This document shows, in pieces, positions 1 to 64,000 of a stretch of 64,000 nucleotides of DNA. How positions within the stretch are numbered: position 1 is the first letter of the stretch; the number at the start of each line of letters is the position of its first letter. The notes beneath the pieces are model-generated. The model was not told the origin of the DNA. It saw only the letters and a program-made list of their open reading frames with translations, and made no database searches. The stretch lies in the NCBI GenBank assembly GCA_013286795.1, contig JABDFA010000001.1:104970-168969 (forward strand). The letters are read 5' to 3'. The DNA comes from Candidatus Babelota bacterium (lineage in GTDB: Bacteria > Babelota > Babeliae > Babelales > JABDEC01). The position numbers and the translations under genes were made by a program.

Positions 1-1
1 T

Positions 2-721
2 GAGCATGCTTTAGATTCTGGACACGCAACAAAGTTGGGTGTTAATATTAATGATTTAATCATTTCCCAGCCAGATTATGGGGAGCAGGCTCTAGAGATT
101 GCAGAACTTTTGATCAGGTCAAATGCTATTGATATAATAGTTATTGACTCAGTTGCTGCGCTTGTTCCAAAGGCAGAACTTGAAGGAGATATGGGTGATG
201 TTCATATGGGGCTTCAAGCCAGATTAATGTCCCAAGCATTAAGAAAGCTTACTTCAATTGTTCATAAATCAAAAACTGTTTTGATTTTTATAAATCAAAT
301 TAGGCAAAATATAAGCAGTATGGCTTTTGGAAATAAAGAGACTACCACTGGTGGAAATGCTTTGAAATTTTATTCATCATTAAGATTAGATATTCGCAAG
401 ATTGCTTCTTTGAAAAAAGAAGAGGATCACTTTGGCAATAGGGTTTCTATTAAAGTTGTAAAAAATAAGATGGCTCCTCCTTTTAAGAAAGTTGAAGTGG
501 ATCTTTTATTTAATGAAGGTATAAGTCCTGAGTTAGAGCTTTTAGATGCGGCAATTAATTATAACATTATTAGTAAATCCGGATCTTGGCTTTCTTTTAA
601 AGGAAAGCAATTGGCTCAAGGTAGAGAACAAGCTTTAATTTATTTAAAGAGTAATAAAGAAATTACACAAGAGTTGCTTGGTTTAGTTAAAAATGAAATA
701 GAATCTGTTAAGGTATTATAA
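2..721 (+). CDS. recA: Recombinase RecA, C-terminal ~240 aa (5' end lies upstream of the window)
   Basis: The frame is open from base 2 ([33 protein letters not shown]). RecA core strings are present: [62 protein letters not shown]. The TTG at 35 in the ORF track is internal, not the start. Confidence 0.95.
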
Positions 722-756
722 TTGTTAGTTAATTTTATTAGTCTAGAAGGAACTTT

Positions 757-1299
757 GTGGCATTGAAGGATAACAAATCGCCATTGGTCAACGAAAAAAT
801 TCGTGTTGACAGGTTACAATTAATTACTCATGACGGCCAAAATATAGGCGTCGTTTCAAGAAATGAAGCTCTTCAAAGAGCAAGGGAGGCTGATCTTGAT
901 CTTGTTTTGATTTCCGAACAAGGTGGAGAAGGTTTTCCTGTAGCTAAAATTCTTGATTTCGGTAAAATTTTATATTCCAAAAAAAAGAAGGCGACCGAAG
1001 CTAAAAAGAAGCAAAAAGTTATTAAAATAAAGGAAATAAAAATTAGGCCCAAAATAGGCGAACATGATTTGCAAATTAAACTTAAGCAATGCATTCAATT
1101 TTTAGCCGAAGGCAAAAGAGTTAAGTTTACTTTAAATTTTAAAGGTAGAGAGGCGGCCACAAAAAATGAGGTGGGTCCTGCTTTATTTAATAAAGTAGAT
1201 TCTGCTTTTAAAGATGCCGCATTAAAGAATTTAGAAAATGAGCCGGATTCAAAAATGGGGTCAACTTGGTCAAGAATTTATTATTTAAAAGGTAATTAA
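757..1299 (+). CDS. infC: Translation initiation factor IF-3
   Basis: INEKIRVDRLQLI..G..GVVSRNEALQRAREADLDLVLIS, then a K-rich linker and KEIKIRPKIGEHDLQIK..FLAEGKRVKF, typical of the IF-3 N and C domains. GTG start at 757 with GAAGG 6 nt upstream; a non-AUG start is usual for infC. Conserved infC-rpmI-rplT order. Confidence 0.93.
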   Translation: MALKDNKSPLVNEKIRVDRLQLITHDGQNIGVVSRNEALQRAREADLDLVLISEQGGEGFPVAKILDFGKILYSKKKKATEAKKKQKVIKIKEIKIRPKIGEHDLQIKLKQCIQFLAEGKRVKFTLNFKGREAATKNEVGPALFNKVDSAFKDAALKNLENEPDSKMGSTWSRIYYLKGN

Positions 1300-1312
1300 C
1301 GGGAATATCAAT

Positions 1313-1507
1313 ATGCCAAAAATGAGAACCAAATCTTCAGCAAAGAAAAGATTTACCAAAACAGCTTCAGGAAAGATAAAATATTCCAGGGCTTTTAGGC
1401 GTCATTTATTAACAAAAAAAACAAGGTCCAGAAAAAGAGCATTAAGGGGCGGCGGTTACATCGCTGATGTTGATCATAATAGAGTTGCCCGTTGTTTGCC
1501 ATATTAA
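1313..1507 (+). CDS. rpmI: 50S ribosomal protein L35
   Basis: 64-aa basic protein MPKMRTKSSAKKRFTKTASGKIK..RAFRRHLLTKK, lying between infC and rplT. Confidence 0.93.
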   Translation: MPKMRTKSSAKKRFTKTASGKIKYSRAFRRHLLTKKTRSRKRALRGGGYIADVDHNRVARCLPY

Positions 1508-1533
1508 TTTTTAATAAATTTGAAGGATAAATC

Positions 1534-1881
1534 ATGACAAGAATTAAACGAGGTACGTCTACCAAAAAAAGACATAAACGCGTATTTAAGCAAACAGAAG
1601 GTTTTTGGGGACAACGCAAAAATGTTTACAAGCGAGCTAAGGATACTTTAATTCGCGCTTGGGCCTTTGCTTTTAAGGGCAGAAAATTAAAAAAACGTGA
1701 CATGAGGTCACTGTTTATTGTTCGAATTAATGCTGCTTCCAGGGTCCACGGTTTATCGTATAATCAGTTTATACATGGCTTAAAACAAGCCAATGTTGAA
1801 ATTGATAGAAAAATGTTAAGCCAATTAGCTATTTTTGAACCAAATGCTTTTTCCAAATTAGCTAGTTTAGCAAAAAAATAA
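1534..1881 (+). CDS. rplT: 50S ribosomal protein L20
   Basis: MTRIKRGTSTKKRHKRVFKQTEGFWGQRKNVYKRAK...INAASRVHGLSYNQFIHGLK is a typical L20 sequence, last gene of the infC operon. Confidence 0.95.
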   Translation: MTRIKRGTSTKKRHKRVFKQTEGFWGQRKNVYKRAKDTLIRAWAFAFKGRKLKKRDMRSLFIVRINAASRVHGLSYNQFIHGLKQANVEIDRKMLSQLAIFEPNAFSKLASLAKK

Positions 1882-1910
1882 TTTTTATTGACCCAATATA
1901 TTAAAGAATA

Positions 1911-1956
1911 GTATACCTAACATTGAAGCTAAATTTAATGTTAGGTATATTTTTTA
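1911..1956 (+). terminator. Rho-independent terminator of the infC-rpmI-rplT operon
   Basis: A 13-14 bp perfect stem (1912-1924 TATACCTAACATT pairs with 1937-1949 AATGTTAGGTATA) is followed by T-run 1950-1955. It lies 30 nt after the rplT stop. Confidence 0.8.
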
Positions 1957-1968
1957 GGGAGAGTAAAA

Positions 1969-2211
1969 ATGGAACAATTAAGTATATTAGAAAAAAAGGT
2001 ATTAGAGCTTGTTGAAACAATCAAAAAACAAAAACAAGAAATTGTATTGCTGTCTGAAGAAAATATAAAGCTAAAGAATGATATAGAAAATCTTGAAACA
2101 GCTTTGCTTTCTGATCAAAATGAAGTTGGTCAAGAAAAAGAGCTAACTAAGCTTGTAGTTGAAGGTTTAATTAAGGATATAGATGCCTTAGTTTCCAGTG
2201 AGCAGAGATAA
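1969..2211 (+). CDS. Small coiled-coil protein, ZapB-like (cell-division associated) by position and composition
   Basis: 80 aa with heptad-like leucine/isoleucine spacing (LEKKVLELVETIKKQKQEIVLLSEENIKLKNDIENLE). RBS AGGGAGAG. The stop overlaps the zapA-like start (ATGA at 2208-2211). Confidence 0.45.
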   Translation: MEQLSILEKKVLELVETIKKQKQEIVLLSEENIKLKNDIENLETALLSDQNEVGQEKELTKLVVEGLIKDIDALVSSEQR

Positions 2212-2489
2212 TGATCAGTGATTCTAAAAAACATCAAATAGAAATTCTTGGGCAAAATTATACTATTATAAGTGATGAAACTGATTCTGATATAGAAAAA
2301 ATTGTTTATATGGTTAATTCTTTTTTAAAAGAAATTATTTCCAAATCTCCTCAAATAGATCACACTAAAGCAATAGTTTTTGTTGCTTTAAAATTGGCAA
2401 ATAATACAATTAAACTGGAAAATTTAATTTCTAATTATGAAGAATATAATACAAAAATCATTGGAAGAATTGAGCAGGAACTATATTAA
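2211..2489 (+). CDS. zapA: Cell division protein ZapA-like
   Basis: 92 aa. HQIEILGQNYTIISDETDSDIEKIVYMVNSFLKEI..AIVFVALKLANN matches the ZapA pattern (V.I.G..Y.i....e.yl..lA..vn). Translationally coupled to the upstream coiled-coil gene. Confidence 0.7.
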   Translation: MISDSKKHQIEILGQNYTIISDETDSDIEKIVYMVNSFLKEIISKSPQIDHTKAIVFVALKLANNTIKLENLISNYEEYNTKIIGRIEQELY

Positions 2490-2606
2490 ATAATTAATTA
2501 GGTGTTATTTTTCAACTTTTTAGTTAAAAATCATGTTCAGTACACTTTTAATATTGTATAATATAAGTTACCGAACTTATATATTTATACTTATTAGGAA
2601 ATACTC

Positions 2607-4172
2607 ATGATTGAATTAATGTATACTATAATAGGAACTTGTTTCGCTTTATTGACCCTCATAATATTATTTTTTGTCTTTTACTTGAAAAGACGTGTAA
2701 ATTATGCAAATAAACTTATATCTGAGTCCAAATCTGTTTCAGATAAAATTAAAAAAGATATAGAAGAAGAGCGTAAGGATTCCCTTGCCAAAATTAAAGA
2801 TGAAATACATAAGCGTAAAAAAGATTTTGAACTTGAGATGAAGCGTGAGCGTATTGATATTGAACGCTTGCAAAATAGATTAAACCTAAAAAATGAAGAA
2901 TTAGATCAAAAGGAAAAGCGAATTGATGGGTTAAGCAGCGATCTTCAACAAAAGGAAAGGGAACTTATTCGTACCTCTGACATGCTTAGGGTAAATGAAA
3001 ATAAATTAAAGTCTCTTTATAGTGAATATGTTACAAAATTGGAAAATGTTAGTGGCATGACAAGAGAAGAGGCTAAAGTAGATTTATTTCATTCATTAGA
3101 ATCAGAAATTCATCATTCTAATGAAAAATGGATTCAAAAAATAGAGGAAGAGGCCAGACAGGAAGCAAAGGAAAGATCTATTCAAATTATTGTTACTGCC
3201 ATGCAAAGGTATACGGCCGATCAAGTGACAGCCAACTCTTCATCTGTTGTTCATTTACCTAATGAAGAAATGAAAGGCAGAATAATAGGTAAAGAGGGTC
3301 GAAATATTAAATCTCTTGAAATGGCTACCGGTATGGAATTTATTATTGGAGAAACTCCAGAAGTTATTACTATATCAGGTTTTAATCCTATAAGAAGAGA
3401 AATCGCAAGGCGCACATTGGAGAAACTTATAGCTGATGGTAGAATTAATCCTACAAGAATTGAAGAGACCGTTGCCCAATGTGAAAAAGAAATGGATGAA
3501 ATGATTCAGGAGTTTGGTAAAGAAGTTATTATGCACTTTAATTTGCAAGGAGTAAATCCTGAAATTGTTAGTCTATTGGGTAAATTACATTTCAGAACTA
3601 GTTATACGCAAAATGTATTAGAGCACAGCAAAGAAGTAGGAATTTTTGCTAGGATGATAGCTCAAGATTTAGGACTAGATGGGGAAATAGCTTTAAGAGC
3701 AGGATTATTTCATGATATAGGCAAGGCTGTAACATCTGAAGTGGAAGGACCGCACGCATTAATTGGTGCAGATATAGCAAAAAGGTGTGGAGAGGATCCT
3801 AGAGTTGTTAATGCAATTGCTGCACATCATGAAGAAGTGCCTTTTTTATCTGTATATGCTCCTATCGTAGTTATAGCTGATACAATTTCTGCATCTAGAC
3901 CGGGTGCTCGACGTGAAACTCTTACTGCGTATGTCAAAAGATTGGAAAAACTTGAAGAGATAGGTAAATCTTTTTCCGGTGTAAAAAAAGTTTATGCTTT
4001 ACAAGCAGGGCGTGAGGTAAGAATAATAGTAGAAGAAGATTATATTGATGATGAAAAGGCAATGATTTTAGCTCGTGACATAGCAAAAAAGATAGAAAAA
4101 GAGATGACTTTTCCAGGGCAAATAAAAGTAAACGTAATTCGAGAAAAACGATCTATAGAATATGCAAGGTAA
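2607..4172 (+). CDS. rny: Ribonuclease Y (N-terminal TM helix, coiled coil, KH domain, HD domain)
   Basis: TM helix at the N-terminus. KH motif GRIIGKEGRNIKSLEMATG. HD domain LEHSKEVGIFARMIAQDLG...GLFHDIGKA...AAHHE. Ends KVNVIREKRSIEYAR, typical of RNase Y. Confidence 0.93.
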   Translation: MIELMYTIIGTCFALLTLIILFFVFYLKRRVNYANKLISESKSVSDKIKKDIEEERKDSLAKIKDEIHKRKKDFELEMKRERIDIERLQNRLNLKNEELDQKEKRIDGLSSDLQQKERELIRTSDMLRVNENKLKSLYSEYVTKLENVSGMTREEAKVDLFHSLESEIHHSNEKWIQKIEEEARQEAKERSIQIIVTAMQRYTADQVTANSSSVVHLPNEEMKGRIIGKEGRNIKSLEMATGMEFIIGETPEVITISGFNPIRREIARRTLEKLIADGRINPTRIEETVAQCEKEMDEMIQEFGKEVIMHFNLQGVNPEIVSLLGKLHFRTSYTQNVLEHSKEVGIFARMIAQDLGLDGEIALRAGLFHDIGKAVTSEVEGPHALIGADIAKRCGEDPRVVNAIAAHHEEVPFLSVYAPIVVIADTISASRPGARRETLTAYVKRLEKLEEIGKSFSGVKKVYALQAGREVRIIVEEDYIDDEKAMILARDIAKKIEKEMTFPGQIKVNVIREKRSIEYAR

Positions 4173-4178
4173 GCGTTT

Positions 4179-5009
4179 ATGAAAAAAAACATTAAGATTT
4201 TGTTTATTGGAGATGTTGTTGGTCAATTGGGTCAAGCTGTCTTTCAAAAACATATAGACCGTATTAAAAAACAGTATGATATTGATGGTATTATTGTCAA
4301 TGGTGAAAATAGTCATTCATTGGGACGCGGTATTACACCACGGATTGTAAATTTCTTTAAGCATAATGGTGTAAATGTTATAACAAGTGGAAATCATATT
4401 TGGGCCCGAAAAGAAATTATACCTTATTTAACTCAACATACTGATCTTTTGCGTCCAGCAAATTTTCCTAGCTCTTGTCCAGGTGTAGGTGTAACAACAT
4501 TTAATTGTGCCGGTATAGTTGTCGGCATAATAAATTTGCAGGGTCGCATTTTCATGAAAGAATATGTAGATTGCCCATTTCGTACCGCTGATACGCATCT
4601 GACATATTTAAAATCAAAAACAGATATTATATTAGTTGATTTTCATGCGGAAGCATCATCTGAAAAAATAGGTATAGCTTTATATCTAGATGGTAGAGTT
4701 AGCGCCGTTGTCGGCACTCATACGCATGTTCAGACAGCAGATGAAAGAGTGTTGCCAAAAGGAACAGCTTTTATAACCGATTTGGGAATGTCTGGAGCTC
4801 TGAATTCAATGATAGGCATGAAAAAAGATTCAGTGTTGCCCAATTTCTTAACACAAATGCCTTCAAAATTTGAAGTTGATATTGTCCCTCCAGCGCTTTT
4901 AAGTGGCGCTGTAATAGAAATTGATTCAGATTCCGGAAAGTCTCTCAATATTCAACGTATTAGAATTATTGATGAGAACATTCATGTTGATTCTGCAATT
5001 TCTGATTAA
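4179..5009 (+). CDS. ymdB: YmdB-family metallophosphoesterase (2',3'-cyclic-nucleotide phosphodiesterase family)
   Basis: MKKNIKILFIGDVVGQLG...IVNGENS..GRGIT...ITSGNHIW...VDFHAEASSEK...GTHTHVQTADERVLP.GTAFITDLGMSG carries the calcineurin-like metal ligands in YmdB order. It lies directly after rny, as in Firmicutes. Confidence 0.85.
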   Translation: MKKNIKILFIGDVVGQLGQAVFQKHIDRIKKQYDIDGIIVNGENSHSLGRGITPRIVNFFKHNGVNVITSGNHIWARKEIIPYLTQHTDLLRPANFPSSCPGVGVTTFNCAGIVVGIINLQGRIFMKEYVDCPFRTADTHLTYLKSKTDIILVDFHAEASSEKIGIALYLDGRVSAVVGTHTHVQTADERVLPKGTAFITDLGMSGALNSMIGMKKDSVLPNFLTQMPSKFEVDIVPPALLSGAVIEIDSDSGKSLNIQRIRIIDENIHVDSAISD

Positions 5010-5018
5010 ACTTCAAAT

Positions 5019-6203
5019 TTAACTTATTATACAACCAGATTCTTTTTGTTTAGATACTGGTTGGGTTAACCAAGATTCTTGTTCATGTTTAAACTTAATA
5101 AATTCTTCATCAGGAAGATCTAAAGACATTGCTTGATTGCTCCATATTTTTATTGAGTTATCAAACGATCCAGACGCTAATTTATTTTCTGACAGTAAAC
5201 ATAATGAAGAAACTAAACTATCATGACCTTTTAAAGTAGCTATGCATTTATGAGAAGCAAGATCCAATATTTTTATTGTTTTATCAAAGGAAGCAGCAGC
5301 TAATTTATTTCCTGATAATAAGCATATCGAATAAACTGTACTATAAAGACCTTCTAAAGTAGATATGCATTTATGAGAAGCAAGATCCCATATCTTTATT
5401 GTTCCATCTATAGAATTAGAAGCTAATCTGTTTCCTGGTAATACACATACTGAATAAACCCCACCTTTATGATCCTTAAGGGTTTGTTCACAATCGCCAG
5501 AATTTAAATCCCATATTTTTATTGTTTGGTCCCAAGAGGCAGAAGCTAATTTATTTCCTGGTAATAAACATACTGAATAAGCACAATCTTTATGACCTTT
5601 TAAGGTAGCCATACATTTATGAGAAACAAGATCCCATATTTTTATTTTATTATCAGAATCTCCAGAGGCTAATTTATTTTCCGATAATGCACATATTGAA
5701 TGAACCCTATGATTATGGCCTTTTAAAGTGTATATGCATTTGTGAGAAGTAAGATCCCATATTTTTATTGTTTGGTCCCAAGAGGCGGAAGCTAATTTAT
5801 TTTTTGGCAATAGACATATTGAATTGATCAAGTCAGTATGACCTTCCAAAGTAGCTACACATTGATTCGAATTAAGGTCCCATATTTTTATTGTTTTATC
5901 TTTAGAAGCAGAAGCTAATTTATTTCCTGGTAATGCACATACTGAACTAATGTCATGTTCATGACCTGTTAAAGTTCGTTCACATTCCCACTCATTTTTA
6001 ATCGGATCATATTCTTGCACGAGTTTAGCTAAATCAGGTATTAAATGCTCTCTTAAGCAAGCGCTGCGATACTCATTTATTCTGGTTTCTAATGCAGAAG
6101 GGGTCTCTTTTTTTTCTTTTAACTCAGCTGCATTTATGCAAAATGGCAGAGCTAGAATTAATAGTTTTATTTTTAATACTCTATCTATTTTAATATTCTC
6201 CAT
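5019..6203 (-). CDS. Exported 7-blade WD40 repeat protein with an N-terminal HLIPDLAKLVQEYDP motif and a C-terminal CaaX box (CIIS)
   Basis: Seven 42-aa repeats of the form GH....V.S.C.LP.NKLASAS.D.TIKIWDL.S..C..TL. The leader MENIKIDRVLKIKLLILALPFCINA is signal-peptide-like. I place the start at ATG 6203-6201, overlapping the upstream stop as TAATG, rather than the track start at 6221. Confidence 0.85.
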   Translation of the reverse strand: MENIKIDRVLKIKLLILALPFCINAAELKEKKETPSALETRINEYRSACLREHLIPDLAKLVQEYDPIKNEWECERTLTGHEHDISSVCALPGNKLASASKDKTIKIWDLNSNQCVATLEGHTDLINSICLLPKNKLASASWDQTIKIWDLTSHKCIYTLKGHNHRVHSICALSENKLASGDSDNKIKIWDLVSHKCMATLKGHKDCAYSVCLLPGNKLASASWDQTIKIWDLNSGDCEQTLKDHKGGVYSVCVLPGNRLASNSIDGTIKIWDLASHKCISTLEGLYSTVYSICLLSGNKLAAASFDKTIKILDLASHKCIATLKGHDSLVSSLCLLSENKLASGSFDNSIKIWSNQAMSLDLPDEEFIKFKHEQESWLTQPVSKQKESGCIIS

Positions 6204-7363
6204 TATTTTTGGGTTACCCAAGATTCTTTTTCATGCATAAATTTAAGAAATTCTTCATCTGTAGGTCCTGAAGTTATTACTGGGTTGCTCCATATTTTTA
6301 TTGTTTTATCAAAGGAAGCAGAAATTAATTTATTTTCTGGAGATGCACATAGTGATGTAGGTTGACCTTTATGACCTTCCAAAGAAGTAGTAACTTGGCG
6401 TTTATTAAGATCCCATATCTCTATTATACCACTAGTCCGATATGAAGAAGCTAATTTATTTCCTGGTAATGAACATATTTTTAAAATTAGGATAGCATCG
6501 CTTTGTAAAGCAACCTCACATTTACCAGAATCCGACTTCGCTGGAGCTTCGTCGGACAGGGTTAAATTCCATATTATTATTATCCTACCAGCACTAGAAG
6601 CTAACTTATTTCCTGGCAATACGCACATTGATTCCACACGTCCTGTACGTAGTGCAATTATACATTTATTTGAATTCAAATCCCATATTCTTATTTTTCC
6701 ATCCTGAGTAGTATAAGCTAACTTATTTCCTAGTGATACGCTACATACTGAATCAACTTGTGTATCGCTTTCTAAAACAGTTGTACATTTATTTAAAGTA
6801 AGGTCCCATATTCTTATTGTTTTATCAGCAGAAGCAGAAGCTAATTTATTTCCTGGTAATGCACATACTGAATTAACAGAATCTTCATGACCAGTAAGAG
6901 TTTGTTCACATTTGCCGGAGGTTAAATTCCATATCTTTATTATCTTTGTTGTTTCGCCCCAAGAAACAGAAGCTAATTTATTATCTGGCAATGCGCATAC
7001 TGATCGTACTTTATGATCCTCTAGCGTTTGTTCACATTTACCAGAATTGAGATCCCATATTTTGATTGTATTATCTTGAGAAGCAGAGGCTAATTTATTT
7101 CCTGGTAATAAACATACTGAAATAACACCATATGTATGACCTTCTAAAGTTCGTTCACATTCCCACTTATCTTGAATTGGATCATATTCTTGTACAAGCC
7201 TAGCCAAATTAGGAATTAAATGCTCTCTTAAACAAGCATCACGATGCTCATTTATTCTGGTGACCAAGGCAGAAGGGGTCTCTTTTTTTTCTTTTAACTC
7301 AGTTGCGTTTATGCAAAATGGCAGAGCTAGAATTAACAGGTTTATTTTTAATATTGTATTCAT
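6203..7363 (-). CDS. Exported WD40 repeat protein, a more degenerate paralog of 5019-6203, with an N-terminal HLIPNLARLVQEYDP motif
   Basis: The first ~75 aa are near-identical to the downstream paralog (LLILALPFCINATELKEKKETPSAL..RINE.R.ACLREHLIP.LA.LVQEYDPI...WECERTL.GH). WD blades with the NKLASAS.D.TI[KR]IW[DN]L pattern follow, several of them eroded. Confidence 0.85.
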   Translation of the reverse strand: MNTILKINLLILALPFCINATELKEKKETPSALVTRINEHRDACLREHLIPNLARLVQEYDPIQDKWECERTLEGHTYGVISVCLLPGNKLASASQDNTIKIWDLNSGKCEQTLEDHKVRSVCALPDNKLASVSWGETTKIIKIWNLTSGKCEQTLTGHEDSVNSVCALPGNKLASASADKTIRIWDLTLNKCTTVLESDTQVDSVCSVSLGNKLAYTTQDGKIRIWDLNSNKCIIALRTGRVESMCVLPGNKLASSAGRIIIIWNLTLSDEAPAKSDSGKCEVALQSDAILILKICSLPGNKLASSYRTSGIIEIWDLNKRQVTTSLEGHKGQPTSLCASPENKLISASFDKTIKIWSNPVITSGPTDEEFLKFMHEKESWVTQK

Positions 7364-7407
7364 TTTAATATCCTCTTAAATTAATAGAAAGCCAATTATA
7401 TAATAAT

Positions 7408-7436
7408 AAAATAACATGTTATTATCAAGTTGTCAA
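7408..7436 (-). promoter_or_regulatory. Candidate sigma70-type promoter for the WD40 gene pair
   Basis: On the minus strand: TTGACA (7436-7431), a 17-nt spacer, then TATTTT (7413-7408), about 45 nt upstream of the ATG at 7363. -10-like hexamers are common in AT-rich DNA, so this is weak evidence. Confidence 0.3.
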
Positions 7437-7484
7437 ATTATATGAAAAAAAGAGGGGGGTTTTTAGGGCACTCTCCCTTATAAA

Positions 7485-7523
7485 TGAAAAAACCACCGCA
7501 TTGACGAAACATCAATGCGATGG
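7485..7523 (-). terminator. Rho-independent terminator on the minus strand (recF 3' UTR or end of a small RNA)
   Basis: Arms 7493-7504 and 7512-7523 form a 12-bp stem with one mismatch around a 7-nt loop. On the minus strand the hairpin is followed by TTTTTT (forward A-run 7487-7492). It is GC-rich against an AT-rich background. Confidence 0.55.
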
Positions 7524-7696
7524 AAAAAAGGAGAGTAGTAATGAAGCCTAATTAAGATATAATGTAAAAAAACTCAACGCTTTGATACATTATATATTCC
7601 AGTATCTAGATATTTAGAAAAATGTCAACATTTTATTTTAACTATCTTTTTAAGGCAAAATCTCGATTTTAATTCATATAGAGTTTATTCTACTAC

Positions 7697-7780
7697 GCCA
7701 GAAAACTCAAGCTTTTAAGCTGGGATGAATGGCTTCGAAGAATTTCGCGCGAAACAACGGCTTTTAAGCCGTTGAGCGCT
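7697..7780. repeat. GC-rich cluster of short perfect palindromes immediately downstream of recF
   Basis: AGCTTTTAAGCT (7710-7721), CTTCGAAG (7733-7740), TTTCGCGCGAAA (7743-7754) and CAACGGCTTTTAAGCCGTTG (7755-7774). Read on the minus strand it contains GCGCGAAAT...TCGAAG, also present in the element at 12155-12246. Confidence 0.5.
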
Positions 7781-8869
7781 TCATTTGGGGTCATTGATGT
7801 CTATTTGAATTATCTGTGCATTTTTTGAGACCAAGAGCTCTTTTAGGTATCCATTTGATATGGGGCATGTAAATATTAACTGATTTTTTAGGCTTAATAA
7901 AGCAGTAGACAAAATTGAAATGTTCTTTTGATCTAAATCAGTTATGAAATCATCTAATAAAAATATAATATTTTGATAACCTTCTTTTTTTAATATATTA
8001 ATTTGAGCTATTTTTACTAAAAGAACTAAAAGTTTTTGTTGTCCTCGGGAGGCAAAGGCTCGAGATTTTTTATTTTTAAAATAAATATGAAAATCATCTA
8101 GATGTGATCCGAACATTGATTTTCCCAAATATTTTTCACTAGCCAATAAATTATTTTTGTTATTTAAAAAATTATCAAAAGAACTCCACGACCCTTCCTT
8201 GTCTTCATATTTTAAATTAACTAAGCAATTTTTATCTATATAAATATTTAAAAGATCATTTAGTTCTATTTCAATATTTTGTAAGATAGTCCTCCGTAAA
8301 TCACGAATAATTTGTGATTGTTCCCAAAGTTGCTTTGTCCAAATCAAGTATACCTCCTGATCAAAAACTTGATTTTGCAGTATTTTATTTCTGTTATCTA
8401 AAATTTGTTTATATTTTTTACAAGTTTGCAGAAAAGAAGCATTTGTAAGTAATATATATTGATCTAGAAAATTTCTACGATTTTCTGGACCAAGCTTAAC
8501 TAAATCTAAATCTTCTTCTGTCAGAGTAATAACTCTGTAAGAATTTAGTAATTCTTTGAAAGATAGGATAGATTTTTGATTAATTTTTACGAGTCGCTTT
8601 TTTCCAGCCAATCCTGCTTGTATCTCTGTTGTTTGTAGATCATCTTTAAAGGTAGCCTTTATAAAAAAGCTGCTTTTTTCGATTTTTATAAGTTCTTTTG
8701 CTATATGCGTTCTAAAAGATTTTAGATAGCCTAAGTAATGTAGAGCTTCTAAAATTGAAGTTTTTCCTGAACCGTTATCCCCTTCAATTAAAATAATTGG
8801 AGACTTGAAGTTAAAGATTACTTCTTCAAAACAACGAAAGTTTTTTAATTGTAAACTAACCAGTTGCAC
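7781..8869 (-). CDS. recF: DNA replication and repair protein RecF
   Basis: MQLVSLQLKNFRCFEEV.F.F...I.LIEGDNGSGKTSILEAL (Walker A). SMC-like signature GSHLDDF..YF....SRAFASRGQQKLLVLLVKIAQ. Walker B IIFLLDDF. Located downstream of dnaN. Confidence 0.9.
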   Translation of the reverse strand: MQLVSLQLKNFRCFEEVIFNFKSPIILIEGDNGSGKTSILEALHYLGYLKSFRTHIAKELIKIEKSSFFIKATFKDDLQTTEIQAGLAGKKRLVKINQKSILSFKELLNSYRVITLTEEDLDLVKLGPENRRNFLDQYILLTNASFLQTCKKYKQILDNRNKILQNQVFDQEVYLIWTKQLWEQSQIIRDLRRTILQNIEIELNDLLNIYIDKNCLVNLKYEDKEGSWSSFDNFLNNKNNLLASEKYLGKSMFGSHLDDFHIYFKNKKSRAFASRGQQKLLVLLVKIAQINILKKEGYQNIIFLLDDFITDLDQKNISILSTALLSLKNQLIFTCPISNGYLKELLVSKNAQIIQIDINDPK

Positions 8870-8888
8870 AACTCTCTCTTTTTCATGA

Positions 8889-10013
8889 TTAATTATTATA
8901 AGAAGGTGAAACAGGCATAACTAAATAAATATAATCTATATCTTTTTCATTTGATTCAAAAATTATTGGTCTATTTGAATCATTCAAATAAAAATTAACT
9001 TTATTTTGTTCAAATGCTTGTAATCCATTTAAAAGATAAGGGGTATAAAATCTGATTGTAACCTCATCTGAATTAAATTCCTCTAAAGATATTTGTTCAT
9101 GCAGTGATCCTATTTCTTTATTTGAAATAGACATTTGTAGATTTGTGTTTTCAAAATCAAACTTTGTTGCAAGGAATTGTCCTGAAAGTAAACAGGCTGA
9201 ACGCCTTAAAGATTTTAGTAGACTTGGCTTATTAATTATACCTTTTTTGAAACCGTCTTTATTTAGAATTTGTTCATATTGAGGAAACTGTTCATTTAAA
9301 ATTTTAGTAAAAAAATTAAAAGAATCGCCAGAAAACACTAATTGATTAATGCATTTGCCTAAGAAGATTGATTTATCACTAACGTTTTCTATAATTTTTT
9401 TTAATTCAAAAACTGCTCTTCTTGGTAATAACCATGATTTTGGTTCACTTAAAGAATAGTTTTTTGATATAACTTGAGCTAAGCAATGACCATCTGTAGT
9501 TGTCATTTTTATTTCTTTATTGGTTATTTCTAGCAATAAACCATTAAGTGCAGGGTTGGAATTATTTTGTGGAATAACAAAAGCGACCTTATTTAACATT
9601 TCTAGCAATAGAGCTGTATCTATTTGCATCAAATTTTCAATTCTTTCTGGAAAAGAAGGGAACTCATCTGCATTTTTTATATTTAATGATAACTGTATAG
9701 GGCCAGAATGTAATACTATTTGATTGCTTTGTATATTAAATTTAAGATCTCCATCAAGTTCTTTTACCAAATCAAAAAAACGCTTGCCGGAAACTAAAAA
9801 AGATCGAGTCTCTTCTATGTTGCTTTCTTGAGCAAAGCAACTTTGTTGCAAGCTTATTTCCAAATCTGTACTTTTTAAAATTATTTCTTTATGTCCGGTA
9901 TTAAATAATATAGAAGATGTTACATCTAATGTTGTTCGTTTTGTACAAATTGGTTGCATGGCTGACAAAATAGACGCTAAATTTTTTTGTTCTAAACTAA
10001 ATGAATGTTCCAT
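8889..10013 (-). CDS. dnaN: DNA polymerase III beta sliding clamp
   Basis: 374 aa of three-domain clamp length. Strings ILSAMQPICTKRTTLDVTSSILF, MTTTDGHCLA, LLPRRAVFELKKI, RFYTPYLLNGLQA and RPIIFES..DIDYIYLVMP are typical of DnaN. dnaN-recF order. Confidence 0.9.
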   Translation of the reverse strand: MEHSFSLEQKNLASILSAMQPICTKRTTLDVTSSILFNTGHKEIILKSTDLEISLQQSCFAQESNIEETRSFLVSGKRFFDLVKELDGDLKFNIQSNQIVLHSGPIQLSLNIKNADEFPSFPERIENLMQIDTALLLEMLNKVAFVIPQNNSNPALNGLLLEITNKEIKMTTTDGHCLAQVISKNYSLSEPKSWLLPRRAVFELKKIIENVSDKSIFLGKCINQLVFSGDSFNFFTKILNEQFPQYEQILNKDGFKKGIINKPSLLKSLRRSACLLSGQFLATKFDFENTNLQMSISNKEIGSLHEQISLEEFNSDEVTIRFYTPYLLNGLQAFEQNKVNFYLNDSNRPIIFESNEKDIDYIYLVMPVSPSYNN

Positions 10014-10070
10014 AAATTACCTTTATAATTTCATAATTTTTATTATATAAATAGTATAATAAAAATTATA

Positions 10071-10655
10071 TTATTTCAAAACAGATCCGGTCATTTTGAA
10101 CCAAATCATAAGATCAAGTTTATCCTGTGGGATATTAAATGATTTAAGAATGTTTTCAAAATCTAGATATTTTGATTTTGTTATAGTTTTCGGGATCTGA
10201 TTAATTAAATTCTGTTGTAATAAAAAACGTAGAATATGTCTGTCTATTATTGCTAAGTCATGATACCCAACATTTCTCATAAAATGGGAAGCTTCTTTGT
10301 ATCCTAAACCTTTGATATTTTCTACTAAAAAATCACGAGCTTCTTGAGAACTTGTAAATTGTGTAAGAATAGTTTTTATGTTACTAAATTTTCTCGCTTC
10401 CACTATATATTTAGCTTTATTATTATGAAATCTATGACCATGTTTTCTTATTATATCTTTAATTTCACTTTCGCTTCTATTCAAAAACCCATTTACTCCA
10501 ATCTCTTTTTGGATAGCGATAGCGCTTAATGCTTTTGAGTTAGCTGTTAATATACAAAAGCATAATTCGCTGAACCAGACAGAATCATTTTCTTGATATA
10601 TTTGCGCAAATTCTTTAAGTCTTTGTTCTATTAAGGGGCTTGTTTCTATATACAT
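10071..10655 (-). CDS. ogg: Ogg2/AGOG-like 8-oxoguanine N-glycosylase/DNA lyase (HhH-GPD superfamily)
   Basis: ~194 aa. ELCFCILTANSKA, the helix-hairpin-helix GLGYKEASHFMRNVGY and DLAIIDRHILRFL match the small Ogg2-type N-glycosylase/DNA lyase family. Confidence 0.75.
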   Translation of the reverse strand: MYIETSPLIEQRLKEFAQIYQENDSVWFSELCFCILTANSKALSAIAIQKEIGVNGFLNRSESEIKDIIRKHGHRFHNNKAKYIVEARKFSNIKTILTQFTSSQEARDFLVENIKGLGYKEASHFMRNVGYHDLAIIDRHILRFLLQQNLINQIPKTITKSKYLDFENILKSFNIPQDKLDLMIWFKMTGSVLK

Positions 10656-10701
10656 AATATTTTAATTTTTTTTAAATTAAGTATATTTTATAATATAATT
10701 A

Positions 10702-12147
10702 ATGTTTTTTCCAGAAAGTTTAAAAATGAATAACAAGCTTCCAGATATTAAAACAGATTTTGCAGCCTGGTATCAAGAGGTAGTCTATCAAGCAGAGTTA
10801 GCAGATCAATCTCCAGTTCGTGGATGTATGGTTATTCGTCCATATGGTTGGGAAATTTGGGAAAATATTAAAACAGTTTTAGATAAACGAATAAAGGAAA
10901 CAGGACATCAAAATGCAGCTTTTCCTTTGCTTATACCGGAATCATTTTTAAAAAAAGAGGCCAAGCATGTTGAAGGCTTTTCCCCAGAATTAGCTGTAGT
11001 TACCCATGCCGGTGGAAATAAACTTGAAGAGCCATTAGTTGTAAGACCAACTTCAGAAACTATTATTCATTATATGTTTGCACAATGGATAAGATCTTGG
11101 CGTGATTTACCTATGAAAATTAATCAATGGTGCAGTGTTGTAAGATGGGAAATGCGTACAAGGCCATTTTTAAGAACTACAGAATTTTTCTGGCAAGAAG
11201 GGCATACAGCACACGAAACTCAAGAAGAAGCTCTGGAAGAAGTTAAAATGATGCTTGATGAATATGTTAAATTGGCTCAAAATTATCTGGCCATACCTGT
11301 TATAACTGGAAGAAAATCTGAAAGTGAGAAATTTGCAGGCGCAGATTCCACATATACACTTGAAGGCATAATGCAAGATGGTAAAGCATTACAAATGGGA
11401 ACTTCCCATTGCATATCACAAACTTTTGCAAAAGCCTTTAATATGGCTTTTCAGGATAGAGAAGGTAAAAATAGTTATCCATATTTGACTAGTTGGGGAA
11501 TAACTACAAGATTAATAGGCGCTACTGTTATGACCCATGGGGATGAAAAGGGCTTGGTACTTCCTCCAAAAATTGCGCCTTTTCAGGTTGTTATTATCCC
11601 AATAATTTTAAAAGATAAAAAAGAGGAAGTTTTAAGGAAAGCCCAAGAAATAAAAGAACAACTTATAAAATGTGGAGTTCGAGTACATCTTGACAACGAT
11701 GAACATAAAACTCCTGGCGCTAAATTTTACCAATGGGAGCTTAAAGGCGTGCCATTAAGAATAGAAATTGGACCGAGAGATTTACAAAATGGGCAGGTAA
11801 CGTTGGTCGATCGTCTTGGAATTTTAAAACAAGCATTAACATTTGATAGCTTGTGTGATACTGTTGTAATTTCTCTAGAGAAATTACAACATGAGATGTT
11901 CTCTCGAGCAAAGCTTCGTTTAAATCAGATGTTACACAAAAAAGCTAAGTTAAATGATTTTGCAAAAGAATTAGAAGGTAATTCAGGCGCTTATCAGACA
12001 GGTTGGTGTCAATCAAGCGAATGTGAAGCTCAATTAAAACAGTATAAAGCTACAATAAGATGCTTGTTGAATGAAAAAACTTTTGAAGAATGTTTCTATT
12101 GCCATAAAAAAAATATTGTTGATATAATTGTTGCGAAAGCTTATTAA
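10702..12147 (+). CDS. proS: Prolyl-tRNA synthetase, archaeal/eukaryote-like type with a C-terminal Zn-binding domain
   Basis: F..WY.EVV..AEL.D.SPVRGCMVIRPYGWEIWENI, class II motifs (RPTSET.I, FLRT.EF.WQEGHTAH) and a C-terminal cysteine-rich tail. The true start may be the ATG at 10726 (MNNKLPD). Confidence 0.93.
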   Translation: MFFPESLKMNNKLPDIKTDFAAWYQEVVYQAELADQSPVRGCMVIRPYGWEIWENIKTVLDKRIKETGHQNAAFPLLIPESFLKKEAKHVEGFSPELAVVTHAGGNKLEEPLVVRPTSETIIHYMFAQWIRSWRDLPMKINQWCSVVRWEMRTRPFLRTTEFFWQEGHTAHETQEEALEEVKMMLDEYVKLAQNYLAIPVITGRKSESEKFAGADSTYTLEGIMQDGKALQMGTSHCISQTFAKAFNMAFQDREGKNSYPYLTSWGITTRLIGATVMTHGDEKGLVLPPKIAPFQVVIIPIILKDKKEEVLRKAQEIKEQLIKCGVRVHLDNDEHKTPGAKFYQWELKGVPLRIEIGPRDLQNGQVTLVDRLGILKQALTFDSLCDTVVISLEKLQHEMFSRAKLRLNQMLHKKAKLNDFAKELEGNSGAYQTGWCQSSECEAQLKQYKATIRCLLNEKTFEECFYCHKKNIVDIIVAKAY

Positions 12148-12154
12148 TCTAATG

Positions 12155-12246
12155 CTTCGACAAGCTCAGCATGACCGGACTTTTTCTTTCTCTCCAGTCA
12201 TCCTGAGTGAAGCGCGTAAGCGCGAAATCGAAGGACGAACCATGAA
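12155..12246. repeat. GC-rich nested inverted-repeat element in the proS-xer intergenic spacer
   Basis: Outer arms are CTTCGA (12155-12160) and TCGAAG (12228-12233). Inner arms are CTCAGCATGAC (12165-12175) and GTCATCCTGAG (12197-12207). Ends with CGAACCATGAA (12236-12246), the same 11-mer found at 38005-38015. Confidence 0.55.
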
Positions 12247-12253
12247 AGTTTAA

Positions 12254-13159
12254 ATGGATTATTTGACCAAGTTTGAGATATATTTACTTACTGAAAAGCG
12301 TGCAGCTCGTAACACTTATACAGCTTATATCACTGATATTAAAAAGTTTCTAAACTTTTTAAAGAGCCAGAATATAGATTTACTTAATGCGCAGGCACAA
12401 GAACTAAAAAAATATTTACTAATTTTGAAAAAAGAAGAAAATCTGAGTCCTCGTAGTTTGGCGAGAAATGTTTCTTCCTTAAAAGTATTTTATGGATTCT
12501 TACATAAAAATCACAATATAACCAATATCTCTACTAATTTAGTGTTTCCTAAAATAGAAAAAAGATTGCCTAATTATTTGTCTGAAGAAGAAGTTGAAAA
12601 ATTACTAGAATTTTCAAAGCAGGATTTAACTGATATTGGTATTAGAAACAAGATAATGGTATATATTCTATATGTAACTGGGATAAGAATAACAGAACTT
12701 GTAAATTTAAGGGTATCAAATATCCAATTTGATACCGGTTTTCTTTTAGTGAATGGTAAAGGAGGAAAAGATCGCTTGGTTCCTTTACCAAAAGAAGTAT
12801 CTGAAGAACTTCAAGGATATTTAAACACTACTCACTCTAAATTAATAGGCAGAGAAAAATACCATTCTACAGATTATCTTTTTCCTACACTTTATGGAAA
12901 AGTAATCAAACCTTTATCAAGACAATCATTCTGGTTGTTTTTAAAAAATTTAGCTAAACAAAGTGGTATAGAAAAAAATATTTCTCCTCATAAATTACGT
13001 CATTCTTTAGCAACCCATTTGCTCAAAAAAGGGGCCAATCTGAGATCTTTACAAATGCTTTTGGGGCATGAATCTCTTTCCACTGTTCAAATTTATACTC
13101 ATGTTGAAACGGAATTTTTAAGAAAGGTGTATGATAAGTTTCATCCTAGATCGTCTTAA
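12254..13159 (+). CDS. Tyrosine recombinase, XerC/XerD family
   Basis: N-terminal SAM-like domain (ARNTYTAYITDIKKFLNFL). Catalytic region with R (TGIRITELVNL), HKLRHSLATHLL and LLGHESLSTVQIYTHV (catalytic Tyr). ~300 aa. Confidence 0.85.
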   Translation: MDYLTKFEIYLLTEKRAARNTYTAYITDIKKFLNFLKSQNIDLLNAQAQELKKYLLILKKEENLSPRSLARNVSSLKVFYGFLHKNHNITNISTNLVFPKIEKRLPNYLSEEEVEKLLEFSKQDLTDIGIRNKIMVYILYVTGIRITELVNLRVSNIQFDTGFLLVNGKGGKDRLVPLPKEVSEELQGYLNTTHSKLIGREKYHSTDYLFPTLYGKVIKPLSRQSFWLFLKNLAKQSGIEKNISPHKLRHSLATHLLKKGANLRSLQMLLGHESLSTVQIYTHVETEFLRKVYDKFHPRSS

Positions 13160-14408
13160 CGCAATTTTATTGATATTTCTATCTACACTACTATTAAATT
13201 TGGCTTTAATCTTTCCATATCGATTTTATTTTTTAGTTTTTATTTATTTGATTCCCTTATTATATTTAAACGAAAAAAAAAAGCTTAATATGTATAAAGG
13301 GATTTTTTGGGGGATTTTTTTTTATACTATACATTTTTATTATCTATTTATATTAATATATGAAAAGGGGGAAGGGCAATTTAGACTTTTTTTTATACCA
13401 ATTATTATATTATATTTTTCTATATATTCCGGTATATGGTTTTTCTTATCATCACAATTAAGTTATCTTATAAAAAACAGGTCTCTTGGGTTAATTATAT
13501 CAACCTATTTGTACATATGGTTTATTTATAATTATATATTTTGGATTTTTCAAGAAAAGTCTGGATATGTTTTTTCTTTACCTTGTTTGCCATTAGTACA
13601 TAACAGTAGATTTTTAAGCTATTTGAGTATTTGTGGATTGGGATTTTGTATCTGTTATATATTGATATTAAATTTATTCTTATATTTTAGCACTAGAAAC
13701 AAAAAAATATTAGTCATATGTCTAATGTTTGTAATTATTTTTTTATATAATCCATTGGACCTAAGAGTTGAAGAAGATCCTTTAAAAACCTATACTTTAA
13801 AAGTAAATGCAAAAAATAAAAATCCATATGAGCTCGCCCAATCAATAAAATGGGCAATTATAGATTTAGCTAATAAAATAGATTCTGAGCCTAAAGTTAT
13901 TTTGATGCCAGAATCATCTTTTCCTTTTGCTCTTAATGATTATATCGAAGTAATAGAATGGTGGTATTATGATCTTAAAGATAAAACAATTCATATTATT
14001 TTGGGATCACATCGTAGAGAAGGGGCTTTGCTTTTTAATACCGTATATCATTTATATGAAGGCAAGATAATAAATTTTTATGATAAAACAAATTTAATGT
14101 TTTTTTCTGAAAAAATACCAACCTTATGGAAAAAATTATATATATTTAATGATCTCTTTTTAAAAGATTGCCAAGAATTTTCTTCTGGAGATAAAAATAG
14201 CTATTTTAACATTGGAGAGATTAAATCAAGTGTTTGTATTTGTTCCGATTTATTTCTCAATAAACAAATACAAACTGATTGTGATATTATTTTGCTGTTC
14301 ATGAATTATAGTTGGTTTAGATTAAAATATATAAGAAGGTTAATAGATTTTTATGTTATTTTAAAAAGAAACCAGTTAAATAGGCCTTTAATTTGTGCAA
14401 ATTTCTAA
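13131..14408 (+). CDS. lnt: Apolipoprotein N-acyltransferase-like (polytopic membrane N-domain plus CN-hydrolase domain)
   Basis: The N-terminal ~200 aa are highly hydrophobic. The C-domain has Lnt-like catalytic contexts VILMPESSFPF (Glu), YDKTNLMFFSEKIP (Lys, compare Y.K..LVPFGE) and SVCICSDLF (Cys). It is shorter than typical Lnt and the start is uncertain (29-nt overlap with xer). Confidence 0.6.
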   Translation: MISFILDRLNAILLIFLSTLLLNLALIFPYRFYFLVFIYLIPLLYLNEKKKLNMYKGIFWGIFFYTIHFYYLFILIYEKGEGQFRLFFIPIIILYFSIYSGIWFFLSSQLSYLIKNRSLGLIISTYLYIWFIYNYIFWIFQEKSGYVFSLPCLPLVHNSRFLSYLSICGLGFCICYILILNLFLYFSTRNKKILVICLMFVIIFLYNPLDLRVEEDPLKTYTLKVNAKNKNPYELAQSIKWAIIDLANKIDSEPKVILMPESSFPFALNDYIEVIEWWYYDLKDKTIHIILGSHRREGALLFNTVYHLYEGKIINFYDKTNLMFFSEKIPTLWKKLYIFNDLFLKDCQEFSSGDKNSYFNIGEIKSSVCICSDLFLNKQIQTDCDIILLFMNYSWFRLKYIRRLIDFYVILKRNQLNRPLICANF

Positions 14409-15307
14409 CTTTTGATGATGCCATGAGCAAGTTCTTCTTTATAGAATATGTAAAGACCTATTAAAAGAAAAATTGTAGTTACAAGAAAATCCCAAGAAAT
14501 TCTCTCTGCAAAAATCAACCATTGTAAAATTGCTGTAAAAATTGGAGTTAGAAAGCCACAAAAAGATAAAAAAGTCGCTGTGTACTTCTTAAGTAATGAG
14601 CCATATAAATTGTAACAGATTATATTACCAATCAATATCAACATTATAATCATAAAAGCAAAATTCTTGAAGTTATATATAGGCACTTGATTCCAATTTT
14701 CAAGTATAAGTGATGTTGCGATAGAAAATATCCCACCCAAAAACATTGTTATCCCATTAATAGTAATTAAAGAGGGGTATTTATTTAGAGATTCTTTTAT
14801 AGTTATCCATGCAAAAGAGGAACTAACAACTGACAATATTATTAATATTTCCGGAATTGATATGTGCAAAAATTCTCCGGCTAATTTTTCCATAGGAGAC
14901 TGGGATAAAATTATTGGTATAAAGCTTAAAAATCCTATAACTAAACCAACTTTTTTCTTAAAATTAATTTTTTCATTAAACATATAATAAGCAAATATTG
15001 ATGTTATAAAAGGAGATAGATTAAACAAAAGAGATGTTTTTGCAGCAGAAACGTATTCCAAGGCTAAAAATTCAAATATATATGGAATATAGATATGCAA
15101 TATGGCTAAGGGGACAAAAAGTTTAAGATCACTTTTTTTTATCTTTAAACTTTGCCTGTCAAAAAAATATAGATATAAAAGCAGAGCTAGTCCTGCCAAA
15201 ATCATTCTAATTCCAACAAAAGCTATAGGGGCTGCATATGATATTGCAGCTTTTGCAAGTATAAAAGTTATTGCAAAAAGAAAGTATAAAATAAAAATTA
15301 AAAACAT
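14405..15307 (-). CDS. EamA/DMT-family permease (10 TM)
   Basis: 300 aa with two ~140-aa hydrophobic halves of the EamA pattern (..AKAAISYAAP.AFVGIRM..AG..LL.. and a second repeat). Confidence 0.75.
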   Translation of the reverse strand: MFLIFILYFLFAITFILAKAAISYAAPIAFVGIRMILAGLALLLYLYFFDRQSLKIKKSDLKLFVPLAILHIYIPYIFEFLALEYVSAAKTSLLFNLSPFITSIFAYYMFNEKINFKKKVGLVIGFLSFIPIILSQSPMEKLAGEFLHISIPEILIILSVVSSSFAWITIKESLNKYPSLITINGITMFLGGIFSIATSLILENWNQVPIYNFKNFAFMIIMLILIGNIICYNLYGSLLKKYTATFLSFCGFLTPIFTAILQWLIFAERISWDFLVTTIFLLIGLYIFYKEELAHGIIKS

Positions 15308-15313
15308 GATTTG

Positions 15314-15967
15314 TTAAACTAAACACTTTTCTTTAGAATATTCAGTATATTCTAAAATTATATCAGCTAGTTCAGGCAATAAGCAACAGGATTCAACAAA
15401 TTCTTTGTGTAATTTTTGTCTTCTTCTTTTAGGCTCTTGCTTTATTAATTCAACCATAGCTTGTGTTTCGTTGGCCACCATTTCAGCATATCTAAAATTG
15501 GAGATCTCTAAATCAAAAGAAGCGCCTGCATATAGCAATAGCTTTGCTATAGTTATATTGCCTCTAGCCACTGCCCAATTTAGAGCAGTATCCCCTTTCC
15601 AATCTTTAATATCATAATTAGCATTGGCATCTAGAAGTAATTTCACTATTGCTTCATTTTTATTTATAGTGGCATGTATTAAAGCTGTATAACCACAGTT
15701 ACTTTGAATATCAGTGTCAGCCTCATTATCTAGCAGTAGTTTTACTATAGTTGCATAACCCTTGCTTGCAGCTTCAATTAAAGCTGTTTCATTAATCAAG
15801 TCAGGCTGATGATTTACATCTGCATACTCATCTAGAGCCTTCTGGACAAGTTTTATATTTCCTTCTTGGGCACCCCTGATGAGCATTTGATCAGGATTTT
15901 CGTCCATGCTATAAATTGATCCAATAGACCCTAGGCATATAAATGATAGTAATAATTTAAGTTTCAT
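15314..15967 (-). CDS. Leader-bearing ankyrin-repeat protein (family member 1) with C-terminal LLPELADIILEYT motif
   Basis: ANK repeats (TALIEAASKGYATIVKLLLDNEADTDIQ, YTALIHATINKNEAIVKLLLDANANYDIKD, DTALNWAVARGNITIAKLLLYAGAS). The start is set at ATG 15967-15965 (MKLKLLLSFICLGSIGSIYSM), preceded by GGAGG. The track start at 16069 adds an unsupported extension. Confidence 0.85.
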   Translation of the reverse strand: MKLKLLLSFICLGSIGSIYSMDENPDQMLIRGAQEGNIKLVQKALDEYADVNHQPDLINETALIEAASKGYATIVKLLLDNEADTDIQSNCGYTALIHATINKNEAIVKLLLDANANYDIKDWKGDTALNWAVARGNITIAKLLLYAGASFDLEISNFRYAEMVANETQAMVELIKQEPKRRRQKLHKEFVESCCLLPELADIILEYTEYSKEKCLV

Positions 15968-16146
15968 AATAAACCTCCAAAATCTATAAAAAATAAGATA
16001 TATAACTATTATTTTATAGACAAATAGTAAAAAGTCAAGTGCTAATTGTTTTGGAATTTTTATCCTCATAATTAATTTGTTGATTATTGCCCTTCTTGTT
16101 TTATATCCTAAAGAAAAGGGGAACCCTAAACATTAGGGAGAGTGGT

Positions 16147-16557
16147 ATGGAAAACTTGTCTTTGTCCTATTCTAATGAACAAAATATATTATATCTGCAA
16201 AATCAATTTTTAATAAATGGATTTCATTATTTTAAAGTTAAAAACATTTTAGATGGAAGAAAAATAATTTTAACCATGTTAAACTCTCTAAATTATTATA
16301 ATAATATTGCATGCTTAACTTCTAATAATAATGAATTTAGAGAAAATGTTTTTGATATTTATTACACTTTAACAAAAGAAAACTCTACAGAAAATATTGA
16401 TAATTTAGTAAATTTCTTTTTAGAAACTTTTGATTTCGATTTTATGTGGATAGAGGAATCAAAAGATTTTATAGAAACAAGTTGGTATAAAATCTTTAAA
16501 CAACATTTAATTGATTTTAATTTTTATAAAGTTATACCCATTATGATAATCTCTTAA
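16147..16557 (+). CDS. Hypothetical protein (no recognisable domain)
   Basis: Open frame. ATG at 16147 is preceded by GGGAGAG; the TTG at 16087 in the track is less likely. N/F/Y-rich and without a signal peptide. Confidence 0.5.
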   Translation: MENLSLSYSNEQNILYLQNQFLINGFHYFKVKNILDGRKIILTMLNSLNYYNNIACLTSNNNEFRENVFDIYYTLTKENSTENIDNLVNFFLETFDFDFMWIEESKDFIETSWYKIFKQHLIDFNFYKVIPIMIIS

Positions 16558-16571
16558 ATATTAGGATAAAA

Positions 16572-17051
16572 TTGATAATTTTAGGTATAGATCCTGGATT
16601 GCATATTTCAGGATATGCGGTTATAAAAAAAAACGGATCACAAATTATATTGATAGAGCATGGTTTTTTAAAAATGAATCCTACAAAATCAATACCAGAA
16701 CGTATTTTAGAATTTCACTCTTATTTTGATCATAAGATTAAGATTTTTGATGTTTCTGTCGTTTCACTTGAAACCCCATTTCTTGGTCGCAATGCCCAAA
16801 ATTTTTTGAAACTAGGTTACTTGAGAGGAATATTATACCTTTTGTCAAAACAGAATGATTTAAAAATTCATGAGTTTTCACCCAGACAAATCAAGCAATC
16901 TATCACAGGTTTTGGGGGGGCAGGAAAAGATCAAGTAGCACGAGTTATCTTACAATTTTTTCCAGCATTGCAGATGCCAAAAAAATTGGATGTTACAGAT
17001 GCCATAGCTATAACTTTATGTGGTGTCTGGAAGTCAAATCTAAGATTATAG
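16572..17051 (+). CDS. ruvC: Crossover junction endodeoxyribonuclease RuvC
   Basis: (M)IILGIDPGLHISGYAVIKK... , ..LETPFLGRNAQNFLKLGYLRG.., GFGGAGKDQV and DVTDAIAIT carry the RuvC acidic catalytic residues. TTG start. Confidence 0.9.
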   Translation: MIILGIDPGLHISGYAVIKKNGSQIILIEHGFLKMNPTKSIPERILEFHSYFDHKIKIFDVSVVSLETPFLGRNAQNFLKLGYLRGILYLLSKQNDLKIHEFSPRQIKQSITGFGGAGKDQVARVILQFFPALQMPKKLDVTDAIAITLCGVWKSNLRL

Positions 17052-17651
17052 TTTTGATCTTAATTCTGGAGCAATAGTTATTGGATTTTGATCTTTATTA
17101 TTTTTATCAAGTTTAATAAAGGGTATAGGATTATAGTTAGAACCTTCTGTCATATATTTGTAACAATTGAAGTAGTAATTAATTATTTTTATTTTAATTT
17201 CTGATTTAGCTTTATCTACTTTTTCTTTATAAGCTTTTGCTATTTTAATTTGATCTGAACTATAGTTATTGGTTAAGATGACTTTTTCTGCATCACTTTT
17301 AGCTTTAGAAAGAGCATTCAAATAAGCAATAGATAGTTTTTTGTATTCATCGCAAGATTCTTGAGTGATTTTATCGAATTTATTATCATAGTCTCTATTG
17401 GCCACGTCTACGAATAGTACATTTATTGATTTAATTAAATTTTTTATTTTTTCTTTAGACTCTTCAGGTAATATTGAGTTTAAAGGAGGCTCATAAATTG
17501 TTTTAGGATTTACCTCTAATAAAAATAAATTTAATATTTCTTCTACAGCTCGTTTTTTTTCTTTATAATCAAATGTCTGAAATTCTTTTTTCCAATCAGC
17601 ACAATATAAGTTAGTAGTAAATGTTATAAATATTAAAACCTTTTTGATCAT
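17046..17651 (-). CDS. Hypothetical exported protein
   Basis: N-terminal signal-like MIKKVLIFITFTTNLYCADW; the remainder is K/E-rich and probably helical. No family recognised. Confidence 0.5.
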   Translation of the reverse strand: MIKKVLIFITFTTNLYCADWKKEFQTFDYKEKKRAVEEILNLFLLEVNPKTIYEPPLNSILPEESKEKIKNLIKSINVLFVDVANRDYDNKFDKITQESCDEYKKLSIAYLNALSKAKSDAEKVILTNNYSSDQIKIAKAYKEKVDKAKSEIKIKIINYYFNCYKYMTEGSNYNPIPFIKLDKNNKDQNPITIAPELRSKL

Positions 17652-17710
17652 ATTTTCCCAAATTTAAATATGTCTGATAATGTGTATTATGTAAAAAGAA
17701 CTACTGTTTT

Positions 17711-18748
17711 TTAAAAACTAAAAAATTGATTCTTGAAATCATTTAAATCAAGTTTATTGTTATCCCTAAAAAGGTTACCATAATAAATTTTGTTTTCAAA
17801 GAGCTTAGGAGAAAAAAATATCTGCATATATTTAGCTGATGTCTTTTTATGTATAATTTTTTTTAACACATCAAAGCAATATATGTCAATATTTAAATTA
17901 TTTTGGTCATAATTGCAAAAAAAGATCTTTTTTGAAAGAAAAAGAGGCAAAAATGGCAAAATTGACATTTCAGATTCCTTGACAAGCAAAGGCAAGGCAA
18001 AGGTAAAAATCTTTTCACTATACCAATCCTCGCCCTCTTTTTTTAATCTATGGCAAAAGAAATTTATTGTATTTGCAAATTCATCTATATTTTTTTCATA
18101 TTCAATTACAAATCCTTCATCTGGGCCAATCATATTCAGAAAAAATATTGGGGTTTTTTCAAAGTTATAAACCAGTTTTTTTACTTTATGATTCATAACA
18201 AATATTTTATAAAAGCTTTTATGTTTTCTAAATTTAGTATCAGTATATTTACTTATATAAAAATATTGAGAATCAACTTTCTGTGGAAAAAAAATTTCTT
18301 CTTCTTCATCTTCCAAAACAGTTTCAATGCAATTATTATCGATATTCATTAATGCTATAAAACTCTTATTGCCTTTTTTTGCGCTAAAATAAAATTCATT
18401 TTTATTGATCCAGTTGATAAAGCTTATATTATATATTGGCTCAGAGAAATTAATTTTATTTAAAATATTATTCTCTAGGCTTCCTATCCTTATTATTCCA
18501 TTATCTTGAAAACTAAAATTTTGCGTATCAGGTATAACTTTGAAATCCCAAAAATTTATTTTACTTCTATTTATTATTTCTTGAATTTTATTATCATTTG
18601 GATTATAAACTAACAATTCTGATTGATTTTTATAGGTATGAACTAAAAAGATATATTTAGTTTTACTATCTATAGCTACTGGGTGCACAAATTCGCATGA
18701 AAGGGTTATATTAGTGTAAAAGAAGAAAAAAGTTATTATTTTAATCAC
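17711..18748 (-). CDS. Hypothetical exported protein (345 aa)
   Basis: Hydrophobic N-terminus MIKIITFFFFYTNITLSCEF. An N/F/K-rich body with beta-strand-like periodicity. No family recognised. Confidence 0.5.
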   Translation of the reverse strand: MIKIITFFFFYTNITLSCEFVHPVAIDSKTKYIFLVHTYKNQSELLVYNPNDNKIQEIINRSKINFWDFKVIPDTQNFSFQDNGIIRIGSLENNILNKINFSEPIYNISFINWINKNEFYFSAKKGNKSFIALMNIDNNCIETVLEDEEEEIFFPQKVDSQYFYISKYTDTKFRKHKSFYKIFVMNHKVKKLVYNFEKTPIFFLNMIGPDEGFVIEYEKNIDEFANTINFFCHRLKKEGEDWYSEKIFTFALPLLVKESEMSILPFLPLFLSKKIFFCNYDQNNLNIDIYCFDVLKKIIHKKTSAKYMQIFFSPKLFENKIYYGNLFRDNNKLDLNDFKNQFFSF

Positions 18749-18843
18749 TATTTACTCAATCTAAAATTTCTACTTCTTTTACTTATACATCAAAACAATT
18801 ATTTCATCTACAACACAAAAATACGAACTAATTCTGGCAGCAA

Positions 18844-19695
18844 CTATAAAGTTTGTTGTTTTTCTTTTGGACAAACAGCATACTCTGAAACTATCTCAGC
18901 CAATTCTGGCAATAAATATTCAGATTCAACAATTTTTTTAACATCTTGTCTTAATTTCTCTCTTTTTTCATATTCTTTTTTTATTAAGTCTTCTATAGAT
19001 TTATGTTTTACTATTTTTGCTATACCTAAAGCTGTTTGACCTCTATAATTTGTTAAATATAAAGAAGCTCCAGCTTCTAATAATAACTTTACTATGGCTT
19101 CTTGATTAGATACCGCAGCGAGCATTAAAGCTGTGTAGTCTCCATCATTTTGAATATCAGGATCAGCGCCATTTTCTAATAATACCTTTATTATATTTTC
19201 ACTATCTTTTATTATTACAGCCATTATTAAAGCTGTATCACCTCTTTTATTTTTATAATTTATATCTGCATTTCTCTGAATAGCACCAAGAACCAAAGAT
19301 ATATCTCCATTGGATGCGCCACTGAAAAGCATTTTATTTGCTTCATGATGCTGTCTTCCTTTTTTATATTCGTTTTCTATTAACAGTTTTATAGGAGCTG
19401 TTTTTGCTAAATCTAAAGCCGTTTTGCCCTTATTATTTTTTAAATCTAGAGAGACTCCAGAAGCTAATAATAGCTTTACCATGGCTTCATAAGAACTAAT
19501 TACAGCTTCCATTAAAGCTGTATAACCGTTTCCATCTGCAGTATTTATATCTGCGTTTTGCGCAAGAGCTTCTTGAACAAGTTTTAGATCGCCGCTTCTA
19601 GCACCTTTAATAAGCATTTTATCAGCATCGCTCATGCTATAAATTGCCCCAATAAATCCCAAGCAAATAAATGTGAATAATAATTTAAATTTCAT
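18844..19695 (-). CDS. Leader-bearing ankyrin-repeat protein (family member 2), two ANK blocks, C-terminal module ...KKEYEKREKLRQDVKKIVESEYLLPELAEIVSEYAVCPKEKQQTL
   Basis: Leader MKFKLLFTFICLGFIGAIYSM. Repeated G.TALM.AV......VKLLLE.GA..D. units. GGAGG RBS in the 9-bp spacer to the upstream gene. Confidence 0.9.
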   Translation of the reverse strand: MKFKLLFTFICLGFIGAIYSMSDADKMLIKGARSGDLKLVQEALAQNADINTADGNGYTALMEAVISSYEAMVKLLLASGVSLDLKNNKGKTALDLAKTAPIKLLIENEYKKGRQHHEANKMLFSGASNGDISLVLGAIQRNADINYKNKRGDTALIMAVIIKDSENIIKVLLENGADPDIQNDGDYTALMLAAVSNQEAIVKLLLEAGASLYLTNYRGQTALGIAKIVKHKSIEDLIKKEYEKREKLRQDVKKIVESEYLLPELAEIVSEYAVCPKEKQQTL

Positions 19696-19704
19696 GTCAA
19701 CCTC

Positions 19705-20331
19705 CTACAAAGTTCGTTTTTCTTTTGGACAAACAGCATACTCTGAAACTATCTCAGCCAATTCTAGAACTATATCAGCTAAATCTGGCAATAGATATTT
19801 GTCAGTAATTTCTTTATAAACATCATTTCTGAATTTTTCTCTTCTTGCATGTTCATTTTCTATTAGATCTATCATAGCAAGATATCTTCTTCTAGATCTA
19901 TATCTATATTCTTCTTTTTTTACTATATCTAAAGCTGTTTCTCCCTCACTATTTTTTAAATCTAAAGAAGCGTCATTTTCTAACAACAGCTTTGCTATAT
20001 CTTCTTTGGCAAAGAATGCAGCATTCATCAAAGCTGTATCGCCATTGTTATCTTGAATATCAGGATTAGCGCCATTATTTAATAACAACTTTACTATATA
20101 TACAGAACCATTAACTATAGCTTTATGTAAGGCTGTATAACCGTATCTATTTTGATAGTTTACATCAGCCTTATTTTTAAGGGCCTTTAGAACAAGTCTG
20201 ATGTCGCCTTCCTCAGCACCCATAATGAGCATTTCATTAGGAGTTTCATGTATGATGAATGTTTCTTCCATTGTATAAAGTGACCCAATAAACCCCAAAG
20301 ACAAAATTGAGAATAATAATTTAAATTTCAT
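19705..20331 (-). CDS. Leader-bearing ankyrin-repeat protein (family member 3) with a chimeric, partly duplicated C-terminal motif LLPDLADIVLE-LAEIVSEYAVCPKEKRTL
   Basis: Leader MKFKLLFSILSLGFIGSLYTM. ANK repeats (YTALHKAIVNGSVYIVKLLLNNGANPDIQD, DTALMNAAFFAKEDIAKLLLENDASLDLKN). The tail DNA at 19705-19765 is identical to the tail of 20482-21252 except one base. Confidence 0.9.
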   Translation of the reverse strand: MKFKLLFSILSLGFIGSLYTMEETFIIHETPNEMLIMGAEEGDIRLVLKALKNKADVNYQNRYGYTALHKAIVNGSVYIVKLLLNNGANPDIQDNNGDTALMNAAFFAKEDIAKLLLENDASLDLKNSEGETALDIVKKEEYRYRSRRRYLAMIDLIENEHARREKFRNDVYKEITDKYLLPDLADIVLELAEIVSEYAVCPKEKRTL

Positions 20332-20340
20332 GTTAACCTC

Positions 20341-20472
20341 CTATAAAATTTCTTTAGATATATCTCCATTGGATGCGCCCAAAATAAGCATTTTATTAGG
20401 AGCCTGACCCATGCTATAAATTGCCCCAATAAATCCCAAGCAAATAAATGTGAATAATAATTTAAATTTCAT
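20341..20472 (-). pseudogene. 43-codon remnant of an ANK-family gene (leader plus first half-repeat, then stop)
   Basis: The minus strand reads MKFKLLFTFICLGFIGAIYSMGQAPNKMLILGASNGDISKEIL*. The leader DNA is identical to that of 18844-19695, and GASNGDIS matches the internal string of that gene. It keeps the same GGAGG spacer but is too short for an ANK fold. Confidence 0.7.
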
Positions 20473-20481
20473 GTCAACCTC

Positions 20482-21252
20482 CTACAAAGTTCGTTTTTCT
20501 TTTGAACAAACAGCATACTCTGAAACTATCTCAGCCAATTCTGGCAATAAATATCCAGATTCAACAATTTTTTTAACATCTTGTCTTAATTTCTCTCTTT
20601 TTTCATATTCTTTTTTTATTAAGTCTGCTATAGATTTATATTTTTTTCTTTTTGCTATATCTAAAGCAGCTTCCCCCTTATTATTTTTTAAATCTAAAGA
20701 GACGCCAGCTTCTAATAATAGTTTTACTATTAGTGGATAATTATTATATACAGCCCACATTAAAGCTGTGTCACCTGTTTTGTCTTTAATATCAAGATTA
20801 ACGCCTCTATGCAGTAGTAGCTCCACAATAGATTTACAATTATCAGGTATAGCCCACATTAAAGCCGTAGCGTTGTTTTCACCGCCTTTAATATCAGGGT
20901 TGGCACCTCCGTCTAACAATAGTTCCACTATATTGTCATGGCGACACCTATGAGATGCAGCTAAAATTAAAGCTGTGTCGTCTTCATCATTTTGAAGATC
21001 AGGATCAGCGCCATTTTCTAGTAATAGTTTTACTATGGATTCATGACCATTATCTGCAGCTATCATTAAAGCTGTAAAGCCATATATATTTTTATAATTT
21101 ACATCAGCTTTCTCTTTAAGGGCTTCTTGAACAAGTTTGATGTCGCCTTCCCCCTCGGCGCCTCTAATGAGCATTTCATTGGGATCCTGCATACTGTAAA
21201 TTGACCCAATGAATACTAAAGATAGAAGCGATATTAATAATTTAATTTTCAC
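20482..21252 (-). CDS. Leader-bearing ankyrin-repeat protein (family member 4) with C-terminal LLPELAEIVSEYAVCSKEKRTL
   Basis: Leader MKIKLLISLLSLVFIGSIYSM. Five to six ANK units (FTALMIAADNGHESIVKLLLENGADPDLQN and others). The 3' 134 bp is near-identical to 18871-19004. Confidence 0.9.
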   Translation of the reverse strand: MKIKLLISLLSLVFIGSIYSMQDPNEMLIRGAEGEGDIKLVQEALKEKADVNYKNIYGFTALMIAADNGHESIVKLLLENGADPDLQNDEDDTALILAASHRCRHDNIVELLLDGGANPDIKGGENNATALMWAIPDNCKSIVELLLHRGVNLDIKDKTGDTALMWAVYNNYPLIVKLLLEAGVSLDLKNNKGEAALDIAKRKKYKSIADLIKKEYEKREKLRQDVKKIVESGYLLPELAEIVSEYAVCSKEKRTL

Positions 21253-21323
21253 AATAACCTCCCTATATTAGTAGAATCATATATATATAATATTATCAAA
21301 TAGAAAATGTACAGTCAAGGCTG

Positions 21324-22691
21324 TTATTCATTGTCTATAAACTTAGTAAGTTCTTTCTGGAATTCTAAATAAAGTGTACCTGTAGGACCATTACGTTGTT
21401 TACCTATTATTAATTCTGCCATAGATGGGTTTTCTGTATCTTGATTATAAACAACATCTCTGTATAAAAACATTATTAAATCAGCGTCTTGCTCAATAGC
21501 ACCTGATTCTCTTAAATCAGAAAGCATGGGTCTTTTATCCATACGAGCATCTACGGCCCTAGAAAGTTGTGAAAGAGCTACAATGGGTATTTTTAATTCT
21601 TTTGCCAACCCTTTTAAGGCCCTAGAAATCTCTGATACCTCCTGATGTCTATTTTCATGCTTTTTGGTTGAATGTAATAATTGAAGATAATCTATCACTA
21701 ATAACTGTAAATTGTGATCAACTTTTAACTTTCTAGCTTTGGCCCTAAGATCCATTATACTCAAGGCTGGGGTATCATCAATAAATAATTTATAGTTTGC
21801 TAATTTAGCAGCTACACTTGTAAGTTCGATCCATTCATCTGAAGATATTGTCGCATTTCTTATTTTATGCAAGGAAATATTTGATTCTGTCGACAATAAC
21901 CTCAAGGTTAATTGTTCTGCTGACATTTCAAGAGAAAATACTCCTACCGTAATACCATTAAGAGCTGCATTGGTTGCAATATTTAAGGCTAGGGAAGTTT
22001 TTCCCATAGAGGGTCTTGCTGCTAATATTATAAGATCCCCATTTTGCATACCCGAGGTAATTTCATCTAATTTTTTAAATCCAGAAGAGATCCCGGTTAT
22101 TCCTCTACTGTGAGCCTTAATATCTGAAAGATGAGAGAACGTCTTTTTTAACCATATATTTAATTGAACAAAAGACTGATTAGAACGCTTGTTGGAAATT
22201 CTAAATATTATTTTTTCTGCTGTATCTAGTACCGAGTCAATTTCTTCATCATTCTGAGAATAACAATTAGATATGATCTCGGTGGCTGATCCAATCAATT
22301 CTCTTAAAACAGACTTTTCTTTGATGATTTTTGCATGTTGCTCTACAAGACCAGATAAATGAATATCTTCTTGCAAAGAGATTAGATATACTAGCCCACC
22401 AACGAAATCTATTTGTTTTTTTTTTTCTAATTCGTCTTGCAATGTAACAAAATCAATTCTTTTCCCCTTTTGCGATAATTCTAACATAATTTCATATATT
22501 ATTTTATGACTTATATTATAAAAATCTAAAGGCAAGAGAATTTCGCCAACTTGATTAAAATTAGAATCATTTAATAAAATGGCACCTAAAACAGCTTTTT
22601 CTGCATCAACATTTGATGGAAGTTGTTTGCCCAAAACAGACTCTATTACATCGTTAGAGTTATTTTTTTTTGGATGAAATGTTTTAAGCAT
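21324..22691 (-). CDS. dnaB: Replicative DNA helicase DnaB
   Basis: LPSNVDAEKAVLGAILL (N-domain), Walker A AARPSMGKTSLALN, Walker B LLVIDYLQLL, then SRALKGLAKELKIPIVALSQLSR..E.R.DKRPMLSDLRESGAIEQDAD. Confidence 0.95.
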   Translation of the reverse strand: MLKTFHPKKNNSNDVIESVLGKQLPSNVDAEKAVLGAILLNDSNFNQVGEILLPLDFYNISHKIIYEIMLELSQKGKRIDFVTLQDELEKKKQIDFVGGLVYLISLQEDIHLSGLVEQHAKIIKEKSVLRELIGSATEIISNCYSQNDEEIDSVLDTAEKIIFRISNKRSNQSFVQLNIWLKKTFSHLSDIKAHSRGITGISSGFKKLDEITSGMQNGDLIILAARPSMGKTSLALNIATNAALNGITVGVFSLEMSAEQLTLRLLSTESNISLHKIRNATISSDEWIELTSVAAKLANYKLFIDDTPALSIMDLRAKARKLKVDHNLQLLVIDYLQLLHSTKKHENRHQEVSEISRALKGLAKELKIPIVALSQLSRAVDARMDKRPMLSDLRESGAIEQDADLIMFLYRDVVYNQDTENPSMAELIIGKQRNGPTGTLYLEFQKELTKFIDNE

Positions 22692-22696
22692 TCTTT

Positions 22697-23140
22697 TTAT
22701 TCTGAAATAACTTTAAGTAAAAATTTAGGTTTCAATTGGTTAGATAACTTTACAGTAACCTCAAATGAGCCTTGTTTTTTTATAGGCTTTTCTAGTTCAA
22801 CTTGATTTTTGGATATTTTTATTCCTTCTGTATCCAATAAATTTACTATGTCAGAAGAATTAATGGCACCATACAACTTTTCTTTATCATGCATTTTTCG
22901 CTTTAATGTTATCTTTAATGCTTTTATTTTTTCTGCAAGCATAGAAGTTTTGGTTGCTACTGCTTCTTTTCTATTTTCAATAGTTTTGACTTTATTAAGA
23001 TAAAGTTGCTCATTTTCATTTGTAATTACTACACCTAGTTTTTTTGGAACTAAAAAATTGGTGGCGTAACCTTCTTTAACTTTTATAATTTCTCCGGGTA
23101 TGCCTACTCTTTCTACATCTTTTAATAAAAATACTTTCAT
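22697..23140 (-). CDS. rplI: 50S ribosomal protein L9
   Basis: MKVFLLKDVERVGIPGEIIKVKEGYATNFLVPKKLG is the canonical L9 N-domain. 147 aa, directly upstream of dnaB. Confidence 0.9.
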   Translation of the reverse strand: MKVFLLKDVERVGIPGEIIKVKEGYATNFLVPKKLGVVITNENEQLYLNKVKTIENRKEAVATKTSMLAEKIKALKITLKRKMHDKEKLYGAINSSDIVNLLDTEGIKISKNQVELEKPIKKQGSFEVTVKLSNQLKPKFLLKVISE

Positions 23141-23224
23141 GGTTATCCTATAATTAATAATTTAATTAATTATAGTATACTCAAAAAAAGCAATTTTTTA
23201 AAATTTATACTAATTTATTCTAGG

Positions 23225-24337
23225 TTATTTTTGTTTTGGACAAACTGCATACTCTGAAACTATATTAGCTAAATCTGAAGGTAGATACTTATCAACAATT
23301 TTTTTAACATCTTGTCTTAATTTCTCTCTTTTTTTATATTCATTTTCTATTAGTTCTATGTTATATTCATTTCCTATACCTCTCGCATAATCTAATGCGG
23401 TTTTACCATCTTTATCTTTTAAATCTAAATCAGCACCAGCTTCTAACAAGAGTTCTACTATGACTTTATTATATTTATTAGCAGCCAACATTAAAGCTGT
23501 ATCTCCTCGATTGCTTTTAATATTAGGATTAGCACCATTTTCTAATAAAAAATTCACCATTTTATTATCTTGACTTCTTGTAGCATACATCAAAGCTGTC
23601 CACCCACTTTCGTCTTGATAATTTATATTTGTTTGATAATTTATATTTGCAGCAATTTTTTTATTACCAAACATAGCACTTTTAACTGAAGTCAATATTG
23701 AAGCTATATAACCCTCTTTATAATCCTCTTTTTTTTGTCCAATAGATTCTCGAACCTGTTCAAAATTCCTTGTTGATGCACCACCCAAGAGCATTTCATG
23801 CTGTCTTCTGTATCTTAGATATTCACGAGCTGTTTTTCCCTCTTTATTTGGTAAATCTAAATTAGCGCCTTTATGTATCAATAATTCTCTTATATCTTCA
23901 TGATTCATAATTGCAGCATACATTAAAGCTGTATAACCTTCATTATTTTGAATATTAGGGTTAGCGCCATTTTCTAATAATAGTTTTGCTGTACTATAGG
24001 CTACATCACAGCCTATATAATAGCCCTTATAAGGCCTTGATGCGACATACATTAAAGCTGTATAACCTTGATTATTTTGAATATCAGGATTAGCACCCCT
24101 ATCTAATAGTAGTTTTACTATTCCTGTATTGTATTTAAGACCACTCCACATTAAAGCTGTCCAACCATGTCTATCTTTATAATTTATATCTGCTTTTTGC
24201 TCAAGAGCTTCTTGGACAAGTTTGATATCATCAATTTCTGAACCTCTAATGAGCATTTCATTGGGTGATTCACTCATGGTATAAAGTGATCCAATAAATC
24301 CCAAAGATGTAAGCGATATCAATAATTTAAATTTCAT
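23225..24337 (-). CDS. Leader-bearing ankyrin-repeat protein (family member 5, 370 aa) with C-terminal LPSDLANIVSEYAVCPKQK
   Basis: Leader MKFKLLISLTSLGFIGSLYTM. Two ANK blocks separated by a non-ANK linker. C-terminal module ENEYKKREKLRQDVKKIVDKYLPSDLANIVSEYA. Confidence 0.9.
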   Translation of the reverse strand: MKFKLLISLTSLGFIGSLYTMSESPNEMLIRGSEIDDIKLVQEALEQKADINYKDRHGWTALMWSGLKYNTGIVKLLLDRGANPDIQNNQGYTALMYVASRPYKGYYIGCDVAYSTAKLLLENGANPNIQNNEGYTALMYAAIMNHEDIRELLIHKGANLDLPNKEGKTAREYLRYRRQHEMLLGGASTRNFEQVRESIGQKKEDYKEGYIASILTSVKSAMFGNKKIAANINYQTNINYQDESGWTALMYATRSQDNKMVNFLLENGANPNIKSNRGDTALMLAANKYNKVIVELLLEAGADLDLKDKDGKTALDYARGIGNEYNIELIENEYKKREKLRQDVKKIVDKYLPSDLANIVSEYAVCPKQK

Positions 24338-24346
24338 ATTAACCTC

Positions 24347-25276
24347 CTATGAAAGTTTTTTTTCTATTAGATCTACTATAGATTTATTTTCTTTTTCTAT
24401 TGCTATATCTAAAGCTGTGTGACCATATTGATTTGTTAAATATAAAGCAGCACCAGCTTCTAATAACAGCTTTGTTGTGTCTACTTGACTAAATGCAACT
24501 GCCAACATTAAAGCTGTATAACCTTGATTATTTTGAATATTAAGATTGGCACCATTCTTCAATAATAACTTTAATATATCTCCTTGAGCAAGCATTAAAG
24601 CCGTCAAACCATTTTTATCTTTATAATTTACATCTGCACCATCTTGAAGAGCTTTTTGAACGAGTATTATATTATTATCTTGCGCACCCTTTAAAAGCAG
24701 CTGATTTGAAGGATCTTTTTGTTTTGAATAATTTGCATATTCTAGAACTATATTAGCCAAATCTGGCAATAGATATTTGTCAGTAATTTCTTTATGAACA
24801 TTCTGTCTGAATTTCTCTCTTTTTTCATATTCTTTTTTTATTAAATCTTCTAAAGATTTATATTTTTCTTTTTTTGCAATATCTAAAGCTGTTTGACCAT
24901 ATTGATTTGTTAAATCTAAAGAAGCACCAGATTCTAACAACAGTTTTACTATAGTTTCTCGAGAAAGAGATGCAGCGAACATTAAAGCTGTATAGCCATT
25001 ATTATTTTGAATATCAGGATCAGCGCCATTATTTAATAACAACTTTGTCATATATAAATTTGCAGCACTCATTAAAGCTGTATTACCATATATATTTTTA
25101 TAATTTACATCAGCTTTCTTTTTAAGGGCTTCTTGAACAAGTTTCATATCACCATTTTCAGCGCCCCTAACAAGCATTTCATTAGGAGTTTCATATCGGA
25201 TGAATGTTTCTTCCAGTGTATAAATTGACCCAATAAATCCCAAACAAATAAATATGAATAATAATTTAAATTTCAT
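24347..25276 (-). CDS. Two-module ankyrin-repeat protein (family member 6): a complete leader-ANK-motif unit fused in frame to a second, leaderless and motif-less ANK unit
   Basis: Leader MKFKLLFIFICLGFIGSIYTL. The internal module KKEYEKREKFRQNVHKEITDKYLLPDLANIVLEYANYSKQK (motif at nt 24734-24772) is followed by DPSNQLLLKGAQDNNIILVQKALQDGADVNY, which resembles the mature N-terminus of other members. The protein ends DLIEKKLS. Confidence 0.9.
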   Translation of the reverse strand: MKFKLLFIFICLGFIGSIYTLEETFIRYETPNEMLVRGAENGDMKLVQEALKKKADVNYKNIYGNTALMSAANLYMTKLLLNNGADPDIQNNNGYTALMFAASLSRETIVKLLLESGASLDLTNQYGQTALDIAKKEKYKSLEDLIKKEYEKREKFRQNVHKEITDKYLLPDLANIVLEYANYSKQKDPSNQLLLKGAQDNNIILVQKALQDGADVNYKDKNGLTALMLAQGDILKLLLKNGANLNIQNNQGYTALMLAVAFSQVDTTKLLLEAGAALYLTNQYGHTALDIAIEKENKSIVDLIEKKLS

Positions 25277-25324
25277 GTCAACCTCCCCATTAACTTTATA
25301 TTAAAAATTCATAATAGTAAATAT

Positions 25325-25354
25325 ATTATACCCTAGCAAGATAAAAAGAAGCAA
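25325..25354 (-). promoter_or_regulatory. Candidate promoter for the ANK6-ANK5(-rplI-dnaB) transcription unit
   Basis: On the minus strand: TTGCTT (25354-25349), an 18-nt spacer, then perfect TATAAT (25330-25325), ~50 nt upstream of ATG 25276. The -35 element is weak. Confidence 0.3.
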
Positions 25355-25441
25355 GAATCTAATTATTATTTCAGAACAATTACATAGGTTACCCTGAAAA
25401 AGAGGAGTTTTTTTTTATTTTTGTATTTATAACCCTTCACA

Positions 25442-25888
25442 TCAATTGCTAATTATAAACTTTTGCAAAGGCTTATTTTGTTCAAAAACTAACTCTCTAT
25501 GAATATTCGTTTTAATTATTATTTCATTCTCGCTACCTGATTCTACCGTTAATGCTTCAATAGATAGCTCCGGATCATTTTTCTTTAATTTCAAAAGAGC
25601 ATCGTAATTTATTATATCACCATCCGGCCAATTTCCCTTAAAAATCACTTTTTCTGAATGATTTTCATATTTTTCTATGAGTGCATAATTATTTATACAA
25701 AAGTATGTACCAAACTTACAAAGAGCTTCTGTGGCCCTATATTGTTTTTCATATGTATATTTTTTTGCAACAGAATCCTGTAAAAGTGCTATATTTTGCC
25801 AATAATTAATAAAATATAGAGATATTATCGACAATACAAGTACTAAAACCAAAACTACAAAACCTTCTTTGTTTTTCATAATATTCAC
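25442..25888 (-). CDS. Hypothetical membrane-anchored protein, possibly a degenerate pseudopilin (last gene of the minor-pilin cluster)
   Basis: N-terminus MNIMKNKEGFVVLVLVLVLSIISLYF has a G-F-hydrophobic stretch but lacks the Glu/Asp at +5. The call rests mainly on context with the two upstream prepilin-like genes. Confidence 0.35.
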   Translation of the reverse strand: MNIMKNKEGFVVLVLVLVLSIISLYFINYWQNIALLQDSVAKKYTYEKQYRATEALCKFGTYFCINNYALIEKYENHSEKVIFKGNWPDGDIINYDALLKLKKNDPELSIEALTVESGSENEIIIKTNIHRELVFEQNKPLQKFIISN

Positions 25889-25917
25889 ATTCTAAAAATT
25901 CTAAGACTATGTTAGCT

Positions 25918-26412
25918 TTATATAGAAATAAGAAATACTTCTGATCTAGTAGACACAAGATTTTCAATTTTTTGCAAAAAGTTGTTTATTTTAAATTCTA
26001 TAGTTGTTTTTAAGAGCTTTTGATTTTCACTGACCCTAAATTCTAATCTATGTATATCTTTAGCGACCAGACTTTCGGTTTTATCTGCCCAGGTATCATT
26101 CATGGGATTATATTTTCCTATAGTTCTATACAGTCTATCTTGATCTAACTTCCAACCCACTTCATGATCTTTAGTTGAAAAAATTATTTCCTCCCTTTGT
26201 TGTTTTTTATAGCCATGATATAAACATTGGCGAATATCGTTATCTAAGAGATCAAGAGCTGTCCAGTACATTGTTTTTTGTGTGCAATTTTTGTATTTCG
26301 AGCCGTATTTACTATAGTTTTGTGCAGCAAACTGAAATATGGTCAAAATTAATAGCGAAGAAAGAAATATATATATTAATGTTTCTATTAATGTAAATCC
26401 TAAAGATTTCAT
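25918..26412 (-). CDS. Prepilin-type N-terminal cleavage/methylation domain protein (minor pseudopilin, GspJ/PilW-like size)
   Basis: MKSLGFTLIETLIYIFLSSLLILTIF is the canonical G|FTLIE prepilin peptidase motif followed by a hydrophobic helix. 164 aa. Confidence 0.7.
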   Translation of the reverse strand: MKSLGFTLIETLIYIFLSSLLILTIFQFAAQNYSKYGSKYKNCTQKTMYWTALDLLDNDIRQCLYHGYKKQQREEIIFSTKDHEVGWKLDQDRLYRTIGKYNPMNDTWADKTESLVAKDIHRLEFRVSENQKLLKTTIEFKINNFLQKIENLVSTRSEVFLISI

Positions 26413-26771
26413 ATTATTATTGCTGTTATCATACTTATTTGATGCTCTTTTTCTGTTTTCCAGTATGTGTTTATTTTTAGAACAATGAACTTATTTATGG
26501 TATTTTTCAAAATCTCAATTTTTATAGTAAAAATATCTACTTTTATCTCTTTTCTATCATATATTTTTATTTTACTGCCATTAATCTCTTCTATTATATT
26601 GTTTGAGATGTTTAACGCTCTTCTAAATAAATCTATCTCTTTCTCTTGTTTTATAAGTTGCCAGTTAGCGCAGGCCATAGATAAACAGATTATTGAAAAT
26701 ATTCCAATTGAAATTACTAGATCTATTAATAAAAATCCGCTATAATTATAAATATGATTATTGTTATACAT
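26409..26771 (-). CDS. Pseudopilin-like protein (GspI/PilV-like size) with a degenerate prepilin motif
   Basis: ...YSGFLLIDLVISIGIFSII: G-F-L-L-I-D, with Asp in place of Glu at +5, followed by a hydrophobic helix. 120 aa, with a 4-nt overlap with the downstream pseudopilin gene. Confidence 0.5.
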   Translation of the reverse strand: MYNNNHIYNYSGFLLIDLVISIGIFSIICLSMACANWQLIKQEKEIDLFRRALNISNNIIEEINGSKIKIYDRKEIKVDIFTIKIEILKNTINKFIVLKINTYWKTEKEHQISMITAIII

Positions 26772-26831
26772 AAATTATTGTTATTTCTTTAAAACTTTAT
26801 TTATACATAACATAAAGAGAAAGGATATTAA

Positions 26832-28712
26832 ATGAGATTTTTTAAATTTTTATTTATTTTATTTTTTTGCATTTTAAATGCTTCAAATAATTTATTTTCT
26901 TTGGACCCTTTTCATTTGTCTCCAGAAGATGCCAAATTTATTGATGAAATCTTAGGAACGATCCCTCCGGAAGAAAGAGATCAAATTAAAGGTCAGATTT
27001 TTGAAGAAGTTAATCGCTTTCAACAGATGACTCCACAAGATCAGGATCTTTATCTTCAAAATAAATTCAAAGAAATGGAAACCCTTACAACTAGTCCACA
27101 ATCTCCACAAGCGCCAAATCTTGGTCCAAATGAAAATGCTGAACCCATTAGTACAAAATTTCAAGAGACAGAATCAATCGCACCCGAATCTATATCTATA
27201 ACGCCTAAGATCGCAACCTCAAAAGCTGATACAAATTTATTAACTATTTTAGAATCATTATCTGATTCAATAGATTTATTGTTAATTAAGGTTAAAGCTC
27301 TGCCCAGAGTATCACAACAAAGAAAAGTTGAAAAAGAGTGGCTCAAGTTAAAAGCAGATTTACATGATCTAGAATCTTATCTTCGCATTGTTATATTTCA
27401 AAAAAAGGCATTGAAAGCTTTGTCATCAGATGAGTATAAAAATTTAAAAAATAATTTGAAAACTCTAGAAAGTAATCTTTCTGGCTTAGTTGAGAACTTG
27501 AGTATTTATTTACCAGATACAGCCGGACTAACTATTTCTTTTGGAGAAGAGGATTTTAGTGTCGAAAAAAAGAATGAAAGCAAGGCACAAAAAATATTAT
27601 CAGACATTATGTCATTACTAACAAATAACCTTGAAAGCAAAAATATTAATGAAGATCTAAAATCTTTATTAAAAAAACATGCCCCTGAAGAATTAAAAAA
27701 GAAAGAATTACCATTGGCTCCAGAACCGTATATGTCAGCTCAACGTAGTTACACCTCCCCTTCTTTTGGTGGTGGCGGTGGCTATGATTACAACCCAGGC
27801 TATTACCCTTACCGCCCTTCTTTTGGCGATGGTGCCGGTTCTACTCCATCAACACAGGGCGCTACCAAGTCAGGTTTAGAAACAAAAGATGAATCTAAAA
27901 AAGATAAAGGTGGTACTAGTGGTGGTGGTGGTGGCAAAGGCAAAGGTGCCTCAGGCGTTCCAGACAAGGATAAAGATAAGGACAAATCCAAAGACAAAAA
28001 AGAGGATAAAGACAAAGAAAAAGATAAAGACAAAAAAGAAGATAAAAAAGATAGTAAAGATAAGGTAAAAAAGAAAACAAGATCTGCTGCACAGAAAAAA
28101 AGATCTAAGTATGGCAATCCTGAAATAGAGGCATTTTTAAGAAAGCTAGAGGATTATTTAGTTGAATTTTCAAATTTAGTAGACAAAGACTCTGTAGACA
28201 TTTTACTTAAAGGTGAAGATAAAAAAATAAAAGATGATTTCAAAAAAGCAGCTGGTCTATATGATAATCATATACTAAAGTTATCAAGCCATATAGGAAA
28301 ACACTTAGGAAATCTACATAAAGACGCTAAACCTTTATTAATGAAGTCTATCAAGGAAATTTATGATGATCCTGATTACGAGCTTGAAAAGACTTACAAA
28401 AAAATTAAGACTTCTTTATTAATTCTTGAAGGTCAAGATTTAAAGGGTGACCAAAAAGAACAAAAGCGTATCTTAGAAGATCTTAATGCTAAGATGATTC
28501 GACTCAAACAGGATCTAGGTTTAGAGCCTAAGCAAAATGTTGCAACTCAACAACAATTTGGTAGTCCGGTTACAAGCAACCCTGACCTAGCTCAAGGTAA
28601 TACAGATGTTGAATATGAAGTCGAAGGTGATGGTCCAATGTTTGATAATGATGGCAACGCTTATTTCTCTAATTTGGATCAGGATAAAATATCAGATAAA
28701 CTAGGAGCGTAG
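26832..28712 (+). CDS. Large exported low-complexity protein (626 aa) with a G/Y/P-rich segment and a (K/D/E)n tract
   Basis: Signal-like MRFFKFLFILFFCILNASNN. Central FGGGGGYDYNPGYYPYRPSFGDGAGS, then GGGGGKGKGASGVPDKDKDKDKSKDKKEDKDKEKDKDKKEDKKDSKDK. No family recognised. Confidence 0.6.
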   Translation: MRFFKFLFILFFCILNASNNLFSLDPFHLSPEDAKFIDEILGTIPPEERDQIKGQIFEEVNRFQQMTPQDQDLYLQNKFKEMETLTTSPQSPQAPNLGPNENAEPISTKFQETESIAPESISITPKIATSKADTNLLTILESLSDSIDLLLIKVKALPRVSQQRKVEKEWLKLKADLHDLESYLRIVIFQKKALKALSSDEYKNLKNNLKTLESNLSGLVENLSIYLPDTAGLTISFGEEDFSVEKKNESKAQKILSDIMSLLTNNLESKNINEDLKSLLKKHAPEELKKKELPLAPEPYMSAQRSYTSPSFGGGGGYDYNPGYYPYRPSFGDGAGSTPSTQGATKSGLETKDESKKDKGGTSGGGGGKGKGASGVPDKDKDKDKSKDKKEDKDKEKDKDKKEDKKDSKDKVKKKTRSAAQKKRSKYGNPEIEAFLRKLEDYLVEFSNLVDKDSVDILLKGEDKKIKDDFKKAAGLYDNHILKLSSHIGKHLGNLHKDAKPLLMKSIKEIYDDPDYELEKTYKKIKTSLLILEGQDLKGDQKEQKRILEDLNAKMIRLKQDLGLEPKQNVATQQQFGSPVTSNPDLAQGNTDVEYEVEGDGPMFDNDGNAYFSNLDQDKISDKLGA

Positions 28713-28912
28713 GCTGCCAAAAAATTTACCCTGTAATACCTCCTTTTTAAAAATTTTTTAAAGCCGGAGCCTTGCGACGCCTATAAGAAGTTTACATGAA
28801 GCGTGCTTTAACGTTATGCGACAATCAACTCTATAAGCCCTCCCGGTTTTAGTCAAGATGCTCATTATGCGACATTAATCGCATTATTTCGAATCCTGCG
28901 GCTGACTCTTGC

Positions 28913-28941
28913 TTGACTATTTCTGCATTACATGCTATAAT
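28913..28941 (+). promoter_or_regulatory. Near-consensus sigma70 promoter for the ANK gene at 28981
   Basis: TTGACT (28913-28918), a 17-nt spacer, then TATAAT (28936-28941), 40 nt upstream of the GTG start, which is preceded by GGAGGG. Confidence 0.6.
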
Positions 28942-28980
28942 TGCTATTAGATAATTAGATCTGTAAAATATGGAGGGCTT

Positions 28981-29784
28981 GTGAAAAAATTAATTTTAAC
29001 TTTATCATTAATCGCTTTATCAACGTCGTTATTTACAATGGAGGAACAACCTGCAAAAAAACACAAGGGCTGCTTATCAAGAATTCTAAATTTTAGACAA
29101 AATCAAAGAGAACTAAAAGATATAAAAAAAGAGTTAGCTAACTTAAAATTAGCTGCAGCTAAAACAGTAGAAGAAGCTCAAGCAGCAATTAAAGAAGGAG
29201 CAGATATCAATAAAAAAGAAAATGGCCGCACTCCATTAAGTTTCGCATTAATTCGTTGCGAACCACAAGTAGCAGAATTTTTAATAAATATGGGCGCAGA
29301 TATACATAGCAAAGATGAAAATGGCAACTCATTTGTAACTAATGCATTACATGGAGAATGTTATGACGTAGCTCGTTTGCTTATTAAAAAAGGTGTTGAT
29401 GTCAAAAATGTATCAACTCTAAACACTGCAGTCAATAGCGAACAGATAGATCTAGTAAAAATGATATTAGACAAAGGAGTAAACATTAACTCACAAAATG
29501 AATATGGTATAACACCTCTTATGAATGCTATAAAACAAGGAAATTTAGAAATGGTTAAGTTTCTTGTTAATAACGGGGCTGAAATTGATATTAAAGATAA
29601 AAATGGCAAAACAGCCCTAGATTATGCAAGACAAAGCGATAATCAAGAGATTATAGAATTTTTAGATAATACATATCGACCATTTTTAACAAGCAAAATT
29701 TTAGAAGTTACAAATTTAATACCAGATGTTGCCAATATAGCTTCAGACTATTGGTCCAGCACTCCTGAAGAAATAACTATTTAG
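28981..29784 (+). CDS. Leader-bearing ankyrin-repeat protein (divergent family member 7) with C-terminal LIPDVANIASDYW motif
   Basis: GTG start after GGAGGG. Leader (M)KKLILTLSLIALSTSLFTMEEQP. ANK units (RTPLSFALIRCEPQVAEFLINMGADIHSKD, ITPLMNAIKQGNLEMVKFLVNNGAEIDIKD, KTALDYARQSDNQEIIEFL). Confidence 0.85.
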   Translation: MKKLILTLSLIALSTSLFTMEEQPAKKHKGCLSRILNFRQNQRELKDIKKELANLKLAAAKTVEEAQAAIKEGADINKKENGRTPLSFALIRCEPQVAEFLINMGADIHSKDENGNSFVTNALHGECYDVARLLIKKGVDVKNVSTLNTAVNSEQIDLVKMILDKGVNINSQNEYGITPLMNAIKQGNLEMVKFLVNNGAEIDIKDKNGKTALDYARQSDNQEIIEFLDNTYRPFLTSKILEVTNLIPDVANIASDYWSSTPEEITI

Positions 29785-29864
29785 AACAAGAATGTTGATT
29801 TTTCTATTTGTATTTGATATCATATATTATAGTAAGTATAAAATATAAAAAATATGGAGGATTT

Positions 29865-30323
29865 ATGAAAAATTTAAAGTTAACTATTTTAACAATTACT
29901 CTATTAATCTACATACCTTCAGTATTTACAATAGATATGGATGTAGATGAACAAACAGAACAGACAAAAAAAGAAATATTAAACAAATTAGAATCAGGTG
30001 GCCTGTATACCGACCTATCAAATATAATTCTAGATTATGTTGGCAGCATAGAAGACCTGATATTAAATGCCATGCTTTTAGATGCTGCAAGAAATCTTGA
30101 TACCAAGCTTATTTATAAAGCTGTTAAATTAGGCGCAGATGTTAATGCTAAAGATGCAAAAAATTATACGGCGTATGATTATATTGAGAAGGCTTATAAA
30201 AAGTTATATGGTAATGGTTCGCATATAAATCCAAATGATATAGATGCATTAACTGAATACTCTAATTTAATGCCATTTTTAAAACCCAAAAAACCCGTAG
30301 AATACGAAAGCATTTGGTATTAA
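29865..30323 (+). CDS. Small leader-bearing protein with an N-terminal LYTDLSNIILDYV motif followed by one or two ANK-like repeats (family member 8)
   Basis: ATG 29865 is preceded by GGAGG (the track start at 29808 is unsupported). Leader MKNLKLTILTITLLIYIPSVFT. LLDAARNLDTKLIYKAVKLGADVNAKD is ANK-like. Confidence 0.65.
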   Translation: MKNLKLTILTITLLIYIPSVFTIDMDVDEQTEQTKKEILNKLESGGLYTDLSNIILDYVGSIEDLILNAMLLDAARNLDTKLIYKAVKLGADVNAKDAKNYTAYDYIEKAYKKLYGNGSHINPNDIDALTEYSNLMPFLKPKKPVEYESIWY

Positions 30324-30337
30324 AATATATAAAACTG

Positions 30338-30688
30338 TCATTTTATTTTATGAGTACCAAGCTTATGTTTAGCTAGTGCGCCCATATGTTGAAATTTGCA
30401 TCCACAATCACAGACACAACTTCCTGAAACTAAGTGGTACTTTTCATGTCTTTGAACATTTGATTTTAAATTCGAAGAATATTGATACCCATTAATACAA
30501 TATCTACATTTAAATTTCTTTTCAGAAATAGCTGCTGCAGAAACTTTAGATTTAATATAGCGTTTAATAAGATCACTTTTTATTTTTTTACTCTTATCTA
30601 AAGTTTTAGCTTTAACTTGAGCAAACTCTTCCATGCCAAAAATAGTTAAGTGAAAATTTAATAACAAAAAAAACAGTTTAATTTTCAT
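30338..30688 (-). CDS. Leader-bearing protein with two C2H2-type zinc fingers
   Basis: Leader MKIKLFFLLLNFHLTIFGMEE. Finger 1 is CRYC-INGY-QYSSN-L-KSNVQR-H-EKY-H. Finger 2 is C-G-C-K-F-QHMGA-L-AK-H-KLGT-H, with the aromatic-x5-Leu-x2-His spacing of classical C2H2 fingers. Confidence 0.7.
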   Translation of the reverse strand: MKIKLFFLLLNFHLTIFGMEEFAQVKAKTLDKSKKIKSDLIKRYIKSKVSAAAISEKKFKCRYCINGYQYSSNLKSNVQRHEKYHLVSGSCVCDCGCKFQHMGALAKHKLGTHKIK

Positions 30689-31052
30689 TTTTATTAACCT
30701 CTTGTTTAATTGAATTTAATACATCAGTAAGTTCTGAATCGCTAAGCGTATACAATGGATAAATTTTATTATGTGTAACAAAATTTTGATGCTGTTCGAT
30801 AAGATTATATAATTTTTTTATTTGAATAAGCCTGTCAGGATTATGCTTAGAATGCAATTGAAGACAATATGAATAAATTTTATTAAGTTGGCCTCCAGAA
30901 TATTTTCTATCAAAGCGCTTTAAGCCAAAAAAATTATAAGCTAATTCTTTTTCAGAACCAGAGCTAAAAGATCTTAAAAATGTTCTTTGCATGCCAGTTA
31001 AGGGGATAAAAAAGTTTAAGAAAATTAAATTTAAAATGAAAATCTTTTGCAT
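30678..31052 (-). CDS. Small leader-bearing hypothetical protein with weak J-domain-like similarity
   Basis: Leader MQKIFILNLIFLNFFIPLTGMQ. AYNFFGLKRFDRKYSGGQLNKIYSYCLQLHSKHNPDR loosely follows the J-domain pattern YY..LGl......eIkkAYrkLa.kyHPDk, but with HNPD instead of HPD and extra residues. Confidence 0.5.
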   Translation of the reverse strand: MQKIFILNLIFLNFFIPLTGMQRTFLRSFSSGSEKELAYNFFGLKRFDRKYSGGQLNKIYSYCLQLHSKHNPDRLIQIKKLYNLIEQHQNFVTHNKIYPLYTLSDSELTDVLNSIKQEVNKNEN

Positions 31053-31115
31053 TTTGTCCTTAATATATAAATATAAATTTAATTTAAAGAGTAAGACATT
31101 TGTAAAAAAAGTAAA

Positions 31116-32222
31116 TTAAGAATTATTTTTAACAAAATTCAAGATTAGACCAATCATAGTCATACTGCAAATCAGAGAAGATAGGCCGTAACTAACAAAA
31201 GGTAACCCAACGCCTTTAGTAGGCAAAAGACCAGTAACAACGCAAAAATTAATTAATGCTTGTAAACTAATAAGAATTATAAAACCTAATCCTGCAAAAA
31301 GAGAAAAATTATCTTCTAACTTAAGAATAATGCGTAAACCAAAATACAAAAACAAGATAAATAATAATATTAATAGAAGAGAGCCCAGAAAGCCTGTTTC
31401 TTCAGCAATAATTGAAAAAATAAAATCTGTATGTTGCATAGGAAGATAAAAGAATTTCTGTCGAGAATTTGAAATACCTACGCCCCAAAAATTGCCAGAA
31501 CCTATAGCAATCAATGATTGAATTATTTGAAATCCGGACCCTAAAGGGTCCTTCCAGGGATCTAAAAAAGTAAGAACACGTTTAAATCTATATGGTTTAT
31601 ACAAAATTAATACAATGGATCCTAAAAATGCCATAAATACTGTTAATATCAAATATTTAATTTGATAATTCGCTATAAATAATAAAGAAAAAATTGTAAC
31701 ATAAAGAGCTGCAGTTAAACCAAAATCAGGTTGTCTTAGAAGTATTAATGCAGTGATTCCCAAAATTAATAAAAGAGGCAGAAAGTTTTTAAAGAAAGAA
31801 CCATATTTGTATAGCTTTTTATCAAGAAAATATGCCGTGTACATCATTAAACCTATTTTTATTAATTCACTAGGCTGGAAGGCAATACCTCCCAATGAAA
31901 GCCATCGATTAGAGCCATGTATCTTTAAAGAAAATTGAGGAATAAGAGTAAGGGAAGTTAAAAGTAAAGAAAATAGAAAAAAAGCAGGTGTGAATTTTTT
32001 TATGAAATTTAAAGGCAAATTAATTGTTATAAATATAGCAAATAAGCCTAATATAAATCCTAAAAATTGTTTTCTAACAAAAAAGGAAGCTTGTCCCATT
32101 TTTTCTAAAGCAAAAACAGAGCTGGATGAATATATAAAAATAAAGCCCACTAATATTAAGAGCAGTATAATTGCTAGAAAAATTTTCAAATCAAAGGCTA
32201 ATTTCTTTTTCTCCAATAACAC
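31116..32222 (-). CDS. ftsW: SEDS-family peptidoglycan polymerase FtsW/RodA (FtsW by dcw context)
   Basis: Ten-TM profile. GS.RW...G.I.FQPSE..K, LRQPDFG and the P..HTDFIFS.I.EE.G..G motif. Located directly downstream of murD. Confidence 0.88.
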   Translation of the reverse strand: MLLEKKKLAFDLKIFLAIILLLILVGFIFIYSSSSVFALEKMGQASFFVRKQFLGFILGLFAIFITINLPLNFIKKFTPAFFLFSLLLTSLTLIPQFSLKIHGSNRWLSLGGIAFQPSELIKIGLMMYTAYFLDKKLYKYGSFFKNFLPLLLILGITALILLRQPDFGLTAALYVTIFSLLFIANYQIKYLILTVFMAFLGSIVLILYKPYRFKRVLTFLDPWKDPLGSGFQIIQSLIAIGSGNFWGVGISNSRQKFFYLPMQHTDFIFSIIAEETGFLGSLLLILLFILFLYFGLRIILKLEDNFSLFAGLGFIILISLQALINFCVVTGLLPTKGVGLPFVSYGLSSLICSMTMIGLILNFVKNNS

Positions 32223-33591
32223 TACTTTTTTCCTTTTTTATTTTTTCTACAACTAATCTTTTGAAACTTGAACCTCTCTGATCATAATTGGCAAACAAAT
32301 CAAAGCTAGAACCTGCCGGTGAAAATAAAACTTGATCACCTGATTTAATTAATCCAAAACAAATGTCTATTGCATTTTGCAAATTACCACTACTATATGA
32401 TTCAATATTATTCTTTTCACACCAAAATTTTAATTTTTCAGCCTCGGCTCCAAAGCATATTATTTTTGTTACTTTATTTTTTAAACTACCTATAAAATTA
32501 GATCTATCTACCCCTTTAGATAGGCCACCTAGAAATAAAATTGTAGGTTTAGAACAAAGTTTGTTAACAGCTGCCATTGTAGAATTGGCAAGTGTTGATT
32601 TTGAGTCATTATAGAAATCAACATTAGAATATGTAATAAATTTTTCTAATCTATGTTCAGGCAATATCAAATTTGTAAAATCTATATTACTTAAATCAAT
32701 TTTATATAAATACAAAGTTGAAGCTATAGCTAACCAATTTTCATCAAATGTTATTTTAGGAAATTCAAAAGAAGATACGAATGTAATCTCATCTCCTTTC
32801 AGTTTAAGCAAATATCCATCTTCTACAAAGAAAAGTTTATCTTCGGGCCCCATTAATTTTAATTTATCATCTTCAGGCTTATTTAGAGAAAGAAAATTTA
32901 AACTACTTTTTACATTTCTTTGTGATATATTTCCAATTATTTCAAAAGGTAATAATGACAATTGTGCTTGAGATTGATTTTTTAAAATTTTAAACTTAGC
33001 ATCAAAATATGACTCTCTATCACCATGCCTATCCAAATGATTATCATGAAAATTGGTCCAGACAGAAATTTCAGGAGCAAATCTTTTACAATACTCAAGT
33101 TGAAAACTTGAAACTTCAATTAAAGCAACATCTATTTCATCCTGCTTTAAAATTAAATCACACATGCCAATACCAATATTACCTGCGGCAACAGCACGTA
33201 TATTTTTTAATTTTAAAATCTCACAAATCAAATGGGTTATTGTTGTTTTTCCAAGCGAGCCGGTTACAGCAATTATTGGTTTTTTAAAGTTATCAAAAAA
33301 CAGATCCAATTCAGATAAAAATTTATCACTAAAATTAGGGGCCAATTTTAAATCCACCCCGGGACTAGGCACTATTAAATCATTTTTTGCAAGAAATTTT
33401 TCTAAATCTTTGTCTTGGTGCAAAAAATTTATCTTGCTAGAAAAGTTTAAAGATTCAACTTTGGAAATAACTTTGCTGTCTAAAATCTCAAAATCTATTT
33501 TATTTGCTGCAAAGTAATTTGCGATCGATTTGCCAACTACGCCAAATCCCCATATTCCTATTTTTTTATTAAATAAATCTGCTAGATTCAT
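32191..33591 (-). CDS. murD: UDP-N-acetylmuramoyl-L-alanine--D-glutamate ligase
   Basis: N-terminal Rossmann IGIWGFGVVGKSIA. Mur ligase P-loop IIAVTGSLGKTT. EVSSFQLE. C-terminal domain with LFSPAGSSFD.F.NY..RG..F. Confidence 0.92.
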   Translation of the reverse strand: MNLADLFNKKIGIWGFGVVGKSIANYFAANKIDFEILDSKVISKVESLNFSSKINFLHQDKDLEKFLAKNDLIVPSPGVDLKLAPNFSDKFLSELDLFFDNFKKPIIAVTGSLGKTTITHLICEILKLKNIRAVAAGNIGIGMCDLILKQDEIDVALIEVSSFQLEYCKRFAPEISVWTNFHDNHLDRHGDRESYFDAKFKILKNQSQAQLSLLPFEIIGNISQRNVKSSLNFLSLNKPEDDKLKLMGPEDKLFFVEDGYLLKLKGDEITFVSSFEFPKITFDENWLAIASTLYLYKIDLSNIDFTNLILPEHRLEKFITYSNVDFYNDSKSTLANSTMAAVNKLCSKPTILFLGGLSKGVDRSNFIGSLKNKVTKIICFGAEAEKLKFWCEKNNIESYSSGNLQNAIDICFGLIKSGDQVLFSPAGSSFDLFANYDQRGSSFKRLVVEKIKKEKSSVIGEKEISL

Positions 33592-33601
33592 TTTTTTAAC
33601 T

Positions 33602-35149
33602 CTATTTCCAGTTCATTGCAAGTTCAACGAGTAATCTAACCCCTGCTCCTGTTCCAGAATGATTTCTATAATAAGATATATCTGGCACATTGAATGCAGT
33701 ACCTGCTATATCAAGATGTACCCAAGGAACTTCTCCAACAAAATTTTGTAAAAAACATGCAGCTGTTGTACCGCCTGCCATATATCTTCGATTTGAATCA
33801 TTGCTTAAATCTGCAACCTCACTTTTAACTGCAATCTTATAATCATCCGTAAGTGGCAGTCTCCATACATAATCACCTGACAAATGCGCTGCTTCTTCAA
33901 CTTTTACAGCAAATTCATCATGTTCACTAAACAAACCAGAAAAGAATGGTCCAAGAGCATAAGCACATGCACCTGTCAAGGTTGCCAAGTCAATCATAAA
34001 ATCCGGTTTATAATGTTTAACTGCATAAGAAAGGGCATCTGCCAAGATCAATCTTCCTTCAGCATCTGTATTTTTAACTTCTGCCGTTTTGCCATTGTAG
34101 AAAGTTATTATATCTCCTGGTCTAGTAGCCGAACCACTTGGCATATTTTCAGTTATTGGAGTTATAGCCACAATATTAACTTTAGGTTTCAATTTAGCAA
34201 GAGCTGACATAGCAGAAATAACAGCAGCCGATCCTGACATGTCCTCCTTCATTGTTTCCATAGAACCTGAAGGTTTTATGCTAAGTCCGCCAGAGTCAAA
34301 AGTTATACCTTTGCCAACAAAGCAAATTGTTGGCGCTGTTTTTTCAGTTTTATATTCTAAAATAACAAATTTACATTCTTCTTCTGAACCCTTTGTTACT
34401 GCAGCCAAACCTCCCATACCCATTTTAATTATTTCAGATTCACTAAAAATTGTGCATTTCAAACCATGATCGATTGATATTTTCTGTGCATAATTTGCAA
34501 GATCTGTCGGAGAAAGTAAATTAGCTGGTAAATCGACCCAAGTTCTGGCTTGATTTACAGCATTAGATATAACAATACCATCATCTACAGCTTTTTTTAT
34601 TTTATCAATATCTCTATTTACAACAATTTTTATATCAGCATCTGACTCTAATTTAGATATTCTAGTCTTATCTGTAATCAATTGATCAAAAACATAATTC
34701 GCCATATTAATTATAATTGCAGTGTTCTTTGCAACATATTCTATATCAAAACCAAACAGATCTGCTTCAGGCAATTCTAGAGCAATAGATTTAATATTAA
34801 ATTGTGGCAAGGTTCTTATTAAACTACCTAAAGATCTTCTATAACTTTCAAAATTAAAAATATTTTTTTTATTTTTTTTACCCAAACCTACAAAAACCAA
34901 ATATGAATGATTTATATTAGCGACTACAGAAGCTACAAAAACTGACCCACTTTTACCTACAAATTTCTTATCTCGCATTAATATTTCTAAATGTGGACAG
35001 TTCTCTTTTGCTAAATCATGAAATTTTTTAAAATCAAAATCCTGTTCAACAAAAAAAATGACAGCATTAACCTTATTTTCTAAAAGCTTAGTTTGGGTAA
35101 CTGAAATATTTAATGACATAAATTCTCCACAAATAATCTGTATGCACAA
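33602..35149 (-). CDS. pepA: Leucyl aminopeptidase (M17 family)
   Basis: VGKGITFDSGGLSIKP, MKEDMSGSAAV and the signature NTDAEGRLILADAL, then DLATLTGA. The true start is probably MSLNISV at 35119. Confidence 0.93.
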   Translation of the reverse strand: MCIQIICGEFMSLNISVTQTKLLENKVNAVIFFVEQDFDFKKFHDLAKENCPHLEILMRDKKFVGKSGSVFVASVVANINHSYLVFVGLGKKNKKNIFNFESYRRSLGSLIRTLPQFNIKSIALELPEADLFGFDIEYVAKNTAIIINMANYVFDQLITDKTRISKLESDADIKIVVNRDIDKIKKAVDDGIVISNAVNQARTWVDLPANLLSPTDLANYAQKISIDHGLKCTIFSESEIIKMGMGGLAAVTKGSEEECKFVILEYKTEKTAPTICFVGKGITFDSGGLSIKPSGSMETMKEDMSGSAAVISAMSALAKLKPKVNIVAITPITENMPSGSATRPGDIITFYNGKTAEVKNTDAEGRLILADALSYAVKHYKPDFMIDLATLTGACAYALGPFFSGLFSEHDEFAVKVEEAAHLSGDYVWRLPLTDDYKIAVKSEVADLSNDSNRRYMAGGTTAACFLQNFVGEVPWVHLDIAGTAFNVPDISYYRNHSGTGAGVRLLVELAMNWK

Positions 35150-35219
35150 TATGTTACATCATTTAATATTACCAACTACACCCTTAAAAACAAGACTTGA
35201 AAAAAAAATCTCAGTAGTG

Positions 35220-36254
35220 TTAATCAGGACTGCGAGTAACAAGAGATTTTGGTTGTTTAAAAATGGTTTTATTTAAAACGCTTTTAAAAAAAGCATTAAC
35301 AGTATACATATATCTTTCTGGATCAGAAAAGACTGAATCACAATGATCCCTACCCCCGGTTATCCATAACCTCTTATAACCAGCAGCATTATTAAAAATT
35401 TCAGTAACAGCTTCAACAGTAATTTTTGCATCATTTTTGCAAACAACAAAATAACACGGAACCGTCACTTCTTTTATAGATTCAACAGGCTCTATAGGTT
35501 TTACAAAAGTTTGTATAGGAGAAGACATTCCCGCCCCTTTTAATAAGAACATAATAAGAGGTTGCACGTAAGGATTAAATGCATATTCTTGTAACCAACC
35601 CGTACCTGGAATATAAAATTCATAACCAAATAAACCTAATTTTACTTTTTCCATACCCCTACGTAGTACATCTTTACTAGAAGAAAATGGCGCATCTAAA
35701 AACATTGCTTCAAACAAATTAGGAGTATTCGCTTCTTTAATAGCAGAATATTGTTCTTTGAAATCATTATATTGAGCTTGTGCTTCAATCGCTGTAGCAG
35801 CACCCATTGAATGAGCAAAAACAAATAAAGGTTTATTTTTAAAATCTTCTAAAGATCTTAAATAATCTACTGCTGCAAAAACATCCAAAATTTCATCTGA
35901 CCCTACTGTGCTAAGTTGATCTTCTTTATTTTCACCATGAGCCCTAAAATCAAAAGACATACAATTAAAATCTTTTAAGAACAAGCTAAATGGACCAACA
36001 TCAAATTTATCTCTTCCATAACCATGCAATACTAGAATAGTAGCAGGGGCTTTTCTGTCTGCTAGAATACCCTTACGCGCTATATACTCATTAGATTCTA
36101 AATTCTTTTTAACATAAAAAACAACTTCTCTGGTCCCTTTACCTTTTTTTATACTAGATTTTTTTTCCTTTGAAATAATTAAATTACTATTAAATAAAAA
36201 ACAAAATAATAAAAAAAGTCTAAAAAAATAATGATTTTTTAATAACATGTCCAT
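35220..36254 (-). CDS. Exported alpha/beta-fold hydrolase
   Basis: Hydrophobic leader. HGYGRDKFD, the nucleophile elbow FAHSMGAA, and late D (KND) and H (GGRDHCD) candidates for the catalytic triad. Confidence 0.7.
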   Translation of the reverse strand: MDMLLKNHYFFRLFLLFCFLFNSNLIISKEKKSSIKKGKGTREVVFYVKKNLESNEYIARKGILADRKAPATILVLHGYGRDKFDVGPFSLFLKDFNCMSFDFRAHGENKEDQLSTVGSDEILDVFAAVDYLRSLEDFKNKPLFVFAHSMGAATAIEAQAQYNDFKEQYSAIKEANTPNLFEAMFLDAPFSSSKDVLRRGMEKVKLGLFGYEFYIPGTGWLQEYAFNPYVQPLIMFLLKGAGMSSPIQTFVKPIEPVESIKEVTVPCYFVVCKNDAKITVEAVTEIFNNAAGYKRLWITGGRDHCDSVFSDPERYMYTVNAFFKSVLNKTIFKQPKSLVTRSPD

Positions 36255-36328
36255 GTTATCCCCCTTAAAATACAGTGAAATTTACGAAAAATTATATCTA
36301 ATTATTAATATTACAAATTTAGTAATTA

Positions 36329-37786
36329 TTAATCAATAAATTGTCCAAAGAAAGATTCCATTTGTTGCTTTTGCATGACATCATTATAGCGTGCAACAAT
36401 TTGGCCACCTTTAAATACAATGAAAGAGGGTACTTTGAGTATATATAATTCTTTTACCAATTCTGGCGCTTTATCAATATCAACTTTTATAAATTTCATT
36501 TTACCTGAAAACTTTTTAGATAAAGACTCAAATGAAGGAAGCATTTGCTTACATGTAGGACAATGATTGGCCCAAAAATCTAAAACTACCGGAATTTCGC
36601 TTTCAAGAACCTCTTTTTTATATTCATCCAAAGAACTTATACTAGTAACTTTAGAGGGACCTATTTCACTGATTTCAAAATACTTATTTTGAATTTTATT
36701 GGCTACTTCAGGGGAAAAGCCAATTTCTTGCAAAAATCTAGATGCATCCAAAGCTGCCTTAATGCCCGAACCTGATGCAACGCCCGCCTGTTTATAGACA
36801 TGGTCCTCTACGTCTCCTGCTGCAAAAACAGCTTCAACTGATGTTTTTTGACTACGGCCCTCTAATTCTAGATACCCCATTTTATCCATCTTTAATTTAT
36901 CTTTAAAAATTTGAGTATTCGGCTCATGACCTATAGCTAAAAAGACCCCGTCTATATCCATATTAATTTCTTTATTTTGTTTATTATCCCAAAGAACAAT
37001 AGATGTTACATGGGAATCATCACCTATAATTTTTTTCAGATCTTGATTATATAAGATAGCTAAACTCTTAACATTTTTTAAGTGATTAATCATGGCCTGC
37101 GAAGCTCTTAAAGCACTACCTCTGACAAGCATAGTTATTTTATTAACATAAGGATTAAGTTGTAAAACTTCCTCAGCTGCAGAATCACCCCCACCTACGA
37201 CTACAACATTTTTATTTTTAAAGAATGGAGCATCACATACAGCGCAAGTAGTAACTCCTTTCCCCCAATATTCCTTTTCGCCAGGTATGCCTAAAACTCT
37301 TGGATTAGAACCTGTTGCTACTATTACAGTTAGGGCATTAATTTTCAGTCCATCTGATGTTATAACTTCAAATGGCCATTTTGCAAGATCAACAGATACC
37401 ACTGTATCTTGTAAAAAAGAGACTCCTAATTTTTGATTCTGTTCCTTTAAATCCTCCATCAACTTTGGCCCCATAATACGTTGTATACTTGGCCAATTTT
37501 CTACATAAGTGGTTCCTGTTAGTTGTCCACCCGGCTTTTCCCCTTCTATAATTAGAGTTTTAAAACCTAATCTAGAAGCATATATACCTGCACTCATTCC
37601 TGCTGAGCCTGATCCTAAAATAACAACAGGCATTATATTCTCTTTTTTTGTAATCTCATTTATATTTATATTTAAATGTTTACAAAAGTTACAGCCTGTT
37701 TTTTTATAAAACAAAACTAATGAAGAAGTAATAAATACAGTAAATAAAAGAATTAAAAAACGAGTAGATTGATTAATCACTAACAT
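36329..37786 (-). CDS. trxB: Thioredoxin reductase fused to a C-terminal thioredoxin domain (NTRC-like), with an N-terminal TM helix
   Basis: FAD motif VVILGSGSAGMSAG, redox CAVC (TTCAVCDAPFF), NADPH motif VVVVGGGDSAAEE, and FAAGDV. C-terminal Trx fold with WANHCPTCK. The ATG at 37786 is preceded by GGAG at 5-nt spacing, which supports the TM extension MLVINQSTRFLILLFTVFITSSLVLFY. Confidence 0.88.
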   Translation of the reverse strand: MLVINQSTRFLILLFTVFITSSLVLFYKKTGCNFCKHLNININEITKKENIMPVVILGSGSAGMSAGIYASRLGFKTLIIEGEKPGGQLTGTTYVENWPSIQRIMGPKLMEDLKEQNQKLGVSFLQDTVVSVDLAKWPFEVITSDGLKINALTVIVATGSNPRVLGIPGEKEYWGKGVTTCAVCDAPFFKNKNVVVVGGGDSAAEEVLQLNPYVNKITMLVRGSALRASQAMINHLKNVKSLAILYNQDLKKIIGDDSHVTSIVLWDNKQNKEINMDIDGVFLAIGHEPNTQIFKDKLKMDKMGYLELEGRSQKTSVEAVFAAGDVEDHVYKQAGVASGSGIKAALDASRFLQEIGFSPEVANKIQNKYFEISEIGPSKVTSISSLDEYKKEVLESEIPVVLDFWANHCPTCKQMLPSFESLSKKFSGKMKFIKVDIDKAPELVKELYILKVPSFIVFKGGQIVARYNDVMQKQQMESFFGQFID

Positions 37787-37964
37787 ACTAACTCCAAAAA
37801 TGTATACATAAAAGTTTCAACTAACAAGCTACATTTAATTCTTAATAAATTCAAATAAATCTTGCTATTAAATAAGTTTAATTTTATTTTGAATAATACA
37901 CGAACCCAATAATTAATTTATATATTAAAATTAATATCCTTGTTTTTGAGCTAAATAAATATAG

Positions 37965-38016
37965 CCCGTTCGTGGTGAGTGTTTTTGCGCCAGCAAAAAT
38001 ATATCGAACCATGAAC
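37965..38016. repeat. GC-rich nested inverted-repeat element (same family as 12155-12246)
   Basis: Outer arms are GTTCGTGGT (37968-37976) and ACCATGAAC (38008-38016), with 1 mismatch. Inner arms are TTTTTGC (37982-37988) and GCAAAAA (37993-37999). Contains CGAACCATGAA (38005-38015). Confidence 0.5.
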
Positions 38017-38068
38017 ACAAATAAAATACGGTTTTAATAATTTTAATTCTCTAAAAAGTAAGGAAAGT

Positions 38069-38377
38069 ATGAAAAAATTGTATTTCTCATTGATTTTAGT
38101 TTCTTTATCAACTTCAGTTTTAGCAAAAAAAGATTCAGTAAAAAAAACTGTTAAAACAGAAGATCAAGTTGAAGAAAAAATAGAACCGGTAGATATGAAT
38201 ACAGATTCAGCAAGTTTATCTTGGCAACATCCAGAACAATGCAGCAAAGAATTAGGAAGCAATGTAGTAGATGATTCTAAATGCAAAAACATTAAATCTT
38301 TAGGTGACAAGCCAGCTGATGGTTTTGCTTGCTGTGCTGATGTGATTAGTGAAGGTGAAAACCCTTACGTAGACTAA
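38069..38377 (+). CDS. Small exported acidic protein with six Cys (hypothetical)
   Basis: Signal peptide MKKLYFSLILVSLSTSVLAKK. RBS AAGGAAAG. No family recognised. Confidence 0.5.
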   Translation: MKKLYFSLILVSLSTSVLAKKDSVKKTVKTEDQVEEKIEPVDMNTDSASLSWQHPEQCSKELGSNVVDDSKCKNIKSLGDKPADGFACCADVISEGENPYVD

Positions 38378-38417
38378 ATATACAAATCATAGATACCATT
38401 CTTTTATCTTGCTTATG

Positions 38418-38446
38418 AAATTGTCCAACAGCTTGTTGGACAATTT
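38418..38446 (+). terminator. 13-bp perfect hairpin downstream of 38069-38377 (probable terminator, weak T tail)
   Basis: AAATTGTCCAACA (38418-38430), loop GCT, TGTTGGACAATTT (38434-38446). The sequence is related to the hairpin at 38495-38513. Confidence 0.45.
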
Positions 38447-38485
38447 GAAGAACTTCTCATATTTAGTATTTTCTCCAGGGTGCTT

Positions 38486-38513
38486 ATAAAAAAAGTCCAG
38501 CAACCTGCTGGAC
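38486..38513 (-). terminator. Rho-independent terminator of ileS
   Basis: The minus strand reads GTCCAGCA-GGT-TGCTGGAC (38513-38495) followed by TTTTTTT (forward A-run 38488-38494), ~100 nt after the ileS stop. Confidence 0.75.
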
Positions 38514-38616
38514 AATTTATTTGTTCAGACACGAAAAATCATATTTAGATTAAAATGTATAATAAATTAGAGCCACTTTTACATGGCCTTTATAATATTT
38601 AAGCAACTTGAGTATA

Positions 38617-41475
38617 TTAAGAGACAATTTTTTCACATCTCTTACAAAGCTTATCTACATTTTGAGTAAAGCCCCATTGCCAGCATCTTGGGCATTTTTC
38701 ACCTAAAGCTTTTTCAACTTTGGTATAAATTCCAGGATATTCAGTTTGTTTAAGGCCAGCAGCAGTTTCAACTATTTCAAATTGGGAAACAATTAAAAAA
38801 TCTTTGAAAAAACTAGGAATATCTTGACCGGAAGATTCAACTTCTTTAAAGAATTTAGTTAAATATTGAATGTCTGAGCTTCTTGGGTCAAAAAAGACTT
38901 CCATTCTTACTTCCAATGGATGCTTGATTAACCCTTTTTCTCTTTGCTCTTCTATTGCTTTCAGAAAAGCAGAACGTACATCTTTTAGTATTTCGATCTG
39001 TTTTTTTCGATCAACTTTAAAGTCCTGATTAAATTTATTTAAAGAAATACAAAGATTGTCTAGATTAGCAAAATTTTGTAAATGAATAGATTTAGATTTA
39101 TTTTTTTGATAATAATCAGAAATCTGTTCTGATGTAAAAGAAAGAATGGGTGCCATAAGTTTAGTCATTGTATCAAGTATATACCAACAAGCAGTTTGCG
39201 CTGATCTTCTTGCCAGCCCATCAGATTGTTCTACATACAATCTATCTTTAATAATATCTAAATAAAATGAACTAAGTTCCACAGAACAATAGTCACCAAA
39301 TTTATGAAATACATTTGTGAATTCATAATTTTCATAATTATTAATAATGTTTTGGTTTACTTGGCAAAGTTGCTCTAGAGCTAGTCTATCTATAGGAAGC
39401 ATTTTTTCTACAGGAACAGCATCTTTTGCAATATCAAAATCATACAAGTTAGATATTAAGAATCTACAAGTGTTTCTAACTTTTCTAAACACTTCTTGAA
39501 TATTACGCAATAATATAGGAGAAACTACAGCTTCACCTTCTATATCTATACTTGAGGCCCACATACGTAATCCATCAGTACCTAATTGATCAGCCATTTG
39601 ATCAGGAGAAACAACATTACCCAAAGATTTAGACATTTTCTTTCCCGATTCATCAACAGTGAAACCATGAGTAACAATAATTTTCATACAAGCTTTTTTA
39701 TTTAAAGCCAAACTAGTCAAAAGTGAACTCTGGAACCATCCACGATGTTGATCCTTGCCTTCTAGATACATATCTGCTGGAAACGCTAAATTTTTATTTT
39801 GTTTAAGAACAGCATAATGACTCACTCCAGAATCAAACCAGACATCTAAAATATCTGTTTCCTTTTTGAAATCATTTGAAGAACAGTTTGAGCAAATTTG
39901 TCCATTAAGTAATGTTTTTGGGTCAACAGAATCCCAAAACTCTATTCCTTCATTTTCAACATTAGATGCAACTTTATCTATTAAATTTTTATTAGTAAAA
40001 GTAGTTTCACATTTTATACAAGTTAAAGCCGGAATTGGAACTCCCCAAATACGTTGTCTTGATATGCACCATTCTAACCTACCTTCTATAGAAGCTTTCA
40101 ATCTATTGTTAGATTTATCGGGCAACATTTTTATTCCATCAATTGCATCCAAAACAGAAAGTCTTAAATTATTTTTTGAAAGATCCAAAAACCATTGCGT
40201 TGTAGCTCTAAAGATTAATCCATTACGACATCTCCAGCAATGTGGATATGAGTGTTTAATACTTGTTTTAAAAAATAATCTATCGAGTTCAGCAAGCTTC
40301 TTTATTACCCAAATTTGACCATCAGCAACAGGCATGCCTTCTAGTTCTTTAGGATCAATTCCTACAACATATTTGCCTGAAGCACTTATAGGAGAAAAAA
40401 TTTCTAAGTTATTTCTAATACCAACATCATAATCTTCAGGACCACATCCAGGCGCACAGTGCACAACAGCTGTTCCATCTTGCAAAGAAACAGATGGCTC
40501 CAATAATATTGGAACCTGTAAATTTGAAATAAACGGATGCCCTACTTTTAATCCCACAAATTTGTCTGCATGAATTTGAGCTATAATTTCTTTCTTTACC
40601 CCTAATAACGTACAAATATTATCAGCCAAATCTCTTGCAACTATTATATTTTTACCATTTATTTTTAATAACACATATTCTGCATCAGGCTTTAAAAGAA
40701 CCGCTCTATTGAGAGGCAAGGTCCAAGGAGTGGTTGTCCAAATTAAAAGATTAACCTGCTCGCCATTAAGTTCAGGAAATAATTTTCCTGATACTTTAGA
40801 ATCAAAGGGAAAAAGTACATATATTGAGGGATCTTTACGTTCAATATATTCAATCTCTGCTATAGCAAGAACAGTTTGACAAGAAGCGCACCAAGGTACT
40901 GTTTTATTTTTTCTTTCTATATAACCATCACTTACAAATTGTCCAAAAGCTCTTAATATAGATGCCTCATAAGAAAAATTCATTGTTAAATACGGATTTT
41001 GCCAATCCATTAACACTCCAAGTTTTTTAAACTCTTTGCGCTGAATATTGATCCATTTATTAGCATATTCCCGACATGCTTTCTTTAAATCTTGTGCTGG
41101 AAGACCCGGATTTTCTTGTGTTACCTTTAATTCTATAGGCAAACCATGACAATCCCAACCTGGAGTTACAGGAACATGCTTGCCCAACATGCGTTGTACT
41201 TTTGTAACAATATCTTTAAGAATTTTATTATATGCATGACCTAGATGAATGTTGCCATTTGCATAAGGAGGACCATCATGTAATATATACTTTTGTTCGC
41301 CTGAATTGTGCTCAAATGATTTCTTATATAAGTCTTCATGCTCCCATTTTTCTAAAATTTTAGGATCTTCTATTTTGGGGTTAGCTCGTATAGGAAAATC
41401 AGTTCTTGGTAAATTTAGGGTATCTTTAAAACTTTTTTTTTCTGATGAATTTTCCATGGTCATTACATTCCTCAT
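38617..41475 (-). CDS. ileS: Isoleucyl-tRNA synthetase
   Basis: PPYANGNIHLGHAYNKILKD (HIGH), KMSKSLGNV (KMSKS), the CP1 editing region, and a C-terminal Zn finger CPRCW...CKRC. 952 aa; the start could be the internal MENSSEKK. Confidence 0.96.
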   Translation of the reverse strand: MRNVMTMENSSEKKSFKDTLNLPRTDFPIRANPKIEDPKILEKWEHEDLYKKSFEHNSGEQKYILHDGPPYANGNIHLGHAYNKILKDIVTKVQRMLGKHVPVTPGWDCHGLPIELKVTQENPGLPAQDLKKACREYANKWINIQRKEFKKLGVLMDWQNPYLTMNFSYEASILRAFGQFVSDGYIERKNKTVPWCASCQTVLAIAEIEYIERKDPSIYVLFPFDSKVSGKLFPELNGEQVNLLIWTTTPWTLPLNRAVLLKPDAEYVLLKINGKNIIVARDLADNICTLLGVKKEIIAQIHADKFVGLKVGHPFISNLQVPILLEPSVSLQDGTAVVHCAPGCGPEDYDVGIRNNLEIFSPISASGKYVVGIDPKELEGMPVADGQIWVIKKLAELDRLFFKTSIKHSYPHCWRCRNGLIFRATTQWFLDLSKNNLRLSVLDAIDGIKMLPDKSNNRLKASIEGRLEWCISRQRIWGVPIPALTCIKCETTFTNKNLIDKVASNVENEGIEFWDSVDPKTLLNGQICSNCSSNDFKKETDILDVWFDSGVSHYAVLKQNKNLAFPADMYLEGKDQHRGWFQSSLLTSLALNKKACMKIIVTHGFTVDESGKKMSKSLGNVVSPDQMADQLGTDGLRMWASSIDIEGEAVVSPILLRNIQEVFRKVRNTCRFLISNLYDFDIAKDAVPVEKMLPIDRLALEQLCQVNQNIINNYENYEFTNVFHKFGDYCSVELSSFYLDIIKDRLYVEQSDGLARRSAQTACWYILDTMTKLMAPILSFTSEQISDYYQKNKSKSIHLQNFANLDNLCISLNKFNQDFKVDRKKQIEILKDVRSAFLKAIEEQREKGLIKHPLEVRMEVFFDPRSSDIQYLTKFFKEVESSGQDIPSFFKDFLIVSQFEIVETAAGLKQTEYPGIYTKVEKALGEKCPRCWQWGFTQNVDKLCKRCEKIVS

Positions 41476-41536
41476 CTAGATAGGGGATTATTATTTGTAA
41501 TTATATATGTTTAATAGGCTTTTGGCAAAAAATTAA

Positions 41537-42604
41537 CTAAAAAAGACTCGGATTAGTAACTGATTCAAAATATTTCTGACCTTGTGCAAATCCAGGCATA
41601 TAAGATAAGTTAAATTTTTTATAGAAAGTATGTATGGTTTGCTCATAATTTTTCTTATCTTCTGGATCATCTAGCATATAATTTAAATGGGTAGAGTTTT
41701 TCAAAACTAATAAATATGTATTTTTATGACCGGAAGTTTTTAAAGCTGTATACAAGTTAACAACACACTGAAAAGGTACAATCTCATCTTTTAATGATGT
41801 AATTAAAAGAATAGGTATATCAGGAATTTTATTTACACTAACAATAGGAGATGGGCCATCTTTTTTAAACATAGTAAATGTTTCTATAAACTTAAGTGCA
41901 GCTTTTTGCAAAAATGGAAATCTATAACCCAATAGGCTTGGTATAGAATCAAAACAACTTTCACATACAACAGCTTTAACTTCTGCCAAGTTATTTTCTG
42001 AAATAAAATTTAAAATTGTGGCAGCGCCTCTAGAAACTCCAAAAAGAACTATTTCATTTGCTAATTTTGGATAATCTTTGGATGTATTAATAATATGTCG
42101 ATCATATAGATTGGCAAAAATTTGCATATCTGCATTCTGTCCAAAGTTTAACTTTGAAGAATTAATACATTTTTTGAATAGCGTAAGATTCACATCCAAG
42201 TTAGGATTAAAACCAGAGTTAGGCTGTAAAACTAATTGTGAATTTTGATAAATCGAAATCATACATAAAAGCTGTTTTAAACTTCCAGATGCCCAACTTA
42301 AAGGATTTATATAATTTAAAAAAGAGCTGATTTTAGAATCAACTTTTAATTCGGGAAATTCACATGTAGCAATAGGGTTTTTTAAAACTTCAATTCCATT
42401 AGGGCAAGATACAAATTGACCTGAAGATGTAACAATTTGGGAACAATATTTTCCCATCTGAATCTCTGTTGAAAATAGTTCTGGAACATAAACAAAACTT
42501 GTTATTGTATCTTTTTTTGATTCTACCCATTTTGCATAACTAGGTAAGATAAATATAAATAAAAAAAATAAAATATTAATCTTCATGCCTTTTTTCCACA
42601 ACAT
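41537..42604 (-). CDS. Exported alpha/beta-hydrolase-like protein
   Basis: The leader MKINILFFLFIFILPSYA probably starts at ATG 42586. Nucleophile elbow LFGVSRGAAT. The late D (SLKDEIVP) and H (NSTHLNY) fit a Ser-Asp-His triad order. Confidence 0.55.
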   Translation of the reverse strand: MLWKKGMKINILFFLFIFILPSYAKWVESKKDTITSFVYVPELFSTEIQMGKYCSQIVTSSGQFVSCPNGIEVLKNPIATCEFPELKVDSKISSFLNYINPLSWASGSLKQLLCMISIYQNSQLVLQPNSGFNPNLDVNLTLFKKCINSSKLNFGQNADMQIFANLYDRHIINTSKDYPKLANEIVLFGVSRGAATILNFISENNLAEVKAVVCESCFDSIPSLLGYRFPFLQKAALKFIETFTMFKKDGPSPIVSVNKIPDIPILLITSLKDEIVPFQCVVNLYTALKTSGHKNTYLLVLKNSTHLNYMLDDPEDKKNYEQTIHTFYKKFNLSYMPGFAQGQKYFESVTNPSLF

Positions 42605-43610
42605 AACAAAGATGATGAGATCTTTCCCAGGCCCTTAAAAAATCCTCAAGGTCATATTTATGTAGAACTTTATCATCAGAATCAAATGCAGGGTCATGAC
42701 ATATAATTTTTTTAGCTTTAGGATCCCATCCACAAATTAAAATCAAATGACCACTCTCATATTCTTTTGCGGCTGTAAGCAATTTACCCCTAACACTTAC
42801 AACAACTGGAAGGCCTTTAATGAGATATGAGTATAATTCTGAGAACGAGTTTAATCTTATAACACGGAAAAAATGGGACGGGCAAGCTTCAAAAGCGCAG
42901 GCTGTATTAAACGGCCAACTTCCATATGAACCTAAACCATGATCATAAACTTTATTTGCAAAATCTATAGGATCTACATTCTTTTTAGATAAATATTCAA
43001 TCAACATAGAAGTAGAGGTAGGCGAACACATTTCCTTTCCGTCATCGTGATTAAGAAGCATTTGAGAACGTTTAGGTATATTCTTTATATATACAGGAGA
43101 AAACTTTAAAAGCTGAGAATCTACATTTGTAGATTTAAATTTGGAAAAATCAGATATGCTTACACCTAAAAGTCTCAAATTAGATAAATCTGCATCACCT
43201 TGAGATTCAACTTTAAATTTAAAGCCATCGGCAAGTTTATCTTTTGGCAATTCGAGTCTTACATGATTATAGCTGGCACCTTCTTTGCGTTTTATAGAAT
43301 TAGATTTTTGAACTCCACCAGCACCCCATTCAAGCATTTTGAACCATTCTCCCCATTTCTTGGTAATAGAATCTCTAGATTGGACATAAAAAACAAAATG
43401 ACCTTTGATTGGCCTAAAGGCGTTCCAACAAAAAATTAATTGATTAAAATTAGGAACAGGAACTTTTGAAAAGACTATATTAGGTTTTTTTGCAAGCTCT
43501 TTTGCTTCATTTATAGTAAATTTTTTTTTATAGGACCAGGTCCAATCTTCACCAAAAAGATTCAAGGTGAAAAATATAGATAAAATAAAATTTTTAATTA
43601 AAAATCTCAT
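42576..43610 (-). CDS. Exported papain-fold cysteine peptidase, C39-like (Peptidase_C39_2-like) with an N-terminal accessory domain
   Basis: The start is set at ATG 43610, preceded by GGAGGG (leader MRFLIKNFILSIFFTLNLFG). Catalytic contexts are EMCSPTSTSMLIEYL (Cys) and ESGHLILICGWD (His). Confidence 0.55.
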   Translation of the reverse strand: MRFLIKNFILSIFFTLNLFGEDWTWSYKKKFTINEAKELAKKPNIVFSKVPVPNFNQLIFCWNAFRPIKGHFVFYVQSRDSITKKWGEWFKMLEWGAGGVQKSNSIKRKEGASYNHVRLELPKDKLADGFKFKVESQGDADLSNLRLLGVSISDFSKFKSTNVDSQLLKFSPVYIKNIPKRSQMLLNHDDGKEMCSPTSTSMLIEYLSKKNVDPIDFANKVYDHGLGSYGSWPFNTACAFEACPSHFFRVIRLNSFSELYSYLIKGLPVVVSVRGKLLTAAKEYESGHLILICGWDPKAKKIICHDPAFDSDDKVLHKYDLEDFLRAWERSHHLCYVVEKRHED

Positions 43611-43811
43611 CGCACCCTCCAACACCCTATCCCTTTTTGGATAATCTTCATATATAGAATAAATTATGCTAACTAACAAAAACAACTGTTTGATTATAAA
43701 TTCATTAATTCTCATCTTTTTTAAAGTTATTTTAGAAAATATTAATTTTAAAATTAAAAATAATGTAAACTTAAATTGTTTAATTAAAGTTATATAGGGA
43801 TAAATAAAATT

Positions 43812-45035
43812 ATGAAATATTTTTATATTGTTTTGTTAACATTGGCCCATTTTCAAATTCATTCACAGGACCAATATGCTATAGTTATAGAACCTGTTGT
43901 TGATCTACTTGGTCAATCTATGAAAAAAACTCATAAAGGACTCGATTATTACCAAAACATACCTGTTAGCTCAGTTAACTCTTTAGACGGAATTTCTTGT
44001 CCTAGAATACATCAGTTATTATTTAATGAGACCGTTAAAGTAATCAACGAAACCGGAAAAGAAGCGTTAATTGAGGTACCCAATATTTTTTATCAAAAAT
44101 ATGGATGCCCAATTAAAAAAAATATATTTTGGATACTCAAAAGTAACTTAGTTTCTCTAAATAAATTAAAAAAATTAAAAATTGATATATCAAAATTTCC
44201 AGAACCTATAGATTTTAAAAAAGATATAAATAATAAAAAAATTATAACTTTAGTTGAACCTTATTATGATAAATCAACCCAAATGACATATTCAGCAGGA
44301 ACAAGATTCGTATATAAAGATGAATCCCCTAACAATTATATTGTTTATATTTTTGATTTTAAAAAATTAGAATTTAAATTAATTGAAATTCCTAAAAATA
44401 TTTGCATATTGAATACGAATAAATCAATAAATAATAAGATAAAAAACTTCATAAAATTATTAAAAAAATGGACCTTATTAGAAAATAGATTCATTCCTTA
44501 TGTATGGGGTGGTTCGAGTTTTTGTAATATATGTTATGATAATACTTTTGATACAATTAATATGAAAAAAAAAGGTCAGCAAATCAATTACTTTCAACTA
44601 CCTTCCTATTTAGATAAAATAAAAACAGGATTTGATTGTTCAGGACTAATATTAAGAGCTGCTCAGATATGTGAAATTCCATTCTATTTCAAAAATACAA
44701 TAACAATGGCCCAAAACTTAGATGTATTATCAAAAACAGATAAAATTGAAAATGGAGACTTAATTTGGATCCCTGGTCACATCATAGCGATAGTTGATGT
44801 TGAAAATAATTTATGTGTAGAAGCTGCTGATTATTCAAGAGGATATGGCAAAGTACAAAAAATAGAATTATATAAAATGTTCAAAGACATAAACAATTTT
44901 AAAGATTTAAAAAGATGTTACTTACGAAAACAAAAAATTAAACGTCTAAATTCTGAAAGTAAAATTATCGCAGAAATACCCTTCAAAATCTTGAAGCTAA
45001 AATCTGCTTGGCGCGAAAATAACAACCCTTCGTAA
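43812..45035 (+). CDS. NlpC/P60 (C40) family cell-wall peptidase with an N-terminal SH3-like region
   Basis: YVWGGSS...GFDCSGLILRAAQ (catalytic Cys), GDLIWIPGHIIAIV (His), and a signal-like N-terminus MKYFYIVLLTLAHFQIHS. Confidence 0.8.
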   Translation: MKYFYIVLLTLAHFQIHSQDQYAIVIEPVVDLLGQSMKKTHKGLDYYQNIPVSSVNSLDGISCPRIHQLLFNETVKVINETGKEALIEVPNIFYQKYGCPIKKNIFWILKSNLVSLNKLKKLKIDISKFPEPIDFKKDINNKKIITLVEPYYDKSTQMTYSAGTRFVYKDESPNNYIVYIFDFKKLEFKLIEIPKNICILNTNKSINNKIKNFIKLLKKWTLLENRFIPYVWGGSSFCNICYDNTFDTINMKKKGQQINYFQLPSYLDKIKTGFDCSGLILRAAQICEIPFYFKNTITMAQNLDVLSKTDKIENGDLIWIPGHIIAIVDVENNLCVEAADYSRGYGKVQKIELYKMFKDINNFKDLKRCYLRKQKIKRLNSESKIIAEIPFKILKLKSAWRENNNPS

Positions 45036-45738
45036 ACCCACTTAATATATATAAAAATGGAATTAGTAAAAAAAAGGGATATCTCAAAAGAATACACAAT
45101 AATCCAACTATTAAAAATGGCAAAATAGCCACTCTAGAAGACTTGTTCTTAAAGGTAGGAAACTTAATTTTTGAGACCATTAAAAAAGAAATTAAAACTA
45201 CAAAAACAAAAAGAACATTTTTTTCAAGCAACAGATGAGCGACTTTATTTTGGCTTATCCAATCATGGTATAATACTATATTAGTTAAAAAAAAAGCTGC
45301 TATAGGTGTAGGCAATCCCAAAAAAAAGTTACTTTGATCTTTTGAAATAATATTAAATTTAGCTAATCTGAACAATCCAGCACAGAGATATACAGCTAAA
45401 ACAATGAATCCCAAAGTTCCAAAATCTTGTAGCTCCCAACTATAAAGTAACACGACTGGTGCAACACAAAAAGATATAGCATCACTTAGAGAATCAAGCT
45501 CCATACCTAAAACTGTGCATGAATTTAAAGCTCTAGCTAATCTACCATCTAATCCATCCATAAAAGCGGCAAGAAGTATACAATAAGCAGCTACTGCATA
45601 TTCAGAATTTAAAGTTTTAAAAACAGACATAAGACCTAAAATTGCATTTGCAAATGTGAAGAAAAACGGTATTAGAAATAGATTTCTTCCAAAACTTATT
45701 ACAATTTTATTTAAAAATCCGTTAATTTTCATACCCAC
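44983..45738 (-). CDS. pssA: CDP-diacylglycerol--serine O-phosphatidyltransferase
   Basis: CDP-alcohol phosphotransferase motif DGLDGRLARALNSCTVLGMELDSLSDAISF (D-G-x2-A-R-x8-G-x3-D-x3-D). Multi-TM, located downstream of psd. Confidence 0.88.
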   Translation of the reverse strand: MGMKINGFLNKIVISFGRNLFLIPFFFTFANAILGLMSVFKTLNSEYAVAAYCILLAAFMDGLDGRLARALNSCTVLGMELDSLSDAISFCVAPVVLLYSWELQDFGTLGFIVLAVYLCAGLFRLAKFNIISKDQSNFFLGLPTPIAAFFLTNIVLYHDWISQNKVAHLLLEKNVLFVFVVLISFLMVSKIKFPTFKNKSSRVAILPFLIVGLLCILLRYPFFLLIPFLYILSGFTKGCYFRAKQILASRF

Positions 45739-46373
45739 CTTGCTAAAACAGTTTGACCACCCTTAACTCTTTGACCAACCTCTATTTCTATTTTAACATT
45801 TTCAGGTAAAAAAACATCCACTCTGGAACCAAATCTGATCATACCAATTTTTTGTCCAGCAAATAACTCTTCTTCTGGTCCCACCCAACAACAGATTCTT
45901 CTTGCTACTATTCCGGCAATTTGTCTAACCAAAATAGTTTTACCATTTTTACATTTAATAAATATATCATTTCTTTCATTGATATCAGAACTTTTTGGAG
46001 CATAGGCAACAATAAATTTCCCTGGTCTATAACAAACTTTTTGAACAACACCTTCTTCAGGTGACCAGTTTACGTGAACATCTAATGGAGACAAAAATAT
46101 AGAAACTTTCTTTTTATATCCTTCAAAATCACCTTCAGAAATATCTACTATTTTCCCATCAGCTGGACAGATCAAAACAGAATTATCTTGTAGTTTTTCA
46201 ATACAAACTCTTTTTGGATTCCTAAAAAAATAGAGACAAAATATAAGTACTGGTATAAACAAAATCAATAAATATTTGTACCAATAAAAAGAAAGGGATA
46301 TCGCTATTAATAGCAATATCCCTATAAATTTACCATCGAACCACAAAAGATTATTTTGTAAAAAATCAATCAT
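45729..46373 (-). CDS. psd: Phosphatidylserine decarboxylase proenzyme (short form)
   Basis: FFRNP.R, SPADG, N.R and the self-cleavage motif FGSRVDVFLP (G-S). 214 aa, with a 10-nt overlap with pssA. Confidence 0.88.
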   Translation of the reverse strand: MIDFLQNNLLWFDGKFIGILLLIAISLSFYWYKYLLILFIPVLIFCLYFFRNPKRVCIEKLQDNSVLICPADGKIVDISEGDFEGYKKKVSIFLSPLDVHVNWSPEEGVVQKVCYRPGKFIVAYAPKSSDINERNDIFIKCKNGKTILVRQIAGIVARRICCWVGPEEELFAGQKIGMIRFGSRVDVFLPENVKIEIEVGQRVKGGQTVLARWV

Positions 46374-46405
46374 TTTATATCAATTCGATTAATTAATTAT
46401 CTATA

Positions 46406-48184
46406 TTAAACCCAAACGTATCGAGCTCCATCTTCTTTATTTTCTTTTTCTTCTTTCTCACTTTTTTCATCAGCATCTTTCTTTCTAGAATCCCTTAAAG
46501 GGTTATGCCCATCACCCTTTGGTGCAGGAGCAGGAGCTGGTGCAGCAGGCGTTGGCTTAGAATCATTCAAAGCTTCGTCTAATCCTTTGATGATATATTC
46601 CATACTGCCCTGCCACGCTTCAAGTCTTTCAAGATCTTCTTTTAGACTATCATTTTCTTCAAAAACTTTTCTTTCTTTCTTTTCTTGTTTTCTACGATAA
46701 TGTTCATCATCCTCATCTTCTGCATATGGATTAAATTTATTATTCAATTTAAGAATTATAGCAAGATCTTCCCCTATTGCTTTAACTCGATCATAAGCTT
46801 CAATGATCGATTGTAAATGATCTGCACGAGGTTCCTCGGTGAGAATTAATAAAGCAGATCTTGATTTTCTAACAACTTTATCTAAAGCATCAAAATCTGT
46901 TCTAAACTTTGCTCTTAAATCTCTTGTTTCCTTAATCTTCTTTAAAACCTTTTCACAATTTTCTTTAGCTTTCAAAACAAAGTTTTCATCTTTTTTATTG
47001 TCTTTTTTCTGATCGCCAGAAAGAGGTTTTAGCTGAGCGCTAACGATTTCTCTAATCGCCATCAAACGACCATATATCTTTTGAATTTCAAAATAAACTG
47101 AAGCAGCTTTTTTGCATATACCCTTACAGTTTGCTTCTTTATCCATAAACCAAGATAAGGGTTGATTTCCACACATCCAATCAATCATCCCTGATTCTTC
47201 AGGAACAGAAGGCAAGTAAGACAAAATACCCGTACCAATTTTAGAACGCAACTTATGATCATTAAATTTACGAGTAAAGATATCTTTCAAAGCATCAAGT
47301 TTATCTTCTCTAAAAAATCTCATACCACTTACAACTGTCTTACCTGTAAATCTATTAGCATCTGCGCCTCTATTAAGATCATCTTGTAGTTCATCCTTAA
47401 AAATCTCGAGGAGCTCTTCTTCAAAGATATCAATACAGTTACCTCCCACCAAATCATTTAAGGTATCTTGCATTTCTTCAAGCTTTTCTAACTCAGATTC
47501 CATCTGATCTTGAATAACTCTCAAAGTTTCTTGTGTTAAAACATCTGGTTTGTCTTTTTCAAAAACAGGAAATACTATTTTATTACCTTTACTAAGTAAA
47601 TAAAGTTTGCCATCAATCTTTGCATCACTAACTAAACATTTTAAAACTTCATTATCTTTAGCTGGTTTATCTTTAAATGCATCTACAATGTTGCCATTTC
47701 TAAAGAACCTTCCATCTTCATCATAATTTTTTCTCCATCCCCAGAAATGCCATTTTTTAGAAATTTCTTCAGGTTTTTTTCTATCACTAGCCTTAACGAC
47801 TTTGTTATCATAAGACTCTTCAATTTCTTCTAAGGCTTTAATTGCACTATTTCTTGAATAGATTTTATATAAAATTCCAGCAGCGCCTATTCCAGCTGCT
47901 CCAAATAATTTTGTATAGGTACCAAATTCTTTAATATAATTTTTTGTTGCAATAGCTTTGTTCCAAAGAAAAGCTCTTTTATACCCAGCAAGACCAAGAG
48001 CTGTTCCAGCTATTATAGTTTTTTTAACCTTGCCTTCAGACTCCCAAAACTTTTTAACGGAGCCTGTTATAACATCTACCGTACCTGAACCTAATTTTTT
48101 AAACCCACGAGTAACTTCAGCTGAATTTATTGATCCAACAACAAGAAAAGAAAATAAGAATAATGATTTTGTTTGAATTTTCAT
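46406..48184 (-). CDS. Large exported/membrane hypothetical protein with an acidic and Pro-Ala-rich C-terminus
   Basis: The ATG at 48184 is preceded by GGAG (leader MKIQTKSLFLFSFLVVGSINSAE); the track start at 48199 has no RBS. Two further hydrophobic segments, long helical regions, and TPAAPAPAPAPKGD near the end. Confidence 0.55.
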   Translation of the reverse strand: MKIQTKSLFLFSFLVVGSINSAEVTRGFKKLGSGTVDVITGSVKKFWESEGKVKKTIIAGTALGLAGYKRAFLWNKAIATKNYIKEFGTYTKLFGAAGIGAAGILYKIYSRNSAIKALEEIEESYDNKVVKASDRKKPEEISKKWHFWGWRKNYDEDGRFFRNGNIVDAFKDKPAKDNEVLKCLVSDAKIDGKLYLLSKGNKIVFPVFEKDKPDVLTQETLRVIQDQMESELEKLEEMQDTLNDLVGGNCIDIFEEELLEIFKDELQDDLNRGADANRFTGKTVVSGMRFFREDKLDALKDIFTRKFNDHKLRSKIGTGILSYLPSVPEESGMIDWMCGNQPLSWFMDKEANCKGICKKAASVYFEIQKIYGRLMAIREIVSAQLKPLSGDQKKDNKKDENFVLKAKENCEKVLKKIKETRDLRAKFRTDFDALDKVVRKSRSALLILTEEPRADHLQSIIEAYDRVKAIGEDLAIILKLNNKFNPYAEDEDDEHYRRKQEKKERKVFEENDSLKEDLERLEAWQGSMEYIIKGLDEALNDSKPTPAAPAPAPAPKGDGHNPLRDSRKKDADEKSEKEEKENKEDGARYVWV

Positions 48185-48316
48185 AAGACTCCAAAACATT
48201 GAACATTTCTATTAAATAATTAGATAAAAATAGACCCTACATGCTCAATAATACTACATTTATAATAAAAGACAATAAGAAAAAATTTGCTTGCCCTACG
48301 AAGCCTTGGCGAAGTA

Positions 48317-48393
48317 TGGTGCGTCCGACAGGGATCGAACCTGCGGCCTGCAGATTAGGAATCTACCGCTCTATCCAACTGAGCTACGGACGC
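48317..48393 (-). tRNA. tRNA-Arg (anticodon CCT), CCA encoded
   Basis: The minus strand reads GCGTCCG-TA-GCTC-AGTTGGATA-GAGC-G-GTAGA-TTCCTAA-TCTGC-AGGCC-GCAGG-TTCGATC-CCTGT-CGGACGC-A-CCA. This is a full cloverleaf with a GTTCGATCC T-arm. Confidence 0.93.
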
Positions 48394-48556
48394 AAAAAAT
48401 TTATTTAATTTTCCTATGCAAATTAAATAATAAATTTATATAATATCAAAAACATCAAGAATCCTGCTGGTCATTTGTTTCACAAGTGACTGGCCCTACT
48501 ACGCTACTAACGTAGCTACGAAGGGCTGGCCTGCCATACGAAGCCTTGGCGAAGTA

Positions 48557-48632
<76 letters not shown>

Positions 48633-48676
48633 ATGGTAATATATTTTATATTAAATAGAGGAGAAAAAGTAGTACA

Positions 48677-49174
48677 ATGTTAAAAAATATTAAAAAATTT
48701 AGCTTCTTCCAAGCTTTTTCAATCGCATTATTTCTCTTTGCAATATCAACACCCGAGACAAGCTGCAATAATGCACAAGTGAATTTAAAAGCATCTGAAA
48801 AAAATGATTCTAAAGAAAATTATGTATTGGAAAAAATTAAAATAATAGAAGAACAAATTTCTCAAACTAAAGAATTTATAAAAGATCAAAGTGAAGTAAA
48901 AAAAATAAATCAAATTCAAAAAGAAATTGGGAATTTAAAATTAGATTGCGAAAAACAACAATCTTCAACCGCCATGTTTATTCTAGGGCCCTTAGAAACT
49001 GTATATTCTGTAGCCAAAGATAGAGATTTTAAATATAAATTATTACAAGTAAGTAATAAATTGACAGCTGTTCTAGAATTCAAAGATGGAATTATAAAAA
49101 AAGAAGTCTCTTCTAATTTAAATAAAAGTATTAAAAGAAATGGGGAACTTATTATAAAATTAACAAAAAAGTAA
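48677..49174 (+). CDS. Hypothetical exported protein (165 aa)
   Basis: Signal-like MLKNIKKFSFFQAFSIALFLFAISTPETS and a K/E-rich body. No family recognised. Confidence 0.5.
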   Translation: MLKNIKKFSFFQAFSIALFLFAISTPETSCNNAQVNLKASEKNDSKENYVLEKIKIIEEQISQTKEFIKDQSEVKKINQIQKEIGNLKLDCEKQQSSTAMFILGPLETVYSVAKDRDFKYKLLQVSNKLTAVLEFKDGIIKKEVSSNLNKSIKRNGELIIKLTKK

Positions 49175-49242
49175 AAGATTATTGTATAATAGGTAATAAT
49201 ATTTATATTATATGAATAAACTTTCTATAGGGGATATTACTT

Positions 49243-51615
49243 ATGAATAAACTTTCTATAATTTTAAGTATCTTTATAGCTTTTTTCATAAATATAATAA
49301 GATCACAAGAATTTGAAGAGAAACTAATTCAAGAAGCAATGAGGTTAAGTTTAGAAACAGCTGAACAAGAGCAAAAATCACGCGAAAAAATCGAACAAAG
49401 TCGTCTTGAGTCTATTGAAAATCAAAGAAGATTGTTTGAAAAATTATCACAGCTTAAAAAACCACAAACAGACATCGAAAAAAGTAGAAGATTGCAAGAA
49501 GAAAAGGTTATAGAAGAGAGCAGACATGCTGCAATTGCAAAGCAACAAAAATTACTTGATAAATTTAGGGGCAATAAAAGCAAGCTAGATCAGTTGGCTT
49601 CTGCAGACAAAGATAACAAACCTTTACAAGAAATCGCACAAACTTTTTCAACATTAGCCGAAGACAAAGAGGCCGAAGAAGCAAAATTAAATTATGAAAC
49701 AGAACAAGCACTGCAACAAAGTATAGCCCTAGAAGCAGCAAAACTAGAAATTCAAATGGATGAGGCCGCTAAAAAGCAAAAAGGTATTGAGATAAAACCT
49801 AAAGCTGTCAGTCAAAAAAAAGAACCTGCATCCCCTAAACCCCTACTAAATCTTATCATTACATTAGACGATACAGAAACGTATGACAAACCAATTATAA
49901 CTGGTGAACTTGCAGTTGCTTGTTGCCAAGCCCAAAACCCAATAATTACATTAGGCTATAGTCTACGAGTGTTATTAGATTGGCAACAAAATGATGAATA
50001 TTTAAGAAATAAACCTTTAATTTCAGATGAAATATGGAATTATTATAAAGTACAAAACAGTGATTTCTATCTGCTTATACCAAAAGAATATTCAAGAGAG
50101 ATTTATTATAATTTCAGACCCTTAGATTTCAAAATCGATCATGGAGACCTGGATCCATATGAAGCCCTAATAGGTTTTAAAATCAATACTGAATCAATAT
50201 TAAAAAAAATTACAGCGGATGAAATTAAAAAAACAGTCAATCTAGAATCTTATAATAGAGACATTAAAATTGAACCTTTATCTAATATTTTTGTTCATGG
50301 TCAAGATGATTTCTTTAGACTTTGGAATATTTATTTAACTGGACATGGGGTAGCTGCCAAAAAAATATCTGATATTTCTGATAAAACATATTCAAATTTT
50401 GTAAAAGAAGTAGATATTAAAAATGCAAGAATATGTAATTTATCTATAGAAGAATTTAGAAAACTAATATCATTTTTTAATGAAAAAATAAGAGTTAACT
50501 TTTTTTATTATGTATCTTGCTATGCTGGTGGATATAATAGAATATTGCCCTATATAACAAATATTATTAATTCTAGAGGTAATATTACAAGTAATAACAA
50601 GCCAAAATTTACAATAGCAACAAATTCAACAACCGATGCAGTAGTTCCTATTTTTTTTAATCTATCAAAACAATGCGTCAAAAAACCTAATCAAATAGAA
50701 AAGGGATTTTTTGATTATTTAACATTTTTTGATCAATTATATCAACTTAGCTCTGGTATAAAATCAACTATTTTTAATGATGAAGAGTTAAAAAAAATAT
50801 TAGCGCCAATATCTTTTATGGGAGAATTAGCCAAAGAAGCAATTCCTCTAGAATCTTTACCTCAAGTAATGTCACCTGAAACCGAAGTATTTAGAGTAGT
50901 GCCTCTTGAAAGTGACATTGAAATCATATCAAATGTATCTTTAAATAAAAATATTTTAGAAAAAAAACCAATAAATTCAGAAAATAAGCGTGCTATTTTA
51001 ATATATCCACAAGATATTCCTATAGAAATTAACATAAAATGTAAAGCATTTGATAATTTTCCTATTATAATTTCTATGACCCCAGGAATTGGACTAACAA
51101 AATTGGAAAGCTTAAATATAAATACCAGCTTAACAAATTTGATAAAGTCACTAACTTATGGAAAATCAGTTTTCGAAAAATATTTTTATATCAAAAAATT
51201 AAATATTATTAATGAGCTCAGAGGACTCTCTGATATTGGAAGAAAAACTAATTTATACAATGTCTTATTTTATATTAAATATAATAAACCTAGAGTTTAC
51301 AGAAGAGAAGCGCTACCTGAAGATATATCCGCATTTGTTATTTTTGTAGATGATAATAATGACATGTATTTCTTTGATTTTAAAACCAATAGGTTAAAAA
51401 AAATAAAACAAGTAAATAAAAAACTTGAATTTCCTAATATGCTGGTTCCATATTTTACTTCAAAAGAAGGGCCTTATGCACTTGTAAGTAATCAAATAGA
51501 AGATATAAATAAAGCATTTAATTTCAAAGCCCTAGTAAGAACTTTATCAACTAAAGATGAATTTGATTATATAGAAAAATTGGTTAAATATATTGAAGAC
51601 ACACTAGAGAGTTAA
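49243..51615 (+). CDS. Large exported protein with two N-terminal UIM-like motifs and a central clan-CD (legumain/caspase-like) His-Gly...Cys dyad candidate
   Basis: Leader MNKLSIILSIFIAFFINIIRS. EEKLIQEAMRLSLETAEQE (aa 25-43) and ETEQALQQSIALEAAK (aa 152-167) fit the UIM core acidic-x-hydrophobic-x2-A-x3-S-x2-acidic. FRLWNIYLTGHG (His368, nt 50344-50346) and VNFFYYVSCYAGG (Cys426, nt 50518-50520) resemble legumain IYFTDHG / FYIEACESG. Confidence 0.6.
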   Translation: MNKLSIILSIFIAFFINIIRSQEFEEKLIQEAMRLSLETAEQEQKSREKIEQSRLESIENQRRLFEKLSQLKKPQTDIEKSRRLQEEKVIEESRHAAIAKQQKLLDKFRGNKSKLDQLASADKDNKPLQEIAQTFSTLAEDKEAEEAKLNYETEQALQQSIALEAAKLEIQMDEAAKKQKGIEIKPKAVSQKKEPASPKPLLNLIITLDDTETYDKPIITGELAVACCQAQNPIITLGYSLRVLLDWQQNDEYLRNKPLISDEIWNYYKVQNSDFYLLIPKEYSREIYYNFRPLDFKIDHGDLDPYEALIGFKINTESILKKITADEIKKTVNLESYNRDIKIEPLSNIFVHGQDDFFRLWNIYLTGHGVAAKKISDISDKTYSNFVKEVDIKNARICNLSIEEFRKLISFFNEKIRVNFFYYVSCYAGGYNRILPYITNIINSRGNITSNNKPKFTIATNSTTDAVVPIFFNLSKQCVKKPNQIEKGFFDYLTFFDQLYQLSSGIKSTIFNDEELKKILAPISFMGELAKEAIPLESLPQVMSPETEVFRVVPLESDIEIISNVSLNKNILEKKPINSENKRAILIYPQDIPIEINIKCKAFDNFPIIISMTPGIGLTKLESLNINTSLTNLIKSLTYGKSVFEKYFYIKKLNIINELRGLSDIGRKTNLYNVLFYIKYNKPRVYRREALPEDISAFVIFVDDNNDMYFFDFKTNRLKKIKQVNKKLEFPNMLVPYFTSKEGPYALVSNQIEDINKAFNFKALVRTLSTKDEFDYIEKLVKYIEDTLES

Positions 51616-52340
51616 ATTTTTTGAAAATAAGCTAAAAACTCCTTGTTGCCGGATGATCCAAGTATAGGTGAATCTGTATAACCAATAAGCTTAAAGTCAG
51701 ATTTAGCTATACCTTCGGTCACTCGCTTTATCACTTCAGTATGAATTCTAGGATCGCTTACAATTCCACCTCTGCCAACCTGTTCTCTTCCTGCTTCAAA
51801 TTGTGGTTTTATCAGAACTATCAATAATCCATTATCTTTTAATAAATTATAAACACTTTGTATAACTTTTAAAATAGATATAAATGAAAGATCTAAAGTT
51901 ATCAGATCAACTTTTTCTGGCAAATTTTCAAGTTCACGTAAATTAGTTCGTTCATATAAAATTACTCGCGAATCATTTCTAATTTTTTCATGTACTTGGC
52001 CATATCCAACATCAACACCATAGATTTTATTAACACCATGTTGTAAAAGACAATCAGAAAATCCACCTGTTGATATACCAGCATCCATAACAATCAAATC
52101 TTTTACGTTTATATTAAAATGATTTAAAGCCTTTTCTAACTTAAATCCCGCCCTGCTGACATATTTAGGCTCCTCAAAATCAAAATTCAATATAGCATCT
52201 TCTTTGAACAATGACCCAGCTTTAGTAATAACAACCCCATCTACTTTAACTTTTCCCTGAACAATCAAACTTGAAATCTTGTTTCTACTAATCTGTGGAA
52301 AATTATCTTTAAGCAATTGATCCAGTCTCTTTTTTGCCAT
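51612..52340 (-). CDS. tlyA: TlyA-family rRNA 2'-O-methyltransferase (S4 domain plus FtsJ-like MTase)
   Basis: KKRLDQLL..... SR.K...LI..G.V.V.G (S4 domain). VSRAGFKLEKAL, the SAM motif VMDAGISTGGFSDCLLQHG, and LDLSFISL-like LITLDLSFISILKV. Confidence 0.88.
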   Translation of the reverse strand: MAKKRLDQLLKDNFPQISRNKISSLIVQGKVKVDGVVITKAGSLFKEDAILNFDFEEPKYVSRAGFKLEKALNHFNINVKDLIVMDAGISTGGFSDCLLQHGVNKIYGVDVGYGQVHEKIRNDSRVILYERTNLRELENLPEKVDLITLDLSFISILKVIQSVYNLLKDNGLLIVLIKPQFEAGREQVGRGGIVSDPRIHTEVIKRVTEGIAKSDFKLIGYTDSPILGSSGNKEFLAYFQKI

Positions 52341-53970
52341 TCTTCTCTAACTGTTTTTTTATTAATGCTTGTACTTCTTGTGATAATGGATATTTATAAA
52401 CTTGTGATAACTTAATCTCATCTTGCAAAACTTTTTCAAAAGGCAATACGGTCAAAACATCATCAAACGTTTTTATAATTAAAAAATTAGTAAGAGAGCT
52501 TTTATTTATAGCTTTTTTAAAATCTTGCAAGGTTTTGACTTCTATATCATTGATTTTTTTAATTCTTTTACCAGGCGCAATGCTACGAGATCTATATGCC
52601 TGCGAATCAGGTAAAACATGGGATATAACAAGCACAGGTTCAATCTGATTTTTTATTTCTTCATAAATAATTAAATCAGGAGAATGTGTAATTAACAATG
52701 GAAGGTGATTCAATGATAATTGCATCACTACAATACCACCTATAACAGTATAATCTATTTTTTCATAATCTGGATACATAACTCTAATCTCAGGCAGTTT
52801 AGATTGAGTAAAGTTAAAATTAAATTCTTTACGTTTGCCATTTCTATATACTACAAGTTTTATTTTAGAACCTAATGGTATTAAAGAAATATACTCAACT
52901 AAAGACATTTTATCTTCACAACCTTCAATATATACTTCCCCATATGCATCAACTGTATTTTCATTGATTTCATATATCATATCTCCAGCTTGCACTCCGG
53001 CTTTATCAAGTATGCTATCCTTAAATACATCTGTAAGATAGCTGCCACCAGGTTCAGGATTGTTTAAAAATTTAGTAATTATTTTTGCACTTCCAGGATT
53101 AATAAATACCCCCATGAAAGGTTTTCGCAAAACTTTGTCTACTGGAGGATTTTGAATATCTTTTAAAATAAGTTTTAACTCATTTATGGGTATTATATAT
53201 CCAACATTTTGAGCAGATGGTATCCCTGCAGTAGAAATACCTATTACTTGACCTAATTTATCTAATACAGGACCACCGGAATTTCCAGGATTGATTGCAG
53301 CATCAATTTGAATAAATTGGCGCCTCATAACACTTTCACGTCCACTGACCACACCCTTTGTACTTTTCAATGACATCATTCCTAAAGGATATCCTAAGGC
53401 AACAACCTCATCTGTCCTACGAACCGAATCTGAATTTCCAAAAGTTAAAAATGGTATTTTACCTAATTCCTTTTTTACTGTTTCAATTTCTGAATCTTGA
53501 ATTTTCAAAAGAGCTATATCTCTGACTGGATCAACTCCTACTACTTCTACATCTACAAGCTCTTTGCCCATTGAAGGAATCTGTATACTTATAACTCGAG
53601 CCTGATTAATTACATGAAAATTTGTTATTAAATATCCTTTATCATTAATAAAGAAACCAGAACCGGAACCTCCCAACTGATTTGGGGTTTTATATGGTTC
53701 TAACCAATTAAATTCTGCAACCTGAGAAAAAACTTGTACAACAGTATCCTTAATTTTAGGTTGTATTTGCGCCCAAGAAAGTTTTTCTGTAGAACATATA
53801 GTTTCATTTTGATCTTTGGAAGATTGATCAGAAATTGCTTCTAAAGATTGATTAGATTTCATGACTTCAAGTAAATTTTTCTGTCCTTGGTATAATCTAT
53901 AAACTGAAAAACCTAAAAAGAAAAATAAAGATGTTATAATTGCTAAAATTACACCACGTATCTCGTTCAT
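52309..53970 (-). CDS. Membrane-anchored S1C (HtrA/DegP-like) serine protease with PDZ-like C-terminal domains
   Basis: N-terminal TM helix. Catalytic contexts TNFHVI (His), DIALLKI (Asp) and GNSGGPVLD (Ser). ~250 aa of C-terminal PDZ-like sequence. Confidence 0.85.
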   Translation of the reverse strand: MNEIRGVILAIITSLFFFLGFSVYRLYQGQKNLLEVMKSNQSLEAISDQSSKDQNETICSTEKLSWAQIQPKIKDTVVQVFSQVAEFNWLEPYKTPNQLGGSGSGFFINDKGYLITNFHVINQARVISIQIPSMGKELVDVEVVGVDPVRDIALLKIQDSEIETVKKELGKIPFLTFGNSDSVRRTDEVVALGYPLGMMSLKSTKGVVSGRESVMRRQFIQIDAAINPGNSGGPVLDKLGQVIGISTAGIPSAQNVGYIIPINELKLILKDIQNPPVDKVLRKPFMGVFINPGSAKIITKFLNNPEPGGSYLTDVFKDSILDKAGVQAGDMIYEINENTVDAYGEVYIEGCEDKMSLVEYISLIPLGSKIKLVVYRNGKRKEFNFNFTQSKLPEIRVMYPDYEKIDYTVIGGIVVMQLSLNHLPLLITHSPDLIIYEEIKNQIEPVLVISHVLPDSQAYRSRSIAPGKRIKKINDIEVKTLQDFKKAINKSSLTNFLIIKTFDDVLTVLPFEKVLQDEIKLSQVYKYPLSQEVQALIKKQLEKNGKKETGSIA

Positions 53971-54117
53971 TATACAAAGCCTTTCAATAGTCTTAATTTG
54001 TAGATCTTATCACTAGTTTAATAAAATATAAAAAAAATAATAGATCTTAAGTGTTGACAATATAATTTAGTTCTTAATATTTTGGATTAATAAATATTTT
54101 AAAATAAAAGGATTATA

Positions 54118-54318
54118 ATGAAATTATTAAAAAAATTAACTCCTGAACAATTAGGGTTATTATTTATAATACTAGGATTAGTTCTATTATCAGGCATGTT
54201 TACACAAATTTTATATTATTTAATAATAATTTGTTCAATTTTTTTAATTGTATACGGAATTTTCCTTGGAGATTTTGGTACAAAATTGGTAAATGCTATT
54301 AAAAGACTTAAGCGCTAA
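54118..54318 (+). CDS. Small two-TM membrane protein (hypothetical)
   Basis: 66 aa with two hydrophobic helices and a basic tail. RBS AAAGGA. A possible TTGACA (54054-54059) -18- TATTTT promoter lies upstream. Confidence 0.4.
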   Translation: MKLLKKLTPEQLGLLFIILGLVLLSGMFTQILYYLIIICSIFLIVYGIFLGDFGTKLVNAIKRLKR

Positions 54319-54319
54319 T

Positions 54320-55213
54320 TTAGTTGAATTTCCAGCCAACATTTAGAGCAAATAAATAAGTATTATGATTCTGAACACCAAACAAATGTTGAAAAACCGT
54401 ACCCTGGAGACCTATTTGGAAAATTAATTTTTCATTAGAAGCAAAAAAAGATGGTCCAAAAAATATTACATTTCCACCAGAATTTGAGTTTATTGCACCA
54501 GTAATTTTATCCCGCTGGGTATAAATACCATTAAATTCACAGCCCAACGCAAATATCCAACCAGGTCTCAAATCTCCCAAATTCACACTTCCTCCAAATT
54601 GATAAATATAAGAGCTTCCAAATTTGGTTTTATTATTATTAGTAGTAGTTTGATTAGTACCAATTGAGCCGAAACAATAAAATCTTTGAGTCCAGTGGGC
54701 AAAAGTAAAACCTAGAAAAAAAGCTGAAGATCCAAAACCTGTATTAGGTATTTTAGTGTCAGAACCTACTGCTAAGGTAACGCCACCAACAACTGTAAAT
54801 TGAGTATAAGTTTTTTTTGTTGGCTTTGTATAATAAGCATATTCCAATACAGGCAAGATATCACCAATTCCGGAAGAATGTAAATCATTATATTTGGATT
54901 TTACAAAAACCGGTACATTTACCAGAAATGACAAATCATCGGTTATGCCATACAAAGCGTAAGGATCAACTATAATTGTATTTTTTTTTCTGCCTCTTAG
55001 TTGAGTCGTAAAAGCCTCCAATAAGAAATCACCTTTTTCTACAACGTGTTGCCCAAAACCAAAGAGACATCCTGGCTGTTGAGAAATAGGTAACGAGAAA
55101 TTACCAATAGGATCCGGTTCAATAACTTGAGGACAAATATCTGCTTTAAAAGTTATATTAAACGTTAATAAATAATATAATATTAATAAATAAAAGTTTT
55201 TTTTGAAATACAT
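54320..55213 (-). CDS. Putative outer-membrane beta-barrel protein
   Basis: Signal-like N-terminus. Alternating hydrophobic/G-rich beta-strand pattern throughout, with an aromatic C-terminus ...NVGWKFN. It resembles the small 'MetA-pathway/transporter' barrel family, recalled from memory only. Confidence 0.45.
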   Translation of the reverse strand: MYFKKNFYLLILYYLLTFNITFKADICPQVIEPDPIGNFSLPISQQPGCLFGFGQHVVEKGDFLLEAFTTQLRGRKKNTIIVDPYALYGITDDLSFLVNVPVFVKSKYNDLHSSGIGDILPVLEYAYYTKPTKKTYTQFTVVGGVTLAVGSDTKIPNTGFGSSAFFLGFTFAHWTQRFYCFGSIGTNQTTTNNNKTKFGSSYIYQFGGSVNLGDLRPGWIFALGCEFNGIYTQRDKITGAINSNSGGNVIFFGPSFFASNEKLIFQIGLQGTVFQHLFGVQNHNTYLFALNVGWKFN

Positions 55214-55360
55214 CAGTCACATCTCCCATATTTATAACACAATATTATTTTTTAATAAGCTTAAACAAGTATTTGATCACAGATTCAGCAAAATTTGCAA
55301 AATATAAGCATTTAAATTATCATTTTCATATAGTAATTTACCTAAAAAAATAGAGATTAT

Positions 55361-56671
55361 ATGTCAAAACAAAATCAAGTTACTTTAGAAAAAATAGTAT
55401 CTTTATGTAAACGCAGAGGGTTAGTTTATCCTTCAGCAGAAATATATGGCGGCATTAATGGTGTTTATGATTTTGGACACTTAGGTACCCTAATAAAAAG
55501 AAATATAAGAAACGCTTGGTTAAAATCACTACAAAAATCATTTGAAGATATACTTTTTTTTGAAGGTTCATTGTTAGCACCTAGTCCCGTATGGGAAGCT
55601 TCAGGTCATGTACAAAATTTCAGCGATCCAATGGTTGATTGTTTAAATTGCAAACACAGATTTAGAGCAGATGAACTTGATTTAAAAAAGCCATGTCCAA
55701 ACTGCGGACAGACCAAATGGACAGAGGTACGTCAATTTAATTTAATGTTCCAAACTAATGTAGGGGCAATACAAGATAAATCATCAATAGCTTATTTAAG
55801 ACCAGAAACAGCACAAGCTATTTTTATTAATTTTAAAAATATAATATCAACAAATAGAGTAAAGATTCCCTTTGGTGTATCTCAAATTGGTAAAGCTTTC
55901 AGAAACGAGATAACTCCAAAGCAATTCTTATTTAGAAGTAGAGAATTTGAACAAATGGAAATCGAATGGTTTTGCAATCCTGAAAATGCCATAAATGATT
56001 TTAATCTTTGGTGCAAAGCAAGAAAAGAGTTTTATGCATCTCTAGGACTTAATATGAATAAAATCAGACTAAGGGAACATGGCAAAGATGAACTTGCCCA
56101 TTATTCAATAAGTTGCACTGATGTAGAATATGAATTTCCATTTGGGTGGAAAGAAATAGAGGGCATTGCAAATAGAGGAAACTACGATTTGACTCAACAT
56201 AGTAAGCATTCTGGAAAAGATTTAGGAGTATTTGATGAAGAAACTAAGCAATCATATATACCACATGTTATAGAATGCTCAGTAGGCAGCGATAGATTAT
56301 TTTTAACAATATTATGCGATGCCTACACAGAAGATTTGATTGATTCAGAAGAACGCATAGTTTTAAAATTAAGTCCAGAAATAGCTCCAATTAAAGCAGC
56401 CTTTCTCCCATTGGTAAAAAAATTAAATGAACCAATGTATAAAATCTATCAAGATATTAGATTACTAGGTTATGAAATTGAATTTGATGAATCAGGATCT
56501 ATAGGTAAAAGATACAGAAGGCAGGATGAAATCGGCACACCTTTATGTTTTACATATGATTTTGAAAGTATAAATGACAATTGCGTAACCGTACGCCACA
56601 GAGATACAACAAATCAGGAAAGAATTAGCATAGATAAGATAAAAGAATACCTGAAAAACTCATTAAAATAA
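55361..56671 (+). CDS. glyQS: Glycyl-tRNA synthetase, dimeric (alpha2) type
   Basis: MSKQNQVTLEKIVSLCKRRGLVYPSAEIYGG..G.YD.G.LG, YLRPETAQ, RNEI.P...LFR.REFEQME.E.F, the SVG.DRL motif 3 region, and a C-terminal anticodon-binding domain. Confidence 0.93.
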   Translation: MSKQNQVTLEKIVSLCKRRGLVYPSAEIYGGINGVYDFGHLGTLIKRNIRNAWLKSLQKSFEDILFFEGSLLAPSPVWEASGHVQNFSDPMVDCLNCKHRFRADELDLKKPCPNCGQTKWTEVRQFNLMFQTNVGAIQDKSSIAYLRPETAQAIFINFKNIISTNRVKIPFGVSQIGKAFRNEITPKQFLFRSREFEQMEIEWFCNPENAINDFNLWCKARKEFYASLGLNMNKIRLREHGKDELAHYSISCTDVEYEFPFGWKEIEGIANRGNYDLTQHSKHSGKDLGVFDEETKQSYIPHVIECSVGSDRLFLTILCDAYTEDLIDSEERIVLKLSPEIAPIKAAFLPLVKKLNEPMYKIYQDIRLLGYEIEFDESGSIGKRYRRQDEIGTPLCFTYDFESINDNCVTVRHRDTTNQERISIDKIKEYLKNSLK

Positions 56672-56686
56672 ACTAAAAATAATATA

Positions 56687-56716
56687 TTGACACTTGCCGC
56701 ACCTTTGTGCTATCAT
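56687..56716 (+). promoter_or_regulatory. Candidate promoter of the yerC-like/ABC transporter operon
   Basis: TTGACA (56687-56692), an 18-nt spacer, then TGC-TATCAT (extended -10, 56711-56716), ~40 nt upstream of ATG 56758. Confidence 0.4.
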
Positions 56717-56757
56717 AATAATACAGTGATACAAATATAAAAAATGGAAAGGTACAA

Positions 56758-57048
56758 ATGGAACAGAATAAAAATGCAATCCAAGAGCTCTATCAAGCTT
56801 TATTATTAGTTAAAAACACTCAAGAAATGGAAGCTTTCTTAAAAGACCTTTGCACACCAGCAGAAATAAGGGCATTGGCGGAACGTTGGCGAGTTTGCAA
56901 AATCTTGAATGAAGAAAAACTCTCATATCGTGAAATTAATAAAGAAACAGGGGCCAGTTTGGCAACCATAGGAAGAGTCGCAAGATTTTTAAAAGACGAA
57001 CCATACAATGGATACAGGCTTATACTTAAACGAATATACAAAAAATAG
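56758..57048 (+). CDS. TrpR-like YerC/YecD family DNA-binding protein
   Basis: 96 aa. ...FLKDLCTPAEIRALAERWRVCKILNEEKLSYREINKETGASLATIGRVARFLK matches the YerC/YecD (Trp-repressor-fold) family. Confidence 0.75.
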   Translation: MEQNKNAIQELYQALLLVKNTQEMEAFLKDLCTPAEIRALAERWRVCKILNEEKLSYREINKETGASLATIGRVARFLKDEPYNGYRLILKRIYKK

Positions 57049-57060
57049 AAAGGGATAAAC

Positions 57061-57843
57061 ATGAATTTCAAAACAATAATGCTTACTATATTACTTTTAA
57101 TTTTAGCTATAACTAGCTTTATATTTTTAAAAAAGTCTCACATAAGACAAAAAAATAGTGATACTTTTATTGTTGGAACAACAGCAGGTTACGCGCCATT
57201 TGTAAGCATTAACTCACAAGGTGAGTATGAAGGTTTTGATATTGACATATCCAATGTGCTTGCAAAGGAAATGAACAAAAAATTAACCATTAAAGATTTA
57301 GGATCAATGACTTCTCTTCTGACTGCTCTAGAACAAGGTAGCATTGATGCAATTATTTGGGGAATGTCTATCACTCAGGACCGCCTTAAAAAAGTAGCCA
57401 TGATACATTATCAGGGTGAAACAACAACTTCTTACCCCTTAATTTTTTGGCAAACAATTCCTACAACAATAAAATCTATTTCAGACATGCAAGGCAAAAC
57501 TATATGTGTTGAACCTGCATCATCTCAAGATGCAGTTTTAAATAAATATTCTAAAATTAATAAACTTCCTGTAGAAAAAATAGATGATGCTCTTTTAAAC
57601 ATACAATATGGCAAAGCTGATGCTGCTTTAACAGAACCCGCAATAGCCAAAAAATTTAAAAATAAATACCCAGAAATTCAAATTTTAAATGTACCTTTGG
57701 CCCAAGAAGATCAAGTAGAAGGTATTGGCATAGTTTTAAAAAAAGAGAATGCAACACTTATAGATAAAATAGAACAGGCTGTTAAAAATTTAAAAAATTC
57801 AGGAATAATTACACAGCTCGAACAAAAATGGGATATATCATAA
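57061..57843 (+). CDS. Polar amino-acid ABC transporter substrate-binding protein
   Basis: TM/signal N-terminus, then FIVGTTAGYAPFVSI...GEYEGFDIDI....AKEMN......D..W..L..AL..G.IDAII.GMSIT..R is the family-3 SBP pattern. Confidence 0.85.
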   Translation: MNFKTIMLTILLLILAITSFIFLKKSHIRQKNSDTFIVGTTAGYAPFVSINSQGEYEGFDIDISNVLAKEMNKKLTIKDLGSMTSLLTALEQGSIDAIIWGMSITQDRLKKVAMIHYQGETTTSYPLIFWQTIPTTIKSISDMQGKTICVEPASSQDAVLNKYSKINKLPVEKIDDALLNIQYGKADAALTEPAIAKKFKNKYPEIQILNVPLAQEDQVEGIGIVLKKENATLIDKIEQAVKNLKNSGIITQLEQKWDIS

Positions 57844-58496
57844 TGAATATTTTAGATTATTTACCACTACTATTAAAAGGTAGTTTAATAACAATAATTG
57901 CTTGGATAATCTCTGCAATTTTAAGCCTTACAATTGGTACTTTACTAGGAATCGCCAGCTGTCATCATTTAACATCAACTTTTGCAAAAACAGCTATAAG
58001 ATGTTACACATTTATAGCAAAAGGTATACCAGCATATGTACAAATTTTAATTGCTTATTTTGTCATACCAGCTGCATTAGGAATCAACATTCCTAGTTTT
58101 GTAGCAGCAATAGGAGCTTTAGCTTTTTGTTCAAGTGGATATGTTACTGAAATTGTTCGATCAGGTATTAATAGTATACCCCAAGGTCAATGGGATGCTT
58201 GTTTTGCATTAGGTTATCCCATAAAAGATACTTTATTGCGTATAATATTGCCACAGACTTTGAAAAATATATTACCAAGTTTATTTGGAGAGTTTGAACA
58301 GTTGCTTAAAAGTACATCTTTATTAGCAACAATTGGTATTACAGAATTAACAAGAACAGGTATGAATATTATTTCACGTGAATTAAATCCAATACCAATT
58401 TACTTACTTATTGCATCTATTTACTTACTATTTTCTGCACTATTACAAATAATTATTATCTACACAGAAAAAAGGAGCCATCATGGTAATCGTTAA
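57843..58496 (+). CDS. Polar amino-acid ABC transporter permease
   Basis: The start ATG overlaps the SBP stop (TAATG at 57841-57845). HisM/GlnP-type permease with the EAA-loop-like SSGYVTEIVRSGINSIPQGQWDACFALG. Confidence 0.88.
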   Translation: MNILDYLPLLLKGSLITIIAWIISAILSLTIGTLLGIASCHHLTSTFAKTAIRCYTFIAKGIPAYVQILIAYFVIPAALGINIPSFVAAIGALAFCSSGYVTEIVRSGINSIPQGQWDACFALGYPIKDTLLRIILPQTLKNILPSLFGEFEQLLKSTSLLATIGITELTRTGMNIISRELNPIPIYLLIASIYLLFSALLQIIIIYTEKRSHHGNR

Positions 58497-59178
58497 TAAT
58501 CTTACAATAAAATTAAAAAATGAAACTATTCTTAAATCTATCTCCTGTTCTTTACTTCCAGGTAGAATAACAACATTAATTGGACAAAGTGGTGCCGGAA
58601 AAACTTCATTACTAAAATCATTTATAGGTCTTATGCCAATTACTGATGGAAAGATCACTATTAATGACAAAAAAATTAATAGTTTATCTTCAAAACAAAG
58701 ATCTGAAGAAATTGGATACGTATTTCAAGAATTTAATCTTTTTGCAAATTTAACAGTATTGCAAAATTGTATTGACCCACTAATAGTACATGGCTTAAAT
58801 AAATCTCAAGCAGAAAAACGTGCACTTGAAATATTACAAGAGCTTGAAATGCAAAATTTTGCAAATAAATACCCATCTGAGCTTTCTGGAGGACAACAAC
58901 AACGTATTGCTATAGCCAGAGCACTTTGTTTAAAACCAAAAGTTCTTCTATTAGATGAACCAACAGCATCCCTGGACCCTTTAAACACCACTATCCTTGT
59001 TAATATATTAAAAAAATTAGCAGCGCAAGGTTTAACAATTTGCCTTTCAAGCCAAGATATGGGTTTCGTTAAACAAATTTTTGATCGTGTTTATTATATT
59101 AAATCCGGAGAAATCGCAGAATTTTGTGACAGCAACCAACAAATTTCCAGCTGCCCTCTCATTTCTAAATTTATTTAA
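58483..59178 (+). CDS. Amino-acid ABC transporter ATP-binding protein
   Basis: Walker A GQSGAGKTS, Q-loop, signature LSGGQQQRIAIARAL, Walker B LLLDEPTASLD. Confidence 0.93.
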   Translation: MVIVNNLTIKLKNETILKSISCSLLPGRITTLIGQSGAGKTSLLKSFIGLMPITDGKITINDKKINSLSSKQRSEEIGYVFQEFNLFANLTVLQNCIDPLIVHGLNKSQAEKRALEILQELEMQNFANKYPSELSGGQQQRIAIARALCLKPKVLLLDEPTASLDPLNTTILVNILKKLAAQGLTICLSSQDMGFVKQIFDRVYYIKSGEIAEFCDSNQQISSCPLISKFI

Positions 59179-59201
59179 ATAAGATCTTGTATTTTTAGTG
59201 A

Positions 59202-60272
59202 TTAAAAATCAAATTCACTAGACAAAGAATATTTTCTTGCTTTTTTCGAAGTGTTAGCAATTATCAAAAAGCCGGATTTAACCCAATTTTGGGCTAAGTT
59301 TCTAATAGTTCTTGGATTCAATTTTAATAACCTTTGTATATCTGAAGAGGTTATAAAAGCCTTTGATTTAAATAAAGATAAAACTTTCTTTTGATTATTA
59401 TCAAGCAACTTAATTTGTTTAGACAAATCTTTTTTACCAATCTTTTGAGCTTTAATAGCATGTTTTTTTACATTTCTAAAACTTTCTACCATTTTAGAAC
59501 AAAAATACTCTAACCATGAAGTTATATCCGCATCAGCTCTATCTGTATAGTAATTATGGGAGCCAATAGTTAAAGCTTCATAATAAGCTGGCAAATTTTG
59601 CGCATAATATTCATCAAGGGAATATATACCTTTAAGACCATACCCTTTTAATTGCAACAAATATGTAGCCAACAAACGAGCAGTGCGTCCATTGCCATCA
59701 TAATACGGATGTATAGTTGCAAATTGATAATGCAAAATAGCAGCTTGCAATGGAACCGGTATCTTATTTTTATCTGAATTATTCAACCAATCTATTAAAT
59801 CCTTCATTAAAGTTGGTACATCTTTTGCCTCAGGTGGCAAATAAACTATTTTTCCGGTTGCGCCATCTCTAATAACGTTTTGACCATCACGATATGGTGT
59901 AGGCTTTGGCACCCTTCCACCAGCCATAACAATTGCATGTATTTGCTTAACTGTTTTTTCTTCAATAGCATTACCTTTATCTATTTGAGTCTTTAACCAT
60001 GCAAATGCTTTTTCATATCCTTTAACTTCTTTTTCATCTCTTTCTTTGGCAAATGTTTTATCATTCAACAAAACCTCTTTAACTTGATGCAAAGTAAGTC
60101 TATTGCCTTCAATCATTGTAGAATAATGTATAGATTCAATTTTAGATGTTTCTCTTAGACTATTTAATACAGAAACAGAAATTGGCAAAAGGTCTATTTC
60201 CTTGCGAAGAGATTCTAAAGTTATAAGATAATCAATCAATTCATTAGTTACTCTATAATTTGGTTTAAACAT
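59202..60272 (-). CDS. Fic-domain protein (putative AMPylase) with an N-terminal autoinhibitory motif and a C-terminal winged-helix-like domain
   Basis: Fic motif HPYYDGNGRTARLL (H-x-[FY]-x-D-G-N-G-R-x-x-R). The N-terminal IHYSTMIEGN contains S-x-x-x-E-G. The C-terminal ~90 aa (LSLFKSKAFITSSDIQRLLKLNPRTIRNLAQNWVKSGFL) look like a wHTH. Confidence 0.88.
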   Translation of the reverse strand: MFKPNYRVTNELIDYLITLESLRKEIDLLPISVSVLNSLRETSKIESIHYSTMIEGNRLTLHQVKEVLLNDKTFAKERDEKEVKGYEKAFAWLKTQIDKGNAIEEKTVKQIHAIVMAGGRVPKPTPYRDGQNVIRDGATGKIVYLPPEAKDVPTLMKDLIDWLNNSDKNKIPVPLQAAILHYQFATIHPYYDGNGRTARLLATYLLQLKGYGLKGIYSLDEYYAQNLPAYYEALTIGSHNYYTDRADADITSWLEYFCSKMVESFRNVKKHAIKAQKIGKKDLSKQIKLLDNNQKKVLSLFKSKAFITSSDIQRLLKLNPRTIRNLAQNWVKSGFLIIANTSKKARKYSLSSEFDF

Positions 60273-60288
60273 ATTTTCTCCTGATAAT

Positions 60289-60343
60289 TTGCCATTATCT
60301 TGCCATTAAATTGCCGTTAATTTGCCATTATTATACCATTAAT
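60289..60343. repeat. Five tandem direct repeats with an exact 11-bp period (TTGCCATTA core) between fic and the divergent DUF488 gene
   Basis: Cores start at 60289, 60300, 60311, 60322 and 60333: TTGCCATTA, TTGCCATTA, TTGCCGTTA, TTGCCATTA, ATACCATTA. The array starts 17 nt upstream of the fic ATG (60272). A minus-strand TATAAT (60335-60330) overlaps copy 5. Confidence 0.85.
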
Positions 60344-60432
60344 TAAGATAAAAAATATACAAAATGTATAAATAAAGTTATAAGATAGAGATATCATAAT
60401 ATAAGTAAGTAAATTTATTTAAGTAATATTTT

Positions 60433-60975
60433 ATGAAAACAGAGTTATGTATATTTACAATCGGTCACTCAAATAGGACAATAGAAGACTTTTTAGATAT
60501 TCTTAAACATTATCATATCATAGAGCTTGTTGATATTCGAACAATTCCAAAATCTCGTCATAACCCCCAATTTAACAGTGAAGATTTAGCCCATGTATTA
60601 AGAAATCACCACATTGGTTATCGTCATCAAAAAAATTTAGGTGGCTTACGACACACACATACTAATTCAATTAATACTGCTTGGCATAATGCTTCATTTA
60701 GAGGATTTGCAGATTATATGCAAACAGAAGAATTTAAAGATGGACTACAAGAACTTATTAAAATCGCTGATAAAAAAACAGTAGCCATTATGTGTGCCGA
60801 AGCTGTTCCATGGAGATGCCATAGATCCTTGATTGGTGATGCATTACTTGTACATGGAATTCAAGTTGAAGATATTTATAGTATATCATCTCTTAAACCA
60901 CATACATTAACTCCTTGGGCAGTGGTCCATGGAACATCTATAACATATCCAGCTACAGAAGATAAAAAGAGTTAA
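60433..60975 (+). CDS. DUF488-family protein
   Basis: IFTIGHSNRTIEDFLDILKHYHIIELVDIRTIPKSRHNPQFN....L and ...MCAEAVPWRCHRSLI match the DUF488 pattern (TiGhs.. / vDvR..P.Sr / CaE..p..CHR). Confidence 0.75.
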   Translation: MKTELCIFTIGHSNRTIEDFLDILKHYHIIELVDIRTIPKSRHNPQFNSEDLAHVLRNHHIGYRHQKNLGGLRHTHTNSINTAWHNASFRGFADYMQTEEFKDGLQELIKIADKKTVAIMCAEAVPWRCHRSLIGDALLVHGIQVEDIYSISSLKPHTLTPWAVVHGTSITYPATEDKKS

Positions 60976-62147
60976 TATTTACTTAACGGCTGAACATCTT
61001 CTTCAAAATATTTATGAAATTCTACAGGCAATTTTCTGTAATCAACAGATTTAGTTAAACATGAATAATCAATGCCACAAAATGTATTCCAAAACAAAAC
61101 AGTCTCATCTTTAATAACACCATTTGCTATATCATCCATAATAGCAGCAATTGGTTTAGAACTATAAGTTCCTTCCAGTTTAACTTCTTCAATCTTGTTC
61201 ACCAAACGCATTGCATCAGACGCTTCTTTAGTAACCAACCCATACTGTATCCCAGCAAATTTCTTATTAACAATTAATTTATCTTCAGGAAAAGATTCTA
61301 TTTTAAAAGATTCATCAAGAGAGTTTAGATATTTGTTAGATTTATCAAACAATTCTTTTGTTTTCAAATAAAATTCATCTTCAACTTCTTCTGGCTCAAC
61401 TGCAACAGCAACAACTTTAGATTTAAGACCTATAGACTGAATACCTAAAAGTAACCCAGTCGTTGTAGCGCAACTTCCAATTGGTATATAAATAAAATCT
61501 GGTTCTTTAATTAATCCTTGCTTAATCTGCTCTGCTAATTCAAACACAGCATTTACAAAACCAATAGCTCCAATTTCGTTTGAACCCCCAGTTGGAATCA
61601 AATAGGCTTCTTGATCATTTTTCAAAATTTCTTCTGTAGCTAAACTACGTTCTTTATTATTCGGAAAAAATCTTAACTCAGCTCCAATATAGTAATCTAG
61701 TAATAAATTATGTCTAACTATTGGTGAATTCGGTTGATCTTTCAACATTAAAATACATCTTTTAAAGCCCATTTCTTTTGCATACACAGCTGTTGCTAAT
61801 GCATGCTGGGAGCCCGCACAACCATAAGTAATAATAGTTTCTTTCCCTTTATTGCGAGCATCTGCTAAAAGAAATTCTAATTTTCGAGGCTTATTGCCAC
61901 CATATAAATGTGATCCATCAGATTCTTTTTTTCCTGTTAAATAATCAGCTTTCATAAAAAGATTTTTACAGCCTATGCTATTACCTAATTTTTCAAGCTT
62001 GACTATAGGAGTAGGTAAGTCACAAAATTTAATATATGGCAATTTAGATTGTAAGGTTTCATATTTTTTAAATAAAGATAACTCAGAAACAGCTGCATTA
62101 ACAACATTATAAATCACCAGAAATATAAATAAAAATTTTCTTATCAT
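60972..62147 (-). CDS. Leader-bearing PLP-dependent enzyme of the ACC-deaminase/D-cysteine desulfhydrase family
   Basis: GGNKPRKLEFLLADA (PLP-Lys context G-G-N-K-x-R-K-L-E-F), IITYGCAGSQHALATA, TGGSNEIGAIGF. The N-terminal MIRKFLFIFLVIYNVVNA looks like a signal peptide. Confidence 0.8.
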   Translation of the reverse strand: MIRKFLFIFLVIYNVVNAAVSELSLFKKYETLQSKLPYIKFCDLPTPIVKLEKLGNSIGCKNLFMKADYLTGKKESDGSHLYGGNKPRKLEFLLADARNKGKETIITYGCAGSQHALATAVYAKEMGFKRCILMLKDQPNSPIVRHNLLLDYYIGAELRFFPNNKERSLATEEILKNDQEAYLIPTGGSNEIGAIGFVNAVFELAEQIKQGLIKEPDFIYIPIGSCATTTGLLLGIQSIGLKSKVVAVAVEPEEVEDEFYLKTKELFDKSNKYLNSLDESFKIESFPEDKLIVNKKFAGIQYGLVTKEASDAMRLVNKIEEVKLEGTYSSKPIAAIMDDIANGVIKDETVLFWNTFCGIDYSCLTKSVDYRKLPVEFHKYFEEDVQPLSKY

Positions 62148-62183
62148 CTTCCCTGCTCAACCTTACAATTTAAATATATTTGT

Positions 62184-62972
62184 TTATTCAACTACAAAGT
62201 TAAAATAACTATCGTCTTTATCTGCAGGAAATGGTTCATTTTTTAAAGTAAAATGCCACCATTCTTCAGTGACACCTTTAAATCCAAATTCTTCCATTAC
62301 ATTTTTTAAATAAGTTCTCAATTTTTTAAATTTATCTTTAATAAGATTGTTCTCATAATGTGAGGCTGCATCAAATAAATCAAATGATGATCCCATATCA
62401 ATAGTTCCATCATCTAAAATTTTGACAGTATAACCATCAAGCAGTTTACGATTTCTTTCTTTAATCTCATGTAAAGACTTACTATCTTTAATAAGACTCA
62501 AATCTACAGTACTCCCTCTGCTGTGACCTGAGCGTTTAGCTACATAACCTAAATCAAATACATCTGCTTTATTTACGCGTGGATAATATTGAGTTTTTTT
62601 TAATTGATCATTAACATCTTCACTCCATCTTACAAAATGATCAACAGCTTGTTGAGGGCGATAAGCATCATACACAACCAAACTATATCCATCTTTTTTA
62701 ACTCTATCTTGAACCTTTTTTAAAGCCTCAGCTGCTCGCTTAGTCATAATAGCAACTGGCTTTTTATATCCATCAACTGGTTTGCCTACAAAATTTTCAT
62801 TTGTTGCATAACGTAAAGAAACAATAATCGTCGGATCTACTTCATTAAGATACACAAAACCTTTAGAATGAGCTTCTTCAGGTATAGAGAAGCATAATTG
62901 AAAACAAATAATAAAATTAAACACAAAAAATAAAATTGTTTTTGTTTGTTTGAACATAGATCTACCTTTCAT
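62184..62972 (-). CDS. Leader-bearing D-alanyl-D-alanine dipeptidase (VanX/DdpX, M15D)
   Basis: VYDAYRPQQAVDHF, SGHSRGSTVDLSL (Zn ligands H/D) and EEWWHFTL (Zn His). Hydrophobic leader TILFFVFNFIICFQLCFS. The start is 62972 or 62957. Confidence 0.85.
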   Translation of the reverse strand: MKGRSMFKQTKTILFFVFNFIICFQLCFSIPEEAHSKGFVYLNEVDPTIIVSLRYATNENFVGKPVDGYKKPVAIMTKRAAEALKKVQDRVKKDGYSLVVYDAYRPQQAVDHFVRWSEDVNDQLKKTQYYPRVNKADVFDLGYVAKRSGHSRGSTVDLSLIKDSKSLHEIKERNRKLLDGYTVKILDDGTIDMGSSFDLFDAASHYENNLIKDKFKKLRTYLKNVMEEFGFKGVTEEWWHFTLKNEPFPADKDDSYFNFVVE

Positions 62973-63112
62973 AATTAAAGCATCCTTTTCAATCTTACTT
63001 CTTTTTTACAACATTAAAAATAAATTTTAATTGTTATTATTTTATTCATAGATAATACTTGGTATAAGTACTTTAGACTCTTGGCTTATTATAAAGAAAA
63101 TAGGAAATTATT

Positions 63113-63337
63113 ATGGAAGAAGCAATTATTCTAGAAGCAAAAGCAAAAAAAGGTGTTATTCAAGCTACGATACCAAATAAATATCAGAACTTATTACCAG
63201 AAAAATTAAAGATTATTATTATATTAGAAGAAAATTTAGAAAAACAACCAAAGAAAAAAAGAAAAAAATTCAGTTCGGCAAATATTGATACAAAGAATAT
63301 AAAATTTAATCGTGAAGATTTATATGATCGAGACTAA
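63113..63337 (+). CDS. Putative antitoxin paired with the downstream PIN toxin
   Basis: 74 aa overlapping the PIN gene. A small beta-rich N-terminus and a basic middle. The C-terminal ...KNIKFNREDLYDRD resembles tails seen on antitoxins of VapC-type toxins (from memory; weak). Confidence 0.45.
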   Translation: MEEAIILEAKAKKGVIQATIPNKYQNLLPEKLKIIIILEENLEKQPKKKRKKFSSANIDTKNIKFNREDLYDRD

Positions 63338-63737
63338 CAAGTATTTTTTAGATACCAATATTTTGCTATACCTCCATTCTAAAACCGATCTTAATAAAAA
63401 ATCTAAAGTCGAGAACTTATTAAGTAAAAATAATGAGTTTTTTATCAGCACTCAGATATTATTTGAATTCATACGCGCTCTCAATAAAAAATATAAGATT
63501 GAATTTGAAATAATAGAAAAGTTTGTAAATGAGTTTTTAGAAGCATTCAATCTTTTGATAATTACTGATTCTACTTTGAAATTAGCAATGAACATAGCAT
63601 TAAAGTATAAATACAGCTTTACTGATAGTCTTGTAATTGCTGCAGCTGTTGAAAATAAATGCACCATTTTATTTTCAGAGGATATGCATCATGGACAAAA
63701 AATAGAAAATTTTTTAACTATAACTAATCCATTTTAA
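63324..63737 (+). CDS. vapC: PIN-domain ribonuclease toxin (VapC-like)
   Basis: YFLDTNILLY (first acidic residue), Q.LFEF and TDSLVIAAAVENKCTILFSEDM show the conserved PIN D/E/D pattern. The start is ATG 63324 (or GTG 63312), overlapping the upstream small gene. Confidence 0.8.
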   Translation: MIETNKYFLDTNILLYLHSKTDLNKKSKVENLLSKNNEFFISTQILFEFIRALNKKYKIEFEIIEKFVNEFLEAFNLLIITDSTLKLAMNIALKYKYSFTDSLVIAAAVENKCTILFSEDMHHGQKIENFLTITNPF

Positions 63738-63863
63738 ACATAATTATTTTTATAATAGATTCGCCTTTCATAATCAATACCACCCCGTTGTATACTTTTT
63801 TAAATGCATGTAAACTTATAATATCTTACAAAACATCACATTAAAAGTAGGGATTATTCTAAA

Positions 63864-64000
63864 ATGTTAAAAACCATCTTAAAGCAACAAATAATTGGTA
63901 TAATTAATTTATCGATTCCAGTTATTATTTTATATCAGATTTATCCGGCAATTTTGCTTAGCACCAGTGGCAAAATAGTATGTTCCCTGTTAATAGGGAT
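63864..64000 (+). CDS. 5' end of a hydrophobic (membrane) protein running off the window
   Basis: ATG 63864 opens MLKTILKQQIIGIINLSIPVIILYQIYPAILLSTSGKIVCSLLIG with no stop before base 64000. The RBS is weak and only 45 codons are visible. Confidence 0.25.
   Translation, partial: MLKTILKQQIIGIINLSIPVIILYQIYPAILLSTSGKIVCSLLIG

Follow-up and report, generated by a model that had tools for sequence, protein, structure and literature searches.

A short helical motif at the termini of leader-bearing ankyrin-repeat and WD40 proteins, and its possible role as a docking handle

Ten proteins encoded close together on a contig of an AT-rich Babelota bacterium carry the same string of about a dozen residues on two repeat scaffolds, ankyrin (ANK) and WD40, and a preliminary description of this DNA proposed that the string is a minimal F-box or PRANC domain. 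The question is whether the motif is a genuine common module and, if so, what it might do. In the window, that is, the whole 64 kb stretch analysed here, a six-frame regex scan found exactly ten motif-bearing open reading frames (ORFs), where that description had placed them, and no extras in any frame. By Pfam, seven of them contain ANK repeats and two contain WD40 repeats, while the tenth gives only a faint ANK match. They are listed below, with some E values from an external HMM built on 15 members from outside the window genome.

5019..6221, minus strand: WD40-1; leader, N-terminal module, seven-bladed WD40 propeller (Pfam WD40, 7 repeats) and conserved C-terminal helix
5961..6125, minus strand: N-terminal module of WD40-1 (residues 33-87), motif LIPDLAKLVQEY at nt 6009-6044
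6203..7363, minus strand: WD40-2, paralogue of WD40-1; motif LIPNLARLVQEY at nt 7184-7219; external HMM E=3.4e-6
15314..15967, minus strand: ANK protein with leader; C-terminal motif LLPELADIILEY at nt 15347-15382; external HMM E=0.04
18844..19695, minus strand: two-module ANK protein with leader; C-terminal motif LLPELAEIVSEY at nt 18880-18915
19705..20331, minus strand: ANK protein with leader; motif LLPDLADIVLE+LAEIVSEYA at nt 19738-19794 (19759-19794 plus 19738-19764)
20482..21252, minus strand: ANK protein with leader; tail module at nt 20485-20637 (residues 206-256), motif at nt 20515-20550
23225..24337, minus strand: two-module ANK protein with leader; C-terminal motif LPSDLANIVSEY at nt 23249-23284
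24347..25276, minus strand: fused tandem ANK genes; internal motif LLPDLANIVLEY at nt 24737-24772; external HMM E=1.5e-7
28981..29784, plus strand: ANK protein with leader; divergent C-terminal motif LIPDVANIASDY at nt 29716-29751
29865..30323, plus strand: small leader protein with one ANK-like stretch; divergent N-terminal motif LYTDLSNIILDY at nt 30003-30038

Pseudopilin genes (25442-26771) also lie within the ANK gene neighbourhood. A hydrophobic N-terminal leader can be read from the translations of all ten motif ORFs, and the combination of motif and Sec-type leader is found on every ANK/WD40 ORF of the window (10/10) and on no other ORF.

The motif is real, modular and terminal. A degenerate DNA version of it has 4 matches in the window against 0.00 expected from shuffles. 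When a PSSM trained solely on the ANK cores was applied to the window ORFs, the seven ANK proteins scored 34-39 bits, WD40-1 scored 22.1 bits (a value reached by 0 of 2e7 random positions), WD40-2 scored 17.6 bits and the ANK-like ORF 17.5 bits (p ~2.5e-7 per position, E ~0.005 for the window), whereas the best non-member ORF of the window reached 9.6 bits. The external HMM recovered both WD40 proteins and five ANK proteins at E values of 1e-7 to 2e-5 and two further ANK proteins at E=0.04. It missed the ANK-like ORF at 29865-30323, which is therefore the weakest of the ten members. The divergent motif of ANK 28981-29784 is bridged to the consensus by a database protein, P0024 (NLIPDVANIVAEY).

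Across members, the module has the consensus [RK][RK]E[LV]xx(H)-[LI][LI]P[DE]LAx[IL]VxEY[A] and comprises some 20-35 residues arranged as a helix-turn-helix, with the motif as its conserved second helix. The first helix, [RK][RK]E[LV]xx, is basic and amphipathic and is followed by a turn of one to three residues, often including His. The motif helix has a Pro-Asp/Glu cap, a single hydrophobic face (L, I/V, Y) and two invariant residues, a small Ala and a Glu. In AF2 models the helix-turn-helix is predicted in both contexts, with a pLDDT of 72-84 in an ANK tail versus <50 across the WD40 motif. The ANK example is 20482-21252 (mean pLDDT 88), where a long helix (206-233), a turn and the motif helix (237-247) are modelled with tail blocks at 84/74/72 and the last six residues at 50. 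WD40-1 has a helix at 41-58 and, beyond a turn at H59, the motif helix at 62-70, then DP and the first propeller strand; its propeller is modelled at pLDDT >85, but residues 52-74, which hold the motif, are below 50, so the placement of the module against the propeller is uncertain.

The module sits at the very end, N- or C-terminal, of scaffolds that are otherwise unrelated. All the positions given in the preliminary description proved right, namely N-terminal in the WD40 proteins, C-terminal in six ANK tails and internal in 24347-25276, and its claim that two repeat scaffolds carry a common motif at protein termini is likewise supported. The first propeller strand follows directly after the motif in the WD40 proteins, and in the six ANK tails the stop codon comes 7-11 residues past the motif end. 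The motif of ANK 24347-25276 is internal because the first fused module retains its tail; the second has neither leader nor tail.

We also found the module outside the window. There are around 15 further leader-bearing ANK proteins with it and a third WD40 protein, whose contig is as long as the window's (177,881 bp) and most likely identical with it. Both arrangements are retained in a close relative (sample Ga0207097). Leader-bearing module ANK proteins occur in at least three other bacterial GC classes, including contigs of GC 0.40-0.42 and GC 0.55 that also encode UvrA (L030, L047, L053, L061). In addition, the module is present on a giant-virus MAG contig (L003), an NCLDV-like contig that encodes an SNF2 helicase along with a fusion of kinase and cyclin (L063), a virophage-like contig (L002) and a contig encoding histone H3 (L039). 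The motif is shared by other, protist-associated bacteria and by virus-like contigs. The outside members were found via a DNA pattern derived from the window, and the independent evidence from them consists only of flanking positions and terminal placement. In a 596-Gb genome collection there were 20 scattered single matches and no cluster resembling that of Ga0207097; the viral collection alone gave 4 matches, one of them spurious, a count not above chance.

Could such a short pattern have no common function at all, the ANK tails being a family-specific capping helix kept by descent and the WD40 and outside matches convergent amphipathic helices? Chance matches do exist, in a profilin helix (L057) and in several enzymes, and gene conversion homogenises some ANK tails: those of 18844-19695 and 20482-21252 show no synonymous difference (dS=0, dN=0.028). 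HMMER links between the ANK and WD40 proteins are also weak, with the ANK-core HMM giving E=0.12 for WD40-1, E=7 for WD40-2 and E=0.08 for the ANK-like ORF, and the WD40 HMM giving E=0.012-0.05 against the ANK proteins, although such very short models are far less decisive than the PSSM, which leaves a clear gap between the ten ORFs and the rest. With the family HMM, members (at least 25 bits) and chance pattern matches (at most 19 bits) form two separate groups with a clean gap. Flanking positions that the pattern did not select are conserved (basic at -7/-6, Glu at -5, Leu/Val at -4, His at -1 and Ala at +1), and the motif is terminal in nearly all members. Between the WD40 paralogues, dN is 0.09 at a dS of 0.47 in the N-terminal module and 0.35 at a dS of 0.55 in the propeller; the module is under much stronger constraint, and its low dN at normal dS indicates purifying selection rather than conversion. 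We therefore regard an absence of common function as highly improbable.

If the module is functional, its placement invites comparison with the F-box, which lies N-terminal to WD40 repeats in FBXW proteins and, in its truncated form PRANC, C-terminal to ANK repeats in poxvirus, Orientia and Wolbachia proteins. The motif would then be a genuine but extremely truncated PRANC-like F-box reduced to helix 1, binding host Skp1 and making SCF substrate receptors of the ANK and WD40 proteins. Both kinds of module are short, helical, constant ends of variable scaffolds in proteins of intracellular parasites, and both open with a hydrophobic residue and Pro ahead of an amphipathic helix. Where hhalign aligns anything, it sets the F-box 'sLP' on 'LiP'. 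The end of the SOCS box and helix 1 of LisH can be aligned by eye about equally well, so such an alignment does not discriminate. However, neither the full proteins nor the isolated tails matched PF00646, PF12937 or PF09372 at E ≤ 10, a PDB profile search returned no F-box protein, and the hhalign probability was 0.1% (P=0.5). An unfiltered F-box HMM gave at most 1.5 bits on the motif, and the motif cores, at no more than 0.1 bits, fell below all five real helix-1 fragments (2.1-15.9 bits with the same HMM), a test of limited power given that the weakest real fragments score just 2-3 bits. F-box and PRANC domains have 40-50 conserved residues versus ~12-20 in the module, and a two-residue deletion after LP is needed for register. 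F-boxes have no equivalent of the conserved Ala, Glu and Tyr, and with 7-11 residues left after the motif, helices 2 and 3 cannot exist in the ANK tails. On one bacterial contig, a canonical F-box-WD40 gene (PF00646, 25 bits) adjoins a motif gene, which indicates that the two modules coexist as distinct things. The F-box or PRANC identity proposed for the motif is not supported, and we consider it quite unlikely.

Other cullin-ligase adaptor handles might be mimicked instead, either the SOCS box (Elongin C/Cul5) or the DCAF/HBx-type H-box (DDB1). The SOCS box occurs on both ANK (ASB) and WD40 (WSB) proteins and runs from a helix through a loop and LP(x)P to a second helix and the C-terminus, a layout like that of the module. 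Among three profile comparisons it gave the best result (hhalign probability 1.3%, P=0.04, 33 columns), with a best single-sequence score of 5.9 bits, but that P value is not significant after three comparisons. PF07525 had no match, the BC-box consensus [STP]LxxxCxxx[ILV] and the LPxP Cul5 box are absent from the module, and the WD40 copies are N-terminal, unlike those of WSB proteins. The H-box, the helix by which DDB2, CSA, HBx and SV5-V bind DDB1, also serves viral hijackers as a portable handle. In DCAF proteins a helix-loop-helix lies directly N-terminal to the propeller, as is predicted in the AF2 model of WD40-1, and the start of HBx, ILPKVL, is comparable to LIPDLA of the module. The helices are unrelated in their second half, however, the window propellers have no WDxR motifs, and H-box helices have almost no sequence consensus or usable profile for comparison. 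Mimicry of either handle seems decidedly doubtful.

A further candidate is LisH, which is N-terminal to many WD40 propellers. The module might be a self-association hairpin that forms a four-helix bundle with a second copy and dimerises its scaffolds for avidity. An ungapped by-eye alignment matches [DE]-L-x-x-[IL]-[IV]-x-[DE]-Y to helix 1 of LisH; LAxIVxE makes up one heptad, and ANK 19705-20331 tolerates an in-register duplication of 7 residues. A lone two-helix hairpin is unlikely to be stable, and strict conservation of the small Ala suggests that helices pack tightly against each other. Against this, PF08513 and other LisH models had no match at E ≤ 10, the LisH HMM gave at most 1.6 bits, hhalign yielded no motif-LisH alignment, the second LisH helix is absent, and the module is also C-terminal to ANK repeats. 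Dimerisation alone would leave unexplained so specific a sequence, polar positions included, across unrelated protist parasites, and we judge it unlikely. Pfam, NCBIfam, the PDB profile search, unfiltered HMMs and hhalign revealed no known domain; the module is absent from known domain libraries and most likely undescribed.

The preliminary description had a fallback, an undescribed docking or sorting signal, and this fits the evidence better than an F-box. As a bacterial sorting signal, the motif would serve to release Sec-exported proteins from the cell, its reader being either a chaperone or an export route across the outer membrane. All bacterial carriers have leaders, the motif is terminal like many secretion signals, and the pseudopilin genes could be counted in favour. 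But at least ten other leader-bearing ORFs of the window lack the motif, and which terminus bears it differs from carrier to carrier. Leaders are also missing from the module proteins of the giant-virus-like, virophage-like and histone-bearing contigs, so that there the motif acts without bacterial secretion. A sorting role is accordingly very improbable, and docking is the better half of the fallback.

Our best reading, to which we give an even chance, is that the module is a constant docking handle for a putative host (protist) protein. Most ANK proteins of Dependentiae have a signal peptide, and secretion into the host has been proposed for them (PMC4378268, PMC6561590). By extension from this literature on related bacteria, the leader-bearing ANK and WD40 proteins would be exported into the host cell, where the constant module may dock onto one conserved host protein while the ANK or WD40 surface, which evolves fast, would bind a range of targets; F-box, SOCS-box and DCAF proteins, among other substrate receptors, follow this logic. 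By this analogy, cullin-RING ligase adaptors are the foremost candidates for the partner. That several bacterial lineages and also virus-like contigs have the motif suggests that it acts in the host cell. A constant module on variable scaffolds is the behaviour that we observed; on one bacterial contig (L055) the module is carried by a protein of unknown fold.

We scanned all six frames of the window with the expression [LI][LIPY][PST][DEN][LV][AS]x[ILV][VIA]x[ED]Y for the motif [LI]-[LI]-P-[DE]-L-A-x-I-V-x-E-Y. Matches fell in exactly ten ORFs, the same ten named in the preliminary description, and in no other frame of the 64 kb:

5019-6221, WD40 protein (WD40-1)
6203-7363, WD40 protein (WD40-2)
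15314-15967, minus strand, ANK protein
18844-19695, minus strand, ANK protein
19705-20331, minus strand, ANK protein
20482-21252, minus strand, ANK protein
23225-24337, minus strand, ANK protein
24347-25276, minus strand, ANK protein with the motif internal
28981-29784, plus strand, ANK protein
29865-30323, small ANK-like protein

These carriers are every ANK and WD40 protein in the window, and all ten start with a leader, a basic and then a hydrophobic stretch. The division into two repeat scaffolds holds for nine of them, with Pfam ANK domains in seven ORFs and WD40 domains in two; the tenth (29865-30323) has a faint ANK match only. A degenerate DNA form of the motif has four matches in the window against 0.00 expected. 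At least ten other leader-bearing ORFs in the window, mostly without any Pfam match, are free of the motif:

17046-18748, 26832-28712, 30678-31052, 43812-45035 and 46406-51615, many motif-free, leader-bearing ORFs without a Pfam match

Since many exported-type ORFs do without it, the motif is not a general mark of exported proteins.

A scoring matrix trained on the ANK cores alone was run over every six-frame ORF fragment in the window. It gave 34-39 bits to the seven ANK proteins, 22.1 to WD40-1, 17.6 to WD40-2 and 17.5 to the ANK-like ORF, against 9.6 bits for the runner-up outside the carriers. The score of WD40-1 was reached by 0 of 2e7 random positions, and those of WD40-2 and the ANK-like ORF correspond to p ~2.5e-7 per position, or E ~0.005 for the window. 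HMMER is much stricter than the scoring matrix when models are this short; it placed WD40-1 at E=0.12, WD40-2 at E=7 and the ANK-like ORF at E=0.08 with the ANK-core HMM, and the ANK proteins at E=0.012-0.05 with a WD40 HMM. Homology is plain over ~45 residues among the seven ANK tails and extends over ~55 residues between the two WD40 N-termini. The family link between ANK and WD40 proteins depends on ~12 residues, and we accept it because of the score gap together with the evidence from outside the window; the weakest member is ORF 29865-30323. That the carriers have no common function at all is, in our judgement, very improbable.

In the ANK proteins, the last repeat continues into a long charged helix (…DLIKKEYEKREKLRQDVKKIVES), which is followed by a two-residue turn and the motif helix. 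The C-terminal placement was confirmed, as six window ANK tails end with the motif and 7-11 further residues, often AVCPKEK. In the AF2 model of ANK 20482-21252 the two helices span residues 206-233 and 237-247, with pLDDT 72-84. For the mature N-terminus of the WD40 proteins, AF2 places a helix at 41-58, a His, the motif helix at 62-70, the residues DP and the first propeller strand, with pLDDT ~51 or lower in this region (<50 over the motif-bearing residues 52-74) and an alignment of two sequences behind the model. The extended consensus from 38 aligned carriers is [RK][RK]E[LV]xx(H)-[LI][LI]P[DE]LAx[IL]VxEY[A]. Its core, LAxIVxE, is one heptad, and one helix face presents Leu, Ile/Val and Tyr, adjoined by a small Ala and a Glu that are both invariant. 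A role of this helix in self-association is fairly unlikely. Foldseek searches of the PDB and BFVD with the ANK model returned generic ANK proteins only and were uninformative on the tail.

Three residues past EY, the ANK tails keep a Cys followed by a Lys-rich end (AVCPKEK…, e.g. 18844-18879 and 20482-20514). A CaaX-type lipidation site was rejected because this conserved Cys is not at the CaaX position; the residue could be a lipidation or membrane-contact site. A second conserved helix, P(T)DEEF[IL]KF.HE.ESW[LV]TQ, is appended to the C-terminal end of the WD40 proteins (5061-5111 and 6209-6262; also metagenome locus L046). This helix is invariant between the paralogues, is present in the orthologue from Ga0207097, a sample with a close relative, and is modelled by AF2 at low pLDDT.

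The internal position of the motif in ANK 24347-25276 was borne out, with a first module that retains its complete tail. The second module begins like the mature N-terminus of the neighbouring proteins and has neither leader nor tail. We attribute the internal motif to a gene fusion of two ANK modules, and the tandem ANK array 18844-25276 is evolving by in-frame fusion. Two-module ANK proteins are also encoded at 18844-19695 and 23225-24337, with the junctions ENEYKKGRQHHEANKMLFSGAS and REYLRYRRQHEMLLGGAS, which look like a tail's beginning fused to the beginning of the following module, the motif having been deleted. In addition, an in-register 7-residue duplication of one heptad lies within the motif at 19738-19794 (LLPDLADIVLE+LAEIVSEYA) and suggests unequal recombination between two tail types.

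Among WD40-1, WD40-2 and the Ga0207097 orthologue, the 55 codons of the N-module have dS 0.35-0.49 and dN 0.06-0.09, compared with dS 0.27-0.57 and dN 0.20-0.35 in the propeller. The low dN at a propeller-like dS indicates purifying selection on the N-module and not gene conversion, with a propeller that diverges fast. The ANK tails tend the same way, less sharply than the WD40 N-module. Between the 45-codon tails at 18844-18980 and 20482-20620 dS is 0, as against 0.54 in the neighbouring repeats, pointing to a gene conversion that recently affected the tails of this pair.

Across 1.84 billion representative proteins, a profile search gave 26 matches, the window's own proteins included. Among them were a third WD40 protein with HLIDDLARLVQEYDP, most likely encoded on the window's own contig, and ~15 further leader-bearing ANK proteins with a C-terminal motif; two repetitive proteins lack the motif and were set aside as spurious. 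A metagenome scan with the motif DNA pattern yielded 40 loci. In the close relative sampled as Ga0207097 (GC 0.30), both the C-terminal arrangement on ANK proteins and the N-terminal arrangement on WD40 proteins are kept. Motif-bearing ANK proteins were also found on contigs with GC 0.40-0.42 (L030, L047 and L053) and 0.55 (L061), and L047 and L061 are considered bacterial because both encode UvrA. The motif is N-terminal in the WD40 proteins and in several other carriers that are not ANK proteins, and on the bacterial metagenome contig L055 (853-3700) it precedes an unknown fold (SPLMPDLANIVIEYAGAS).

Leaderless motif proteins are encoded by a giant-virus MAG (L003), by an NCLDV-like contig (L063) that also encodes a kinase-cyclin fusion, an SNF2 helicase, an astacin and an Asp/Asn hydroxylase, by a virophage-like contig (L002) with a weak Sputnik V18/19 match, and by L039. 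The loci L039 and L054 (GC 0.57-0.58) come from a single WGS project and have paralogous N-terminal-motif genes (RKVA+RVA[DE]H[ST]PLIPDLANIVAEYA), in L054 as a tandem pair of copies. L039 additionally encodes a divergent histone H3 (PF00125, 93 bits) and a GNAT protein, and the source of both loci is predicted to be a eukaryote or a histone-encoding virus. A protein search with L054 matched only itself and L039, and no other relatives of the two virus-contig proteins turned up in the viral collection. Protist hosts are indicated by the NCLDV-like and virophage-like contexts. Since the proteins on virus-like contigs are leaderless, the motif would have to act inside the host cell and not in bacterial export, and a bacterial role for the sorting signal entertained in the preliminary description is hardly credible.

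The metagenome loci were retrieved with a window-derived pattern, so that independent support comes only from the flanking positions, the placement at protein ends and the bimodal distribution of scores. The flanking positions kept are basic residues at -7/-6, Glu at -5, Leu/Val at -4, His at -1 and Ala at +1, and the family HMM run over the metagenome loci gave 25-43 bits to members and at most 19 bits to chance pattern matches. One such locus, L057 (704-1318; ILPDLAGIVAEYAKP), was rejected as a member, as it is a native profilin helix within a profilin domain and scored 18.8 bits; its fit shows that the pattern lacks specificity when used alone. The DNA pattern of the metagenome scan, run on 596 Gb of species-representative genomes, gave 20 scattered single-match results and no cluster like that of Ga0207097. 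Looser DNA patterns retrieved mostly QueF and phage proteins, and word-indexed protein searches with the motif alignments returned no matches. Of the PDB sequences, residues 2867-2882 of lymphostatin/LifA (9qb8/9euv; NLADIVAEYARIQKEE; E 0.05-0.14) matched the motif profile best; they lie within a large bacterial toxin, and the match is probably due to chance.

The module had been proposed to be a minimal, Skp1-docking relative of the F-box and PRANC domains. The profiles PF00646, PF12937 and PF09372 had no match at E<=10 in the ten full proteins or the ten isolated tails, and F-box proteins were absent from a profile search of all PDB sequences. An unfiltered F-box HMM made from seven Pfam-validated F-boxes gave at most 1.5 bits on 43 motif segments. 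As a check of power, the same HMM gave 2.1-15.9 bits to H1-only fragments of five other real F-boxes and at most 0.1 to the motif cores. By hhalign, 'sLP' of the F-box was put on 'LiP' with a probability of 0.1% (P=0.5). The alignment by eye agrees with this placement of LP and fails for the helix-1 signature LPxE[IL][IL]xxI[LF]xxL, which requires a two-residue deletion. Furthermore, the F-box consists of three helices over ~40-50 residues, whereas AF2 models just one helix, of 11 residues, past the turn of the ANK tail, and the 7-11 residues past the motif leave no space for helices 2 and 3. The likeness to PRANC extends to the C-terminal placement on ANK proteins, seen in the six window tails and ~15 database proteins, and not to the profile, which had no match at E<=10. 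Directly beside the N-terminal-motif gene of L055 lies a canonical F-box-WD40 gene (PF00646, 25 bits, above cut-off), and we count this against F-box membership. With all profile tests negative, a two-residue register shift and helices 2 and 3 lacking, the minimal F-box/PRANC identity is not supported, and a true truncated F-box is quite unlikely.

By eye, the motif fits helix 1 of LisH and the C-terminal half of the SOCS box at least as well as the F-box. Neither PF08513 (LisH) nor PF07525 (SOCS box) matched the full proteins or isolated tails at E<=10. The LisH HMM gave at most 1.6 bits on the motif segments, hhalign left the motif region unaligned, and the module differs from the two-helix architecture of LisH. 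An HMM from eight validated SOCS boxes reached 5.9 bits at best, with an hhalign probability of 1.3% and P=0.04, which is not significant because three comparisons were made; on inspection, the residues of the BC box ([STP]LxxxCxxx[ILV]) and of the LPxP Cul5 box are absent. As regards DCAF proteins, AF2 puts helices 41-58 and 62-70 directly before the propeller at a pLDDT of ~51 or lower, and WDxR motifs, a DCAF trait, were not found in the repeats of the window WD40 proteins. We consider a handle for another cullin adaptor, of the SOCS or H-box type, a poor candidate. Membership in the F-box, PRANC, LisH and SOCS-box families is not supported, and the module may still act via Skp1 or another adaptor.

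Two further likenesses of the WD40 N-terminus were rejected. Residues 68-79 of WD40-1 (5985-6020; LVQEYDPIKNEW) resemble the Kelch string VExYDPxxNxW at per-domain E 29-300, which is not significant; the Kelch matches are designed Kelch propellers in the PDB, whose strong whole-sequence E is inflated by six repeated weak matches. Likeness to the N-terminal helix of G-beta received no support from the PDB sequence search.

Short terminal adaptor handles on repeat-protein effectors are a well-known kind. It is an evenly balanced proposition, in our estimate, that the module would be the constant part of these proteins, a handle that docks on one conserved host protein, and the repeat scaffold the variable part that binds targets. 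We favor docking because the module is portable (ANK, WD40 and unknown folds), terminal, more constrained than its scaffold, and common to several lineages and virus-like elements. More tentatively, it could be a new host-hijacking handle, common by horizontal transfer or convergence to several intracellular-bacterial lineages and to the giant viruses and virophages of protists, that docks effectors on one conserved host hub, such as a ubiquitin-ligase adaptor, via an interface unlike the F-box, SOCS box or H-box. Such a handle would represent a new class of substrate-receptor mimic. The particular module appears to be undescribed; Pfam, NCBIfam and the PDB held no match to it, and literature string searches for the motif gave nothing relevant.

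In Dependentiae-like bacteria and giant viruses, a large part of the genome goes to ANK and other repeat proteins with unknown targets (PMC4378268, PMC6561590). A short docking handle defined by sequence would mark which of these proteins act through one common host partner; it would also provide a direct bait of 20-45 residues for that partner and a key with which metagenomes can be searched for effectors. Should the partner be a ligase adaptor, the few portable E3-recruiting modules used by pathogens would gain a new member.

The window has ~30% GC and many leader-bearing ANK proteins, which together with the literature suggest a Dependentiae-like bacterium. A small leader-bearing protein at 30338-30688 has two C2H2-like Cys/His pairs (CRYC…HEKYH and CVCDC…HKLGTH) and no Pfam zinc-finger match. 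The ANK cluster is separated from the gene of a large secreted Gly/Lys-rich protein (26832-28712) by three small prepilin/pseudopilin-like genes (25442-26771). The leader-bearing product of 42576-43715 contains a C39-like/AvrRpt2-like papain-fold peptidase domain (PF13529, 7e-18) and is a possible secreted protease effector.

Follow-up and report, generated by a model that had tools for sequence, protein, structure and literature searches.

Does a bacterium that lives inside protists mark one of its own proteins for farnesylation by its host? The question is raised by a gene for a WD40-repeat protein (WD40 protein 1) in the 64,000-nucleotide stretch of DNA analysed here (the window), whose translation ends in Cys-Ile-Ile-Ser (CIIS), that is, in a candidate CaaX prenylation box. 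Bacterial effectors that the host prenylates are an established finding in Legionella and in a few other pathogens that inject proteins through type III–VII systems. To our knowledge, bacteria have no CaaX prenyltransferases of their own, and we know of no farnesylation outside the eukaryotic cytosol, so that a CIIS tail, if used, is a natural probe of the step that carries bacterial proteins there. Dependentiae, the phylum to which the locus is assigned below, are widespread and almost uncultured parasites of protists. Were the tail used, it would give a concrete function to one of the phylum's many anonymous repeat proteins and would be evidence for the assumed action of Dependentiae signal-peptide proteins in the host cytosol. 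Mimicry of host prenylation substrates is known (the AnkB type), and the Dependentiae case is apparently unreported: a literature search found no report joining CaaX boxes or host prenylation with Dependentiae, and "prenyl" does not occur in the text of PMC4776705 or PMC4378268.

Results

A CIIS tail behind a WD40 propeller

A sequence-only reading of the locus had placed a CIIS-stop at the minus-strand end of WD40 protein 1, and this is borne out both by re-reading the DNA and by a second assembly. The reverse complement of 5019..5150 ends in GAA TCT GGT TGT ATA ATA AGT TAA (E-S-G-C-I-I-S-stop), and the C-a-a-X pattern fills exactly the final four residues. A Logan contig from run SRR8433578 (L165) that is 100% identical to positions 1..5537 of the window encodes the same tail; because the two assemblies are independent, the tail is not an artefact of a single one. 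The ORF list also gives an alternative start (TTG at 6221), but the ATG used here is likelier since it overlaps the upstream stop as TAATG. Coordinates of all features are collected in Table 1.

Table 1. Features of WD40 protein 1 and its neighborhood (window coordinates)
Feature	Position	Strand	Basis and remarks
WD40 protein 1 (394 aa)	5019..6203	minus	ORF list and translation from the first ATG; tail CIIS
Predicted Sec-type signal peptide, residues 1–26	6126..6203	minus	sequence reading and crude heuristic
N-module, one long helix, residues 35–65	6009..6101	minus	AF2; bears motif HLIPDLAKLVQEY
Seven-bladed WD40 beta-propeller, residues 73–355	5139..5987	minus	AF2 pLDDT 96–99; best Foldseek matches are WD40 propellers
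C-terminal helix, residues 366–380 (DEEFIKFKHEQESWL)	5064..5108	minus	AF2; conserved among paralogs in alignment
Disordered hydrophilic linker, residues 381–390 (TQPVSKQKESG region)	5034..5063	minus	AF2
CaaX box Cys391-Ile-Ile-Ser394	5022..5033	minus	TGT ATA ATA AGT; Cys at 5031–5033, Ile-Ile-Ser at 5022–5030
Stop codon TAA of WD40 protein 1	5019..5021	minus	9 bp from the stop of a convergent ymdB-like gene (4179..5009)
WD40 protein 2 = P0001 (386 aa), tandem paralog	6203..7363	minus	tail ...ESWVTQK, without CaaX; stop overlaps start of WD40 protein 1 (TAATG)

Pfam finds seven WD40 repeats in WD40 protein 1 (E 2.4e-59), the AF2 model has a mean pLDDT of 89.7, and Foldseek places it among WD40 structures with E-values of ~1e-30. 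The mature protein contains 17 cysteines, about two per blade. Downstream of the propeller, the last helix stops at residue 380 and pLDDT falls below 50 at residues 384–394. The linker TQPVSKQKESG agrees with the PrePS rule (i.e., ~11 flexible, hydrophilic residues before the Cys), and the description of this run as mildly basic is correct yet weak, with two Lys and one Glu.

The N-module motif is common to WD40 protein 1 and the ankyrin family of the window. A search of 1.84 billion proteins with a profile of the module recovered few true family members and found it only in WD40 protein 1's family; most matches were Kelch repeats matching EYDPxxxxW, which we dismissed as spurious. Pfam found no F-box in the N-terminal 81 residues of WD40 protein 1 even at E ≤ 1. 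An F-box reading of this module and of the L037 ankyrin family was rejected (no Pfam support, one sub-threshold match at E 0.07), as was an F-box/WD40 substrate receptor of the beta-TrCP/Fbw7 type, AF2 giving a single long helix instead of a three-helix F-box.

CIIS as a farnesyltransferase substrate

With Ser as X, the box is of the farnesyltransferase type, as the sequence-only reading had proposed, and published predictor and reporter values for the tetrapeptide agree. In yeast, Ras2 ends in CIIS, and there this CaaX box is farnesylated, cleaved, and required for membrane association (PMC9927470). Placed in a Ydj1 reporter, it is 100% prenylated, and it is positive by PrePS (1.281), SVM, RRS (EF 9.0), and the Ydj1 heat-map score (HM 4.07) (PMC10320760 Table 3), all of which are values for the tetrapeptide and not for WD40 protein 1's own linker.

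An intracellular producer and a predicted Sec-type export signal

The RNase Y of the window is 57–80% identical to 80 loci; most of these bear the name Babeliales, Dependentiae, or TM6 in their titles, and the others are unclassified MAGs or have different labels. The producer of WD40 protein 1 is thus a member of the Dependentiae (TM6/Babeliales), a phylum living inside eukaryotic cells. Dependentiae are obligately intracellular in protists, type II is the sole secretion system detected in them, and most of their ankyrin effectors bear signal peptides (PMC4378268, PMC6561590, PMC4776705). Babela grows inside a vacuole (PMC4378268) and Chromulinavorax is located in the host cytoplasm (PMC6561590); for both, signal-peptide ankyrin and WD40 proteins have been argued to act in the host cytoplasm (PMC6561590, PMC4378268).

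The N-terminus of WD40 protein 1 reads as a signal peptide of the usual layout, with an n-region containing K/R, an h-region (LLILALPF), and a c-region (INA|AE), and it agrees with the Dependentiae pattern published in PMC6561590 and PMC4378268. The predicted export signal, which the sequence-only reading had overlooked, is hence of the Sec type, not type III/IV.

Presence and absence of the box among paralogs

WD40 proteins 1 and 2 are 56–58% identical and can be aligned through ...ESW[VL]TQ. At this point the tandem paralog ends as ...WVTQK, 12 residues short, and WD40 protein 1 runs on as PVSKQKESGCIIS, so the alignment upholds the earlier claim that the paralog lacks the box. The prenylation reading had been made to depend on conservation of the box in at least one ortholog; CIIS recurs in the paralog P0004, which is 50% identical to WD40 protein 1 and ends in ...NLYSSLPNCIIS. 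P0004 is carried by a contig of 177,881 bp, a length also on record for the contig of WD40 protein 2. Between these two proteins, the linker is unalignable (3/14 identities, ~21%, with unequal length) and the box is identical at 4/4 positions. The WD40 genes diverge fast (they are 65–74% identical between strains that share 98.4% identity in DnaN), which makes the retention of CIIS stand out. Both CIIS copies apparently come from one genome, however, so common ancestry contributes to the identity of the box.

At least four paralogs can thus be compared, with the box on WD40 protein 1 and P0004 and none on WD40 protein 2 and P0090. WD40 protein 2 falls inside the clade in a neighbor-joining (NJ) tree, which makes the box parsimoniously ancestral and lost in this protein. 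About 15 other full-length family tails (including P0146, P0154, P0191, WD40 protein 2, P0090, and the eight-gene L163 array) are without it: the CaaX box is lineage-specific, not a trait of the whole WD40 family. In a related strain (L083), the locus is syntenic and the ortholog of WD40 protein 2 likewise lacks the box (...ESWLTQK); the ortholog of WD40 protein 1 is covered to residue 322, where the contig ends. A full-length search with WD40 protein 1 returned paralogs from one genome and generic WD40 proteins only, and WD40 protein 1 itself is absent from the protein collection. A profile of its last 70 residues, with matches apparently limited to about 1.75 times the query length, gave nothing but short unrelated fragments, and exact-sequence look-ups of P0004 and P0090 matched no contig.

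Terminal CaaX boxes in Dependentiae

That a four-residue motif may be due to chance and takes its weight from context had been conceded at the outset, and composition makes the same point. In Dependentiae proteins, the chance rate is ~0.13% for canonical C-[AVILM]-[AVILM]-X and 0.29% for a permissive pattern, which corresponds to 2–4 CaaX ends per genome. A lone instance is therefore not significant by itself, and the significance of the CIIS tail comes from its conservation in a paralog and from enrichment in signal-peptide proteins.

The search for CaaX enrichment that had been suggested for this genome's ORFs was carried out on the window together with the 80 Dependentiae loci (1,371 ORFs in all), with the same pattern at offset positions as the control. 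An excess appears at the exact C-terminus and is limited to those 373 ORFs whose N-terminus has a signal-like segment, a subgroup set by a crude heuristic of our own after the hits had been seen: 4 strict boxes were observed versus 0.35 per control offset (p = 5e-4), and 6 permissive ones versus 0.9 expected (p = 3e-4). With WD40 protein 1 left out, p is 0.006 (strict) and 0.002 (permissive). ORFs without a signal segment show no excess (1–2 CaaX ends versus 1.4–3.9 expected).

A second group of boxes is found on the complete Dependentiae chromosome OY970169.1, where five signal-peptide ankyrin paralogs, 35–40% identical, all end in CC[LM]Q behind divergent linkers; in this comparison, 6/120 matches carry a terminal CaaX box versus 0–1 at shifted positions. 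A further signal-peptide protein, with the tail ...SECLIM, adjoins the family member P0191 and is probably from the same genome. Three other candidates were set aside: window ORF 13131..14408 (tail CANF), an Lnt-like membrane protein whose non-canonical box we treat as chance; P0009 (tail KKNKQCRVM), carried by contig L001 of uncertain taxonomy; and the homolog pair L045/L047, in which CTIS on one member and no box on the other indicate no conservation.

Discussion

A proposed route from the signal peptide to host membranes

Taken together, the substrate box, the intracellular producer, the conservation in P0004, the disordered tail, and the enrichment favor the reading that WD40 protein 1 is a secreted, eukaryote-like Dependentiae effector that exploits the host prenylation machinery, and we hold this to be fairly probable. 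In such a scheme, the Sec signal peptide read from the sequence would take the protein out of the bacterial cytoplasm, and the literature suggests that it could then be released from the cell, either by the type II secretion system of Dependentiae or inside outer-membrane vesicles. By analogy with yeast Ras2 CIIS, farnesyltransferase in the protist cytosol would add a C15 farnesyl group to Cys391, after which Rce1 would cut off -IIS and ICMT would methylate the new C-terminus. The lipid and a flexible linker of ~12 residues would tether the propeller to host endomembranes on their cytosolic side, where it may serve as a protein-docking platform. Because the linker is weakly basic and there is no second lipidation site, ER/Golgi-type or pathogen-proximal membranes are predicted, not the plasma membrane. 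With two paralogs carrying the box and at least two lacking it, box-bearing and box-free paralogs plausibly have different sites of action within the host.

It is possible, if somewhat doubtful, that host prenylation is a general address label across Dependentiae, in which case a subset of secreted WD40 and ankyrin proteins may be tagged by CIIS, CC[LM]Q, CLIM, and polybasic-CLVS. As CaaX boxes can be functional only if Sec/type II-exported proteins reach the host cytosol, they would be a built-in reporter of the effector-delivery route. If true, Dependentiae would diversify effector localisation by gaining or losing the box among the members of tandem paralog arrays.

Alternative explanations

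The tail could instead be a functionless motif, a Cys at −4 and two Ile being products of drift in a genome rich in AT and in Ile, and P0004 having them through common descent. Such an origin would fit the expectation of 2–4 boxes per genome (0.13–0.29% of proteins), the absence of the box from most family members, and the presence of CIIS on the WD40 family in one genome only, but we regard it as unlikely: the box is identical (4/4) beside a linker of unequal length and ~21% identity in fast-diverging genes, the enrichment is limited to signal-peptide proteins, and a different Dependentiae genome has independently kept CC[LM]Q on five of its ankyrin paralogs. Nor does an origin in a eukaryote explain the tail well. 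The proposal that the gene derives from a eukaryotic CaaX-bearing WD40 protein, with the box as an unused leftover, draws on P0074, whose WD40 domain is 48% identical over 71% of WD40 protein 1, whose tail is ...NSRCVIQ, and whose contig also bears eukaryote- or virus-like genes (e.g., Not3 and RINGv). A relic of this kind would not outlast 50% divergence in two paralogs with randomised linkers, and only the bacterial family has the N-module and the signal peptide, which makes it highly improbable; an acquired box would in any case still be usable and hence compatible with host prenylation.

A further alternative concerns delivery. If the exported protein stays in the periplasm, the outer membrane, or the vacuole lumen, its tail never meets host farnesyltransferase, and the terminal Cys would serve otherwise (in a disulfide or a metal contact) or not at all. 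The 17 cysteines, which by our reasoning are better suited to a reducing cytosol than to an oxidising periplasm, argue against such retention, as do the published arguments that, in Babela and Chromulinavorax, ankyrin and WD40 proteins with signal peptides act in the host cytoplasm; retention also leaves unexplained why canonical CaaX boxes recur precisely as the last four residues of such proteins. We therefore consider it quite improbable, even though the N-terminal segment resembles a Sec signal peptide, type II is the only system known in the phylum, and no route across the vacuolar membrane is known. Use of the box by the host prenylation machinery remains our preferred reading.

Comparison with known systems

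In the G-protein beta-gamma dimer, too, a long N-terminal helix and a 7-bladed WD40 propeller occur together with a CaaX box, which is prenylated there and sits at the C-terminus of the gamma subunit. G-beta chains are among the Foldseek matches of WD40 protein 1, but we rejected a G-beta-gamma mimic: the Pfam WD40_Gbeta score (109.2 bits) is below the 150-bit cutoff, and the structural match to G-beta is no better than that to WDR5, LIS1, or designer propellers, so the resemblance is loose only.

Within the phylum, the effector candidates of Babela massiliensis and Chromulinavorax destructans share with WD40 protein 1 a signal peptide and eukaryote-like repeats, and secretion into the host has likewise been proposed for them; prenylation or CaaX boxes are nowhere mentioned in those papers (PMC4378268, PMC6561590). 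Yeast Ras2 (…CCIIS), an otherwise unrelated protein, has the identical tetrapeptide, which is farnesylated, cleaved by Rce1, and methylated (PMC9927470). In place of the adjacent palmitoylated Cys that directs Ras2 to the plasma membrane, WD40 protein 1 has a Gly and only two nearby Lys, and by this analogy it should be found on internal membranes, as is Ras2-SCIIS.

Legionella pneumophila AnkB (F-box, ankyrin repeats, and the CaaX box CVLC) and the Pel CaaX effectors are similar to WD40 protein 1 in joining eukaryote-like repeats to a CaaX box in an intracellular bacterium, one that infects amoebae in the case of Legionella. Host FTase, RCE1, and ICMT lipidate AnkB and so anchor it to the pathogen vacuole on the side that faces the cytosol (PMC2916131). 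In contrast, Dependentiae are not Gammaproteobacteria, and WD40 protein 1 has WD40 repeats instead of F-box and ankyrin and bears a predicted N-terminal Sec-type signal peptide where AnkB relies on Dot/Icm type IV translocation, so that its delivery would differ from type IV injection. In both systems, the box is present or absent between close homologs: AnkB of the Paris strain has lost its CaaX box by a frameshift (PMC5506055), in parallel to WD40 proteins 1 and 2, and with this paralog pair, one bearing the box and one lacking it, nature offers a clean experiment on how effectors are relocalised.

A Ras2-type CaaX box on one of two tandem WD40 proteins

Read directly on the minus strand, protein 1 ends E-S-G-C-I-I-S-stop, exactly as the sequence-only reading had described it, that is, in a putative Cys-aliphatic-aliphatic-X (CaaX) prenylation signal, CIIS. 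The same tail is present in a Logan assembly (L165, run SRR8433578) that matches window 1..5537 at 100% identity. Protein 2, the tandem paralog (56–58% identity), can be aligned through ...ESWVTQ and ends at K where protein 1 runs on PVSKQKESGCIIS, and the paralog thus lacks the box, as had been claimed. Because the protein 2 stop and the protein 1 start overlap as TAATG (window 6201..6205), the pair has the look of an operon; the overlap suggests translational coupling of the box-bearing and box-less proteins.

Positions of the WD40 pair, of structural elements in the protein 1 model, and of nearby genes
Feature	Position	Strand	Source	Remarks
CIIS codons and stop (TGT ATA ATA AGT TAA)	window 5019..5033	minus	sequence	GAA TCT GGT just 5'
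Protein 1 gene	window 5019..6203	minus		394 aa, from first ATG
Protein 2 gene (paralog)	window 6203..7363	minus		386 aa
Low-confidence N-terminal helix	protein 1 residues 4-17		AlphaFold2	
Single long helix	protein 1 residues 35-65		AlphaFold2	
Seven-bladed propeller	protein 1 residues 73-355		AlphaFold2	pLDDT 96-99
C-terminal helix	protein 1 residues 366-380		AlphaFold2	
Disordered tail, CaaX box included	protein 1 residues 381-394		AlphaFold2	
Five tandem ankyrin-repeat genes	window 18844..25276	minus		also 29038..29784 and L165:4970-5611
Three small genes, prepilin/pseudopilin-like N-termini	window 25442..26771	minus		
626-aa signal-peptide protein, no Pfam match	window 26832..28712	plus		adjoins pseudopilin-like genes

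Yeast Ras2 ends in the same CaaX box, CIIS; there the box is farnesylated and proteolysed, and membrane association requires it (PMC9927470). In a systematic yeast study with a Ydj1 reporter, prenylation of CIIS was 100%, with a PrePS score of 1.281 (cutoff above −2), a positive SVM call, an RRS enrichment of 9.0 (cutoff 3), and a heat-map score of 4.07 (cutoff 3) (PMC10320760, Table 3). PrePS needs ∼11 flexible, small or hydrophilic residues ahead of the Cys (PMC1175975); in protein 1 these are TQPVSKQKESG, and they are disordered in an AlphaFold2 model built on 41 sequences (mean pLDDT 89.7). The Ser at position X indicates farnesyltransferase (FTase). Since no palmitoylatable Cys adjoins the box and Lys occurs only twice in the tail, protein 1 compares best with Ras2-SCIIS, a form found on internal membranes (PMC9927470).

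Protein 1 has seven WD40 repeats (Pfam, E 2e-59), and Foldseek matches to the model are generic WD40 propellers only (e.g., WDR5, LIS1, G-beta, and Fbw7). Residues 1–26 have the layout of a predicted Sec signal peptide (a basic n-region, a ∼10-residue hydrophobic core LLILALPF, and INA|AE), a call made by reading the sequence and by our own heuristic, not a trained predictor; the core is too short for a membrane anchor. The long helix carries the motif HLIPDLAKLVQEY; it was considered as an F-box and rejected, with no Pfam match at E <= 1 and one helix only.

The box is shared with a paralog in a rapidly diverging family

Three database relatives lie on a 177,881-bp contig: P0001 (identical with protein 2), P0004, and P0090. 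P0004, 50% identical to protein 1, ends ...ESRENPWIKNPDKNLYSSLPNCIIS; past the conserved helix its linker is not of the same length as that of protein 1 and matches it at 3 of 14 aligned positions, yet the final four residues are the same in both. A neighbor-joining tree has the topology ((p1,(L083 copies, p2)),P0004),P0090, L083 being a related-strain locus, and on it the simplest history is that the common ancestor of protein 1, protein 2, and P0004 already had the box and that the line leading to protein 2 lost it. The L083 ortholog of protein 2 ends ...WLTQK; the L083 copy of protein 1 is cut off by the contig end, ahead of the tail. Window and L083 are 98.4% identical in DnaN and 93.1% in RecF, and their WD40 orthologs (window 5019..7363 and L083:6086-8187) only 74% and 65%; the two L083 copies share 71% identity. 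Such values point to fast divergence of the tandem pair or to gene conversion within it.

Conservation in homologs, one of the checks suggested in the sequence-only reading, gives a mixed picture: P0004 has the identical CIIS, but the box is absent from protein 2, from P0090, and from relatives on other contigs that share the segment N-terminal to the propeller (P0146, P0149, P0154, P0191, the L163 array, and the partial L164 gene), and so is not family-wide. The two CIIS copies seem to belong to a single genome. Box-less P0090, P0154, P0191, and L164:1-1272 have in common a C-terminal motif, ...[KR]xLN[KD]ALDxYDxx (LNDALDxYDxx), that might serve as a different kind of C-terminal signal. On L163:95-11306, assembled by Logan from the run that also contains the window's organism (SRR8433578), lie at least eight tandem family genes (signal peptide, N-terminal segment, and degenerate propeller) with very diverse tails, one of them also with ankyrin repeats.

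Further WD40 genes were seen elsewhere. L001:5766-13970 (an ENA contig of 324 kb, 44% G+C) has six consecutive WD40 genes with signal-like N termini and an internal IPxVIxxLIxxY motif, followed by a giant NACHT-WD40 gene; one of the six, P0009, ends ...PLTKKNKQCRVM, a basic stretch and then a CXXX box. L082:4217-5935 encodes a 572-aa coiled-coil and WD40 protein (P0074) ending ...NSRCVIQ, whose WD40 domain matches 71% of protein 1 at 48% identity; its contig also bears eukaryote- or virus-like genes (Not3, RINGv), and P0074 may represent a donor-like relative that has a CaaX box itself.

CaaX ends appear in excess among proteins with a signal-like N terminus

From Dependentiae amino-acid composition, 0.13% of proteins are expected to end in a strict CaaX box (C-[AVILM]-[AVILM]-X) and 0.29% in a permissive one. 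The search took in 1,371 ORFs (100 aa or longer) of the window and of 80 Dependentiae loci (∼1.5 Mb), with 60 control offsets. Proteins with a signal-like N terminus and no other TM segment (n = 373) showed an excess: four strict boxes at the exact C terminus against 0.35 per offset (maximum 2; Poisson p 5e-4) and six permissive against 0.9 (maximum 3; p 3e-4), or three and five without protein 1 (p 0.006 and 0.002), p values that are indicative only, as this subgroup was set by our crude heuristic after the hits were seen. Proteins with no signal-like segment (n = 902) showed none, with one strict and two permissive boxes against 1.4 and 3.9 (no p value).

Effector-like matches include a signal-peptide ankyrin protein of L037 ending ...KQSGCCLQ, an L069 protein ending ...KEKKENCCIQ, and an L075 protein with a K-Ras-like end, ...KKKEKIREKKHSRGCLVS. 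The last (L075:19832-21553, from another Dependentiae genome) is a 573-aa signal-peptide protein with a K-Ras-like polybasic stretch and CaaX box, ...RDKKKEKIREKKHSRGCLVS; the other loci yielded no homolog of it. A search with the L037 protein, from a complete 1.42-Mb Dependentiae chromosome (OY970169.1), returned four further signal-peptide ankyrin paralogs there (P0268, P0269, P0270, and P0274; 35–40% identical) with divergent linkers and a conserved box (...KTPSCCMQ, ...TDSNCCMQ, ...KSSGCCLQ, and ...KSSNCCLQ). The box is terminal in 6 of 120 matches, compared with 0–1 at each of 11 shifted positions. In the Ydj1 heat map, CCLQ scores 4.59 and CCMQ 4.78. Two shorter tandem paralogs (P0276, P0277) are without the box. 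At least five CC[LM]Q ankyrin paralogs in one genome (L037:13332-17495 and the four proteins just named) are the strongest sign that CaaX boxes are under selection in Dependentiae. A signal-peptide protein ending ...KTSNSECLIM adjoins P0191, which NCBI/JGI/Logan provenance suggests is from the same genome as the window.

Genomic setting

The window's housekeeping genes (RNase Y, YmdB, RecF, DnaN, and others) are bacterial, at ∼30% G+C. Its RNase Y is 57–80% identical to that of 80 loci, mostly titled Candidatus Babeliales, Dependentiae, or TM6, the rest being unclassified MAGs or otherwise labeled. All studied Dependentiae are obligate intracellular parasites of protists (PMC4378268, PMC6561590, PMC4776705). 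Babela massiliensis has several WD40 proteins, and type II is the only secretion system detected (PMC4378268); type II system and type IV pilus genes belong to the phylum core (PMC4776705). Chromulinavorax destructans, located in the host cytoplasm, has signal peptides on 44% of CDS and 78% of ankyrin proteins (PMC6561590). By these features, putative effectors of Dependentiae typically join a signal peptide to a eukaryote-like repeat domain, and the window follows suit with its tandem ankyrin array and its pseudopilin-like genes.

Four of the five array ankyrin genes have near-identical signal peptides (MKFKLLF...), and 20482..21192 has none from its first ATG. Most array proteins end in a module ...EYEKREKLRQDVKKIV..LLP[DE]LAxIVSEYAVCPKEK, whose core, [LI]P-[DES]-LAxhVxEY, is the same motif as the one that precedes the propeller in the WD40 proteins; it recurs on L164 (in the CLIM protein) and in WD40 genes on L001 and L163, and Pfam does not recognize this short module. 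One pseudopilin-like gene has a sub-threshold Pfam N_methyl match (19.6 bits, cutoff 21.2); with their 626-aa neighbor, these genes are possibly part of the core type II secretion or type IV pilus apparatus.

Discussion

A single CaaX case proves nothing; CIIS is lifted above chance by conservation in a paralog, the enrichment, and the independent CC[LM]Q case. The foremost objection to host prenylation is that protein 1 bears what is predicted to be a Sec-type signal and no injection-system signal, and the passage of a type II substrate to the host cytosol is particularly hard to picture from inside a vacuole such as that of Babela. A weak counterpoint is that the 17 cysteines of mature protein 1 (about two per blade) would suit the reducing cytosol better than the periplasm. 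With the Ras2 box, the disordered linker, the paralog box, and the enrichment, use of CIIS for host prenylation, as first proposed from the tail, is the best explanation and, in our judgment, moderately probable. CaaX boxes conserved on proteins with Sec signals would argue directly, from sequence, for an action of Dependentiae effectors in the host cytosol, and would offer a simple experimental handle on the way those effectors get there.

Prenylation is unmentioned in the core Dependentiae genome papers (PMC4378268, PMC6561590, PMC4776705). We found no literature pairing CaaX with Dependentiae and no report of CaaX mimicry in them; the mechanism itself is not new, being known from Legionella. 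To our knowledge, Dependentiae were not known as cultured organisms at the time of the CaaX survey by Price et al. That survey concerned pathogens that inject effectors through type III–VII systems. The closest known system to protein 1 is Legionella AnkB, which combines an F-box, ankyrin repeats, and the CaaX box CVLC and is farnesylated through host FTase, RCE1, and ICMT and anchored on the cytosolic face of the vacuole (PMC2916131). Protein 1 has the sequence-level features of this type and would work as AnkB does; functionally, the class is defined by delivery and lipidation. In the Paris strain, the AnkB homolog has lost its box by a frameshift (PMC5506055), a loss that parallels protein 1, with its box, and protein 2, without one.

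Follow-up and report, generated by a model that had tools for sequence, protein, structure and literature searches.

Several genes on contig JABDFA010000001.1 begin with a hydrophobic leader that ends in Met and is followed by acidic or polar residues. Is this Met the first residue left by a signal peptidase, a second start codon, or the trace of an old one? We analyzed the 64,000-nucleotide stretch that carries these genes (the window), which has a GC content of 30%. Its DnaB shared 73–74% identity with those of Babeliales/Dependentiae MAGs, placing the genome in the Dependentiae (TM6)/Babeliales. Judged by this affiliation, the organism is a Dependentiae (TM6) intracellular parasite. The ORFs concerned had been listed in an earlier, sequence-only reading. 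All of them were present at their positions with the N-termini quoted there.

Six ANK genes and a gene remnant share a leader

Pfam analysis identified ANK repeats in the six genes with the shared leader and in the gene 28981–29784. The six genes are all on the minus strand. Together with a gene remnant they gave the leader consensus MK[FIL]KLL...[FS]IG[SA][IL]Y[ST][M/L], and a GGAGG Shine-Dalgarno (SD) motif was found upstream of each first codon. In the following, a slash marks the junction. Gene 15314–15967 has a leader of 21 codons, MKLKLLLSFICLGSIGSIYS/M (15905–15967); its SD lies directly before 15967, and a longer upstream ORF extension to 16069 is unused. Genes 18844–19695, 19705–20331, and 23225–24337, each identified by Pfam, SD, and the leader HMM, start with MKFKLLFTFICLGFIGAIYS/M (19633–19695), MKFKLLFSILSLGFIGSLYT/M (20269–20331), and MKFKLLISLTSLGFIGSLYT/M (24275–24337), respectively. 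Gene 20482–21252 uses a GTG start and has the leader VKIKLLISLLSLVFIGSIYS/M (21190–21252). Gene 24347–25276 consists of two fused ANK units, and in its leader, MKFKLLFIFICLGFIGSIYT/L (25214–25276), Leu (CTG) replaces Met. The remnant (20341–20472, minus strand, 43 aa) contains the leader and the first ANK cap, followed by a stop that overlaps the SD of the next gene.

The mean pairwise identity was 69% for the leaders versus 34% for the ANK bodies. Pairwise comparison of the leader codons gave 50 synonymous and 97 non-synonymous differences. The 63-nt leader DNA of the remnant was identical, base for base, to that of gene 18844–19695. A 157-nt module, in which the 3′ tail and stop of one ANK gene are followed by the SD and leader of the next, was present in two copies on the minus strand (19619–19775 and 20396–20552; repeat family D11) with 93% identity, and repeat family D8 comprised seven copies of SD plus leader. 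This module could be a substrate for unequal crossing-over.

The leader/tail family occurred only in this lineage and in close relatives of it. In its 26 members, position −1 was always S, T, or G (26/26), and −2 was Y in 24. Met was kept in 23 and replaced by Leu or Ser in three, and the residues following it were variable, with indels. These results suggested that the leaders are near-identical because the genes are tandem paralogues of one lineage-specific ANK effector family. Purifying selection would keep the 5′ leader and the 3′ tail alike, unequal recombination of the tail-SD-leader module would add to the likeness, and the repeats in between would diverge.

Neighboring ORFs carry other signal peptides

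Near-identical leaders had been claimed for nine ORFs and the remnant; this held for seven of the ten. The exceptions were the ORF 28981–29784, a zinc-finger-like ORF, and an ORF called "J-like", which resembled the others in nothing but the Met and the general shape of a signal peptide. A leader-only HMM matched ANK family members only (E < 3e-7). The zinc-finger-like ORF scored E = 8 and its L087 orthologue E = 1, and the other two were undetected. ORF 28981–29784 (plus strand, GTG start) has the signal peptide VKKLILTLSLIALSTSLFT/MEE (28981–29040), which is distantly similar. The zinc-finger-like ORF 30338–30688 (minus strand) has a generic signal peptide, MKIKLFFLLLNFHLTIFG/MEE (30632–30688), with an AGAGG SD upstream of M1 and no SD upstream of the junction Met, which is kept in the L087 orthologue. 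Its "C2H2" label rested on a weak match (zf-H2C2_5, E = 0.16). ORF 30678–31052 (minus strand) also has a generic signal peptide, MQKIFILNLIFLNFFIPLTG/MQR (30990–31052), and an AAGGA SD upstream of M1; its L087 orthologue retains the Met although both flanks differ. Pfam gave no DnaJ support for the "J-like" label of this ORF. The three signal peptides would be unrelated, with only the junction, a small residue and then Met-acid, in common. An eleventh ORF with a similar leader, 29865–30323 (plus strand), starts with MKNLKLTILTITLLIYIPSVFT/IDMDVDE (29865–29930), where Met is at +3 rather than +1.

Pseudopilin-like genes (25442–26771, minus strand) sit between the ANK clusters. They matched the prepilin N-methylation motif with E = 7e-4, weaker than Pfam's cut-off, and are candidates for a second export step by type II secretion or a type IV pilus. 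Dependentiae are reported to possess type II secretion components and to lack the usual systems for injecting effectors.

The junction resembles a signal peptidase I site

Each leader opens with a lysine-rich n-region (MKxK), continues with a hydrophobic core 12–14 residues long, and ends in a c-region that has Gly at −5. The −3 to −1 residues before Met in the window read I-Y-S, L-Y-T, L-F-T, I-F-G, and L-T-G. With [I/L]-x-[S/T/G] directly before it, the Met is predicted to be the first mature residue (P1′) of a protein with a Sec/signal peptidase I (SPase I) signal peptide. The sequence-only reading had described the junction as not a canonical A-x-A site. With the cut moved by one residue, to before Met instead of after it, the junction is canonical, [I/L]-x-[S/T/G]↓Met, and has Gly at −5. 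Among 69 independent Met-junction cases from Dependentiae, −1 was small in 61 (A38/S11/G6/C3/T3), −3 was L18/I14/T10/A7/V7 (56/69), and the residue after Met was E in 33 and D in 27. An acidic early mature region is normal in Sec substrates. Another site obeying the rule lies four residues upstream, at F-I-G-S↓I-Y-S-M. A Peptidase_S26 (SPase I) gene (E = 9e-31) was found on a contig of the same sample that also bears a family member. From the −3/−1 rule and heuristics, we infer that the leader is an ordinary cleavable Sec-type export signal cut before Met.

The Met-acid junction occurs across the phylum

For comparison, we used 1.3 Mb from 80 other Dependentiae loci, covering about 20 kb around dnaB per genome rather than whole proteomes. 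Among 479 signal-peptide-like N-termini, obtained with a crude ORF and start caller that gave clear false positives such as MurD, 14.4% had Met right before the first charged residue past the hydrophobic core; Met frequency was 2–5% at neighboring positions and 1.9% overall. The typical junction was [A/S/G]↓M-[D/E]. It recurred in 39 independent BLAST families, whose loci had a GC content of 29–45%. The same pipeline found no Met junction in 40 E. coli N-termini.

Accessory and ANK proteins had the junction in 63 of 357 cases versus 1 of 64 for conserved exported proteins (p = 2e-4), where "conserved" meant solely that homologues occurred in at least 11 of the sampled loci. The frequency was 43% for ANK proteins (12/28) and 16% for other accessory proteins (51/329; p = 1e-3). 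With a second, change-point predictor, the share of proteins with Met at +1 was 28% for ANK, 12% for accessory, and 2% for conserved ones. By Pfam, 23 of the 68 Met-junction proteins had ANK repeats, versus 11 of 101 accessory controls without the junction. These results indicated that, throughout the Dependentiae, the Met-acid junction is a probable mark of accessory, effector-like secreted proteins, whereas conserved envelope proteins nearly lack it.

The proposal that the leader is specific to the eukaryote-like set was borne out as an enrichment of the junction, but not as exclusivity. Two eukaryote-like secreted WD40 propeller proteins in the window (5019–7363, minus strand) share the leader ...PFCINA/[A/T]ELKEK without Met, and the 11 ANK proteins among the 101 controls have non-Met leaders. 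One window paralogue has Leu in place of the near-invariant Met. Loss of the Met in orthologues, or a confidently predicted standard Sec cleavage site together with the same leader on ordinary periplasmic housekeeping proteins, had been named as grounds for giving up the idea of a special class. The idea survived both, as the Met was conserved in 23 of 26 family members and in the L087 orthologues, and the junction was near-absent from conserved exported proteins.

Discussion

The sequences themselves show how the leaders are built, that the ANK genes are paralogues, which start codons have SD signals, and how the junction is distributed in the phylum-wide sample. We consider it probable that these observations reflect cleavable Sec leaders, tandem ANK paralogy, and a phylum-wide Met-acid signature on accessory secreted proteins. 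SPase I would cut the leader directly before the conserved Met, and the mature protein would begin with Met (P1′) and continue with an acidic or polar residue. The proteins would pass through Sec into the periplasm and then leave the cell.

The sequence-only reading had suggested that the Met could be a second initiation codon that gives a leaderless cytoplasmic isoform beside the exported one. In many unrelated families an ATG coincides with the signal/mature boundary, the U-rich, probably unstructured core codons upstream could permit SD-independent initiation, and about 30% of the genes in these loci have no recognizable SD. However, SD motifs preceded the first codon in 65 of 82 genes and the junction Met in only 4 (1 by a strict definition), a rate below that of random internal Mets (141/1232). 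Three of the 26 family members have Leu or Ser instead of Met, with CTG in gene 24347–25276, and this also speaks against a start codon; the small −1 and −3 residues indicate a peptidase site rather than a ribosome site, and ANK effectors have no evident use in the cytoplasm of an obligate parasite. We regard dual initiation as very unlikely. An uncleaved N-in/C-out signal anchor, with the ANK domain exposed to the periplasm or at the surface, is highly improbable. The 17 residues from L5 to M21 are uncharged and near the minimal membrane span in length, but they include helix-breaking Gly at −8 and −5, and a canonical −3/−1 site, needless for an anchor, was present in 26 of 26 family members and 88% of Met-junction proteins. 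A pseudo-leader artefact is largely refuted and deserves hardly any credence. AT-rich DNA upstream of a real start at the junction Met would give K/F/I/L-rich extensions, the GC of the window is low, and picking the most upstream start with a signal-peptide-like N-terminus favors them. Yet the SD is before M1 and not before the junction Met, conservation of the leaders is at the protein level, with numerous synonymous differences, the junction also occurs with Ala-rich leaders in loci up to 45% GC, and in the same pipeline it was nearly absent from conserved exported proteins of these genomes (1/64) and missing from E. coli (0/40).

The Met might also be the old initiator, now functionless, of once leaderless proteins (cytosolic or horizontally acquired, eukaryote-like) that became secreted by gaining at their 5′ ends either an in-frame extension from upstream or a promoter-SD-signal-peptide module. 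The enrichment on accessory and ANK proteins and the near-absence from old conserved exported proteins fit this origin, as does the mobile tail-SD-leader module, which occurs in duplicate in the window. In Enterobacterales, acquisition of an N-terminal region is documented as a way to gain an entire signal peptide (PMC5952966). The residue after the junction Met, however, was D or E in 26 of 48 cases with an unconditioned predictor, whereas the second residue of leaderless proteins from the same loci was D or E in only 9–14%, K being commonest. Met was also kept in 23 of 26 diverged family members while the following residues varied. It was retained in 42% of between-genome homologue pairs versus about 25% flank identity, a measure biased by alignment scoring. 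No leaderless homologue beginning at the Met was found, in a test with almost no power. Overall, we consider a relic start rather unlikely.

Signal peptides on Dependentiae ANK proteins have been published: they are predicted for 79 of 126 ANK proteins in Babela massiliensis (PMC4378268) and 78% of 98 in Chromulinavorax destructans (PMC6561590). The proteins described here belong to the same phylum, combine a Sec signal peptide with ANK repeats, and are likewise predicted to be secreted Sec-dependently towards the host. Unlike in those descriptions, the leader/tail family is lineage-restricted. Term searches of the two papers returned no family-level leader conservation or Met-acid mature N-terminus, and our literature search found no earlier description of the junction. 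Payne et al. (2012, PMC3509430) describe taxon-specific replacement of the AxA motif of SPase I in low-alanine prokaryotes. Similarly, the window has S/T/G at −1 and I/L at −3, without Ala. Unlike the replacement described there, the pattern in Dependentiae concerns +1/+2 (Met-Asp/Glu) and marks one protein class rather than the proteome.

Conserved signal sequences with hypervariable mature regions are known from secreted multigene families such as conotoxins and mycoplasma variable lipoproteins. The ANK family is like them in its leader and body identities (69% vs 34%), tandem array, and recombination scars, and unlike them in that the C-terminal tail is also conserved and the variable part consists of ANK repeats.

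The Met-acid junction may be a sorting signal, a stability signal, or a relic start codon. The Bacteroidetes lipoprotein export signal, the +2 Asp Lol-avoidance rule, and the Plasmodium PEXEL neo-N-terminus xE/Q/D are mature-start sorting motifs. They are short, often acidic, exposed by signal or leader cleavage, and decide a second transport step. As a sorting signal, a Met-D/E end would follow the same logic, a resemblance without membership. The motifs named come after a lipidated Cys or the cleavage site of plasmepsin V, and none is known to have Met at +1. For listeriolysin O, the residue bared by signal-peptide cleavage sets the half-life in the eukaryotic cytosol through the N-end rule, and in eukaryotes Met-Asp and Met-Glu are stabilizing N-termini of the NatB type. 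This parallel is purely hypothetical for Dependentiae, and Ala, Ser, or Gly at +1 would also be stabilizing; many non-Met accessory leaders were predicted, by a noisy predictor, to expose destabilizing residues. In our preferred reading of cleavable Sec leaders, the Met-acid N-terminus would be no accident, and selection would preserve it for what follows cleavage, either sorting on exit from the periplasm or behavior in the host.

The shared leader of the ankyrin genes

All ORFs listed in the sequence-only reading exist, with the N-termini it had quoted. Pfam assigned seven ORFs to ankyrin repeats (ANK) at E = 1e-18 to 1e-44, and found no significant ANK match in 29808-30323, 30338-30688, or 30678-31052. 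Six ANK genes on one strand (15314-15967, 18844-19695, 19705-20331, 20482-21252, 23225-24337, and 24347-25276) and a 43-aa remnant (20341-20472) have a 21-residue leader in common. Mean pairwise identity was 69% in the leader, 44% in the last 45 residues, and 34% in the ANK body. A GGAGG ribosome-binding site is located 5-6 nt upstream of each first codon of the six genes. The leader-bearing ANK genes 20482-21252 and 28981-29784 start with GTG, each with a good Shine-Dalgarno (SD) motif; in both, leader conservation begins at this GTG codon.

A leader-only HMM was built from 25 family members. It matched ANK family members only (E < 3e-7); the zinc-finger-like ORF (30338-30688) scored E = 8, and 30678-31052 and 28981-29784 were not detected. 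The proposed near-identity of the leaders therefore held for the six ANK genes and the remnant, and not for the other three ORFs, which the HMM scored at E = 8 or missed. The C2H2 label of 30338-30688 had only sub-threshold matches behind it (zf-H2C2_5, E = 0.16; zf-C2H2_3rep, E = 0.2), and the 'J-like' label of 30678-31052 had no support, as Pfam did not match it to DnaJ even with E values of up to 10 allowed.

A 43-column profile of the leader plus the ANK cap gave no match among genome contigs or metagenome contigs, and its sole match among 5.8 billion proteins was the window's own remnant. A full-length ANK query found about 20 family members on other contigs, with the same leader and tail. 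The empty profile searches were therefore a sensitivity failure of short queries, and negatives from very short profiles in these collections do not mean absence.

The leader as a predicted Sec signal peptide

The leader has all three regions of a Sec signal peptide. The n-region is positive, with MK(F/I/L)K in seven family leaders and MKK, MKIK, and MQK in the other three. The hydrophobicity is that of an h-region (Kyte-Doolittle mean of 2.0-2.9 over 12 residues from residue 5), and charged residues are absent from it up to the junction. When the cut (↓) was placed before the conserved Met that follows the hydrophobic core (junction Met), every case in the window obeyed the -3/-1 rule of signal peptidase I, with Gly at -5. 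The sites are I-Y-S↓M, L-Y-T↓M, I-Y-T↓L, L-F-T↓M, I-F-G↓M, and L-T-G↓M. Among 26 family members from the window and other contigs, position -1 was S/T/G in all 26, -2 was Tyr in 24, -3 was I/L/V/T in 24, and -5 was Gly in 21. The junction Met was present in 23 of them, with Leu in two and Ser in one. Family conservation ends exactly at this Met; the following residues vary, with indels.

Another contig of the same sample carries, beside a family member, a gene for signal peptidase I (Peptidase_S26, E = 9e-31). Ser, Thr, or Gly instead of Ala at the cleavage site is expected in an alanine-poor proteome, according to a published study (PMC3509430). The sequence-only reading had set the cut behind the Met and so took the junction to be non-canonical; one residue earlier, it is a canonical -3/-1 site. 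We regard it as secure that these leaders are Sec signal peptides with a canonical signal peptidase I site, the predicted cleavage falling before the Met.

Other types of leader were rejected. A lipoprotein signal peptide (signal peptidase II) does not fit, as there is no Cys at or beside the junction and -2 is Tyr. The n-regions are MKxK and have no RR, which excludes a Tat signal peptide. A type IV prepilin-like leader is short and basic, with a G↓[F/M] cut before the hydrophobic segment and Glu at +5; in the ANK leaders, the Met comes after this segment. The one gene with the prepilin motif was a neighbouring, pseudopilin-like one, 25918-26412.

Tandem array and conserved tail

The six ANK genes lie on one strand as a dispersed tandem array, and repeat analysis found seven copies of the SD-plus-leader segment. 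A 157-nt module comprising the tail of one gene, a stop, an SD, and the next leader occurs at 19619-19775 and 20396-20552 with 93% identity. The remnant (20341-20472) contains 63 nt of leader DNA identical to the leader of gene 18844-19695. Gene 24347-25276 consists of two fused ANK units with the tail motif in the middle, and in gene 19705-20331, part of the tail is duplicated (LLPDLADIVLELAEIVSEY; 19705-19800). The module, the truncated copy, the two-unit fusion, and the partly duplicated tail are recombination scars in the array. Pairwise comparison of leader codons gave 50 synonymous vs 97 non-synonymous differences, indicating that the conservation is not due to recent conversion alone. 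That the ANK leaders are near-identical through family paralogy is secure. The picture is of a fast-diversifying family, predicted to be secreted, with both ends constrained. For the window, the result is a modest one, as the Sec leader is ordinary and belongs to a tandem gene family that recombines.

ANK family proteins in the window and on other contigs finish with a conserved tail, '...EYEKREKLRQDVKKIVESGYLLPELAEIVSEYAVCPKEK', about 45 residues long. It was located at the 3' ends of ANK genes (18844-19000, 19705-19860, 20482-20640, 23225-23380, and 15314-15470) and internally in 24347-25276; the tail or a similar helix was also found at 29700-29784, 6000-6100, and 7150-7250. By eye, the tail helix looks like helix 1 of the F-box (LPxE[IL]xxI). 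An F-box or PRANC identity was rejected, as the tail had no match in Pfam at E up to 10 and none in a PDB profile search. If it were an F-box, the architectures would be ANK+F-box and F-box+WD40.

Two WD40 beta-propeller proteins (5019-6203 and 6203-7363, minus strand) are adjacent paralogues (Pfam E = 2e-59 and 7e-40). They are eukaryote-like and share their own signal peptide, ...LLILALPFCINA↓[A/T]ELKEKKETPSAL, without a Met junction. A helix similar to the tail, 'LIPNLARLVQEY', follows this signal peptide. The segment 'LYTDLSNIILDY' was found in ORF 29865-30323. In one protein of L058, a locus in another Dependentiae genome, the mature part begins with 'DYFEMLPAEIVEKIV', again an F-box-like helix.

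Pseudopilin-like genes (25442-26771, minus strand; prepilin N-methylation motif, E = 7e-4) separate the ANK clusters, and about 50 Dependentiae loci have them conserved upstream of dnaB. In a further locus, L088 (4856-6019), a T2SS-E ATPase gene directly precedes an ANK family member. The pseudopilin-like genes and the T2SS-E adjacency may point to a second export step. A 626-aa signal-peptide protein (26832-28712, plus strand), whose low-complexity core is rich in Gly and KDKDKDK/KEDK, is 87% identical to its counterpart in L087, a JGI contig. It had no Pfam match, and its 'EDFEKELEEANKAIEE'-type segment also occurs in apparent relatives in several dnaB loci (BLAST).

A Met-acid junction in Dependentiae

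The G+C content of the window is 30%, and only two tRNAs were found in it (Rfam). Its DnaB (21324-22691, minus strand) shared 73-74% identity with the DnaB proteins of Candidatus Babeliales/Dependentiae (TM6) MAGs. The same DnaB is encoded on a Logan contig from run SRR8433578. L087 is a syntenic close relative of the window (FtsW identity 94.6%).

We sampled 80 Dependentiae dnaB loci (1.33 Mb, dnaB neighbourhoods only) with a simple gene caller and a signal-peptide heuristic, both of our own make and with visible false positives. A weight-matrix cleavage predictor was noisy and split the family among several sites. It was replaced by two measures that do not depend on a cleavage call: the identity of the residue preceding the first charged one, and the hydrophobicity change-point. 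Proteins with homologues in at least 11 of the sampled loci were classed as conserved.

Met immediately preceded the first charged residue past the hydrophobic core in 69 of 479 signal-peptide-like N-termini outside the window (14.4%). It was the commonest residue at this position, and made up 2-5% at each neighbouring position and 1.9% overall. Around the 69 junction Mets, -1 was A/S/G/C/T in 61, -3 was L/I/T/A/V in 56, and the residue after the Met was Glu or Asp in 60. Thus, the phylum-wide pattern is a predicted textbook peptidase I site followed by Met-acid. The change-point method placed Met at +1, the predicted first mature residue, in 12% of the accessory proteins, 28% of the ANK proteins, and 2% of the conserved ones, and D/E followed it in 26/48 cases. 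Leaderless proteins of these loci had D/E as their true second residue in 9-14%.

The junction spans 39 independent BLAST families and 32/78 loci, at 29-45% G+C. It occurred in 63/357 accessory or ANK proteins vs 1/64 conserved proteins (p = 2e-4), so the idea that a Met-acid junction singles out a special exported class was statistically upheld across the phylum. The accessory and ANK proteins carry the mark about 10 times oftener than conserved envelope proteins; the split was 12/28 for ANK and 51/329 for other accessory proteins (p = 1e-3). The same pipeline gave 0/40 for E. coli K-12, a small control of 250 kb. Pfam found ANK in 23/68 Met-junction proteins vs 11/101 accessory leaders without Met, and C2H2 zinc fingers, LRR, and WD40 were also among the Met-junction proteins. 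The Met is retained in the L087 orthologues of the zinc-finger-like and 'J-like' ORFs, even where the sequence on either side of it differs.

Other Dependentiae genomes also contain tandem families, each with a conserved leader specific to it that ends in Met. They are six paralogues in L045 (14750-21234; ...HQLNAM↓[D/E]), three ANK genes in L065 (4519-9382; ...IFSM↓[D/E]), and a family in L014 (365-4373; ...CWAM↓VEVEDAPF). The homologues of the latter in L053 (10349-15820) have Phe or Leu instead of Met (...SLSA↓FENN). In L058 (8774-15028; MAG FK_Sedi_A_Bin.178), ANK genes are directly downstream of dnaB, as in the window, with the leaders MKLKLLFLSILGLSFCLAM↓SPE and MKLKLLILSGVSFMYCMAM↓EQR. 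Literature searches and papers on Dependentiae genomes yielded no description of a Met-acid junction. As far as we can tell, it is a new finding that a small residue followed by Met-Asp/Glu at the junction marks accessory, effector-like secreted proteins across the Dependentiae.

Origin and possible role of the junction Met

The Met had been suggested to be a second initiation codon, so that translation would also start at the junction ATG. In the window, SD motifs were upstream of the first codons, and none was upstream of the junction ATGs in the sequences read. Across the 82 Met-junction genes, an SD-like motif preceded the first codon of the leader in 65 and the junction Met in 4; for random internal Mets, the count was 141/1232. 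These data run against a second start, as do the Leu or Ser residues in 3/26 family members and the CTG (Leu) codon of ANK gene 24347-25276, where its paralogues have ATG. Because of the SD counts and the substitutions, SD-driven dual initiation is unlikely, and a second start is disfavoured. SD-independent initiation at the junction Met may occur.

The Met could also be a relic, the original start codon of proteins that later gained a signal-peptide module. This explanation may hold, and it accounts equally well for the class bias. The sample contained almost no leaderless homologues of any kind, so a search for ones that begin at the junction Met does not bear on it. We slightly favour a selected feature of the mature N-terminus, which would serve a post-cleavage step, over a relic start, because the Met-acid coupling is far above that of real starts and because, in a diverged family, the conserved leader block ends with the Met. 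Retention between genomes agrees with this preference, as the Met was kept in 42% of homologue pairs vs about 25% flanking identity, a comparison that is a biased measure. After cleavage, the Met could help to sort the protein out of the periplasm, or it could serve stability or mimicry once the protein is in the host cytosol.

Dependentiae are obligate intracellular parasites of protists. To our knowledge, they have Sec and type II secretion parts and lack all the usual systems for injecting effectors. The core genes of the phylum include parts of type II secretion and of the type IV pilus (PMC4776705). Signal peptides were reported on 79/126 ANK proteins of Babela massiliensis (PMC4378268) and on 78% of the 98 ANK proteins of Chromulinavorax destructans (PMC6561590), and Sec-dependent secretion was inferred in both cases. 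Selection on the mature N-terminus leads to a speculative proposal, which we consider rather improbable as it stands: the Met-Asp/Glu neo-N-terminus, exposed by signal peptidase I, would be a sorting or fitness tag that distinguishes host-directed effectors from resident envelope proteins. The tag might steer a second step from the periplasm to the outside or the host, and would then act like the Bacteroidetes lipoprotein export signal or a processed PEXEL end. It might instead imitate the NatB-type N-terminus of eukaryotic proteins and so be stable in the host cytosol. As to N-degron avoidance, the +1 residues of non-Met leaders, as called by an unreliable predictor, include many destabilising ones.

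Published Dependentiae genomes show only signal peptides on most ANK and eukaryote-like proteins, and the mark would be a first handle on their delivery. It suggests a cheap effector-prediction rule for the whole phylum. If the Met is only a relic start, the mark would record a large-scale conversion of cytosolic-type proteins into secreted ones.
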